Positions 1-64,000 of a stretch of DNA of 64,000 nucleotides are shown one piece after another. The notes under the pieces were generated by a model that was not told the DNA's origin, made no database searches, and saw nothing but the letters and a program-made list of their open reading frames with translations. Positions within the stretch are counted from its first letter, which is position 1. Each line of letters begins with the position of its first letter. The position numbers and the translations under genes are program-made. The DNA lies in contig OZ296649.1 in assembly GCA_965655095.1 (NCBI GenBank), positions 120,342,001 to 120,406,000 of the forward strand. The letters run 5' to 3'. The stretch is from Haplodiscus bocki (lineage: Eukaryota).

Positions 1-144
1 ATAAATTGTGAGGTGAATTACAATTTTTTCTCAATGTCGAAAATTTTGTCACAAGAATCACAATTTTATCTCTCAGTGCTGAAAATTTTGTGGGGGTACC
101 CCCTGTGTATACCCAAGTTTTTGAACTTCGCGGCTGTTTTGCTG

Positions 145-1207
145 GGTTACATGTCAAAATCTCCTAAATCAAAATCTCCGATGCCAAAATCTATGCCAAA
201 ATCTCCTAAATTTTTTTTATGCCAAGACGCATGAACCTAATTAAGTTAGTAAACTAATCGCAACTAATTAAGAAAATGGTTTAGAAATTACACCGATAAT
301 TTGTCGTCAGAGCTTTTCTATATTATTACAAGTTGCATCTCTAAAATGTTCATCTTTGGAAGTCAGAATCTAAAAAGCCACAACTTTTTCAAAAAATCAA
401 AAGTTCTAATTCTTTTTCCGGTAAAGAATATTTTCCGATAAGTTTTACAAATTGCCTACGAACATGGTCCCATGAACAGCAGGCAAAAATTGTGGCTATC
501 AAGTTTTCTTTTAAATTTCAAGAATTTTATTTCGCGATTTGACTTCCAAAATGTTGATGTGAAACCCAATTGGCCCAATTTTTCAAATTTTTGGCCTCAA
601 AAAAAACGGAAATCAGAAATATTTTCGAAAACTTTTGCATTCATAAAAAACGAATACTATCGCAAAAACTTGTGCTTATACAAAAAACAAATACGAAAAC
701 GAAAAATTTTGCGATACCCCTTTGCTTATTTATGAAACAAGATGTGGAATTATTTTTCGTATTTCAACCATAATTTTTAGAAATGCAAGCACAACCTACT
801 CAAATGAACATAACTTAATTGTATTTTCGAGGGTATTCTGAAAAAATTTTTGCGGAATCCCTGGTACTGAAAATACCCCAGCCCGAGTACAGAAGTGTTT
901 TTGAAATGATAAAAATACCAAAAAATGGGTGTCAGGACATAATACCCAATGCCAAAATAACCAATGCCATAATACCCAATGTGACATATAATGGTAGTCC
1001 TAATTAAATAATTAGAAGTAATTAACTTAAATTACTTCAGCTTTAAGCTTAATTATTTAATTACTTAAGCCGATAACTTTATTCAATAATTGAGGAGATT
1101 TTGACTTAGGAGATTTTGACTTAGGAGATTTTGACTGACTTAGGAGATATTGGCATAGGAGATTATGACTTAGGAGATTTTAACTTAGGAGATTTTGACC
1201 TGACACC
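145..1207. mobile_element. Mutator/Foldback-like MITE with 15-bp subterminal repeats and 9-bp TSD
   Basis: Left GGTTACATGTCAAAATCTCC (145) vs right GGAGATTTTGACCTGACACC (1188-1207). Repeats are (T/C)CAAAATCTCCTAA on the left and TAGGAGATTTTGACT x~7 at 1092-1200. Flanks GTTTTGCTG (136-144) and GTTTTTCTG (1208-1216) match 8/9. Confidence 0.8.
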
Positions 1208-1441
1208 GTTTTTCTGTTCCACGTAGTTTTCTGTGAATATTTTGACTGGTGGTATTTTGTCAGCACCAATATTTTAAAACATCAATGAACTTAAATAATT
1301 AAATAAACTTCTAGTTCAAGACGCTGTTAATTATTGAATTAGTATAGCTCTTTCAATCTTGGGTATTTTGGGACTTTGGGTATTTTGGGACTTTGGGTTT
1401 GGGCTTGGGCATTTTGGGTTTGGGTATTTTGTCCTGTCACC
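928..1441. mobile_element. Ends of a second foldback MITE family (CCAAAATACCCAA / TTGGGTATTTTGG repeats)
   Basis: GGTGTCAGGACATAATACCCAA at 928 is the inverted complement of TTGGGTATTTTGTCCTGTCACC ending at 1441, each followed or preceded by tandem ~15-bp motifs. No TSD is seen, so the two ends may belong to different copies. Confidence 0.6.
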
Positions 1442-1804
1442 GTTCAAAATATTGGTGTTGACAAACTAAATTACCACAAGCCAAAATATTCACAGAAAAT
1501 TATCTTGAACAGGCAAACAGCAGCGAAGTTCAAAAAATTGGGTATACACGGGGCATGCCCCGCAAAATTTTCGGCACTGTGAGACAAAATTGTGACCCAC
1601 CTGACAAAATTCTCGGTACACTTGAAAACTTTGAATTTCAAAATGGTGAGTTTTTGAAAAGTAGATCTCAGATGTGTAGTAATTTTGGACAGTGTATTTA
1701 CAATGGCGTATAGAAGTTTATTGTAAGAAGCTATAATATTTAACATCATAATTAAGATATCAATCAAGTAATTATTCAACATTCAAGTATTTTGGGTACG
1801 TGTA

Positions 1805-1904
1805 ATGTTAAGACGTTTTTAATTATTTAATTCGTATTGATATTTCAATCTTGGGTATTTTGGGACATTGGGTATTTTGGCCTTGGGTATTTTGGGGTGA
1901 AACC
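1805..1904. mobile_element. Additional right end of the TTGGGTATTTTGG foldback family
   Basis: TTTCAATCTTGGGTATTTTGGGACATTGGGTATTTTGG...GGGGTGAAACC resembles 1315-1441. Confidence 0.55.
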
Positions 1905-2619
1905 GGAATTTCCATTCCAGTGATAGGATACATGAATTCATGTTTCCATAAAAATATTAAATTTGATCAAAAACAGTAGAATAACTGTGCAACCGATGGT
2001 AGCTCATAAAGTTCATGGACTGCGATAGCGGTCTGCAAAATTCTTCAGAAAGATTATATGTGTTTATGAGTACAAATAAGTAATCATTATATTCCTGACT
2101 CCTTCTAACAACTTTGTTATAAAGGTCATAATGAGGTCATTGACTCATTTTTGACCTTGTGGTGATGGTTCACCATACTGCGGACAGAACATTTAGCATA
2201 TTTACACAAATAACTATCAACCCTTTGCCCGTTACGTACGGTTTCTGGTTGTTACTAAAGTTCGTTCAAGATTGAAAGTTTATAACCTTGAGTTTACTTT
2301 CCTAGAGACAGTTGTACTTTATAATATCCATATCTCCATTACTGAAGAGACATCCATTTCAAGTTTTATTCGCGTTTTGAAGTAAATTAGAATTATTCGT
2401 AACGAAAAATACAATATGGGGCAGTCAACATAAAACCAACAACATACAATGTCGAAATTCACCAAAATCACGCGCCACACCGATATTCAATACTGTTGAT
2501 ACCGACCTAAAACGGGCGGAAGCTGAACTATGCTAGCCAAGCTTTATGTAAGTTATTCTAGCGACACTACACATCGTTATCAGACACTTCTTGAAAGGAA
2601 AATAAAACCCATCCGATGA

Positions 2620-4030
2620 GAAAAAAATTCAAAATATGATAAATAAGACAAAAATAAATGCGAGCAACTGAACGGAAATTGCACAATTCAATAGAAGACT
2701 AAGAAGACCGATTTCGGGAGAATTATGGAAACAATAACTACACAACACAACCAAGCCGGCTTTTTCGAATTACGAATGGACGATAGCGTAACAACAGAAA
2801 AAAATTGGGACCATTGATCAAATATAGGAAAGTTCAAAATTGGAGAAAACACCCAGGAAGAACTACAAACATGAACATCACGATAAATGTTTGAAGATAA
2901 GGAACTCAGAGGAAAACTTGAAAAATCCAACCAAAGAATATCGGAGTTTCTCCGAACCATCGAAAAAGACATCTGCAGCAGAAACTATGAAAACAGAATA
3001 GAAACAAAAATTTAAAACCGGATCAACAATAAAAATATGGAATACAAACAAAAAGAGCGAAACCGAAATAGCAGAGAATGCGGTAAAAAAAAGCGAACAG
3101 AATAACATAAATGTCTCGAGAAAGACAACATTCGGCGAAAATGCGGCAACAGAATAATCTCAAACTGGTATCCAGATACAAACTGATCAAAACAAATTAT
3201 GACAGCCATTTAGGAAGAAGAAACGGAATGGCCAAAAATCCAATTATTCTCCAACATTTTAAGTATTCAAATGTACAAGGGTTTTGAAACAAGAAACTTT
3301 ACAATACACGGTAACCAAAATGAATTTGTAAAAGATACCGATCCATCAATAGCATTATTATGAAACAAAACAGCAGAAAAGATGAAACTAAACAATCTAG
3401 ATGAACTAAATAAAAAATATCTAGACGTTAACGGAAATCCAATCAACTTCATCAGTCAAACAACCGCACATATGAATGAAACCGAAAAAGAAAGGGCAGT
3501 CGAAATAATAAACAAAATACAGCCTCCACAGCTAAATTGGATGAAAAAATTCCAAATCAAAATTTAAACGGAAAGAGACCTCATGAAAACAAACTGCCGT
3601 AACGGAACATGAGATTACGGGAATAGAAAGCGAGATACAAACAAAAGTCCACAAACTTTTCAGAACAAATCACACGTTTTGATGAAAGGAGTGAAGGTAC
3701 ACATAGAACTACAACCCAAAACCCAAATTATCCAACAAAAAGCCTGTCAGTATCGAAAAATTCACAATATTTGTTTTCAAATGAATTCATAGGATTAATA
3801 CGTTCAGAGCACATAGCACGTGCAACAGACCTGAAAAAGTGACACCGTTGTATCACCGGTGGCAATAACGGTGAAAAATAAATTAGTCAAAAAGTCCTAG
3901 ATTCGAGAAAGCTGAACGACAGTTGCGTGAAAAGAAAAGCACCAATGCCGAAGAACTTGTGAACAAAGTTGCAGAAAACATTTCTCGGAACAGCGGAGTT
4001 ATGGCGCGTTATCGAAAATTGATTGAGAAT
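2620..4030 (+). mobile_element. Decayed Ty3/Gypsy LTR retrotransposon fragment (gag-like, protease, start of RT)
   Basis: Strongly A-rich plus strand. Degenerate protease region (FVKDTDPSIALL ~3325-3360; KYLDVNGNPINF). RT N-terminus VKVHIELQPKTQIIQQKA, VVSPVAITVK and LDSRKLNDSCVKRKAPMP (~3690-3950), broken by stops and frameshifts. No LTRs were identified and the boundaries are approximate. Confidence 0.75.
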
Positions 4031-4923
4031 ATTAATTGTCGAATTAGAATAATAATTTAGAGTAATTGTCGGAGAGGAAGTCTGATTGAAAGTTACAAGA
4101 TATATGAAAGCTGTTTCAAAACTTTGAATAAATTGAAAGTTTTATACCAGAGATGCCAATAATTGATGGAGGATGTCCTCAATATTGAGGCCCAAACAGC
4201 CCGGGGGGTGACTCTTGACACGAACCTCAAGGACTCGAAAAGTTTTATCGATAAATCCAACTGCTTATAGAATAGTGGTGATAATTGAAATTAAAACCGG
4301 CGCCATCGTAACCTCCATATCGTCTGTCCCACTCACTTTGCGGGAGGTATGCGTACCCTCGCATAGCTCGGGGATAACCACTTGGCGCGACAATTCTGAT
4401 TTAATTCTCTAGTACCTTGTACATTTTATGTCTAAATTCTTTTACAAACAAATGACGTTTAACTTAGTGTAAGCCTTCTTGCAGTAACGATTTGTCGGCA
4501 GAGAAAATGCATAGATCATTTTATTGCCTTTTACATCTATAGCTATTTTCGGACAGAATGCGGATTTTCGGAGTAATGACATTTTGGGCAAATGAGGCAC
4601 CCGCACTTAAGTGTTCGACTAAAATATCGGTGGGCTAACTGAACACCCACCGATTTTTGAGCATTGCGTCATACAGGACTTTGTTCTTCGGTGTGACTGC
4701 TTAGATATGTTTAATTTTGTTGGTCCCTATGCTTGTCGGCTCAGCTCATTTCGACGATGTTCAATTGACTGAAGTTCAACTTAGAGAAAATTCCACCAGT
4801 CGCTGGAAATATTAATGGCAATTGTCTCAACTAAAGACATGCTTATTACAGAGCCTTTTCTTGTAGTTACTTTGATCGCAACTTTTTACAGCATTTTGTC
4901 TGGTACTTGATTTGCCGTTTTCT

Positions 4924-5214
4924 GGCGTTCAGGACATTTCACCCCAAATTGAAAAGTAGCTTCAATTGGCGCTCATAAAAATATGCATGGTGAACAATTA
5001 GATACGATCGATACTGCCTCAAATAAAATGAGGTGTAAATGGCAATCTTCTCTTGCAAATTCATATAGTTGAGTTATAAATATAAAGTTCAGAACGAAGA
5101 ATTAAAAATATTTTTTTTTACTTAGAATTCTTAATTAGCATGATCAGGTGCTTTCAAAATTGAGGCGAAGTGTCTCCGGGGTTAAGTGTACTGGGGTGAA
5201 ATGTCCTGAAACCC
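4924..5214. mobile_element. ~290-bp MITE with 23-bp TIRs
   Basis: GGCGTTCAGGACATTTCACCCCA (4924-4946) vs TGGGGTGAAATGTCCTGAAACCC (5192-5214), 21/23 inverted match. The terminus resembles the foldback MITEs at 145-1441. No TSD is visible. Confidence 0.75.
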
Positions 5215-5408
5215 AAATGAGTTACCTGCCACATTTTAAATCAACTTTCTTTTGACTTATTCTTTGTGCACAAACAATCCTTTGTTCGAAAATGATGTAA
5301 TCTTTTTCAAGACACAAGACACTTGTTTGAAGCCGGGCTTTCTTTTTGAACTTCATCATCTCAAAGTGTCTCTTCGAACTTTCGTTGGAGTAAAATGAAG
5401 CAGTTAGA

Positions 5409-5505
5409 TTCATTAGTGGAAAGTCAATTGAGTTTCATGAAATACTGAAATGAATCTAACGAATTTTAGTATTTCATGAAACTTAATTGACTTCCCTCTA
5501 ATGAA
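5409..5505. repeat. 97-bp hairpin (43-bp arms, 11-nt loop)
   Basis: TTCATTAGTGGAAAGTCAATTGAGTTTCATGAAATACTGAAAT / ATTTTAGTATTTCATGAAACTTAATTGACTTCCCTCTAATGAA; 4 mismatches, two of them G-U compatible on the + strand. Confidence 0.85.
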
Positions 5506-6352
5506 ACAAAGTGTTATCTGCTTTATTTACAGAATTTGTCTGAAAAAATTGTATGTTTGGAAAAAATTTATTCATGTGCGATTTTATTGCTCTTTTTAGA
5601 GGCCTTTCAAATACCATGATCAATGGCAGCTCTTGAAAGCGTGATGAAAATCTGCCAAAATTGAAATTTATTGCCACATAAGTTCTGTGGGATAAAGACT
5701 GAGACACATTTTGAATCTTGGCGTGATGATTAATCAATTCAGCTGCTCTTTGAAAGTGGCAGGCATTTTCAACACTAGGTGATTCTTTCACAGATTCAGG
5801 CTTGTGGACACAATAAAAGTTGTGGGAATTGAAATCTCGCAGACTTTCGAAGCAGATGCCTGTCACCGCCCATGACCGAGTGCATTAAAATTTATTGGAT
5901 TTTGCAAACAGCATGTTTCTGTGTACTTCTACGAATTCGAAATCAATTTTTGCCCGAATTTTGAAATAGGTCAAGAAAATTGGGGTCATTCGTGCATACA
6001 ACGCTGGCAAACTTTTATAGCTCCAATGTTTCTCGACTGTGCAATCCAGAAAGTTTAATCAGCCGTCAAATTGTGCTTGTTCTTTTATGCCACTTCTGCG
6101 CTCTAATTATTTGATTATTTTCCCAGCATGATATTTCCTGTGTCCTAAAAACGAACCCGATCATTGGTTGTGACATGATTGCAAAAACAGGACGAATTTC
6201 AACTGGAAGACTTGAAAACATATTTCCACAATAATAAATGAGGTGTGTTTATTGTTACAGTTGTCTGCATGATTTTTGGTTGTCTTGTCAGCTAGCAACA
6301 GCTTTAGTTAGTTAGCATTAGAAGTTGCTGACTAGATTATTAACTTGAAACC

Positions 6353-6473
6353 ATGGCCGATCGGGTGACTCAACTGCAAGATGCGATCAATGAGTTGGCC
6401 GATTTGATGTGCAATGCAATCGGAATTCTCCAACAAGACGCTCATCCTTCCAAGTTTTCCTCTATTTCTTCAG
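6353..6473 (+). CDS. MED21: MED21 exon 1 ([40 protein letters not shown])
   Basis: ATG at 6353 in context AACCATGG. The translation closely matches the conserved MED21 N-terminus [28 protein letters not shown]. Read-through hits TGA shortly after, so an intron is needed. The donor is either G|GCAGTG at 6474 or A|GTGATG at 6477 (exon end 6476); both are phase 1. Confidence 0.93.
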
Positions 6474-6504
6474 GCAGTGATGACATTTGAATCCTATCAA
6501 TCAA

Positions 6505-6905
6505 TACCGTATGACCGATTACAACCCGCGCCTTGTATTAAAATTTAATAATTTCGTACCGCTAGGGCTGTTCTTATTTCAATTTGGTAATCTCACATTA
6601 TTCTGCCACTAGAGTCTTTTCCTTTTATTTGATCTGAGACGATCACCAAACATTCTTCCGAGGAAAGAAGCATTGAAATTGATGTTTTCTAGTTCAAAAT
6701 TTGTGAAGACGAAGTAAAATATTTGTATACTAGCATCAACTATTTTTGAGTCTCCACTAAATTCGAACAATTGAGTTTGCGATCGCTTTTTTCCGTACGG
6801 CTTTTGTTCGAGGTCGGTTTGTATTTAACTTGAAGAAAAATATGCGTGGCTTCTAATCGAGGGCGGTTTCAATTTGGGGGCGACTTGTAATCGAAGAAAA
6901 CTGTT
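6505..6905. mobile_element. Old pogo/Tigger-like MITE in MED21 intron 1
   Basis: TACCGTATGACCGATTACAA at 6505 partly mirrors TTGTAATCGAAGAAAACTGTT at ~6885-6905. Repeated GGC..CTAATCGAG-like motifs lie at 6846-6893. Degenerate. Confidence 0.45.
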
Positions 6906-7384
6906 TTTGAAATAAAATTTACCAAATTGTGAACTGGACTTCTGCAAGCGGAATTGCTATAGATAACCATAGTTTTAAATACCCTAAAAGTGGCAACTTT
7001 TCATAGCTGGTAAGTCTTCTGTAGATCAAGTTTCAGATACAGCATTTTTAAAGACTTTGTTGTTGTAACCAAAAACCCAAACATTCATTTGCCGGTCATC
7101 ATTGTAATGTTGGGTGTGCTCCATAAGCATTACTGTCAATTTTTGTTAACGATTTTGTAAAGCTAACGATGAAGGCAATGGAAAGGAATTTCCTCGCTAA
7201 TACCTTCACTTCCGAACAATTCAAAATCTACGAAAAACATCTAGTAGAATTGACACGTTGTGTTAGTAGTTAAATTCACCGAATACACTTGATTTTTTTT
7301 TGCGGTAATTCGTCCTTTTATTACAAGTGCGGAATCATATTTTCAAATTAAAAATGAAGAGGTCATCACCTCCTTGCATATCAG

Positions 7385-7605
7385 GCGACCCTAGTAACGG
7401 TGCAGCCGCTTATCACAGGCTATCCTCCAATGAAAACAGTCCCCAGAATGATACGTTCAACAATCAGGCAGGTGCTAACTCCCAAAATGAGAGCACGAGT
7501 AAACAATCGATCAACTACTTCGCAAAAACGATTGTAAAGACAGCCAAGGACATCGACATACTCATCGACTCGTTGCCTTCTTTTGAGAGCACAACAGAAC
7601 TCCAA
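7385..7605 (+). CDS. MED21: MED21 exon 2 (...SINYFAKTIVKTAKDIDILIDSLPSFESTTELQ)
   Basis: Lies within ORF 7327..7704. TAKDIDILIDSLPS matches the MED21 signature TAKDIDVLIDSLPS. A phase-1 acceptor tcag| at 7384 fits exon 1, and the donor CAA|GTTAGT is at 7606 (phase 0). The 5' boundary is less certain than the 3' boundary. Confidence 0.9.
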
Positions 7606-8032
7606 GTTAGTAATTTGATTTTAAAACATTCATCTGTTTGTATATTGAGGAACGCACATCATTGTTGCTATGCTATCCCAACTTTTCTGAATATCTTCTG
7701 GTAATTATTTCTTGCCTTTTTTTTAAAATGGAAAATGATCCTCTACTTTTCCTGTGCAAAATTCAATCTTTTGTGTGGATTCAACGTTTTGCTGCGTAAG
7801 ATTCGAATGTAGAGTGTGATGAAAATTTAATAGGAAGATTTCAGAACTGTGACGAAAAAAATGAAGCAGCTTTTATTTTGGCAAAAAAACTTTGATAAAA
7901 TTCTGACCACAAACAAGTGTTGGATAGTATTGGAACAAGCACAATTGGATTTAGATGTAGCACATTTTACTTGAAATTTGTCCCAAAAGTTTAGGCGTCC
8001 GCTTTAATGCAATTGCTTGAAAAATGTTTTAG

Positions 8033-8404
8033 GTGGCAGCCATAGAACAGCTGCAATCAGAAAATGTATTGGAGCGGGAGAGATTAGAAAACCTGGTTTG
8101 TCAAGGTCAAGTTTTGCTCTCTACAGTCCAGTCCTCTCTGCTTCATGTTTGTGAGGCTCAAATAGCAAACAGTATAATGACCCAAGGTCCATCTTCATCC
8201 ACGGGGCACCAGTCTTCACATCTGGCTCAATCTAAAATAGAAGAACCTCATGGACCTCACTTCGGTTCACCCATGCACGATAACGACGGAGTACTGTCTA
8301 ATATTAACAAAGAGGAAGATGAAACCGACGAGCCCAACTTGTATGCTTTACCCGAGGCTGCTAATCATCTCTTAAATTCGGAGGATATTCCTATGGAGAC
8401 TTAG
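8033..8404 (+). CDS. MED21: MED21 exon 3 (VAAIEQLQSENVLERERLENLVCQGQVLLSTVQSSLLHVCEAQ + acidic tail)
   Basis: Acceptor tttttag|GTG at 8032/8033, phase 0. Aligns to the MED21 C-terminal coiled coil ([43 protein letters not shown]). Stop TAG at 8402-8404. The spliced product is ~237 aa. Confidence 0.9.
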   Translation: MAAIEQLQSENVLERERLENLVCQGQVLLSTVQSSLLHVCEAQIANSIMTQGPSSSTGHQSSHLAQSKIEEPHGPHFGSPMHDNDGVLSNINKEEDETDEPNLYALPEAANHLLNSEDIPMET

Positions 8405-8792
8405 AAATGTCAGATTCCACCTGTCAATCTTAAGGGTCATTGAGAGGCCGTGTGAATGATTTGGTGAAAGCACTCTCGAAAAGATGCCAAAATAGCTTCG
8501 CTTTTGCATTTCCATTGTTTTTGAATCAATGATCACAAATTTTGGCGATGAGCTTCAAAAAATCTTGTTTTTGCTGCTGTACTAATTAAATACTTGACGT
8601 CCTGCTGTTGAAAAGGAGGAAACCTGAAAATTGTTAATGATGCTTTTGTAATTGCTTTTACTAACGACCAAATACTTTATTTATGGTACAATGTTTTACA
8701 AATGCTATACATGTAATTCAGTTGTTGATAAATTTCATTTCTTTGCTGATAAAATTTCATAATATTCAAAGATGAACGTTTTTGAGAAAATT

Positions 8793-8798
8793 AATAAA
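8793..8798 (+). promoter_or_regulatory. Candidate MED21 polyadenylation signal AATAAA
   Basis: AATAAA ~390 nt after the stop; an alternative ATTAAA lies near 8585. Weak evidence in AT-rich DNA. Confidence 0.3.
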
Positions 8799-9829
8799 AC
8801 AAGACGACCGGCCGCCACCGGAATATTTGTGCCATTCAACATTGTTGACGGTACATTTTGAAGGATGAAAGCGTTATTTTTTCAAAAAATACTTCAGCAA
8901 ATTCAACATTTTTCTGATTTTTGCAGAAAATGTTCAATTTGTGGAAAGAAGACAATTTACAGCAAATTTGCCGCTTTTTACCCATTTTGAAAAAAATTTT
9001 TTCCTAAAAACAATTTTGTACGCATTTGAGAAATCTTGCTATTTGAGTCGCTTTTTACGGCAAATTTGCCATAATTTGCTGATTAAAAAAACTCAAATTC
9101 AGAATCGTCCGGATATTCGGGATATTCGGACATTTTCAATTGCCAAGTAAACGTAAAAAAAACGCACGCGGCGGGGAAAAGATTTTCCTCCATATTATAA
9201 ACATGGCGGAAAATAAAAAAGTGAAGATTTCTGAATTGAGCTTGAAATGACAATCGTTGTAAACTCTCTAAAAAATATCTCACTTTTTTTAGTAAATTGT
9301 AAAACGAGAACGTCAGTAAGCTTCATACACTTTACATCGCTTTTGTTGTCAAAGATCTCAAGATAGTCATTCGATGATTGTGGCAATTTCGAAAACCGGG
9401 TGGAATAAAATATTCGTTTCGAAAAATGGATGCAATTTTAATTTGATTCCAATGACAGTATTTCCCAAAGTCCGAAATATGAATCAACTATGGACCTCGC
9501 ACTAGAAGCCCTGACGCGTATGTTTCATTTTCATAGAAGTTTTCAGTGCTTTACTGTTTCCGTGGTTTCACGATAGATACTATAGTACGCTTTCGAAGGT
9601 GACAAGGGACCTAAGCGGAGCTGCTTTTAAAGCTCGATTTATTCAGAAAAAAATTTCCACGAACGGTAAAATGTTCCGTGATCTCGTACAGTTTTTCATT
9701 TTACTTTCTGGTATTTTAATTTCAGTTGGAGCGGAGGCTTTCCTTAAGCGTTTCATGATTCAGCATCAAATGCGTCTAAAAAAGCAGTTTTGACCTCCGT
9801 TGTTAATTGATGGCCGGAAAAAACTGATA

Positions 9830-10782
9830 GACTCTAATACTGTCTATCTTGAGAGATAAAGCAACACTGCTTGCTCGTCGCTCGCTGCACGTAATTAAGC
9901 GGTGTTTTGTGTTTCTCTTGTGTGCTGTGTTATTCATCGCACTGTGTATGGCGCCTTCGAAACGCATTACTGATAACGAACGTCACGCAAAATTTTATTA
10001 TACTCCAAAGGGAGAAGAAATGAAGAGAAATGCCCTTGTGCGGCTGTTATTTCCTAGAAAACTGGAAAGGGTTATTTGATTTTAATGGCTCATATCAAAG
10101 TATTCTATAACAACTATGAACGAGAAGCAAAAAACAATCAAGGTACTCTTAGGAATATTGAGATTTTGCCTGTTGTTATGAACATTTAGGGGTGGATTGA
10201 CTGGATTTGTTGCGGATTAAAGCCATTTTACACTGTGGAAAATAACCTGGATCGCTGATATTCAAAATTAAATCCTATCTCTTATAAAGCGTTCATGAAG
10301 TTTTGGGAATTATTTACCTAATTCGTGTGGCAAACGAAAGTCGTGAGACAAACAAGTTTGCATTGGTATTGGATGGATGGGGGAAATGCAGATATTTTTG
10401 AAACTCATGATGAAGGAAACTTTGCAGAAGGAACTTTGGCATAAAAGTCGAACAAAGAAGAATCTGGATTTATGAACTGCAATTTCCTTTTATCCACCTC
10501 AAACATTGTTGAGCGTTTCTTCAGTTTGTTGGGAAATGCGTTAGTTGAGCATCACCAATCTTTTTGAATTCGGAGCATTTGGAGGAGCAGCTCCTCCTAA
10601 AAGTCAACAAGCGGTTCTGGAGCCCACAAACTGTCGATTCTGCTTATAATCAATAACTCGATTAAATTTTCCATTAATGGCCCTTAGTGGATGACGGATT
10701 TTCATTTTTCAAAATTGCCATTAAAGTATTTTTCATCTTTTCAAAATAAAAACTAACTTCCATTAACTTTTCCGTAGCCCTG
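9830..10782 (+). mobile_element. 5'-truncated first hAT copy at the array edge
   Basis: Homology starts abruptly at GACTCTAATACTGTCTATC (~9830), so the left TIR and ~190 bp are missing. Relic CDS 9948-10656; right TIR ends at 10782. Confidence 0.85.
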
Positions 10783-11463
10783 ACTAGTAGTAACAAGTTT
10801 CTTGAACCCCCTTGCGTGGAAGCAAATTCCTATGGATTGGTTAATTTTCACTCGTTCGTGGCTTAACCCATCATCGTCCGTACGAGGTACGTGATATATT
10901 TCTCCAATGCTCAAAAACATGACGTTGGGTTGTTCGACAATTCAAGACCGACATCCGACGCCTCAGCACTTGCCGGGCCTGATATTTTCAGGCGCCTGAC
11001 TAGGTAGGTGCCCCCCTTTCTCAAACAGGAAGAATCAATCGATTTTCTTGCTGTTGTCAATCCTTCCATTTCATTAACTGCACTTACATAAATGTTTCAA
11101 GGAGATTGCGTTGAAGCGCTAATGGGAAGACTCAACAGAGCCATAACCTTTACGAACAATGCAAATATTCAGTTACTGTCGGACAAGCGGCTGGACGGAA
11201 ATTAATGGGCAAGTTTCTGACATCAAATTGGGGTAGTACCACTTGCAGAACTGATGGTATTATGTGGAAAGTTAATGTTAAAAAATTATTTGGTGTACAA
11301 TATCTCACCGTATCGTTAGTTATGTGCACTCTATCTTTCCAAGCTAAGTTGGCTGCGTTTTTCTACAAAAATTTATCTGTCACAAAATTGAAGGTTTGGA
11401 TATGGATATTTTAAGCTAAAAACACTCCACCCCCCCCCCCCCGCCCCAAACCACCACCACCAA

Positions 11464-12619
11464 CAGGGCTATGGAAAAATTGGAGCATTCCAATAACTGC
11501 CAATAATGGAAGCCGTTATTTGATGGAATCATTTTTGAAATTGCCATTAATCGATGGAAACGCAGCCCCACTTTTAAACATTATCTCCCGGGCCGATGTA
11601 CTGTACAGATTGAAGTGGCGTTTGACAAATAATACGTTCTTATCTAGTATTTACAAATGAAGAGTGACCTTAATACTGTCTATCTTGAGAGATGATGCAG
11701 CACTGCCTGCTCGTCGCTTGTTGCAATTACTTAAGCGGTGTTTTGTGTTTCTCTTGTGTGCTGTGTTTTTCATCGCACTATGTATGGCGCCTTCGAAACG
11801 CATTACTGATAACGAACGTTACGCATAAATATATTTCACTCCAAGGGGAGAAGGAATGAAGAGAAATATCGTTGTGCGGATGTTTTTTCCTAGAAAACTG
11901 GGAAGGTTTATTCAATTTTAATGTCTCATATCAAAGTATTCTATGAGAAATATGAACGAGAAGCAAAAAACAATCAAGGCACTCTTAGGAATATTGAGAG
12001 TTCGCCTGTTGTTATGAACGTTTAAGGGTGGATTGACTGGAATTGTTGCGGACTAAAGCCATTTTACACTGTGGAAAACGACCTGGATCGCTGATATTCA
12101 GGATTAAATCCTATCTCTTATAAAGCGTTCATGAAGTTTTGGGAATTATTTACCTAATTCGTGTGGCAAACGAAAGTCGTGAGACAAACAAGTTTGCATT
12201 GGTATTAGATGGATGGGGGAAATGCAGATATTTTTGAAACTCATGATGAAGGAAACTTTGCAGAAGGAACTTTGGCATAAAAGTCGAACAAAGAAGAATC
12301 TGGATTTATGAACTGCAATTTCCTTTTATCCACCTCAAACATTGTTGAGCGTTTCTTCGGTTTGTTGGGAAATGCGTTAATTGAGCATCACCAATCTTTT
12401 TGAATTCGGAGCATTTGGAGGAGCAGCTCCTCCTAAAAGTCAACAAGCGGTTCTGGAGGCCACAAACTGTCGATTCTGCTTATAATCAATAACTCGATTA
12501 AATTTTCCATTAATGGCCCTTAGTGGATGAATGGATTTTCATTTTTCAAAATTGCCATTAAAGTACTTTTCATCTTTTCAAAATAAAAACTAACTTCCAT
12601 TAGCTTTTCCGTAGCCCTG
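11464..12619 (+). mobile_element. Non-autonomous hAT DNA transposon, ~1.16 kb (first complete copy in the array)
   Basis: Left end CAGGGCTATGGAAAAATT and right end TTTTCCGTAGCCCTG are inverted repeats with a hAT-type CAGGG terminus. CCATTAATGG-like subterminal repeats occur at both ends, and transposase remnants lie inside. Confidence 0.9.
11784..12492 (+). pseudogene. Internally deleted, frameshifted hAT transposase relic (present in every unit)
   Basis: Stitched across frames and copies: MAPSKRITDNERYAKFYFTP..KCRCAAV..KTGKGYSILMSHIK (BED-like), IYGWIDWICCGLKPFYTVENDLDRRYSKLNPISYKTFMKYLELVT (hAT DNA-binding/dimerisation helices), KFALVLDGW (first catalytic Asp, 12190-12216), then directly NFAEEILA..YMNCKFLLPTSNLVERFFS..EHLEEQLLLKVNKRFWSPQTVDSAYNQ* (C-terminal hATC domain with the catalytic Glu). 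Confidence 0.88.
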
Positions 12620-15600
12620 ACCAGTAGTAACAAGTTTCTTGAACCCCCTTGCGTGGAAGCAAATTCCTATGGATTGGTTAATTTTCACTCGTTCGTGGCT
12701 TAACCCATCATCGTCCGTACGAGGTACGTGATATATTTCTCCAATGCTCAAAAACATGACGTTGGGTTGTTCGACAATTCAAGACCGACATCTGACGCCT
12801 CAGCACTTGCCGGGCCTGATATTTTCAGGCGCCTGACTAGGTAGGTGCCCCCCTTTCTCAAACAGGAAGAATCAATCGATTTTTTTGCTGTTGTCAATCA
12901 TTCCATTTCATTAACTCCACTTACATAAATATTTCAAGGAGATTGCGTTGAAGCGCTAATGGGAAGACTCAACAGAGCCATAACCTTTACGAACAATGCA
13001 AATATTCAGTTTCGTTCGGACAAGCGGCTGGACGGAAATTAATGGACAAGTTTCTGACATCAAATTGGGGTAGTACCACTTGCAGAACTGATGGTATTTT
13101 GTGGAAAGTTAATGTTAAAAAATTATTTGGTGTACGATATCTCACAGTATCGTTAGTTATGTGCACTCTATCTTTCCAAGCTAAGTTGGCTGCGTTTTTC
13201 TACAAAAATTTATCTGTTACAAAATTGAAGGTTTGGATATGCAAATTTTAAGCTAAACACTCCACCCCCCCCACCCGAAACGACCACCACCAACAGGGCT
13301 ATGGAAAAATTGGAGCGTTCCAATAACTGCCAATAATGGAAGCCGTTATTTGATGGAATCATTTTTGAAATTGCCATTAATCGATGGAAACGCAGCCCCA
13401 CTTTTAGCCATTATCTCCCGGGCCGATGTACTGTACAGATTGAAGTGGCGTTTGACAAATAATACGTTCTTATCTAGTATTTACCAGTGAAGAGTGACCT
13501 TAATACTGTCTATCTTGAGAGATAATGCAGCACTGCCTGCTCGTCGCTTGTTGCAATTACTTAAGCGGTGTTTTGTGTTTCTCTTGTGTGCTGTGTTTTT
13601 CATCGCACTATGTATGGCGCCTTCGAAACGCATTACTGATAACGAACGTTACGCATAAATATATTTCACTCCAAGGGGAGAAGGAATGAAGAGAAATATC
13701 GTTGTGTGGATGTTTTTTCCTAGAAAACTGGGAAGGTTTATTCAATTTTAATGTCTCATATCAAAGTATTCTATGAGAAATATGAACGAGAAGCAAAAAA
13801 CAATCAAGGCACTCTTAGGAATATTGAGAGTTCGCCTGTTGCTATGAACGTTTAAGGGTGGATTGACTGGAATTGTTGCGGACTAAAGCCATTTTACACT
13901 GTGGAAAATGACCTGGATCGCTGATATTCAGGATTAAATCCTGTCTCTTATAAAACGTTCATGATGTTTTGGGAATTGTTCACCTAATTCGTGTGGCAAA
14001 CGACATTCGTGAGACAAACAAATTTGCATTGGTATTAGATGGATGGGGGAACTGCAGATATTTTTGAAACTCAAGTTGAAAGGAACTTTGCAGAAGAAAT
14101 TTTGGCATAAAAGTCGAACAAAGAAAAATCTGTATATATGAACTGCAAACTCCTCTTACCCACCTCAAACCTTGTTGAGCGTTTCTTCAGTTTGTTGGGA
14201 AATGCATTAAATGAACATCACCAATCTTTTTGAGTTCGAAGCCTTTGGAGGAGCAGCTCCTCCTAAAAGCCAACAAGCGGTTTTGGAGCCCACAAACTGT
14301 CGTTTCTGCTTATAATCAAAAACTCAATTAAATTTTCCTTTAATGGCCCCTGGTGGATGAATGGATTTTCAATTTTCAGTGTTGCCATTAATGGTTTTTT
14401 CACCTTTTCAAATTAGAAAGTAGCTCCCATTAATTTTTCCGTAACCCTGACCACCAGTAGTAACAAGATTTTTGAACCTTTTTGCGTGGAAGCAAATTCC
14501 TTTGGATTGGTTAGTTTTCACTCGTTCGTGGCTTAAGCCATCATCGTCCGTACGAGGTACGTGATATATTTCTCCAATGCTCGAAAACATGACGTTGGGT
14601 TGTTCGACAATTCAAGACCGAAATCTGACGCCTCAGCACTTGCCGGGCCTGATATTTTCAGGCGCCTGACTAGGTAGGTGCCCCCCTTTCTCAAACGGGA
14701 AGAATCAATCGATTTTTTTGCTGTTGTCAATCATTCCATTTCATTAACTCCACTTACATGAATGTTTCAAAGAGATTGCGTTGAAGCGCTAATGTGAGGA
14801 CTCAACAGAGCCATAACATTTACAAAAATTGCAAATATTCAGTTTCGTTCGGACAAACGGCTGGACGGAATTTAAGGGGTAAGTTTCTGACATCAAATTG
14901 GGATAGTACCACTTACAGAACTGATGGTATTGTGCGGAAAGATACAGTAAAAAAAATTAAGTGATGTATGATATCTCACCGTATCGTTAGTTGTGTGCAC
15001 TCTATCATTCAAAGATAAGTTGGCTAAGTTTTTCTACAAAAACTTATCTGTCACAAAAATGAATATTTGGATATGGATATTTTAAGCTAAAAACACTCCA
15101 CCCGCCCCCCCCCCGCCCCAAACCACCACCACCAACAGGGCTATGGAAAAATTGGAGCATTCCAATAATTGCCATTAATGGAAGCCGTTATTTGATGGAA
15201 TCATTTTTGAAGTTGCCATTAATGGATGGAAACGCAGCCCCACTATTAGCCATTATTTCCAGGGCCGATGTACTGTACAGATTGAAGTGGCGTTTGACAA
15301 ATAATACGTCCTTATCTAGTATTTACAAATGAAGAGTGACCTTAATACTGTCTATCTTGAGAGATAATGCAGCACTGCCTGCTCGTCGCTTGTTGCAATT
15401 ATTTAAGCGGTGTTTTGTGTTTCTCTTGTGTGCTGTGTTATTCATCGCACTATGTATGGCGCCTTCGAAACGCATTACTGAAAATGAACGTTACGCATAA
15501 TTTTAATTCACTCCAAGGGGAGAAGATATGAAGAGAAATGTTGTTGTGCGGCTGTTGATTCCTAGAAAACTCGAAAGGTTTATTCATTTTTAATGCCTCA

Positions 15601-18600
15601 TATCAAAGTGTTCTATGAGAACTTTGAACGAGAAGCAAAAAACAATCAAGGCACTTTTAGGAACAATGAGATTTTTCCTGTTGTTTTGACCTTTTAGGAG
15701 TGGATTGACTGGATTTGTTGTGGATTAAAGCCATTTTAAACTGTGGAAAATGACCTGGATTGCTGATATTCAAAAGTAAATCCTATCTCTTATAAAACGT
15801 TCAAGATGTTTTGTGAATTATTTACCTAATTCGTGTGGCAAACGAAAAGTGCGAGACAAACAAATTTGCATTGGTATTAGATGGATGGGGGAACTGCAGA
15901 TTTTTTTGAAACTCATGATGAAGGAAACTTTGCAGAAGAAATTTTGGCATAAAAGTCGAACAAAGAAGAATCTGTATATAATAACTGCAAAATCCTCTTA
16001 CCCACCTCAAACCTTGTTGAGCGTTTCTTCAGTTTGTTGGGAAATGCATTAAATGAGCATCACCAGTCTTTTTGAGTTCGAAGCATTTGGAGGAGCAGCT
16101 CCTCCTAAAAGCCAACAAGCGGTTCTGGAGCCCACAAACTGTCGTTTCTGCTTATAATCAAAAACTCAATTAAATTTTCCTTTAATGGCCCCCGGTGGAT
16201 GAATGGATTTTCAATTTTCAGTGTTGCCTTTAATGGTTTTTTCACCTTTTCAAATTAGAAAGTAGCTCCCATTAATTTTTCCGTAACCCTGACCACCAGT
16301 AGTAACAAGATTTTTGAACCTTTTTGCGTGGAAGCAAATTCCTTTGGATTTGTTAGTTTTCACTCGTTCGTGGCTTAAGCCATCATCGTCCGTACGAGGT
16401 ACGTGATATATTTCTCCAATGCTCGAAAACATGACGTTGGGTTGTTCGACAATTCAAGACCGAAATCTGACGCCTCAGCACTTGCCGGGCCTGATATTTT
16501 CAGGCGCCTGACTAGGTAGGTGCCCCCTTTCTCAAACGGGATCAATCAATCGATTTTTTTGCTGTTGTCAATCATTCCATTTCATTAACTGCACTTACAT
16601 AAATGTTTCAAGGAGATTGCGTTGAAGCGCTAATGGGAAGACTCAACAGAGCCATAACCTTTACGAACAATGCAAATATTCAGTTTCGTTCGGACAAGCG
16701 GCTGGACGGAAATTAATGGGCAAGTTTCTGACATCAAATTGGGGTAGTACCACTTGCAGAACTGATGGTATTATGTGGAAAGTTGATGATAAAAAAATAT
16801 TTGGTGTACGATATCTCACCGTATCGTTAGTTGTGTGCACTCTATCTTTCCAAGCTAAGTTGGCTGCGTTTTTCTACAAAAATTTATCTGTCACAAAATT
16901 GAAGATTTGGATAGGGATATTTTAAGCTAAAAACACACCACCCCCCCCACCCGAAACCACCACCACCAACAGGGCTATGGAAAAATTGGAGCATTCCAAT
17001 AACTGCCATTAATGGAAGCCGTTATTTGATGGAATCATTTTCTGAAATTGCCATTAATCGATGGAAACGCAGCCCCACTTTTAGCCATTATCTCCCGGGC
17101 CGATGTACTGTACAGATTGAAGTGGCGTTTGACAAATAATACGTTCTTATCTAGTATTTACCAATGAAGAGTGACCTTAATACTGTCAATCTTGAGAGAT
17201 AATGCAGCACTGCCTGCTCGTCGCTTGTTGCAATTACTTAAGCGGTGTTTTGTGTTTCTCTTGTGTGCTGTGTTTTTCATCGCACTATGTATGGCGCCTT
17301 CGAAACGCATTACTGATAACGAACGTTACGCATAAATATATTTCACTCCAAGGGGAGAAGGAATGAAGAGAAATATCGTTGTGCGGATGTTTTTTCCTAG
17401 AAAACTGGGAAGGTTTATTCAATTTTAATGTCTCATATCAAAGTGTTCTATGAGAACTTTGAACGAGAAGCAAAAAACAATCAAGGCACTCTTAGGAATA
17501 TTGAGAGTTCGCCTGTTGTTTTCACCTTTTAGGAGTGGATTGACTGGATTTGTTGTGGATTAAAGCCATTTTAAACTGTGGAAAATGACCTGGATTGCTG
17601 ATATTCAAAAGTAAATCCTATCTCTTATAAAACGTTCAAGATGTTTTGGGAATTATTTACCTAATTCGTGTGGCAAACGAAAATCGCGAGACAAACAAAT
17701 TTGCATTGGTATTAGATGGATGGGGGAACTGCAGATATTTTTGAAACTCATGATGAAGGAAACTTTGCAGAAGAAACTTTGGCATAAAAGTCGAACAAAG
17801 AAGAATCTGTATATATGAACTGCAAATTCCTCTTACCCACCTCAAACCTTGTTGAGCGTTTCTTCAGTTTGTTGGGAAATGCATTAAATGAGCATCACCA
17901 ATCTTTTTGAGTTCGAAGCATTTGGAGCAGCAGCTCCTCCTAAAAGCCAACAAGCGGTTCTGGAGCCCACAAACTGTCGATTCTGCTTATAATCAATAAC
18001 TCGATTAATTTTTCCATTATTGGCCCCTAGTGGATGAATGGACTTTCGTTTTTCAGTATTGCCATTAATGGATTTTTCACCTTGTCAAATTAGAAATTAG
18101 TCCCCAATAACTTTTCCGTAACCCTGACCACCAGTAGTAACAAGATTTTTGAACCTTTTTGCGTGGAAGCAAATTCCTTTGGATTGGTTAGTTTTCACTC
18201 GTTCGTGGCTTAAGCCATCATCGTCCGTACGAGGTACGTGATATATTTCTCCAATGCTCGAAAACATGACGTTGGGTTGTTCGACAATTCAAGACCGACA
18301 TCTGACGCCTCAGCACTTGCCGGGCCTGATATTTTCAGGCGCCTGACTAGGTAGGTGCCCCCCTTTCTCAAACGGGAAGAATCAATCGATTTTTTTGCTG
18401 TTGTCAATCATTCCATTTCATTAACTCCACTTACATGAATGTTTCAAAGAGATTGCGTTGAAGCGCTAATGGGCGGACTCAACAGAGCCATAACATTTAC
18501 GAAAAATGCAACTATTCAGTTTCGTTCGGACAAACGGCTGATTGGAATTTAATGGGCAAGTTTCTGACATCAAATTGGGATAGTACCACTTACAGAACTG

Positions 18601-21600
18601 ATGGTATTGTGTGGAAAGATACAGTGAAAAAAATTAAGTGATGTATGATATCCCACCGTATCGTTAGTTGTATGCACTCTATCATTCAAAGCTAAGTTGG
18701 CTGCGTTTTTCTAGAAAAACTTATCTGTCACAAAATTGAATATTTGGATATGGATATTTTAAACTAAAAACACCCCACCCCCCCCCTCCCCCCGCCCCAA
18801 ACCAACACCACCAACAGGGCTATGGAAAAATTAATGGAGCATTCCAATAATTGCCATTAATGGAAGCCGTCATTTGATGGAATCGTTTTTGAAATTGCCA
18901 TCAATGGATGGAAACGCAGCCCCACTTTTAGCCATTATCTCCAGCGCCGATGTACTGTACAGATTGAAGTGGCGTTTGACAAATAATACGTCCCTATCTA
19001 GTATTTACAAATGAAGAGTGACTCTAATACTGTCTATCTTGAGAGATAATGCAGCACTGCCTGCTCGTCGCTTGTTGCAGTTTTTTAGGCGGTGTTTTGT
19101 GTTTCTCTTGTGTGCTGTGTTATTCATCGCACTATGTATGGCACTTTCGAAACGCATTACTGATAACAAACGTTACGCAAAATCTTATTTCATTCCAACG
19201 GGAGAAGAAATGAAGAGAAATGTCGTTGTGCGGATGTTCTTTCCTAGGAAGCTGGGAAGGTTTATTCAATTTTAATGTCTCATATCAAAGTATTCTACGA
19301 GAAATATGAACGAGAAGCAAAAAACAAGCAAGGCACTCTCAGGCATTTTGAGAGTTCGCCTGTTGTTATGAACATTTAGGGGTGGATTGACTGGATTTGT
19401 TGCGTACTAAAGCCATTTTACACTGTGGAAAATTACCTGGATCGCTGATATTCAGGATTAAATTCTATCTCTCTTAAAACGTTCATGATGTTTTGAGAAT
19501 TATTTACCAAAATCGTGTGGCAAACGAAAGTCGTGAGACAAACAAATTTGCATTGGTATTAGATGGATGGGGGAAACGCAGATAATTTTGAAACTCATGA
19601 TGAAGGAAACTTTGCAGAAGAAATTTTGGCATAAAAGTCGAACAAAGAAAAATCTGTATATATGAACTGCAAATTCCTCTTACCCACCTCAAACCTTGTT
19701 GAGCGTTTCTTCAGTTTGTTGGGAATTGCTTTAACTGAGCATCACAAATGTTTTTGACTTCGAAGCACTTGGAGGAGCAGCTCCTCTCGAAAAGTCAATA
19801 AGCGGTTCTGGAGCCCACAAACCGTCGATTCTGCTTATAATAAATAACTCGAATAAATTTTCCATTAATGGCCCCTAATGGATGAATGGATTTTCAATTT
19901 TCAATATTGCCAATAATGGATTTTTCATCTTGTCAAATTAGAAATTAGTTTCCAATGATTTTTCCGTAACCCTGACCACCAGTAGTACCAAGATTTCTGA
20001 ACCTTTTTGCGTGGAAGCAAATTCCTTTGGATTGGTTAGTTTTCACTCGTTCGTGGCTTGAGCCATCATCGTCCGTACGAGGTACGTGATATATTTCTCC
20101 AATGCTCGAAAACATGACGTTGGGTTGTTCGACAATTGAAGACCGACATCTGACGCCTCAGCACTTGCCGGGCCTGATATTTTCAGGCGCCTGACTAGGT
20201 AGGTGCCCCCCTTTCTCAAACAGGAAGAATCAATCGATTTTTTTACTGTTGTCAATCATTCCATTTCATTAACTCCACTTACATAAATGTTTCAAGGAGA
20301 TTGCGTTGAAGCGCTAATGGGAAGACTCAACAGAGCCATAACCTTTACGAACAATGCAAATATTCAGTTTCGTGCGGACAAACGGCTGGACGGAATTGAA
20401 TGGGCAAGTTTCTGACATCAAATTGGGATAGTACTACTTACAGAACTGATGGTATTGTGTGGAAAGATACAGTAAAAAAATTATTTGATGTATGATATCT
20501 CACCGTATCGTTAGTTGTGTGCACTCTATCATTCAAAGCTAAGTTGGCTGCGTTTTTCCAGAAAAACTTATCTGTCACAAAATTGAGTATTTGGATATGG
20601 ATATTTTAAACTAAAAACACCCCACCCCCCTCCCTCCGCCCCAAATCATCACCACCAACAGGGCTATGAAAAAATTAATGGAGCATTCCAATTATTGCCA
20701 TTAATGGAAGCCGTTATTTGATGGAATCATTTTTGAAATTGCCATTAATGGATGGAAACGCAGCCCCACTTTTAGCCATTATCTCCAGGGCCGATGTACA
20801 GTACAGATTGAAGTGGCGTTTGACAAATAATACGTCCCTATCTAGTAATTACAAATGAAGAGTGACTCTAATACTGTCTATCTTGAGAGATGATGCAGCA
20901 CTGCCTGCTCGTCGATTGTTGCAGTTTTTCAGGCGGTGTTTTGTGTTTCTCTTGTGTGCTGTGTTATTCATCGCACTATGTATGGCGCCTTCAAAACGCA
21001 TTACTGATAACGAACGTTACGCAAAATTATATTTCATTCCAACGGGAGAAGAAATGAAGAGAAATATCGATGTGCGGATGTTCTTTCCTAGGAAGCTGGG
21101 AAGGTTTATTCAATTTTAATGTCTCATATCAAAGTATTCTACGAGAAATATGAACGAGAAGCAAAAAACAAGCAAGGCACTCTAAGGCATATTGAGAGTT
21201 CGCCTGTTGTTATGAATATTTAGGGGTGGATTGACTGGATTTGTTGCGTACTAAAGCCATTTTACACTGTGGAAAATGACCTGGATCGCTGATATTCAGG
21301 ATTAAATTCTATCTCTTTTAAAACGTTCATGATGTTTTGAGAATTATTTACCAAATTCGTGTGGCAAACGAAAGTCGTGAGACAAACAAATTTGCATTGG
21401 TATTAGATGGATTGGAGAAACGCAGATATTTTTGAAACTCATGATGAAGGAAACTTTGCAGAAGAAACTTTGGCATAAAAGTCGAACAAGGAAGAATCTG
21501 TATATATGAACTGCAATTTCCTCTTACCCACCTCAAACCTTGTTGAGCGTTTCTTCAGTTTGTTGGGAAATGCATTAAATGAGCATCACCAATCTTTTTG

Positions 21601-24600
21601 AGTTCGAAGCATTTGGAGAAGCAGCTCCTCCTAAAAGCCAACAAGCGGTTCTGGAGCCCACAAACTGTCGATTCTGCTTATAATAAATAACTCGATTATT
21701 TTTTCCATTATTGGCCCCTAGTGGATGAATGGACTTTCATTTTTCAGTATTGCCATTAAAGGATTTTTCACCTTGTCAAATTAGAAATTAGTCCCCAATA
21801 ACTTTTCCGTAACCCTGACCACCAGTAGTAACAAGATTTTTGAACCTTTTTGCGTGGAAGCAAATTCCTTTGGATTGGTTAGTTTTCACTCGTTCGTGGC
21901 TTAAGCCATCATCGTCCGTACGAGGTACGTGATATATTTCTCCAATGCTCGAAAACATGACGTTGGGTTGTTCGACAATTCAAGACCGACATCTGACGCC
22001 TCAGCACTTGCCGGGCCTGATATTTTCAGGCGCCTGACTAGGTAGGTGCCCCCTTTCTCAAACGGGAAGAATCAATCGATTTTTTTGCTGTTGTCAATCA
22101 TTCCATTTCATTAACTCCACTTACATGAATGTTTCAAAGAGATTGCGTTGAAGCGCTAATGGGCGGACTCAACAGAGCCATAACATTTACGAAAAATGCA
22201 ACTATTCAGTTTCGTTCGGACAAACGGCTGATTGGAATTTAATGGGCAAGTTTCTGACATCAAATTGGGATAGTACCACTTACAGAACTGATGGTATTGT
22301 GTGGAAAGATACAGTGAAAAAAATTAAGTGATGTATGATATCCCACCGTATCGTTAGTTGTGTGCACTCTATCATTCAAAGCTAAGTTGGCTGCGTTTTT
22401 CTAGAAAAACTTATCTGTCACAAAATTGAATATTTGGATATGGATATTTTAAACTAAAAACACCCCACCCCCCCTCCCCCCGCCCCAAACCAACACCACC
22501 AACAGGGCTATGGAAAAATTAATGGAGCATTCCAATAATTGCCATTAATGGAAGCCGTCATTTGATGGAATTGTTTTTGAAATTGCCATTAATGGATGGA
22601 AACGCAGCCCCACTTTTAGCCATTATCTCCAGGGCCGATGTACTGTACACATTGAAGTGGCGTTTGACAAATAATACGTCCCTATCTAGTATTTACAAAT
22701 GAAGAGTGACTCTAATACTGTCTATCTTGAGAGATAATGCAGCACTGCCTGCTCGTCGCTTGTTGCAGTTTTTTAGGCGGTGTTTTGTGTTTCTCTTGTG
22801 TGCTGTGTTATTCATCGCACTATGTATGGCGCCTTCAAAACGCATTACTGATAACGAACGTTACGCAAAATTATATTTCATTCCAACGGGAGAAGAAATG
22901 AAGAGAAATATCGATGTGCGGATGTTCTTTCCTAGGAAGCTGGGAAGGTTTATTCAATTTTAATTTCTCATATCAAAGTATTCTACGAGAAATATGAACG
23001 AGAAGCAAAAAACAAGCAAGGCACTCTAAGGCATATTGAGAGTTCGCCTGTTGTTATGAACATTTAGGGGTGGATTGACTGGATTTGTTGCGTACTAAAG
23101 CCATTTTACACTGTGGAAAATGACCTGGATCGCTGATATTCAGGATTAAATTCTATCTCTTTTAAAACGTTCATGATGTTTTGAGAATTATTTACCAAAT
23201 TCGTGTGGCAAACGAAAGTCGTGAGACAAACAAAATTGCATTGGTATTAGATGGATGGGGGAAACGCAGATATTTTTGAAACTTATGATGAAGGAAACTT
23301 TGCAGAAGAAATTTTGGCATAAAAGTCGAAGAAAGAAAAATCTGTATATATGAACTGCAAATTCCTCTTACCCACCTCAAACCTTGTTGAGCGTTTCTTC
23401 AGTTTGTTGGGAATTGCTTTAACTGAGCATCACCAATGTTTTTGACTTCGAATCACTTGGAGGAGCAGCTCCTCCCTAAAAGTCAATAAGCGGTTCTGGA
23501 GCCCACAAACCGTCGATTCTGCTTATATTAAATAACTCGATTAAATTTTCCATTAATGGCCCTTAATGGATGAATGGATTTTCAATTTTCAATATTGCCA
23601 ATAATGGATTTTTCATCTTGTCAAATTAGAAATTAGTTTCCAATAATTTTTCCGTAACCCTGACCACCAGTAGTAACAAGATTTCTGAACCTTTTTGCGT
23701 GGAAACAAATTCCTTTGGATTGGTTAGTTTCCACTCGTTCGTGGCTTAAGCCATCATCGTCCGTACGAGGTACGTGATATATTTCTCCAATGCTCGAAAA
23801 CATGACGTTGGGTTGTTCGACAATTGAAGACCGACATCTGACGCCTCAGCACTTGCCGGGCCTGATATTTTCAGGCGCCTGACTAGGTAGGTGCCCCCCT
23901 TTCTCAAACGGGAAGAATCAATCGATTCTTTTGCTGTTGTCAATCATTCCATTGCAATAATTCCACTTACATGATTGTTTCAAAGAGATTGCGTTGAAGC
24001 GCTAATGGGCGGACTCAACAGAGCCATAACATTTACGAAAATTGCAAAAATTCAGTTTCGTGCGGACAAACGGCTGGACGGAATTTAATGGGCAAGTTTC
24101 TGACATCAAATTGGGATAGTACTACTTACAGAACTGATGGTATTGTGTGGAAAGATACAGTAAAAAAATTATTTGATGTATGATATCTCACCGTATCGTT
24201 AGTTGTGTGCACTCTATCATTCAAAGCTAAGTTGGCTGCGTTTTTCTAGAAAAACTCATCTGTCACAAAATTGAATATTTGGATATGGATATTTTAAACT
24301 AAAAACACCCCACCCCCCCTCCCCCGCCCCAAACCAACACCACCAACAGGGCTATGGAAAAATTAATGGAGCATTCCAATAATTGCCATTAATGGAAGCC
24401 GTCATTTGATGGAAGCATTTTTGAAATTGCCATTAATGGATGGAAACGCAGCCCCATTTTCAGCCATTATCTCCAGGGCCGATGTACTGTACAGATTGAA
24501 GTGGCGTTTGACAAATAATACGTCCCTATCTAGTATTTACAAAAGAAGAGTGACTCTAATACTGTCTATCTTGAGAGATAATGCAGCACTGCCTGATCGT

Positions 24601-27600
24601 CGCTTGTTGCAGTTTTTTAGGCGGTGTTTTGGGTTTCTCTTGTGTGCTGTGTTATTCATCGCACTATGTATGGCGCCTTCAAAACGCATTACTGATAACG
24701 AACGTTACGCAAAATTTTATTTCATTCCAACGGGAGAAGAAATGAAGAGAAATGTTGTGCGGATTTTCTTTCCTAGGAAGCTGGGAAGGTTTATCCAATT
24801 TTAATGTCTCATATCAAAGTATTCTACGAGAAATATGAACGAGAAGCAAAAAACAATCAAGGTACTCTTAGGAATATTGAGATTTTGCCTGTTGTTATGA
24901 ACATTTAGGGGTGGATTGACTGGATTTGTTGCGTACTAAAGCCATTTTACACTGTGGAAAATGACCTGGATCGCTGATATTCAGGATTAAATTCTATCTC
25001 TTTTAAAACGTTCATGATGTTTTGAGAATTATTTACCAAATTCGTGTGGGAAACGAAAGTCGTGAGACAAACAAATTTGCATTGGTATTAGATGGATGGG
25101 GGAAACGCAGATATTTTTGAAACTCATGATGAAGGAAACTTTGCAGAAGAAATTTTGGCATAAAAGTCGAACAAAGAAAAATCTGTATATATGAACTGCA
25201 AATTCCTCTTACCCACCTCAAACCTTGTTGAGCGTTTCTTCAGTTTGATGGGAATTGCTTTAACTGAGCATCACCAATGTTTTTGACTTCGAAGCACTTG
25301 GAGGAGCAGCTCCTCCTAAAAGCCAACAAGCGGTTCTGGAGCCCACAAACTGTCGATTCTGCTTATAATCAATAACTCGATTAATTTTTCCATTATTGGC
25401 CCCTAGTGGATGAATGGATTTTCCTTTTTCAGTATTGCCATTAATGGATTTTTCAACTTGTCAAATTAGAAATTAGTCCCCAATAACTTTTCCGTAACCC
25501 TGACCACCAGTAGTAACAAGATTTTTGAACCTTTTTGCGTGGAAGCAAATTCCTTTGGATTGGTTAGTTTTCACTCGTTCGTGGCTTAAGCCATCATCGT
25601 CCGTACGAGGTACGTGATATATTTCTCCAATGCTCGAAAACATGACGTTGGGTTGTTCGACAATTCAAGACCGACATCTGACGCCTCAGCACTTGCCGGG
25701 CCTGATATTTTCAGGCGCCTGACTAGGTAGGTGCCCCCCTTTCTCAAACGGGAAGAATCAATCGATTTTTTTGCTGTTGTCAATCATTCCATTTCATTAA
25801 CTCCACTTACATGAATGTTTCAAAGAGATTGCGTTGAAGCGCTAATGGGCGGACTCAACAGAGCCATAACATTTACGAAAAATGCAACTATTCAGTTTCG
25901 TTCGGACAAACGGCTGATTGGAATTTAATGGGCAAGTTTCTGACATCAAATTGGGATAGTACCACTTACAGAACTGATGGTATTGTGTGGAAAGTTGATG
26001 ATAAAAAAATATTTGGTGTACGATATCTCACCGTATCGTTAGTTGTGTGCACTCTATCTTTCCAAGCTAAGTTGGCTGCGTTTTTCTAGAAAAACTTATC
26101 TGTCACAAAATTGAATATTTGGATATGGATATTTTAAACTAAAAACACCCCACCCCCCCCTCCCCCTGCCCCAAACCAACACCACCAACAGGGCTATGGA
26201 AAAATTAATGGAGCATTCCAATAATTGCCATTAATGGAAGCCGTCATTTGATGGAATCGTTTTTGAAATTGCCATTAATGGATGGAAACGCAGCCCCACT
26301 TTTAGCCATTATCTCCAGGGCCGATGTACTGTACAGATTGAAGTGGCGTTTGACAAATAATACGTCCCTATCTAGTATTTACAAATGAAGAGTGACCTTA
26401 ATACTGTCTATCTTGAGAGATAATGCAGCACTGCCTGCTCGTCGCTTGTTGCAATTACTTAAGCGGTGTTTTGTGTTCCTCTTGTGTGCTGTGTTATTCA
26501 TCGCACTATGTATGGCGCCTTCAAAACGCATTACTGATAACGAACGTTACGCAAAATTATATTTCATTCCAACGGGAGAAGAAATGAAGAGAAATATCGA
26601 TGTGCGGATGTTCTTTCCTAGGAAGCTGGGAAGGTTTATTCAATTTTAATGTCTCATATCAAAGTATTCTACGAGAAATATGAACGAGAAGCAAAAAACA
26701 AGCAAGGCACTCTAAGGCATATTGAGAGTTCGCCTGTTGTTATGAACATTTAGGGGTGGATTGACTGGATTTGTTGCGTACTAAAGCCATTTTACACTGT
26801 GGAAAATGACCTGGATCGCTGATATTCAGGATTAAATTCTATCTCTTTTAAAACGTTCATGATGTTTTGAGAATTATTTACCAAATTCGTGTGGGAAACG
26901 AAAGTCGTGACACAAACAAATTTGCATTGGTATTAGATGGATGGGGGAAACGCAGATATTTTTGAAACTCATGATGAAGGAAACTTTGCAGAAGAAATTT
27001 TGGCATAAAAGTCGAACAAAGAAAAATCTGTATATATGAACTGCAAATTCCTCTTACCCACCTCAAACCTTGTTGAGCGTTTCTTCAGTTTGATGGGAAT
27101 TGCTTTAACTGAGCATCACCAATGTTTTTGACTTCGAAGCACTTGGAGGAGCAGCTCCTCCCTAAAAGTCAATAAGCGGTTCTGGAGCCCACAGACCGTC
27201 TATTCTGCCTATAATAAATAACTCGATTAAATTTTCCATTGATGGCCCTTAATGGATGAACGGATTTTCAATTTTCAATATTGCCAATACTGGATTTTTC
27301 ATCTTCTCAAATTAGAAATTATTTTCCAATAAAATTTTCCGTAGCCCCGACCACCAGTAGTAACAAGATTATTGAAACTTTTTGCGTTAAAGCAAATTCC
27401 TTTGGATTGGTTAATTTTCACTCGTTCGTGGCGTAAGCCATCATCGTCCGTACGAGGTACGTGATGTATTTCTCCAATGCTCGAAAACGTGATGTTGGTT
27501 TGTTCGACAAAGCAACACAAAGATTTGACGCCTCAGCACTTGCCGGGCCTAATGTTTTCAGGCGCCTGACTAGGTAGGAGCCCCCTTCTCAAACGGGAAA

Positions 27601-30600
27601 AATCAATCGATTTTCCTGCTGTTGTCAATCATTCAATTTCATTAACTCCACTTACATGAATGCTTCAAAGAGATTGCGTTGAAGCGCTAATGGGAGGACT
27701 CAACAGAGCCATAACATTTACGAAAAATGCAAGTATTCAGTTTCGTTCGGACAAACGGCTGGTTGGAATTTAATGGGCAAGTTTCTGACATTATATTGGG
27801 ATGGTACCACTTACAGAACTGATGGTATTGTGTGGAAAGATATAGTAAAAAACTTAATTGGTGTATGATATTTCACCGTATTGTTGGTTGTGTGCACTCT
27901 ATCATTCAAAGCTAAGTTGGCTGCGTTTTTCTAGAAAAACTTATCTGTCACAAAATTGAGTATTTGGATATGGATATTTTAAACTAAAAACACCCCACCC
28001 CCCCCCCCTCCTCCCCCCGCCCCAAACCAACACCACCAACAGGGCTATGGAAAAATTAACGGAGCATTCCAATTATTGCCATTAATGGAAGCCGTTATTT
28101 GATGGAATCATTTTTGAAATTGCCATTAATGGATGGAAACGCGGCCCCACTATTAGCCATTAGTTCCAGGGCCGATGTACTGTACAAATTGAAGTGGCCT
28201 TTGACAAATAATACGTCCCTATCTAATATTTACAAATGAAGAGTGTCTCTAATACCGTCTATCTTGAGAGATAATGCAGCACTGCCTGCTAGACGCTTGT
28301 TGCAATTTTTTAAGCGGTGCTTTGTGTTACTCTTGAGTGCTGTGTTATTCATGGCACTATGTATAGAGCCTTCGAAACGCATTACTGATAACGAACGTTA
28401 CGCAAAATTATATTTCACTCCAACGGGAGAAGAAATGAAGAGAAATGTCGTTGTGCGGCTGTTGATTCCTAAAAACACTTGAAAAGTTTATTCAATTTTA
28501 ATGCCTCATATCAAAGTATTCTATGAGATCTATGAACGAGAAGCAAAAAACAAACAAGGCACTCTTAGGAATAATCAGATTTTCCCTGCTGTTTTGACCT
28601 TTTAGGGTTGGATTGACTGGATTTGTTGCTGATTAAAGCCATTTTACACTGTGGAAAATGACCTGGATTGCTGATATTCAAAAGTAAATCCTATCTCATA
28701 TAAAACTTTCATGAAGTTTTGGGAGTTTTTTACCTAATTCGTGTGGCAATCGAAAATCGTGAGACAAACAAATTTGCATTGGTATTAGATGGATGAGGGA
28801 AATAAAGATATTTCTGAAACTCATGATGAAGGAAACTTTGCAGAAGAAAGTTTGGCTTAAAAGTCGAACAAAGAAGATTCTGGATATATGAACTGCAAGT
28901 TCCTTTTACCTACCTCAAACCTTGTTGAGCGTTTCTTCAGTTTGTTGGGAAATGCATTAACTGAGAATCACCAATCTTTTTGACTTCGGAGCATTTGGAG
29001 GAGCAGCTCCTCCTAAAAGTCAGCAAGCGGTTCTGGAGCCCACAAACTGTCGATTCTGCTTATAATCAATAACTCGATTTAATTTTCCATTAATGGCCCT
29101 TAGTGGATGAAAAGATTTTCAATTTTCAATATTGCCAATAATGGATTTTTCATAATTTCAAAATAGAAATTAGTTTCCAATAATGTTTCCGTAGCCCTGA
29201 CCACCAGTAGTAACAAGATTTTTGAAACTTTTTGCGTTAAAGCAAATTCCTTTGGATTGGTTAATTTTCACTCGTTCGTGGCGTAAGCCATCATCGTCCG
29301 TACGAGGTACGTGATATATTTCTCCAATGCTCGAAAACATGACGTTGGGTTGTTCGACAATTCAAGACCGAAATCTGACGCCTCAGCACTTGCCGGGCCT
29401 AATGTTTTCAGGCGCCTGACTAGGTAGGAGCCCCCTTCTCAAACGGGAAAAATCAATCGATTTTCCTGCTGTTGTCAATCATTCAATTTCATTAACTCCA
29501 CTTACATGAATGCTTCAAAGAGATTGCGTTGAAGCGCTAATGGGAGGACTCAACAGAGCCATAACATTTACGAAAAATGCAAGTATTCAGTTTCGTTCGG
29601 ACAAACGGCTGGTTGGAATTTAATGGGCAAGTTTCTGACATTATATTGGGATGGTACCACTTACAGAACTGATGGTATTGTGTGGAAAGATATAGTAAAA
29701 AACTTAATTGGTGTATGATATTTCACCGTATTGTTGGTTGTGTGCACTCTATCATTCAAAGCTAAGTTGGCTGCGTTTTTCTAGAAAAACTTATCTGTCA
29801 CAAAATTGAGTATTTGGATATGGATATTTTAAACTAAAAACACCCCACCCCCCTCCCCCCGCCCCAAACCAACACCACCAACAGGGCTATGGAAAAATTA
29901 ACGGAGCATTCCAATTATTGCCATTAATGGAAGCCGTTATTTGATGGAATCATTTTTGAAATTGCCATTAATGGATGGAAACGCGGCCCCACTATTAGCC
30001 ATTAGTTCCAGGGCCGATGTACTGTACAAATTGAAGTGGCCTTTGACAAATAATACGTCCTTATCTAATATTTACAAATGAAGAGTGTCTCTAATACCGT
30101 CTATCTTGAGAGATAATGCAGCACTGCCTGCTAGACGCTTGTTGCAATTTTTTAAGCGGTGCTTTGTGTTACTCTTGAGTGCTGTGTTATTCATGGCACT
30201 ATGTATAGAGCCTTCGAAACGCATTACTGATAACGAACGTTACGCAAAATTATATTTCACTCCAACGGGAGAAGAAATGAAGAGAAATGTCGTTGTGCGG
30301 CTGTTGATTCCTAAAAACACTTGAAAAGTTTATTCAATTTTAATGCCTCATATCAAAGTATTCTATGAGATCTATGAACGAGAAGCAAAAAACAAACAAG
30401 GCACTCTTAGGAATAATCAGATTTTCCCTGCTGTTTTGACCTTTTAGGGTTGGATTGACTGGATTTGTTGCTGATTAAAGCCATTTTACACTGTGGAAAA
30501 TGACCTGGATTGCTGATATTCAAAAGTAAATCCTATCTCATATAAAACTTTCATGAAGTTTTGGGAGTTTTTTACCTAATTCGTGTGGCAATCGAAAATC

Positions 30601-33600
30601 GTGAGACAAACAAATTTGCATTGGTATTAGATGGATGAGGGAAATAAAGATATTTTTGAAACTCATGATGAAGGAAACTTTGCAGAAGAAATTTTGGCTT
30701 ACAAGTCGAACAAAGAAGATTCTGGATATATGAACTGCAAGTTCCTTTTACCTACCTCAAACCTTGTTGAGCGTTTCTTCAGTTTGTTGGGAAATGCATT
30801 AACTGAGAATCACCAATCTTTTTGACTTCGGAGCATTTGGAGGAGCAGCTCCTCCTAAAAGTCAGCAAGCGGTTCTGGAGCCCACAAACTGTCGATTCTG
30901 CTTATAATCAATAACTCGATTTAATTTTCCATTAATGGCCCTTAGTGGATGAAAAGATTTTCGTTTTTCAATATTGCCAATAATGGATTTTTCATAATTT
31001 CAAAATAGAAATTAGTTTCCAATTATGTTTCCGTAGCCCTGACCACCAGTAGTAACAAGATTTTTGAACATCTTTGCGTGGAAGCAAATTCCATTGGATT
31101 GGTTAATTTTCACTCGTTCGTGGCGTAAGCCATCATCGTCCGTACGAGGTACGTGATATATTTCTCCAACGCTCGAAAACGTGACGTTGGTTTGTTCGAC
31201 AAAACAAGACAAAATTTTGACGCCTCAGCACTTGCCGGGCCTAATTTTTTCAGGCACCTGACTAGGTAGGAGCCCCCCCCTTCTCAAACGGGAAAAATCA
31301 ATCGATTGTTTTGCTGTTGTCAATCATTACATTTCATTAACTCCACTTACATGAATGCTTCGAGGGGATTGCGTTGAAGCGCTAATGGGAGGACTCAACA
31401 GAGCCATAAAATTCACGAAAAACGCAAATATCCAGTTTCGTTCGGACAAACGGCTGGACTGAATTTAATGGGCAAGTTTCTGACATCAAATTGGGATAGT
31501 ACCACATACAGAACTGATGGTATTGTGTGGAAAGATACAGTGAAAAAAATTAAGTGATGTATGATATCTCACCGTATCGTTAGTTGTGTGCACTCTATCA
31601 TTCAAAACTAAGTTGACTGCATTTTTCTAGAAAAATTATTGTCACAAAATTGAAGAATTGGATATAGAAATTTTAGGCTAAAAAACCCCACCCGCCCGCA
31701 CCAAACCACCACCACCACCAACAGGGCTATGGTAAAATTACTGGAGCTTTCCAATAATTGCCAATAATAGAAGCCGTTATTTGATGGAATCGTTTTGAAA
31801 ATTGCCAATAATGGATGGAAACGCAGCCCCACTTTTAGCCATTATTTCCAGGGCCGATGTACTGTACAGATTGAAGTGGCGTTTGACAAATAATACGTCC
31901 TTATCTAGTATTTACAAATGAAGAGTGACTCTAATACTGTCTATCTTGAGAGATAATGCAGCACTGCCTGCTCGTCGCTTGTTGCAATTACTTAAGCGGT
32001 GTTTTGTGTTTCTCTTGTGTGCTGTGTTTTTCATCGCACTATGTATGGCGCCTTCGAAACGCATTACTGATAACGAACATTACGCATATTTATTTTTCAC
32101 TCCAACGGGAGAAGAAATGAAGAGAAATGTCGTTGTGCGGCTGTTGATTCCTAAAAACACTTGAAAAGTTTATTCAATTTTAATGCCTCATATCAAAGTA
32201 TTCTATGAGATCTATGAACGAGAAGCAAAAAACAAACAAGGCACTCTTAGGAATAATCAGATTTTCCCTGCTGTTTTGACCTTTTAGGGTTGGATTGACT
32301 AGATTTGTTGCGGATTAAAGCCATTTTACACTGTGGAAAAGGACTTGATTGCTGACATTCAAAAGCAAATCCTATCTTTTATAAAACGTTCATGAAGTTT
32401 TGGGAGTTTTTTACCTAATTCGTGTGGCAAACGAAAATCGTGAGACAAACAAATTTGCATTGGTATTAGATGGATGGAGGAAATAAAGATATTTCTGAAA
32501 CTCATGTTGAAGGAAACTTTGCAGAAAAAATTTTGGCATATAGTCGAACAAAGAAGAATCTGCATATATGAACTGCAAGTTCCTTTTACCAATCTCAAAC
32601 CTTGTTGAGCGTTTCTTCCGTTTGTTGGGAAATGCATTAACTGAGCATCATCAATCTTTTTGACTTCGGAGCATTTGGAGGAGCAGCTCCTCCTAAAAGT
32701 CAACAAGCGGTTCTGGAGCCCACAAATTGTCGATTCTGCTTATAATCAATAACTCGAAAAAATTTTCCATTAATGGCCCTGAATGGATGAATGGATTTTC
32801 AATTTTCAATATTGCAATTAATGGATTTTTCATCTTCTCAAATTAGAAATTAATTTCCAATAACATTTTCCGTAGCACCGACCACCAGTAGTAACAAGAT
32901 TATTGAAACTTTTTGCGTTAAAGCAAATTCCTTTGGATTGGTTAATTTTCACTCGTTCGTGGCGTAAGCCATCATCGTCCGTACGAGGTACGTGATGTAT
33001 TTCTCCAATGCTCGAAAACGTGACGTTGGTTTGTTCGACAAAGCAACACAAAGATTTGACGCCTCAGCACTTGCCGGGCCTAATGTTTTCAGGCGCCTGA
33101 CTAGGTAGGAGCCCCCCTTTCTCAAACGGGAAAAGTCAATCGATTTTTGTTGCTGTTGTCAATCATTCCATTTCATTAACTCCACTTACATGAATGTTTC
33201 AAAGGGACTGCGTTGAAGTGCTAATGGGAGGACTCAACAGAGCCATAACATTTACGAAAAATGCAAATATTCAGTTTCGTTCGGACAAACGGCTGGACGG
33301 AATTTATTGGGCAAATTTCTGACATCAAATTGGCATAGTACCACTTACAGAACTGATGGTATTGTGTGGAAAGATACAGCGAAAAAAATTAATTGATGTA
33401 GGATATCTCACCGTATCGTTAGTTGTGTGCACTCTATCGTTCAAAGCTAAGTTGGCTGCATTTTTCTACAAGAACTTATCTGTCGAAAAATTGAAGAATT
33501 GGATATGGACATTTTGAGCTAAAAACACCGCACCCGCCCGCACTAAACCACCACCACCACAAACAGGGCTATGGAAAAAATTTTGGAGCATTCCAATAAT

Positions 33601-36600
33601 TGCCATTAATGGAAGCCGTTGTTTGATGGAATCATTTTTGAAATTGCCATTAATGGATGGGAACGCAGCCCCACTTGTAGCCATTTTTTCTGGGGCCGAT
33701 GTATTGTACAGATTGAAGTGGCGTTTGACAAATAATACGTTCTTATCTAGTATTTAGCAATGAAGAGTGACTCTAATACGGTCTATCTTGATAGATAATG
33801 CAGCACTGCCTGCTTGTCGCTTGTTGCAATTATTTAGGCTGTGTTTTGTGTTTCTCTCGTGTGCTGTGTTTTTCATCGCACTATAAATGGCGCCTTCGAA
33901 ACGCATTACTGATAACGAACGTTACGCATAATTATAATTCACTCCAACGTGAGAAGAATTGAAGAGGAATGTCGTTGTGCGGCTGTTGATTCCTGGAAAA
34001 CTTGAAGGGTTTATTCAATTTTAATGCCTCATATCAAAGTATTCTATAAGAACTGTGAACGAGAAGCAAAAATTAATCAAGGCACTTTTAGGAATATTGA
34101 CATTTTTCCTGTTGTTTTGACCTTTTAGGGGTGGATTGACTGGATTTGTTGCGGATTAAAGCCATTTTACACTGTGGAAAATGACCTGGATTGCTGATAT
34201 TCAAAAGTAAATCCTATCTCTTATAAAACGTTCATGAAGTTTTGGGAGTTTTTTACCTAAATCGTATGGCAAACGAAAGTCGTGAGACAAACAAATTTGC
34301 TTTGGTAATAGATGGATGGGGGAAATGCAGATATTTTTGAAACTCATGATGAAGGAAACTTTGCAGAAAAAATTTTGGCATAAAAGTCGAGCAAAGAAGA
34401 ATCTGCATATATGAACTGCAAGTTCCTTTTACCCACCTCAAACCTTGTTGAGCTTTTCTTCCGTTTGTTGGGAAATGCATTAACTGAGCATCATCAATCT
34501 TTTTGACTTCGGAGCACTTGGAGTAGCAGCTCCTCCTAAAAGTCAACAAGCGGTCCTGGAGCCCACAAACTTTCGATTCTGCTTATAATCAATAACTCGA
34601 TTAAATTTTCCATTATTGGCCCTGATTGGATGAATGGATTTTCATTTTTAGATATTGCAATTAATGGATTTTTCACCTTCTCAAGTTAGAAATTAGTTTC
34701 CAATAATATTTTCCGTAGCCCTGACCACCAGTAGTAACAAGATTATTGAATCTTTTTGCGTGGAAGCAAATTCCTTGGGATTGGTTAATTTTCACTCGTT
34801 CGTGGCGTGGGCCATCATCGTCCGTACGAGGTACGTGATATATTTCTCCAATGCTCGAAAACGTGACGTTGGTTTGTTCGACAAAACAAGACAAAGATTT
34901 GACGCCTCAGCACTTGCCGGGCCTAATGTTTTCAGGCGCCTGACTAGGTAGGAGCCCCCTTTCTCAAACGGCAAAAATCAATCGGTTTTTGTTGCTGTTG
35001 TCAATCATTCCATTTCATTAACTCCACTTACATGAATGTTTCCAAGGGACTGCGTTGAAGTGCTAATGGGAGGACTCAACAGAGCCATAACATTTACGAA
35101 AAATGCAAATATACAGTTTCGTGCGGACAAACGGCTGGACGGAATTTAATGGGCAAGTTTCTGACATCAAATTGGGATAGTACTACTTACAGAACTGATA
35201 GTATTGTGTGGAAAGATACAGTAAAAAAATTATTTGATGTATGATATCTCACCGTATCGTTAGTTGTGTGCACTCTATCATTCAAAAATAAGTTGGCTGC
35301 ATTTTTCTACAAAAACTTATCTGTCATAAAATTGAAGAATTGGATATGGACATTTTAAGCTAAAAACACCGCACCCGCCCGCACTAAACCACCACCACCA
35401 CCAACAGGGCTATGGAAAAAATATTGGAGCATTCCAATAATTGCCATTAATGGAAGCCGTTGTTTGATGGAATCATTTTTGAAATTGCCATTAATGGATG
35501 GGAACGCAGCCCCGCTTTTAGCCATTTTTTCCAGGGCCGATGTACTGTACAGATTGAAGTGGCGTTTGACAAATAATAGGTTCTTATCTAGTATTTAGCA
35601 AAGAAGAGTGACTCTAATACTGTCTATCTTGAGAGATAATGCAGCACTGCCTGCTCGTCGCTTGTTGCAATTACTTAAGCGGTGTTTTGTGTTTCTCTTG
35701 TGTGCTGTGTTTTTCATCGCACTATAAATGGCGCCTTCGAAACGCATTACTGATAACGAACGTCACGCATAATTATATTTCACTCCAACATGAGAAGAAT
35801 TGAAGAGGAATGTCGTTGTGCGGCTGTTGATTCCTGGAAAACTTGAAAGGTTTATTCAATTTTAATGCCTCATATCAAAGTATTCTATAAGAACTGTGAA
35901 CGAGAAGCAAAAATTAATCAAGGCACTTTTAGGAATATTGAGATTTTTTCTGTTGTTTTGACATTTTAGGGGTGGATTGACTGGATTTGTTGCGGATTAA
36001 AGCCATTTTACACTGTGGAAAATGACCTGGATTGCTGATATTCAAAAGTAAATCCTATCTTTTATAAAACGTTCATGAAAGTTTGGGAGTTTTTTACCTC
36101 ATTCGTATGGCAAACGAAAGTCGTGAGACAAACAAATTTGCTTTGGTACTAGATGGTTGGGGGAAAAGCAGAAATTTTTGAAACTCATGATGAAGGAAAC
36201 TTTGCAGAAAAAATTTTGGCATAAAAGTCGAGCAAAGAAGAATCTGCATATATGAACTGCAAGTTCCTTTCACCCACCTCAAACCTTGTTGAGCTTTTCT
36301 TCCGTTTGTTGGGAAATGCATTAACTGAGCATCATCAATCTTTTTGACTTCGGAGCACTTGGAGGAGCAGCTCCTCCTAAAAGTCAACAAGCGGTTCTGG
36401 AGCCCACAAACTGTCGATTCTGCTTATAATCAATAACTCGATTAAAATTTCCATTAATGGCCCTGATTGGATGAACGGATTTTCAATTTTCAATATTGCA
36501 ATTAAAGGATTTTTCATCTTCTCAAGTTAGAAATTAGTTTCCAATAATATTTTCCGTAGCCCTGACCACCAGTAGTAACAAGAATATTGAAACTTTTTGC

Positions 36601-39600
36601 GTTAAAGCAAATTCCTTTGGATTGGTTAATTTTCACTCGTTCGTGGCGTAAGCCATCATCGTCCGTACGAGGTACGTGATGTATTTCTCCAATGCTCGAA
36701 AACGTGACGTTGGTTTGTTCGACAAAGCAACACAAAGATTTGACGCCTCAGCACTTGCCGGGCCTAATGTTTTCAGGCGCCTGACTAGGTAGGAGCCACC
36801 ATTCTCAAATGCAAAAAATCAATCGAGTTTTTTGCTGATGTCAACCATTCCATTTCATTAACTCCACTTACATGAATGTTTCAAAGGGACTGCGTTGAAG
36901 CGCTAATGGGAGGACTCAACAGAGCCATAACATTTACGAAAAATGCAACTATTCACTTTCGTTCGGACAAACGGCTGGACGGAATTTATTGAGCAAGTTT
37001 CTCACATCAAATTGGGATAGTACCACTTACAGAACTGATGGTATTGTATGGAAAGATACAGTGAAAAACTTAATCGATGTAGGATATCTCAACGTATCGT
37101 TTGTTGTGTGCACTCTATCATTCAAAGCTAAGTTGGCTGCGTTTTTCCAAAAAAACTTATCTGTCATAAAATTGAAGAATTGGATATGGATATTTTAGGC
37201 TAAAAACATTCCACCCGCCCGCACCAAACAACCACCACCACCAACAGGGCTATGGAAAAATTAATGGAGCATTCCAATAATTGCCATTAATGGAAGCCGT
37301 TATTTGATGGAATCATTTTTGAAATTGCCATTAATCGATGGAAACGCAGCCCCACTATTAGCCATTATCTCCAGGGCCGATGTACTGTACAGATTGAAGT
37401 GGCGTTTGACAAATAATACGTTCTTATCTAGTATATACAAGTGAAGAGTGACCTTAATACTGTCTATCTTGAGAGATAATGCAGCACTGCCTGCTCGTCG
37501 CTTGTTGAAATTACTTAAGCGGTGTTTTGTGTTTCTATTGTGTGCTGTGTTTTTCATCGCACTATGTATGGCGCCTTCGAAACGCATTACTGATAACGAA
37601 CGTTACGCATATTTATATTTCACTCCAACGTGAGAAGAATTGAAGAGAAATGTCGTTGTGCGGCTGTTGATTCCTGGAAAACTTGAAAGGTTTATTCAAT
37701 TTTAATGCCTCATATCAAAGTATTCTATAAGAACTGTGAACGAGAAGCAAAAACTAATCGAGGCACTTTTAGGAATTTTGAGATTTTTCCTGTTGTTTTG
37801 ACATTTTAGGGGTGGATTGACTGGATTTGTTGCGGATTAAAGCCATTTTACACTGTGGAAAATGACCTGGATTGCTGATATTCAAAAGTAAATCCTATCT
37901 CTTATGAAACGTTCATGAAGTTTTGGGAATTATTTACCTAATTCGTGTGGCAAACGAAAGTCGTGAGACAAACAAATTTGCAATGGTATTAGATGGATGG
38001 GGGAAATGCAGATTTTCTTGAAACTCATGATGAAGGAAAATTTGCAGAAGAAATTGGCATAAAAGTCGAACAAAGAAGAATCTGGATATATGAACTGCAA
38101 GTTCCTTTTACCCACCTCAAACCTTGTTGAGCGTTTCTTCAGTTTGTTGGGAATTACATTAACTGAGCATCACCAATCTTTTTGACTTCGGAGCATTTGG
38201 AGGAGCTGTTCCTCCTAAAAGTCTACAAGTGGTTCTGGAGCCCACAAACTATCGATTCTGCTTATAATTAATAAGTCGAATAAATTTTCCATTAAAGGTT
38301 GTTAATGGATGAATGGATTTTCATTTTTCAAATTTGCCATTAATGGAGTTTTCATGTTTTCAAAATAAAAATTAATTTCCATTAACTTCTCCGTAGCCCT
38401 GACCAGTAGTAACAAGTTTCCTGAACCCCCTTGCGTGGAAGCAACTTCTTTCGGATTGGTTAATTTTCACTAGCTCTTGGCTTAAGCCATCATCGTCCGT
38501 ACAAGGTACGTGATATATTTCTCGAAAGCTCAAAAACATGACGTTGGGATGCTTGACAAAACGAGACCAACAGTTGACGCTGCAGCACTTGCCCGGACTA
38601 ATGTTTTCAGGCGCTTGACTACGTAGGAGCCCCCATTCTCAAATGGGAAAAATCAACCGCTTTTGTTGCTGTTGTCAAACATTCCATTTCCTTAACTCCT
38701 TTTACATAAACGTTTCAAAGGGATTGCGTTGAAGCGCTAATGGGAGGACTCAACAGAGCCATAAGCTTTGCGAGAAATGCGAAAATTCAGTTTTGTTCGG
38801 ACAAGCAACTGGACGGAATTTAATGGGCAAGTTTTTCACATCAAATTGGGATAGTACCACTTACAGAACTGATGGTATTGTGTGGAAAGATATAGTAAAA
38901 GAAATTAATTGGTGTATGATATATCACCGTATCGTTAGTTGTGTGCACTCTATCATTCAAAGCTAAGTTGGCTGCGCGTTTCAACAAACACTTTTCTGTC
39001 ACAAAATTGAGGATTTGGATATGGATATTTTAAGCCAAATACAGCCCCCCCAAATCACCAGCAGCAGCAGGACTATGGAAAAATTAAGGAAGCGTTGCAA
39101 TAATTGCTATTAACGGAAGCCGTTATTTGATGGAATCATTTTTGAAATTGCCATTAATGGATGGAAACGCAGCCCCACTATTAGCCACTGTTTCCAGGGC
39201 CGAGGTACTGTACAGATTGAAGTGGCGTTTGACAAATATTACGTCCTTATCTAGTATCTACAAATGAAGAGTGACTCTAATACTGTCTATCTTGAGAGAT
39301 AATGCAGCACTGCCTGCTCGTCGCTTGTTGCAATTTTTTAAGCGGTGTTTTGTGTTTCTCTTGTGTGCTGTGTTTTTCAACGCACTATGTATGGCACCAT
39401 CGAAACGCATTACTGATAACGAACGTTACGCATAAGTATATTTTACTCCAAGGTGAGAAGAATTGAAGAGAAATGTCGTTGTCCGGCTGTTGATTCCTAC
39501 AAAACTCGAAAGGTTTATTCATTTTTAATGCCTCATATCAAAGTGTTCTATGAGAACTTTGCACGAGAAGCAAAAAACAATCAAGGCACTCTTAGGAATA

Positions 39601-42600
39601 ATGAGATTTTTCCTGTTGTTTTGACCTTTCAGGAGTGGATTGACTGGATTTGTTGTGGATTAAAGCCATTTTACACTGTGGAAAATGACCTGGATTGCTG
39701 ATATTCAAAATAAATCCTATCTCTTATAGAACGTTCATGAAGTTTTGGGAATTATTTACCTAATTCGTGTGGCAAACGAAAGTCGTGAGACAAACAAATT
39801 TGCAATGGTATTAGATGGATGGGGGAAATGCAGTTTTTTTTGAAACTCATGATGAAGGAAAATTTGCAGAAGAAATTGGCATAAAAGTCGAACAAAGAAG
39901 AATCTGGATATATGAACTGCAAGTTCTTTTTACCCACCTCAAACCTTGTTGAGCGTTTCTTCAGTTTGTTGGGAATTACATTAACTGAGCATCACCAATC
40001 TTTTTGACTTCGGAGCATTTGGAGGGGCAACTCCTCCTAAAAGTCAACAAGCGGTTCTGGAGCCCACAAACTGTCGATTCTGCTGATAATCAATAACTCG
40101 ATTCAAATTTCCATTAATGGCCCTTAACGGATGAAAAGATTTTCATTTTTAAAAATTGCCAATAATGGATTTTTAATGTTTTCAAACTAAAAATTAATTT
40201 CCCTATAACTTTTCTGTCGCCCTGAACAGTAGTAACAAGTTTCCTGAACCGCCTTGCGTGGAAGCAAATTCTTTCGGATTGGTTAATTTTCACTAGCTCT
40301 TGGCTTAAGCCATCATCGTCCGTACAAGGTACGTGATATATTTCTCGGAAGCTCTAAAACATGACGTTGCGACGCTTGACAAAACGAGACCAACATTTGA
40401 CGCTTCAGCAATTGCCCGGCCTAGTGTTTCAGGCGCCTGACTAGGTAGGAGCGCCCCATTCTCAAATGGGGAAAATCAATCGGTTTTTTTGCTGTCAAAT
40501 ATTCCATTTCATTAACTCCTTTTACGTAAATGTTTAAAAAGGGATTGCGTTGAGGCGCTAATGAGAGGTCTCAACAGATCCATAATCTTTACGAAAAATG
40601 CGAATATTCAGTTTTGTTCGGACAAGCGACTGGACGGAATTTATTGGGCAAGTTTCTGACATCAAATTGGGATAGTACCACTTACAGAACTGATGGTATT
40701 AGGTGGAAAGATATAGTGAAAGAAATTATTTGGTGTATGATATATCAACGTATCGTTAACTGTGTGCACTCTATCATTCAAAGCTAAGTTGGCTGCGTTT
40801 TTCTACAAAAACTTATCTGTCACAAAATTGAAGATTTGGATATGGATATTTTAAGCTAAAACAACCCCCCCGCCCCAAACCACCACCACCAACAGGGTTA
40901 TGGAAAAATTAATGGAGCATTCCAATATTTGCCAAAAATGGAAGCCGTTATTTGATGGAATCTTTTTTGAAATTGCTATTAATGGATGGAAACGCAGCCC
41001 CACTATTAGCCATTATTTCCAGGGCCGATGTACTGTACAGATTGAAGTGGCGTTTGACAAATATTATGTTCTTATCTAATATTTACAAATGAAGAATAAC
41101 TCTAATACTGTCTATCTTGAGAGATAGTGCAGCACTGCCTGCTCGTCGCTTGTTGAAATTACTTAAGCGGTGTTTTGTGTTTCTATTGTGTGCTGTGTTT
41201 TTCATCGCACTATGTATGGCGCCTTCGAAACGCATTACTGATAACGAACGTTACGCAAAACTATTTTTCATTCCAACGGGAGAAGAAATGAAGAGAAATA
41301 TCGTTGTGCGGCTGTTGTTTTCTAGAAAACTGGAAAGGTTTGTTCAATTCTAATGTATCATATCAAAGTATTCTATGAGAACTATGAACGAGAAGCAAAA
41401 AACAATCAAGGCACTCGTAGAAATATTGAGATTTCGCCTGTTGTTATGAACATTTAGGGGTGGACTGACTGTATTTGTTGCGGATTAATGCCATTTTACA
41501 CTTTGGAAAATGACCTGCATCGCTGATATTCAAAATCAATTCCTACCTCTTATAAAACGTTCGTGAAGTTTTGGGAATTATTTACTAGTTCGTGTGGCAA
41601 ACGAAAGTCGTGAGACAAACAAATTTGAATTGGTATTAGATGGATGGGGGAAATACAGATTTGTTTGAAACTCATGACGAAGGAAACTTTGCAGAAGAAA
41701 TTTTGGCACGAAAGTCGAACAAAGGGGAATCTGGATATATGAACTGCAATTTCTTTTTATCCACCTCAAACGTTGTTGAGCGTTTCTTCAGTTTGTTGGG
41801 AAATGCGTTAACTGAGCATCACCAATATTTTTGACTTCGGAGCATTTGGAGGAGCAGCTCCTCCTTAAAGTCAACAAGCGGTTCTGGAACCCATAAACTG
41901 TCGATTCTGCTTATAATCAATAACTCGATTAAATTTTCCATTAATGGTCCTTAATGGATGAATGGATTTTTAAAATTCAATTTTGCCATTAATGGATTTT
42001 TCATCTTTTCAAACTAGAAATTAGTTTCCATTATTTTTTCCGTAGCCCTGACCAGTAGTAACAAGTTCCTTGAACCCCCTTACGTGGAAGCACATTCTTT
42101 CGGATTGGTTAATTTTCACTAGCTCTTGGCTTAAGCCATCATCGTTCGTACAAGGTACGTGATATATTTCTCGAAAGCTCAAAAACATGACGTTGGGATG
42201 CTCGACAAAACGAGACCAAGATTTGACGCTTCAGCACTTGCCGGGCCTATTGTTTTCAGGCGCTTGACTAGGTAGGAGCCCCCCATTCTCAAATGGGAAA
42301 AATCAATCGGTTTTTTTGCTGTCCGAAAACATTCCGTTTTCTCAACTCCTTTTACATAAATGTTTCAGAGGGATTGCGTTGAAGCGCTAATGGGAGGACT
42401 CAACAGAGCCATAATCTTTGCGAAAAATGCAACTGTTCAGTTTCCTTCGGACAAGCGACTGGACGGAATTTAATGGGCAAAATTCTGACATCAAATTAGG
42501 ATAGTACCAATTACAGAACTGATGGTATTATGTGGAAGATATAGTAAAAAAATTAATTGGTGAATGATATCTCACCGTATTGTTAGTTGTGTGGACTTTA

Positions 42601-45600
42601 TCATTCAAAGCTAAGTTGGCTGCGTTTTTCAACGAAAACTTATTTGTCACAAAATTTAGGATTTGGATATGGATATTTTAAGCCAACCTCCCCCCCCCCG
42701 CCCCAAACCACCACCACCAACTGGGCTATGGAAACATTAATGGAGCATTGCAATAATTGCCATTATTGGAAGCCGTTATTTGATGGAATCAGTTTTGAAA
42801 TTGCCAATTAATGGATGGAAACGCAGCCCCACTATTAGCCATTATTTCCAGGGCCGATGTACTGTACAGATTGAAGTAGCGTTTGACAAATAATACGTTC
42901 CTATCTAGTATTTACAAATGAAGAGTGACTCTAATACTGTCCATCTTGAGAGGTAATGCAGCACTGCCTGCTCCTCGCCTGTTGCAAATTTTTACGCTGT
43001 GTTTTGTGTTTATCTTGTGTGCTGTGTTATTCATCGCACTATGTATGACGCCATCGAAACGCATTACTGATATCGAACGTTACGCAAAATTATATTTCAC
43101 TCCACCGTGAGGAGAAATGAAGAGAAATGTCTTTGTGCGGCTGTTGTTTACTAGAAAAGTGGAAAAGTTTACTCAATTTTATTGTCTCATCAAAATCTTC
43201 TTTAAGGACTATGAACGAGAAGCGAAAAACAATCACGGCACGCTTAGGAAAATTGAGACTTCGCCTGTTTTTTCTAAACAATTTTGCGTGGATTGACTGG
43301 ATTTGTTTCGGATTAAACGCTTTTTTTACTGTGGAAAATGATCCGGATCGCCGATATTCAAAAAAAAAACATATTTCTTATAAAACGTTCATGAAGTATT
43401 TGGAACTAGTTACCCCTAATTTGTGTGGTAAACGAAAGTCGTGAGACAAACAAACTTGCGTTGGTATTAGTTGGATGGGGGAAATGCAGATATTTTTGAA
43501 GCTCATGATGAAGGAAACTTTGCAGAAGAAATTTTGGCATAAGAAACGAACAAAGAAGAATCTGGATATATGAACTGCAATTTCCTTTACCCACCTCAAA
43601 CCTTGTTGAGCGTTTTTTCACTTTGTTGGCAATTGCGTGAACTCAGCATCATCAATCTTTTCGGCTTCGAAGCTTTTGAAGGACCAGCCCTTCCTAAAAG
43701 TCAACAAGTGGTTCTGGAGCCCAATTTGTCGAATCTGCTTATAATCAATAACTCGATTAAACTTTCCTTTAGGGCCTCCTAATGGATTAATGGATTTCCT
43801 ACTTTCAATATTGCCATTAATGGATTTTCCCTCTTTTCAAAATGAAAATACGTTTCCAATAATTTTTCCTTCTGCCCTGACCACCAGTAGTAGCAATATG
43901 TTGGAACCTTCTTGCGTAGCCATCATCGTCCCTACGAAGTACGTGATATATTTCTCCAATGTTCGAAAAGATGACGTTAGGTTGCTCGACAAAACGAGAC
44001 CAACATCTGACACTTCAGCACTTGCCGGGCCTAATGTTTTCAGGCGCCTGACTAGCTAGGAGCCCCCCGTTCTCAAATGCCAAAAATCAAACGGTTTTTT
44101 TGCTGTTTTCAAACATTCCATTTCATTAACTCCACTTACATGAATGTTTCAACGGGATTGCGTTGAAGCGCTAATGAGAGGACTCAACAGAGCCATAACA
44201 TTTACGAAAAATGCAAATATTCAGTTTCGTTCGGACAAACGGCTGGACGGAAGTTAATAGGCAAGTTTCTGACATCACATTGGGATAGTACCACTTACAG
44301 AACTGATGGTATTGTGTGGAAAGATATAGTAAAAAAAATTGATTTGTGTATGATATCTCAGGGTATCGTTTGTTATGTGCACTCTATCATTCAAGGATAG
44401 GTTGGCTCCGTTTTTCTACAAAAACTTTTCTGTCACAATTTCGAAGATTTGGATATGGACATTTTAAGCCAAATACACACCGTCCCACTCAAACCTCCAG
44501 CAACAACAGGGCTATGGAAAAATTAATGGAGCATTCAAAAAACTGCCATTAATGGAAGCCGTTATTTGATGGAATCATTTTTGAAATTGTCCTTAGTGGA
44601 TGGAAATGCAGCCCCATTACCAGCCATTATTTCCAGGGCCGATGAACTGTACAATTTGAAGTGGCGTTCGACACAAAATACGTTCTTAACTAGTATTTAC
44701 AAATGGAGAGTGACTCTAATAATGTCTATCTTCAGAGAAAAAGCAGTACTGCCTGCTCGTCGCTTGCTGCACCTAACTAAGCGGTGTTTTGTGTTTTTCT
44801 TGTGTGCTGTGTTATTCATCGCACTATGTATGACGCCATCGAAACGCATTACTGATATCGAACGTTACGCAAAGTTATATTTCACTCCAACGTGAGGAGA
44901 AATGAAGAGAAATGTCTTTGTGCGGCTGTTGTTTACTAGAAAAGTGGAAAAGTTTACTCAATTTTATTGTCTCATCAAAATTTTCTTTAAGGACTATGAA
45001 CGAGAAGCGAAAAACAATCACGGCACCCTTAGGAATATTGAGATTTCGCCTGTTTTTTTTTAAACAATTTTGGGTGGATTGACTGGATTTGTTTCGGATT
45101 AAACGCTTTTTATACTGTGGAAATTGATCCGGATCGCCGATATTCAAAAATAAAACATATTTCTTATAAAACGTTCATGAAGTATTTGGAATTAGTTACC
45201 CCTAATTTGTGTGGCAAACGAAAGTCGTGAGACAAACAAATTTGCATTGGTATTAGTTGGATGGGGGAAACGCAGATATTTTTGAGGCTCATGATGAAGG
45301 AAACTTTGCAGAAGACATTTTGGCATAAGAAACGAACAAAGAAGAATCTGGATATATGAACTGCAATTTCCTTTACCCACCTCAAACCTTGTTGAGCGTT
45401 TTTTCTTTTTGTTGGCAATTGCGTGAACTCAGCATCATCAATCTTTTCGGCTTCGAAGCTTTTGAAGGACCAGCCCTTCATAAAAGTCAACAAGTGGTTC
45501 TGGAGCCCAATTTGTCGAATCTGCTTATAATCAGTAACTCGATTAAACTTTCCTTTAGGGCTTCTTAATGGATTAATGGATTTCCTACTTTCAATTTTGC

Positions 45601-48600
45601 CATTAATGGATTTTCCCTCTTTTCAAAGTGAAAATACGTTTCCAATAAATTTTCTTTCTGCCCTGACCACCAGTAGTAGCAATATGTTGGAACCTTCTTG
45701 CGTAGCCATCATCGTCCATACGAAGTACGTGATATATTTCTCCAATGTTCGAAAAGATGACGTTAGGTTGCTCGACAAAACGAGACCAACATCTGACACT
45801 TCAGCACTTGCCGGGCCTAATGTTTTCAGGCGCCTGACTAGCTAGGAGCCCCCCGTTCTCAAATGCCAAAAATCAAACGGTTTTTTTGCTGTTTTCAAAC
45901 ATTCCATTTCATTAACTCCACTTACATGAATGTTTCAACGGGATTGCGTTGAAGCCCTAATGAGAGGACTCAACAGAGCCATAACATTTACGAAAAATGC
46001 AAATATTCAGTTTCGTTCGGACAAACGGCTGGACGGAAGTTAATAGGCAAGTATCTGACATCAGATTGGGATAGTACCACTTACAGAACTGATGGTATTG
46101 TGTGGAAAGATATAGTAAAAAAATTGATTTGTGTATGATATCTCAGGGTATCGTTTGTTATGTGCACTCTATCATTCAAGGATAGGTTGGCTCCGTTTTT
46201 CTACAAAAACTATTCTGTCACAATTTCGAAGATTTGGATATGGACATTTTAAGCCAAATACACACCCTCCCACTCAAACCTCCAGCAACAACAGGGCTAT
46301 GAAAAAATTAATGGAGCATTCAAAAAACTGCCATTAATGGAAGCCGTTATTTGATGGAATCATTTTTGAAGTTGTCCTTAGTGGATGGAAATGCAGCCCC
46401 ATTACCAGCCATTATTTCCAGGGCCGATGAACTGTACAATTTGAAGTGGCGTTCGACACAAAATACGTTCTTAACTAGTATTTACAAATGGAGAGTGACT
46501 CTAATAATGTCTATCTTCAGAGAAAAAGCAGTACTGCCTGCTCGTCGCTTGCTGCACCTAACTAAGCGGTGTTTTGTGTTTTTCTTGTGTGCTGTGTTAT
46601 TCATCGCACTATGTATGACGCCATCGAAACGCATTACTGATATCGAACGTTACGCAAAATTATATTTCACTCCAACGTGAGGAGAAATGAAGAGAAATGT
46701 CTTTGTGCGGCTGTTGTTTACTAGAAAAGTGGAAAAGTTTACTCAATTTTATTGTCTCATCAAAATTTTCTTTAAGGACTATGAACGAGAAGCGAAAAAC
46801 AATCACGGCACCCTTAGGAATATTGAGATTCCGTCTGTTTTTTTTAAACAATTTTGGGTGGATTGACTGGATTTTTTCGGATTAAACGCTTTTTACACTG
46901 TGGAAAATGATCCGGATCGCCGATATTCAAAAATAAAACATATTTCTTATAAAACGTTCATGAAGTATTTGGAATTAGTTACCCCTAATTCGTGTGGCAA
47001 ACGAAAGTCGTGAGACAAACAAATTTGCATTGGTATTAGTTGGATGGGGGAAATGCAGATATTTTTGAAGCTCATGATGAAGGAAACTTTGCAGAAGACA
47101 TTTTGGCATAAGAAACGAACAAAGAAGAATCTGGATATATGAACTGCAATTTCCTTTGCCCACCTCAAACCTTGTTGAGCGTTTTTTCACTTTGTTGGCA
47201 ATTGCGTGAACTCAGCATCATCAATCTTTTCGGCTTCGAAGCTTTTGAAGGACCAGCCCTTCATAAAAGTCAACAAGTGGTTCTGGAGCCCAATTTGTCG
47301 AATCTGCTTATAATCAATAACTCGATTAAACTTTCCTTTAGGGCTTCTTAATGGATTAATGGATTTCCTACTTTCAATATTGCCATTAATGGATTTTCCC
47401 TCTTTTCAAAGTGAAAATACGTTTCCAATAAATTTTCTTTCTGCCCTGACCACTAGTAGTAGCAATATGTTGGAACCTTCTTGCGTAGCCATCATCGTCC
47501 ATACGAAGTACGTGATATATTTCTCCAATGTTCGAAAAGATGACGTTAGGTTGCTCGACAAAACGAGACCAACATCTGACACTTCAGCACTTGCCGGGCC
47601 TAATGTTTTCAGGCGCCTGACTAGCTAGGAGCCCCCCGTTCTCAAATGCCAAAAATCAAACGGTTTTTTTGCTGTTTTCAAACATTCCATTTCATTAACT
47701 CCACTTACATGAATGTTTCAACGGGATTGCGTTGAAGCGCTAATGAGAGGACTCAACAGAGCTATAGCCTTCCCGAAAAAGGCAAGTCTTCAATTTCGTT
47801 CGGACAAGCGGCTGGACGGAATTTGATGGGCATTTTTCTGACATCAAATTGGGATGGTACCACTAACAGAACCGATGGTATTATGTGGAAAGCTAGTTAT
47901 AGTAAAAAAATTAATTGTGTATGATATCTCAGCGTATCGTTAGTTTTGTGCACTCTATCATTCAAAACTGAGTTGGCTGAGTTTTTCTACAAAAATTTAT
48001 ATGTCACACAATTGAAAACTCGGATATGGACATTTTAAGCCGAATACAACCCCCCCCCCCCCCCAAAACCACCACCAGAAGCAGGGCTAGGGAAAAAATA
48101 ATGAAGCGTTCCATTAATTACCATTAACGAAAGCCGTTAACTGATGGAATCAATTTTGAAAATGCCTTTAAAGAATGGAAACGCAACCCCAATAAAAGCC
48201 ATTACTTCCAGGGCCGATGAACTCTACAATTTGAAGCAACATTCGACAAATAATTCGTTCTTAACTATTTTTCACAAATGGAGAGTGACTCTAAAAAGGT
48301 CTATCTTCAGAGAAAAAGCAGTACTGCCTGCTCGTCGCTTGCTGCACCTAACTAAGCGGTGTTTTGTGTTTCTCTTGTGTGCTGTGTTATTCATCGCACT
48401 GTGTATGTGCCTTCGAAGTGCCTGACTGATACCGAACGTTACGCAAAATTTTATTTTACTCCGACGGGTGAAGAAATGAAGAGAAATGTCGTTGTGGTGC
48501 TCTTATTTCGAAAAAAAGCTGCAAAGGCTTTCCTGTTTTTGATGGCTCATGTCAAAGTAATCTATAAGTACTATGAAGAAGAAGCAAAAAGCAATCAAGG

Positions 48601-49909
48601 CACTCTTAGGAATATTGAGACGTCGCTTGTTGTTAAGAACATTTATGGATGGATTGATTTAATTTGTTGCGGAATAAAGCCATTTTACACCGTGGAAAAA
48701 GACCTGGACTGCTGATATTCAAAATTAAATCCTATCTTTTATAAAACGTTCATGAAGCCATTGCAATTAGGTACCCCTGGTTCGCGTGGCAAACGAAAAT
48801 TATGAGACAAACAAAAATGCATTGGTATAAAAAAATGGGAGAAATGCAGATTTTTTTGAAACTCATGTTGAAGGAAAATATGAAAAAGGAGTTTTGGCAT
48901 AAAAGTCGAACAAAAAAGAATCTGGACATATGAACTGCAAATTCCCTTTACCAACCTCAATCCTTGTTGAGCGTTTCTTCAATTTGTTGGGAATTGCGTT
49001 AGCTCAGCATCGCCAATATTTATGACTTCGGAGCATTTGAAGGAGCAGCTCTTTCTAAAAGTCAACAGGTGGTTCTCGAGCCCACAAACTGTCGAATTTG
49101 CTTATATTCAATAACTCGAGTAAATTTTCCATTTTTGACCCCAACGGATTAAGGAATTTTCAATTTTCAATATTGCCATTAAGGTTTTTTCCTATTTTCA
49201 AATTGAAAATTCATTTCCATTTTTTTTCCGTAGCCCTGACCACAAGTAGTAACAAGATTTTTGAACCCTATTGCGTGGAAGGATTTTTTTTGGGATTGGT
49301 TAATTTTCACTCTTACGTGGCTTAAACCAACATCGTCCGTACAAGATACGTGAAATAATTCTCGAAAGCTCAAAAGCAAGACGTTGGGTTGCTCCACAAA
49401 ACAAGACCAACATCTGACACTTCAGCACTTGCCGGGCCTTATGTTTTCAGGCGTTTGACTAGGAACGAGCCCCATTCTCAAATGCAAAAAAGCAATCGAT
49501 TTTTTGCTGCTGTCAAGCATTCCATTTCATTGACTCCACTTACATAATTGTTTTAATGGGATTGCGCTGAAGCGCTAATGGGGGGACTCAACAGAGCTAT
49601 AGCCTTCCCGAAAAAGGCAAGTCTTCAATTTCGTTCGGACAGACGGCTGGACGGAAGTTAATAGGCAAGTTTCTGACATCAGATTGGGATAGTACCACTT
49701 ACAGAACTGATGGTATTGTGTGGAAAGATATAGTAAAAAAATTGATTTGTGTATGATATCTCAGGGTATCGTTTGTTATGTGCACTCTATCATTCAAGGA
49801 TAGGTTGGCTCCGTTTTTCTACAAAAACTTTTCTGTCACAATTTCGAAGATTTGGATATGGAAATTTTAAGCCAAATACACCCCCTCCGACTCAAACCTC
49901 CAGCAACAA

Positions 49910-50680
49910 CAGGGCTATGAAAAAATTAATGGAGCATTCAAAAAACTGCCATTAATGGAAGCCGTTATTTGATGGAATCATTTTTGAAATTGTCCTTAGT
50001 GGATGGAAACGCAGCCCCTTTATTAGCCATTAATTCCAGGGCCGAATGACTGTACAGATTGAAGTGGCGTAAGACAAATAATATGTTCCTAACTAGTATT
50101 TACAGATGGAGAGTGACTCTAGTAATGTCTATCTTCAGAGAAAAGCAGTACTGCCTACTTGTTGCTTGCTGCATCTAATTAAGCGGTGCTTTGTGTTTAT
50201 CTTGTGTGCTGTGTTATTCATTGCACTGTGTATGGCGCCTTCGGATTGCTTTACTGATAACGAACATTACGCAAAAATTTTTTTAATCCACCGGGAGAAG
50301 AAAGGAAGAAAAATGTCGTTGTGGGGCTGTTATTTCCAAAAAATTTTGAAAGGGTTTATTTGATTGTGATGTCTCATGTCAAAGTAATCTATAAGTACTA
50401 TAAACCAGAAGAAAAAGGCAGTCAAAACACTATTGGGAATATTGAGATTCCGCCTGTTGCCATAAACATTTATGGGCGGATTGACTGAGTTGGTTTCGGA
50501 TTAAAGCCTTTTTACACTAAGGAAAAAGACCTGGATCGCTGATATTCAAAATTAAATCCTACCACTTGTAAAACGTTCATGAAGTATTTGGAATTAGTCA
50601 CACCTATTTCGCCTGGCAAACGAAAGTCGTGAGACAAACAAATTTTCATTGGTATTAGACAAATGGGTGAAACGCAGATT
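49910..50680 (+). mobile_element. hAT copy 23 lacking the C-terminal half and right TIR
   Basis: Junction GCAGAT|TACGTG at ~50680 joins the DGW region directly to spacer sequence. The unit is 1336 bp rather than ~1840 bp. Confidence 0.85.
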
Positions 50681-53600
50681 ACGTGTTATATTTCACGAAA
50701 GCTCAAAAACATGACGTTGGGTTGCTCGACAAAACGAGACCAACATCTGACGCTTCAGCACTTGCCGGGCCTATAGTTTTCAGGCGCCTGACTAGGTAGG
50801 AGCCCCCATTATCAAATGCGAAAAATTAATCGATTTTTTTGCTGTTGTTAAACATTCCATTTCATTAACTCCACTTACAAATTTTTCAAAGGGATTGCGT
50901 TGAAGCACTAATGGGAGGATTCAACAAAGCTTTAGGTTTCACGAAAAATGCAAGTGTTCAGTTTCGTTCAGACATGTGGCCGGACAGAATTTAGTGGGCA
51001 AGTTCCTGACATCAAATTGGGATAGTACCACTTACAGACCTGAGGGTACCATGTGAAAAGATACTTATAGTAAAAAAAAACAATTGGTGTTTGATATCTC
51101 AGCGTATTGTTAGTTTTGTGCACTCTATCATTCAAAGCTAAGTTGGCTGCGCTTTTCAACAAATACTTTTCTGTTACAAAATTGAAGAATTGGATATGGA
51201 TATTTTAAGCCAAATACAACCCCCCCCCCAAACCACCAGCAGCAGCAGGACTACGGAAAAATTAAGGAAGCGTTCCATTAATTGCTATTAATTAAAGCCG
51301 TTAAATGATGGAATCTTTTTTGAAAATGCCCCTAATGGATGGAAATGCAGCCCCATTACCAGCCATTATTTCCAGGGCCGATGAACTGTACAATTTGAGG
51401 TGGCGTTCGACACAAAATACGTTCTTAACTAGTATTTACAAATGGAGAGTGACTCTTATAATGTCTATCTTCAGAGAAAAAGTAGTACTGCCTGCTCGCC
51501 GCTTGCTGCACCTAACTAAGCGGTGTTTTGTGTTTCTCTTGTGTGCTGTGTTATTCATCGCACTGTGTATGGCGCCCTCGAATTGCATTACTGATAACGA
51601 ACGTTACGCAAAAGTATATTTCAATCCAACGGGAGAAGAAATGAAGAGAAATGTCGTTGTGCAGCTGTTGATTCCTAAAAACAGTTGAAAAGTTTATTCA
51701 ATTTTAATGCCTCATATCAAAGTATTCTATGAGAACTATGAACGAGAAGCAAAAAACAATCAAGGCACTCTTAGGAATATTGAGGGTTCGCCTGTTGCTA
51801 TGAACATTTAGGGGTAGATTGACTGGATTTGTTGCGGACTAAAGCCATTTTACACTGTGGAAAATGACCTGAACTGCTGATATTCAGAATTAAATCCTAT
51901 ATTTTATAAAACTTTCATGATGTTTTGGGAATTTTTTACCTAATTCGCGTGGCAAGCGAAAATCATGAGACAAACAAAATTGCATTGGTATAAAAAGGAT
52001 GGGAGAAATTCAGATATTTTTGCAGCTCATGTTGAAGGAAAATATGAAGAGGGAGTTTTGGCATAAAATTCGAACAAAAAAGAATCTGGACATATGAACT
52101 GCAAAATTCTTTACCCACCTCAATCCTTGTTGAGCGTTTCTTCAGTTTGTTGGGAATTGTGTTAACTCAGCATCGGCAATCATTTTGACTTCGGAGCATT
52201 TGAAAGAGAGGCTCTGCCTAAAAATCATTAAGTGGTTTTGGAGCCCACAAGCTGACGAATTTGCTTATATTCAATAACTCGATTAGATATTCCATTTTTG
52301 GCCCTAATGGAATAAGTGATTTTCAATATTCAATATTGCCGTTATGGTTTTTTTCTTATTTTAAAATTGAAAATTCATTTCCATCACTAATTCCGTAGCC
52401 CTGACCACGAGTATTAACAAAATTTTTGAGCCCTATTGCGTGGGAGCAAATTTTTTTGCATTGGTTATTTTTCAGTCGCTCGTGGCTTAAGCCATCATCG
52501 TACGTACAAGGTACGTGAAATAATTCTCGAAAGCTCAAAGAAATGACGTTGGGTTGCTCCACAAAACGAGACCAACATCTGACAGTTCAGCACTTGCCGG
52601 GCCTAATGTTTTCAGGCGTTTGACTAGGAACGAGCCCCCCATTCTCAAATGCAAAAAAAACAATCGATTTTTTGCTGTTGTCAAGCATTCCATTTCATTA
52701 ACTCCACTTACATAAATGTTTTAAATGGATTGCCTTGAAGCGCTAATGGGAGGACTCAACAGAGCTTAGGCCTTCCCGAAAAAACCAAGTGTTCAATTTC
52801 ATTCGGACAAGCGGCTGGACGGAATTCGATGGGCAGGTTTCTGACATCAAATTGGGATGGTACCACTTACAGAACCGATGGTATTATGTGGAAAGATATT
52901 TATAGTAAAAAAACTAATTGTGTATGATATCTCAGCGTATCGTTAGTTTTGTGCACTCTATCATTCAAAACTGATGTGGCTGCGTTTTTCTACAAAAATT
53001 TATCTGTCACAAAATTGAAGACTCGGATATGGACATTTTAAGCCGAATACATCCCCCCCCAGACCACCACCAGTAGCAGGGCTATGGAAACAATAATGAA
53101 GCGTTCCATTAATTACCATTATTGAAAGCCGTTAATTGATGGAATCAATTTTGAAAACGCCTTCAAAGGATGGAAACCCCATTAAAAGCCATTATTTCCA
53201 GGGTTGATGAACTCTACAATTTGAAGTGGCCTTCGACAAATAACACGTTCTTAACTAGTATTTACAAATGGAGAGTGACTCTAATAAGGTCTATCTTCAG
53301 AGAAAAAGCAGTACTGCCTGCTCGTCGCTTGCTGCACTTAACTAAGCGGTGTTTTGTGTTTCTCTTGTGTGCTGTGTTATTCATCGCACTGTGTATGGCG
53401 CCTTTGAAATGCCTGACTGATAACGAATGTTACGCAAAGTTTTATTTTACTCCGACGCGAGAAGAAATGAAGAGAAATGTCGTTGTGGTGCTCTTATTTC
53501 GAAAAAAAGCTGCAAAGGCTTTCCTGTTTTTGATGGCTCATGTCAAAGTAATCTATAAGTACTATGAAGAAGAAGCAAAAAGCAATCAAGGCACTCTTAG

Positions 53601-56600
53601 GAATATTGAGACGTCGCTTGTTGTTAAGAACATTTATGGATGGATTGATTTAATTTGTTGCGGAATAAAGCCATTTTACACCGTGGAAAAAGACCTGGAC
53701 TGCTGATATTCAAAATTAAATCCTATCTTTTATAAAACGTTCATGAAGCCATTGCAATTAGGTACCCCTGGTTCGCGTGGCAAACGAAAATTATGAGACA
53801 AACAAAAATGCATTGGTATAAAAAAATGGGAGAAATGCAGATTTTTTTGAAACTCATGTTGAAGGAAAATATGAAAAAGGAGTTTTGGCATAAAAGTCGA
53901 ACAAAAAAGAATCTGGACATATGAACTGCAAATTCCCTTTACCAACCTCAATCCTTGTTGAGCGTTTCTTCAATTTGTTGGGAATTGCGTTAGCTCAGCA
54001 TCGCCAATATTTATGACTTCGGAGCATTTGAAGGAGCAGCTCTTTCTAAAAGTCAACAGGTGGTTCTCGAGCCCACAAACTGTCGAATTTGCTTATATTC
54101 AATAACTCGACTAAATTTTCCATTTTTGACCCTAACGGATTAAGGGATTTTCAATTTTCAATATTGCCATTAAGGTTTTTTCCTATTTTCAAATTGAAAA
54201 TTCATTTCCATTTTTTTTCCGTAGCCCTGACCACCAGTAGTAACAAGATTTTTGAACCCTATTGCGTGGAAGGATTTTTTTGGGATTGGTTAATTTTCAC
54301 TCTTACGTGGCTTAAACCAACAAGGTCCGTACAAGATACGTGAAATAATTCTCGAAAGCTCAAAAGCAAGACGTTGGGTTGCTCCACAAAACAAGACCAA
54401 CATCTGACACTTCAGCACTTGCCGGGCCTTATGTTTTCAGGCGTTTGACTAGGAACGAGCCCCCATTCTCAAATGCAAAAAAGCAATCGATTTTTTTGCT
54501 GCTGTCAAGCATTCCATTTCATTGACTCCACTTACATAATTGTTTTAATGGGATTGCGCTGAAGCGCTAATGGGGGGACTCAACAGAGCCATAGCCTTCC
54601 CGAAAAAGGCAAGTCTTCAATTTCGTTCGGACAAGCGGCTGGACGGAATTTGATGGGCATTTTTCTGACATCAAATTGGGATGGTACCACTGACAGAACC
54701 GATGGTATTATGTGGAAAGCTAGTTATAGTAAAAAAATTAATTGTGTATGATATCTCAGCGTATCGTTAGTTTTGTGCACTCTATCATTCAAAACTGAGT
54801 TGGCTGAGTTTTTCTACAAAAATTTATATGTCACACAATTGAAAACTCGGATATGGACATTTTAAGCCGAATACACCCCCCCCCAAACCACCACCAGAGG
54901 CAGGGCTAGGGAAAAAATAATGAAGCGTTCCATTAATTACCATTAATGAAAGCCGTTAACTGATGGAATCAATTTTGAAAATGCCCTTAAAGAATGGAAA
55001 CGCAACCCCAATAAAAGCCATTACTTCCAGGGCCGATGAACTCTACAATTTGAAGCAACGTTCGACAAATAATTCGTTCTTAACTATTATTCACAAATGG
55101 AGAGTGACTCTAATAAGGTCTATCTTCAGAGAAAAAGCAGTACTGCCTGCTCGTCGCTTGCTGCACCTAACTAAGCGGTGTTTTGTGTTTCTCTTGTGTG
55201 CTGTGTTATTCATCGCACTGTGTATGTGCCTTCGAAGTGCCTGACTGATACCGAACGTTACGCAAAATTTTATTTTACTCCGACGGGTGAAGAAATGAAG
55301 AGAAATGTCGTTGTGGGGCTCTTATTTCGAAAAAAAACTGGAAAGGCTTTTTTGTTTTTGATGGCTCATGTCAAAGTAATCTATAAGTACTATAAACGAG
55401 AAGCAAAAAGCAATCAAGGAGCTCTTAGGAAAATTGAGACGTCGCCTGTTGTTAAGAACGTTTATGGGTGGATTGACTTAATTTGTTGCGGAATAAAGCC
55501 ATTTTACACCGTGGAAAAAAACCTGGACTGCTGATTTTCAAAATTAAATCCTATCTCTTATAAAACGTTCATAAAGCCTTTGGAATTAGGTACCCCTAAT
55601 TCGCGCGGCAAACAAAATCATGAGACAAACAAAAATGCATTGGTATAAAATGGATGGGAGAAATGCAGGTATTTTTGAAGCTCATGTTGAAGGAAAATAT
55701 GAAGAAGGAGTTTTGGCATAAAAGTCGAACAAAAAAGAATCTGGACATATGAACTGCAAATTCCCTTTACCAACCTCAATCCTTGTTGAGCGTTTCTTCA
55801 ATTTGTTGGGAATTGCGTTAGCTCAGCATCGCCAATATTTATGACTTCGGAGCATTTGAAGGAGCAGCTCTTTCTAAAAGTCAACAGGTGGTTCTCGAGC
55901 CCACAAACTGTCGAATTTGCTTATATTCAATAACTCGAGTAAATTTTCCATTTTTGACCCCAACGGATTAAGGAATTTTCAATTTTCAATATTGCCATTA
56001 AGGTTTTTTCCTATTTTCAAATTGAAAATTCATTTCCATTTTTTTTCCGTAGCCCTGACCACAAGTAGTAACAAGATTTTTGAACCCTATTGCGTGGAAG
56101 GATTTTTTTGGGATTGGTTAATTTTCACTCTTACGTGGCTTAAACCAACATCGTCCGTACAAGATACGTGAAATATTTCTCGAAAGCTCAAAAGCAAGAC
56201 GTTGGGTTGCTCCACAAAACAAGACCAACATCTGACACTTCAGCACTTGCCGGGCCTTATGTTTTCAGGCGTTTGACTAGGAACGAGCCCCCATTCTCAA
56301 ATGCAAAAAAGCAATCGATTTTTTGCTGCTGTCAAGCATTCCATTTCATTGACTCCACTTACATAATTGTTTTAATGGGATTGCGCTGAAGCGCTAATGG
56401 GGGGACTCAACAGAGCTATAGCCTTCCCGAAAAAGGCAAGTCTTCAATTTCGTTCGGACAAGCGGCTGGACGGAATTTGGTGGGCAATTTTCTGACATCA
56501 AATTGGGATGGTACCACTTACAGAACCGATGGTATTGTGTGGAAAGCTATTTATAGTAAAAAATTAATTGTGTATGATATCTCAGCGTATCGTTAGTTGT

Positions 56601-59600
56601 GTGCACTCTATCATTCAAAGATGAATTGGCTGCGTTTTTCTACAAAAATTTGTCTGTCACAAAATTGAAGACTCGGATATGGACATTTTAAGCCGAATAC
56701 ATCCCCCGCAAACCACCACCAGAAGCAGAGCTGTGGAAAATTTGAAGAAGCGTTCCATTAATTGCTAATAATGGAAGCCGTTAATTGATGGAATCATTTT
56801 TGAAAATGCCATTTCTGGATAGAAACGCAGCCCCATCACTAGCCATTATTTCCACGGCCGATTTACTGTACAGACTGAAGTGGCGTTTGATAAATATTAC
56901 GTTCTTAACTATTATTTACAAATGGAGAGTGACTCTAATACTGTTTATTATGAGAGAGAAAGCAGCACTGCGTGCTCGCCGCTTGTTGCACGTAGTTAAG
57001 CGGTGTTTTGTGTTTCTCTTGTGTGCTGTGTTATTCATTGCACTGTGCATGGTGCCTTCGAAACGCATTACTGAAAGCGAACGTTACGCAAAAGTTTATT
57101 ATACGCCAACGGGAGAAGAAATGAAGAGGAATTTCGTTGTGGTGCTGTTATTTCCAAGAGAACTGGAAAGTGTTATTTGATTTTGATAGCTCATCTCAAA
57201 GTATTCTACAAGGACAACGAAAAGCAAAAGGCAATCAAGGCACTCATACGCTTATTGAGATTTCGCCTGTTGTTATGAACATTACTGGGTGGATTGACAT
57301 GATTGATTACGGACTAAAGCCTTTTTACACTGTGGGAAATGAACTGGATCGCTGATATTCAAAACTAAAACCTATCTCCTATAAAACTTTCATGAAGTTT
57401 TGGGAATTATTTACCTAATTCGCGTGGCAAACGAAAGTCGTGAGACAAACATTTTGCCTTGGTATTAGACATATGGGGGAAATGCAGATTTTTTTTAAAA
57501 CTCATGATGAAGGAAATTTTGAAGAAGGAGTTTTGGCATAAAAATTGATCAAAGAAGATTCTGGATATGTGAACTGCAAATTCTTTTTACCCACTTCAAT
57601 CCTTGTTGAGCGTTTTTTCAGTTTTATGGAAATTGCGTTAACTTAGCATCGCCAATCTTTTTGACTTCGGAGCATCTGCAGGATCAGTTCTTCCTAAAAG
57701 TCAACAAGTGGTTCTGGAGCCTACAAACTGTCGACTTTGCTTATATTCAATAACTCGATTGAATATTCCACTATTGGCCCTATTGCGTTAAGGGATATTC
57801 AATTTTCAACATTGCCATTAAAATTTTTTCTTATTTTCAATTTGAAAATTCATTTCCATTAATTTTCCGCAGCACTGACTACCAGTAGTAACAAGTTTTT
57901 TGAACCCTATTGCGTGGAATCAATTTTTTTGGATTGGTTAATTTTCACTCGCTCATGGCTTAAGCCACCATCGTCCGTACAAAGTACGTGAAATATTTCT
58001 CGAAAGCTCAAAATAATGACGTTGGGTTGCTCCACAAAACGAAACCAACATCTGACACATCAGCACTTGCCGGGCCTAATGCTTTCAGGCGTTTGACTAG
58101 GTAGGAGCCCCCCATTCTCAAATGCGAGAAACCGATATATTTTTTTGCTGTTGTTAAGCATTTCATTTCATTAACTCCACTTACATAAAAGTTTCAAAGG
58201 GATTGCGTTGAGGCGCTAATGGGCGGACCCAACAGAGCTATAGCCTTCACGAAAAATGCTAGTTTTCAGTTTCTTTTGAACACGCGGCTGCTTGGAATTT
58301 ATTGTGCAAGTGTCTGACTTCAAATTGGGACAGCACCACTTACAGAACTGATGGTATTATGTGGAAAGATAATTATAGCAAAAAAAAATGTTGGCTGCGT
58401 TTTTCTACAAAACTTTATCTGTCACAAAATTGAAGATTTGAAAATGGATAATCTAAGCTAAATACACCCCCCCACCAAACCACCACCAACAGCAGGGCTG
58501 TGGAAAAACTAATCAAGCGTTCCATTAATTGCTATCAATGGAAGCCGTTAATTGATGGAATCATTTTTCAAAATGCCATTGATGGATGGAAACGCAGCCG
58601 CATTAAAAGCCATTTCTGCCATTTTTTCCAGTGCCGATGTACTGTACAAATCGAAGTGGCGTCTGGCAAAAAAAACGTTCTTATCTAGTGTTTACCAATC
58701 GAGAGTGACTCTAATAATGTCTACCTTCAGACAAAAAGTAGTACTGACTGCTCGTCGCTTGATGCACCTAACTAAGCGGTAGTTTGTGTTTCTCTTGTGT
58801 GCTGTGTTATTCATCGCACTGTGCATGGCGATTTCAAAATGCATTACTGAAATCGAACGTTACGCAAAATTTTATTTTATTCCAATGGGAGAAGAATTGA
58901 AGAGGAATTTCGTTGTGGCGCTGTTCTTTCCAAGAGAACTAGAAAGTGTTCTTTGATTTTGATCGCTCATATCAAAGTAATCTATAAGGACTATGAACGA
59001 AAAGCAAAAGGCAATCAAGGCACTCTTAGGAATAGGAATTATGAGATTTCGCCTGTTGTTTTGAACATTTATGCGTGGATTGACATGATTGATTGCGGAT
59101 TAAAGCCATCTTACACTGTGGGAAATGACCTCGATCGCTGAGATTCAAAATTGAATCCTATCTCTTATAAAACGTTCATGAAGTATTTGGAATTAGTTAC
59201 CACTAATTCTCATGGCAAATGAAAACCGTGAGACAATCAACTTTTCATTGTTACTAGACAAATGGTGGAGATGCAGAATTTTTTGAAACTCATGATGAAG
59301 GAAAATTTGAAGACGGAATTTTCTTAAAAGTCGAACAAAGAAGAATCTGGATATATGAACTGCAAATTCTTTTTACCCACCTCAATCCTTGTTGAGTGTT
59401 TTTTCAGTTTGTTGGGAATTGCGTTAACTTAGCATCGCCAATCTTTTTGACTTCGGAGCATGTGCAGGAGCAGTTCTTCGTAAAAGTTAACAAGTGGTTC
59501 TGGAGCCGACAAACTGTCATATTTGCTTATATTCAATAATTCGATTGAATTTTCCACTATTGGCTCTATTGGGTTAAGGGATTTTCATTTTTCAACATTG

Positions 59601-60277
59601 CCATCAAAGTTTTTTCATATTTTGAATTTGAAAATTGATTTCCATTAATTTTCCGCAGCACTGACTACCAGTAGTAACAAGTCTTTTGAACTCTATTGCG
59701 TGGAATCATTTTTTTTGGATTTGTTAATTTTCACTCGCTCGTGGCTTAAGCCACCATCGTCCGTACAAAGTACGTGAAATATTTCTCGAAAGCTCAAAAT
59801 AATGACGTTGGATTGCTCCACAAAACGAAACCAACATCTGACACTTCAGCACTTGCCAGGCCTAATGCTTTCAGGCGCCTGACTAGGTAGGAGCCTCCCA
59901 TTCTCAAATGCCAAAAATTGATATACTTTTTTGCTGTTGCTGAGCATTTCATTTCATTAACTCCACTTACATAAATGTTTCAAAGGGATTGCGTTGAGGC
60001 GGTAATGAGAGGACCCAACAGAGCAGTAGTTTTCACGAAAAATGCAAGTTTTCAGTTTCGTTCGGTCACGCGGCTGCTTGGAATTTATTGTGCAAGTGTC
60101 TGACTTCAAATTGGGACAGCACCACTTACAGAACTGAAGGTATTATGTGGAAAGATAATTATAGCAAAAAAAAATGTTGGCTGCGTTTTTCTACAAAACT
60201 TTATCTGTCACAAAATTGAAGATTTGAATATGGATTTTTTAAGCTAAATACCCCCCTCTCCAAAGTACCACCAACAG

Positions 60278-63200
60278 CTGGGCTGTGGAAAAATTAATGA
60301 AGCATTCCATTAATTCCTATTAACGGAAGCCGTTAATTGATGGAATCATTTTTGAAATTGCCCTTAATGGATGGAAACGCAGCCCCATTACAAGCCATTT
60401 TTGCCATTTTTTCCAGGGCCGATGTACTGTACAGATTGAAGTGGCGTTTGATCAACATTACGTCCTTAACTAGTTTTTACAAATGGAGAGTGACTCTAAT
60501 ACTGTCTATTATGAGAGACAAAGCATCACTGGTTGCTCGTCGCTTGTTGCACGTAATTAAGCGGTGTTTTGTGTTTCTCTTGTGTGCTGTGTTATTCATC
60601 GCACTGTGCATGGTGCCTTTGAAACGCATTACTGATAACGAGCGTTACGCAACTTTTTATTTTACTCCAGCGGGAGAAGAAATGAAGAGGAATTTCGTTG
60701 TGGTGCTGTTATTTCCAAGAGAACTGGAAAGTGTTATTTGATTTTGATAGCTCATATCAAAGTAATCTATAGGGACTATGAACGAAAAGCAAAATGCAAT
60801 CAAGGCACCCATACGCTTATTGAGATTTCGCCTGTTGTTATGAACATTAGTGGGTGGATTGACATGATTGATTGCGGATTAAAGCCATTTTACACTGTGG
60901 AAAATGACCTGGATCGCTGATATTCAAAATTAAATCCTATCTCATAAAACGTTCATGAAGTATTTGGAATTAGTTACCCCTATTTCTAGTGGCAAATGAA
61001 AATCATGAGACAAACAAAAATGCATTGGTATAAAAAGGATGGGAGAAATTCAGATATTTTTGCAGCTCATGTTGAAGGAAAATATGAAGAGGGAGTTTTG
61101 GCATAAAATTCGAACAAAAAAGAATCTGGACATATGAACTGCAAAATTCTTTACCCACCTCAATCCTTGTTGAGCGTTTCTTCAATTTGTTGGGAATTGC
61201 GTTAGCTCAGCATCGCCAATCTTTTTGACTTCGGAGCATTTGAAAGAGCGGCTCTGTGAGATATACAAGTTTACACTGGTTTTAGACGGATGGAGGAGAG
61301 GCAGAATTTTTTGAAACTCATGATGAAGAAGATTTTGAAGACTGAATTTTGGCATAAAAGTCGAACAAAAGAGAATCTGAATATATGAACTGCAAATTCC
61401 TTTGACCCACGTCAATCCTCGTTGAGCGTTTCGTCAGTTTATTGGGAATTGCGTTAACTTAGCATCGCCAATCTCTTTGACTTCGGAGCATCTGCAGGAG
61501 CAGCTCTTCCTAAAAGTCAACAAGTGATTCTGGAGCCCACAAACTGTCGATTTTGCTTATATTCAAAGCTCGATTAAATTTTCCAATTTTGGCTCTTTTG
61601 GGTTAACGGTTTTCAATATTCAACATTGCCATCAAAGTTTTTTCTTATTTTGAATTTGAAAATTCATTTCCATTAATTTTCCGCAGCACTGACTACCAGT
61701 AGTAACAAGTCTTTTGAACTCTATTGCGTGGAATCATTTTTTTTGGATTTGTTAATTTTCACTCGCTCGTGGCTTAAGCCACCATCGTCCGTACAAAGTA
61801 CGTGAAATATTTCTCGAAAGCTCAAAATAATGACGTTGGATTGCTCCACAAAACGAAACCAACATCTGACACTTCAGCACTTGACAGGCCTAATGCTTTC
61901 AGGCGCCTGACTAGGTAGGAGCCTCCCATTCTCAAATGCCAAAAATTGATATACTTTTTTGCTGTTGCTGAGCATTTCATTTCATTAACTCCACTTACAT
62001 AAATGTTTCAAAGGGATTGCGTTGAGGCGGTAATGAGAGGACCCAACAGAGCAGTAGTTTTCACGAAAAATGCAAGTTTTCAGTTTCGTTCGGTCACGCG
62101 GCTGCTTGGAATTTATTGTGCAAGTGTCTGACTTCAAATTGGGACAGCACCACTTACAGAACTGAAGGTATTATGTGGAAAGATAATTATAGCAAAAAAA
62201 AATGTTGGCTGCGTTTTTCTACAAAACTTTATCTGTCACAAAATTGAAGATTTGAATATGGATTTTTTAAGCTAAATACCCCCCTCTCCAAAGTACCACC
62301 AACAGCTGGGCTGTGGAAAAATTAATGAAGCATTCCATTAATTCCTATTAACGGAAGCCGTTAATTGATGGAATCATTTTTGAAATTGCCCTTAATGGAT
62401 GGAAACGCAGCCCCATTACAAGCCATTTTTGCCATTTTTTCCAGGGCCGATGTACTGTACAGATTGAAGTGGCGTTTGATCAACATTACGTCCTTAACTA
62501 ATTTTTACAAATGGAGAGTGACTCTAATACTGTCTATTATGAGAGACAAAGCATCACTGGTTGCTCGTCGCTTGTTGCACGTAATTAAGCGGTGTTTTGT
62601 GTTTCTCTTGTGTGCTGTGTTATTCATCGCACTGTGCATGGTGCCTTTGAAACGCATTACTGATAACGAGCGTTACGCAACTTTTTATTTTACTCCAGCG
62701 GGAGAAGAAATGAAGAGGAATTTCGTTGTGGTGCTGTTATTTCCAAGAGAACTGGAAAGTGTTATTTGATTTTGATAGCTCATATCAAAGTAATCTATAG
62801 GGACTATGAACGAAAAGCAAAATGCAATCAAGGCACCCATACGCTTATTGAGATTTCGCCTGTTGTTATGAACATTAGTGGGTGGATTGACATGATTGAT
62901 TGCGGATTAAAGCCATTTTACACTGTGGAAAATGACCTGGATCGCTGATATTCAAAATTAAATCCTATCTCATAAAACGTTCATGAAGTATTTGGAATTA
63001 GTTACCCCTATTTCTAGTGGCAAATGAAAATCATGAGACAAACAAAAATGCATTGGTATAAAAAGGATGGGAGAAATTCAGATATTTTTGCAGCTCATGT
63101 TGAAGGAAAATATGAAGAGGGAGTTTTGGCATAAAATTCGAACAAAAAAGAATCTGGACATATGAACTGCAAAATTCTTTACCCACCTCAATCCTTGTTG

Positions 63201-63719
63201 AGCGTTTCTTCAATTTGTTGGGAATTGCGTTAGCTCAGCATCGCCAATCTTTTTGACTTCGGAGCATTTGAAAGAGCGGCTCTGTGAGATATACAAGTTT
63301 ACACTGGTTTTAGACGGATGGAGGAGAGGCAGAATTTTTTGAAACTCATGATGAAGAAGATTTTGAAGACTGAATTTTGGCATAAAAGTCGAACGAAAGA
63401 GAATCTGAATATATGAACTGCAAATTCCTTTGACCCACGTCAATCCTCGTTGAGCGTTTCGTCAGTTTATTGGGAATTGCGTTAACTTAGCATCGCCAAT
63501 CTCTTTGACTTCGGAGCATCTGCAGGAGCAGCTCTTCCTAAAAGTCAACAAGTGATTCTGGAGCCCACAAACTGTCGATTTTGCTTATATTCAAAGCTCG
63601 ATTAAATTTTCCAATTTTGGCTCTTTTGGGTTAACGGTTTTCAATATTCAATATTGCCATTAAGGTTTTTTCTTATTTTGAAATTGATAATTCATTTCCG
63701 TTAATTTTCCGTAGCCCTG
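60278..63719 (+). mobile_element. Two expanded hAT copies (1414 bp each, period 2028 bp) with an internal ~255-bp duplication
   Basis: The DGW-to-PTSN..ER segment occurs twice per element. Junction GGCTCT|GTGAGATATACAAG at ~61256 and ~63284. Confidence 0.85.
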
Positions 63720-64000
63720 ACTACCAGTAGTAACAAGTCTTTTGAACCCTATTGCGTGGAATCAATTTTTTTTGGATTGGTTAATTTTCACTCGCTCGTG
63801 GCTTAAACCATCATCGTCCGTACAAGGTACGTGAAATTTTTTTCGAAAGCTCAAAACACTGACGTTGGGTTGCTCCACAAAACGAAACCAACATCTGACA
63901 CTTCAGCACTTGCCGGGCCTAATGTTTTCAGGCGTTTGACTAGGTAGAAGCCCCCATTCTCAAATGCGAAAAATTGATGTACTTTTTTGTTGTTGTTAAG

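What the first reader, a model, noticed from the sequence alone, without database searches (positions are those of the whole stretch)
9830..64000. >54-kb macrosatellite whose monomer is a TIR-bounded hAT transposon frozen inside its original target site
Seen: 30 head-to-tail units, each left TIR - deleted transposase - right TIR - ~680 bp common spacer, with the same flanks in every copy. Known: cut-and-paste transposition gives each copy new flanks and a new 8-bp TSD. Inference: one insertion locus was amplified by unequal crossover or rolling-circle copying, producing ~58 regularly spaced transposon ends. Possible roles, all untested: a reservoir of elements mobilisable in trans, a decoy that titrates transposase, a piRNA/siRNA source against the autonomous parent, or a centromeric/heterochromatin organiser bound by a domesticated BED-finger protein.
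Basis: partly seen in the sequence, partly recalled or inferred. Interest (0 to 1): 0.88.

Follow-up and report, generated by a model that had tools for sequence, protein, structure and literature searches.

The report
Tandem array of one hAT insertion
One old insertion of a crippled hAT "cut-and-paste" transposon, with about 680 bases of its neighbouring DNA, was copied head-to-tail about 32 times into a 58-kb repeat that now looks like decaying, functionless DNA; it is a clear example of a known way that transposons seed satellite DNA.

Summary
From window 9832 a 1.84-kb unit repeats head-to-tail. The same contig, fetched beyond the window, shows the array ending at about 67,486 (about 31.6 units, 57.7 kb) with non-array DNA on both sides.

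Each unit holds a 1.16-kb element and a 0.68-kb anonymous spacer.
- **Element:** it has 24-bp TIRs (CAGGGCTAYGGAAAAATTAATGGA), CCATTAATGG subterminal motifs and a broken transposase remnant.
- **Flanks:** near-identical 8-mers (ACCACCAA / ACCACCAG) abut both ends.
- **hAT membership:** relatives of the remnant carry a BED finger, and their profile matches Hermes transposase (E 3e-15).
- **Solo copies:** six other loci in the same assembly carry this element TIR-to-TIR with unrelated flanks and no spacer. One has a perfect 8-bp TSD, and two are 1.9-kb long forms that keep the part deleted in the array.

All array copies form one clade (100/100). Element and spacer have diverged equally (13.5% each, r 0.79). 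Neighbouring units are the most alike, and a second contig of the same locus differs by exactly one unit.

The core reading therefore holds: one insertion locus was amplified stepwise by unequal exchange. A single rolling-circle burst and a Helitron-like origin are disfavoured. No sign of function was found, and small-RNA, chromatin and decoy roles remain untested. It is a new member of a known kind.

The parts
9832..64000 (+). Tandem array of 1.84-kb units (m00-m29) within the window. It continues to about 67,486 on the same contig (L015 1-15119 = window 52368-67486).
9832..11463 (+). First unit (m00), truncated inside the element at unit position about 208. It abuts DNA that has no match to the unit and lies at single-copy depth.
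29882..31721 (+). Reference unit m11: element plus spacer.
29882..31041 (+). Internally deleted, non-autonomous hAT element (1160 bp) of the reference unit.
29882..29905 (+). Left terminal inverted repeat (unit-consensus CAGGGCTATGGAAAAATTAATGGA).
31018..31041 (+). Right terminal inverted repeat. In the unit consensus it is complementary to the left one at 23 of 24 positions.
29874..29881 (+). Left copy of the 8-bp target-site duplication (ACCACCAA). It lies in an (ACC)n-like tract whose length varies between units.
31042..31049 (+). Right copy of the 8-bp target-site duplication (ACCACCAG).
29921..29974 (+). Left subterminal CCATTAATGG motifs (at 29921 and 29965).
30929..30986 (+). Right subterminal CCATTAATGG motifs (at 30929 and 30977).
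30448..30635 (+). N-terminal transposase remnant, up to the first catalytic-Asp motif (FALVLDGW). It aligns to P0014 residues 84-147 in this copy and 27-152 on the unit consensus, with frameshifts and stops.
30652..30893 (+). C-terminal hAT dimerisation-domain remnant (P0014 residues 418-497), broken by a stop and frameshift shared by nearly all units. The deletion of residues about 153-417 lies between this part and the previous one.
31042..31721 (+). Spacer of 680 bp: anonymous non-coding DNA co-amplified with the element. No Pfam, Rfam or tRNA match.
31262..31267 (+). CTAG|GT hexamer in the spacer, exact in 22 of the 30 units in the window. It is the only trace that could link the unit to the Helitron-like GT...CTAG stackers reported elsewhere in this genome.
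42721..48081 (+). Block of three closely related 1786-bp variant units (m18-m20). The second contig (L002) has only two.
49910..51245 (+). Unit m22, with a deletion of unit positions 770-1267 that removes the right TIR. The same deletion is present in L002.
60278..64000 (+). Units m28-m29, a 2028-bp variant with an internal 251-bp duplication (unit positions 719-969). The two units are 98% alike.

Best explanation
A non-autonomous hAT element inserted once into anonymous DNA and made an 8-bp target-site duplication (shown). By then it had already lost about 265 codons of its transposase and carried a shared stop and frameshift. A 1.84-kb segment holding the whole element, both TSD copies and about 0.67 kb of flank was later duplicated in tandem. 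The array then grew stepwise by unequal exchange or replication slippage between neighbouring units to about 32 copies (inferred from tree shape, the distance-identity gradient and a one-unit difference between two contigs). The simplest layout puts the first duplication junction at unit position 1254|1255, where the array ends on the right, with a later deletion trimming the left edge into the first element (inferred). Since then element and spacer have decayed together at the same, apparently neutral, rate. The array is a transposon-seeded macrosatellite with no detectable function. It lies within about 1.4 kb of a MED21-like gene.
For: - **Array and unit anatomy:**
- **hAT identity:** the remnant profile finds 71 proteins at E <= 0.001. 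P0014 carries a BED finger above Pfam's cut-off. The element aligns to P0014 residues 27-152 and 418-497, and every one of the 29 copies matches it on its own (E 1e-14 to 4e-5). The family profile hits Hermes transposase structures at 3e-15 to 5e-14. CCATTAATGG occurs five times, only near the ends, against 0.05 expected.
- **The element alone is the mobile unit:** L001, L009, L010, L011/L012, L013 and L014 carry it ending exactly at the TIRs, with unrelated flanks and no spacer. L009 has a perfect 8-bp TSD. L010 and L013 are 1.93-1.97-kb long forms covering P0014 residues 20-497.
- **Single origin:** 30 array elements form one clade at 100/100 against 6 solo copies, and all share the same deletion junction.
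- **Co-amplification and neutral decay:** mean pairwise distance is 0.135 for the element and 0.135 for the spacer, r = 0.79, Mantel 0 of 2000. The TIRs are no better kept than the rest. CpG sites are not hypermutable.
- **Stepwise growth:** identity falls from 0.918 at lag 1 to 0.855 at lag 11, clades are nested and made of neighbours, and L002 has two instead of three units in the m18-20 block.
- **Edges:**
Against: - The array is not a whole number of units (it starts at unit position 208 and ends at 1254), so the in-situ model needs one extra deletion at the left edge.
- The TSD lies in an (ACC)n-like tract whose length varies between units. It reads 7/8 in most units, and its exact ancestral form cannot be fixed.
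- A conserved CTAG|GT sits in the spacer, in a genome where earlier notes report Helitron-like elements that stack at that hexamer.
- One solo copy (L013) shares 23 of 26 nt of right flank with the spacer, and this is unexplained.
- Absence of function is argued from sequence decay only. No RNA, small-RNA or chromatin data could be examined.
- L002, L015 and probably the four short-read runs come from one assembly or study, so support from independent individuals is limited.
Confidence: 0.78

Rival explanations
1. Rolling-circle or extrachromosomal-circle origin. A 1.84-kb circle holding the element plus flank was copied into a concatemer that integrated between the present left and right flanks. 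Later local duplications added structure.
For: Both array edges fall at arbitrary positions of the unit (208 and 1254) and abut DNA unrelated to the unit. A concatemer gives this without any extra event. Earlier notes report many other kb-scale arrays of unrelated content in this genome, and another one lies in L001. A review attributes the Bari1 cluster to an anomalous rolling-circle event (PMC9659126).
Against: A single burst predicts a star-like tree with all units equally apart. The tree instead has deep splits (15-20%) and shallow ones (2-5%), with neighbours clustering. No circle junction or donor locus was found. The only partial look-alike flank (L013) matches for 26 nt only.
Confidence: 0.1
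2. The 1.84-kb unit is a non-autonomous Helitron-like element (GT...CTAG) with a nested hAT. It stacked head-to-tail by the junction-targeting or read-through mechanism that earlier notes report for this genome.
For: CTAG|GT is exact in 22 of the 30 units in the window, preceded by a small hairpin or palindrome (CAGGCGCCTG), and lies in one of the better-kept spacer stretches. Earlier notes s1-361968, s1-354036 and s1-361961 describe such stackers in the same genome.
Against: Neither array edge lies at CTAG|GT. The left edge is 660 bp and the right edge 130 bp away from it. A CTAGGT hexamer on the + strand is expected by chance about 0.45 times per unit. The hairpin is not significant (z = -1.3) and shows an uncompensated change. 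No unrelated element sits in any of the CTAG|GT sites of the array. None of the six other loci with the element carries the spacer. No Rep or helicase remnant was found.
Confidence: 0.05
3. Two insertions of the same deleted element about 0.67 kb apart, in the same orientation, served as direct repeats. Unequal exchange between them amplified element plus spacer. This is the double-insertion route of McGurk and Barbash, with a longer gap.
For: hobo, a hAT, formed a 13-19-copy tandem from a double insertion in one fly line (PMC5932611). This model needs no novel non-homologous junction inside the spacer.
Against: The 8-mers on the two sides of each element are near-identical (7/8). A single insertion predicts this; two independent insertions do not, unless targeting is very specific. 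The solo copies show varied target sites. The array would be expected to end in an element on both sides, but the right edge is in the spacer.
Confidence: 0.05
4. Assembly artefact: a shorter repeat was inflated, or unrelated copies were chained, by the assembler.
For: The array lies about 7.7 kb from a contig end. All sequence evidence comes from one assembly and one read study.
Against: Units differ by 2-20%, with unit-specific deletions and duplications. A second contig reproduces the same order of variants, including the truncated m22. Short-read unitigs of four runs hold thousands of variant pieces. Their summed depth is about 14 times single copy at each position of two units, which is compatible with the assembled number (a rough figure, since the tool warns it is not a copy number).
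Confidence: 0.02

Closest known systems
hobo tandem array in Drosophila melanogaster line I03 (McGurk and Barbash 2018, PMC5932611)
   Same: A hAT-superfamily element repeated head-to-tail with the same junction sequence in every copy. It was inferred to descend from one event at one locus and to have expanded by unequal exchange, and it lies outside pericentric heterochromatin.
   Different: There the units are separated only by the 8-nt TSD motif (double insertion), number 13-19, are very young and are private to one line. Here 0.68 kb of non-transposon flank is part of the unit, both TSD copies are kept, there are about 32 units, and divergence reaches 20%.
Bari1 cluster in region h39 of D. 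melanogaster (Marsano et al. 2003, as cited in PMC9659126 and PMC5932611)
   Same: About 80 tandem copies of a whole cut-and-paste transposon at one locus, fixed and old. A rolling-circle origin has been proposed.
   Different: It is Tc1-mariner, not hAT. It is heterochromatic and all copies have incomplete TIRs. Here both TIRs, the subterminal motifs and the TSD survive in most units, and the context is next to a housekeeping-type gene.
MITE- and foldback-derived satellites (Xstir, miDNA4, Tetris; PMC9659126, PMC4079207) and tandem hAT-MITE accumulations at Atlantic cod inversion breakpoints (PMC12368964)
   Same: Satellite or tandem DNA whose monomer derives from a class II element, including hAT-derived MITEs.
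   Different: In those cases the repeated unit is usually a part of the element (TIR or internal repeats), and the arrays often travel inside the element. Here the unit is a whole element frozen in its insertion site together with host flank.
Composite macrosatellites such as D4Z4 or the potato Sobo repeat (from my own knowledge, not checked here)
   Same: Kilobase-sized units that combine transposon- or retrogene-derived sequence with other genomic DNA, amplified at one or a few loci.
   Different: Different element classes. D4Z4 has a documented chromatin and disease role, and none is shown here.

Membership tests
hAT superfamily DNA transposon | Short terminal inverted repeats | tested here: met
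   24-bp TIR, 23/24 complementary in the unit consensus and beginning CAG. The same ends occur in six solo loci.
hAT superfamily DNA transposon | 8-bp target-site duplication | tested here: met
   L009 GGCAGTAC/GGCAGTAC 8/8; L011 6/8; L010 and L014 5/8; array ACCACCAA/ACCACCAG 7/8. L013 has none.
hAT superfamily DNA transposon | Transposase homologous to known hAT transposases (RNase-H-like core plus C-terminal hAT dimerisation region, often a BED finger) | tested here: met
   The profile of full-length relatives hits Hermes structures 4d1q, 2bw3, 6dww and 8edg at 3e-15 to 5e-14. P0014 has zf-BED at 21.4 bits against a cut-off of 20.6. PF05699 is weak (E 0.0017-0.011) in 5 of 7 relatives. Long copies L013 and L010 align to P0014 at 4e-70 and 7e-53. 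The Atlas feature search gave PF05699 for 56 of 60 hits. Pfam does not see the remnant of a single array copy.
hAT superfamily DNA transposon | Target-site consensus nTnnnnAn | tested here: inconclusive
   The few TSDs seen (GGCAGTAC, ACCACCAG) have A at position 7 but not T at position 2. There are too few sites to judge.
Non-autonomous internal-deletion derivative | Same ends as a longer coding form, with an internal part missing | tested here: met
   The array element equals long-form positions 1-762 plus the last 399 bp. About 800 bp (P0014 residues about 153-417) is present in L010 and L013 and absent here. L009, L011 and L014 carry other deletions.
Transposon-derived satellite / macrosatellite | Many head-to-tail copies at one locus descending from one founder | tested here: met
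   About 31.6 units and 57.7 kb. Array copies are monophyletic at 100/100.
Transposon-derived satellite / macrosatellite | Turnover by unequal exchange (copy-number variation, local homogenisation) | tested here: met
   One-unit difference between two contigs of the locus. Identity declines with distance. Multi-unit duplications are present, for example m21 and m24 at an offset of 4995 bp.
Transposon-derived satellite / macrosatellite | Chromatin, centromere or small-RNA role | not testable with these tools
   No RNA run holds the stretch and no chromatin data are available. CpG decay gives no hint of germline methylation.
Helitron-like GT...CTAG self-stacking arrays (earlier notes on this genome) | Units begin with GT and end with CTAG, and array edges coincide with these termini | tested here: not met
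   The hexamer is present once per unit, but the array edges are at unit positions 208 and 1254, not at about 1383.
Helitron-like GT...CTAG self-stacking arrays (earlier notes on this genome) | The unit occurs elsewhere as single copies or next to unrelated family members | tested here: not met
   Six other loci carry the hAT without the spacer, and no foreign element sits in any CTAG|GT site of the array. This is a limited sample: the spacer itself could not be searched genome-wide (one search was blank).
Double-insertion TE tandem (hobo I03 type) | TIR-to-TIR junction separated only by the TSD or a few bases | tested here: not met
   615-691 bp of non-element DNA lies between consecutive elements.

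The most novel reading that the evidence does not exclude
This array may be one output of a genome-wide process that turns arbitrary kilobase segments into tandem arrays in this (probably coral) genome. Earlier notes list arrays of snoRNA genes, 7SL genes, recombinase and ATPase fragments and Helitron-like cassettes. The process would be rolling-circle copying tied to the Helitron-like CTAG|GT machinery, and the conserved CTAG|GT in the spacer would be its footprint. A further possibility is that the roughly 60 intact-looking hAT ends make the array a small-RNA source or transposase sink for the family.
Probability: 0.1. Interest if true: 0.7.

Novelty: new member of a known kind. Interest (0 to 1): 0.36.

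Why it matters
This is an unusually legible fossil of the step from transposon to satellite. The founder insertion is preserved about 30 times over with both TIRs, the subterminal motifs and both TSD copies. The dispersed siblings and the long coding form are available for comparison, and both array edges are in hand. The age order (insertion, then internal decay, then amplification) and the growth mode (stepwise, local) can therefore be read from sequence alone.

It also adds a hAT-plus-flank case to a short list of whole-DNA-transposon arrays (hobo, Bari1, P-related). It adds one more kb-scale array to a genome that earlier notes describe as rich in them. On present evidence it does not reveal a new mechanism or a function.

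Tried and rejected
1. TRF cannot see the period, because its cap is 500 bp. I used k-mer offsets and BLAST instead.
2. Pfam on single-copy remnants and on spacer ORFs gave nothing. P0014 alone against PDB sequences gave nothing. Only profiles worked.
3. Rfam at gathering and at E <= 0.1, and ARAGORN, found no RNA gene in the units. This is not an RNA-gene array like the U14 and 7SL ones noted elsewhere in this genome.
4. A spacer ORF searched against 5.8 billion proteins found no candidate. A genome-wide hunt for solo spacers by this route therefore failed and says nothing.
5. Only assembled unitigs were available for the reads. They give no starts, strands, RNA or true copy number. The listed loose ends were swamped by an unrelated high-copy repeat at 8782-9372, so flanks of dispersed copies could not be read from them.
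6. The hairpin upstream of CTAG|GT is not better than shuffles (z = -1.3).
7. I looked for similarity between the array's left and right flanks, and between the flanks and the unit. Only a shared high-copy repeat appeared.
8. CpG hypermutability, as a proxy for germline methylation, is absent.
9. I considered and rejected extra conservation of the TIRs (0.92 and 0.85 against an element mean of 0.90).
Full report
**1. Is the array there?**

Yes. The spectrum of distances between repeated 16-mers peaks at 1842 bp. BLAST of one unit against the window gives an unbroken, same-strand series from 9832 to the window's end. I phased the units on the left transposon end and obtained one truncated first unit (m00) and 29 further units. 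Most are 1823-1851 bp. The variants are 1767-1790 bp (m18-20, m26, m27), 1336 bp (m22) and 2028 bp (m28; m29 is the same variant, cut by the window end).

Pairwise identity between units is 80-98%. It falls with distance, from 0.918 for neighbours to 0.855 at eleven units apart. Units this different, with unit-specific deletions and duplications, are not what assembly collapse or inflation produces.

**2. Where the array ends.**

A protein look-up showed that the window belongs to a 357-kb contig of ENA assembly ERZ26859043 (L015 = window 52368-72778). On it the array runs two more units and stops at about window 67,486, at unit position about 1254, which is 95 bp into the spacer. The left edge (9832) is at unit position about 208, inside the element.

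Both flanks lack any similarity to the unit. They share only an unrelated high-copy repeat. The left flank is at single-copy depth in short-read unitigs, and a MED21-like gene lies about 1.4 kb upstream. The whole array is thus about 57.7 kb, or about 31.6 units.

**3. Anatomy of the unit.**

- **Ends.** Left ends (CAGGGCTATGGAAAAA...) were found 29 times and recognisable right ends (...TTTCCGTAGCCCTG) 26 times. Left-to-right distance is 1151-1170 bp in regular units (1413 bp in the two 2028-bp variants). The following gap is 667-691 bp in most units and about 615 bp in m26-m29.
- **TIRs.** In the unit consensus the inverted repeats are 24 bp with one mismatch. I used the consensus only inside scripts, for coordinates and alignment.
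- **Subterminal motifs.** The palindrome CCATTAATGG occurs five times, all within about 120 bp of an end, against 0.05 expected.
- **Flanks.** The outer flanks are the same in every unit...ACCACCAA|CAGGG and CCCTG|ACCACCAGTAGT. The 8-mers abutting the ends match 7/8 in most units. The tract is (ACC)n-like and varies by slippage: some units read ACCAGTAG on one side or the other, and short-read unitigs show an ACC insertion at 12619. A target-site duplication is therefore clearly present, but its exact ancestral spelling cannot be fixed.
- **Spacer.** It has no Pfam, Rfam or tRNA match.

**4. Is the element a hAT?**

Pfam does not recognise the short remnant of one copy. A language-model search gave the hAT dimerisation family for 56 of 60 hits.

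A HMMER profile built from 14 of the window's own remnants found 71 proteins at E <= 0.001 among 1.8 billion. The top two are ORFs of this same element. Among the others, P0014 (507 aa) has a BED zinc finger above Pfam's cut-off, the motif FALILDGWTS, and a C-terminus like the remnant.

On the unit consensus, nt 404-765 align to P0014 residues 27-152 and nt 770-1029 to residues 418-497. Each of the 29 copies matches P0014 on its own (E 1e-14 to 4e-5).

A profile of seven full-length relatives hits the Hermes transposase structures at 3e-15 to 5e-14, and five of the seven show weak PF05699 matches. Membership in the hAT superfamily is thus met on TIRs, TSD length and transposase homology.

**5. 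Dispersed siblings.**

A search with the element's 5' ORF found called ORFs on five further contigs of the same assembly. I fetched these loci, and together with L001 they give six independent loci (L012 duplicates L011).

| Locus | Element length | Notes |
|---|---|---|
| L009 | 975 bp | perfect TSD GGCAGTAC |
| L011 = L012 | 926 bp | TSD 6/8 |
| L014 | 1390 bp | TSD 5/8 |
| L010 | 1967 bp | long form, TSD 5/8 |
| L013 | 1934 bp | long form, no TSD |
| L001 | 5'-truncated | right end exactly at the TIR |

In every locus the element ends exactly at the TIRs, the flanks are unrelated, and no spacer follows.

L010 and L013 keep the roughly 800 bp missing from the array element and align to P0014 over residues 20-497 (E 7e-53 and 4e-70). 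Both are pseudogenes. The other solo copies carry different internal deletions.

This is the behaviour expected of a real cut-and-paste family, and it contrasts sharply with the invariant flanks inside the array.

**6. One origin, amplified together.**

In a maximum-likelihood tree of 30 array elements and 6 solo copies, the array elements form one clade with 100/100 support. They also share one deletion junction and one stop/frameshift pattern.

Pairwise distances computed separately for element and spacer have the same mean (0.135 and 0.135) and are strongly correlated (r = 0.79; 0 of 2000 permutations as high). The TIRs are no better conserved than the rest. CpG sites are not hypermutable and CpG o/e is 0.87. 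Element and spacer have therefore shared one history and decay at one, apparently unconstrained, rate.

**7. How it grew.**

The tree is nested rather than star-like. There is a deep split between m01-m20 and m21-m31 (15-20% apart), and shallow pairs or triplets of neighbours (m10/11, m13/14, m18-20, m28/29). Multi-unit duplications are visible: m21, m24 and m25 are 95-96% alike, with an offset of 4995 bp between m21 and m24.

A second contig of the assembly (L002, 42 kb, about half the coverage in its name) is colinear with window 31.6-53.7 kb at 96.7-97.4% identity. It shares the truncated m22, but has two instead of three units in the m18-20 block. A whole-unit difference inside the most homogeneous block is the signature of unequal exchange or slippage.

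Only one such difference in 20 kb, at 3% sequence divergence, also says that turnover is slow. The array is largely frozen, unlike actively homogenised centromeric satellites.

**8. First step and rivals.**

- **In-situ duplication (favoured).** The right edge at unit position 1254 fits a first tandem duplication whose junction is 1254|1255. The left edge inside the first element then needs one later deletion.
- **Concatemer from a circle.** This would explain both arbitrary edges at once, but not the nested tree unless later local duplications are added. I keep it at about 0.1.
- **Helitron-like origin.** Earlier notes on this genome report Helitron-like GT...CTAG elements that stack at CTAG|GT, and the spacer holds a conserved CTAG|GT (exact in 22 of the 30 units in the window). 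However, the array edges are not at that site and the hexamer is expected by chance about 0.45 times per unit. The nearby hairpin is not significant and changes without compensation. No foreign element occupies any of these sites, and the spacer is absent from all other loci with the element. I put it at about 0.05.
- **Double insertion.** This is the route shown for hobo (PMC5932611). It fits poorly, because both sides of each element carry the same 8-mer and the right edge is in the spacer.

**9. Function.**

Nothing in the sequence suggests one. No RNA run held the stretch, so the small-RNA idea is untested rather than refuted. The 'reservoir' and 'decoy' ideas need a live transposase, and the two long copies retrieved are broken. 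No closer full-length protein appeared in the profile search, where the next hit after the element's own ORFs scores 52 bits. I therefore commit to a neutral, decaying transposon-seeded macrosatellite.

**10. Limits.**

The reads were assembled unitigs only. Their summed depth is about 14 times single copy at each position of two units, with the element at about twice the spacer. This is compatible with the assembled copy number plus a few solo copies, but the tool warns that it is not a copy number. L002, L015 and the solo loci all come from the window's own assembly.

One observation stays unexplained. L013, a long solo copy without a TSD, carries a 26-nt stretch 9 nt beyond its right TIR that is 23/26 identical to the start of the spacer.

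**11. Verdict.**

The kind is known: whole-DNA-transposon arrays such as hobo I03 and Bari1, and TE-derived satellites in general. What sets this case apart is that a complete insertion site, with host flank, is the repeated unit, and that the whole history can be read from sequence. Interest is moderate to low.

Noticed in passing
window 8782-9372: Very high-copy repeat: summed unitig depth is about 1000 times the single-copy level in all four runs, with many alternative joints. A diverged piece lies in the array's right flank (L015 about 15786-15884, opposite strand).
   Followed up: partly
window 7327-8404: Exon-like ORFs of a MED21-like gene (Pfam Med21, E 7e-9, just under the cut-off) about 1.4 kb upstream of the array. 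The array therefore sits next to a housekeeping-type gene, not in obvious heterochromatin.
   Followed up: partly
L001 14,800-20,357: Another kilobase-scale tandem array (period about 1547 bp) on the contig that carries a solo copy of the element. It holds CTAGGT twice per unit on the minus strand, so it may be one of the Helitron-like cassette trains reported by earlier notes.
   Followed up: no
L013 7711-7745: A long solo copy of the hAT lacks a TSD and is flanked by an inverted (TG)n/(CA)n pair. It carries 23/26 nt identical to the start of the array's spacer just beyond its right TIR. Unexplained: shared target repeat, flank transduction or conversion are all possible.
   Followed up: partly
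L003-L008 (contigs of six unrelated metagenome samples): An identical 507-aa BED-finger hAT transposase (P0014) is carried on seven 2-3-kb contigs from independent metagenomes, six of which were fetched. This suggests a recently active relative in some widespread environmental eukaryote.
   Followed up: no
L002 10001-10315 and other called genes of ENA ERZ26859043: The assembly's gene calls read TGA as Trp (code 4) on these eukaryotic contigs. Many of its database 'proteins', such as P0001, are therefore read-throughs of decayed transposon sequence.
   Followed up: yes
window 150-1900: Cluster of 15-17-bp minisatellites (for example TTGGGTATTTTGGGC) and inverted copies of about 100 bp.
   Followed up: no
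window 60278-64000 and 49910-51245: Structural variants inside the array: a 251-bp internal duplication (unit positions 719-969) in m28 and m29, and a 498-bp deletion in m22 that removes the right TIR. The deletion is shared with the second contig.
   Followed up: yes
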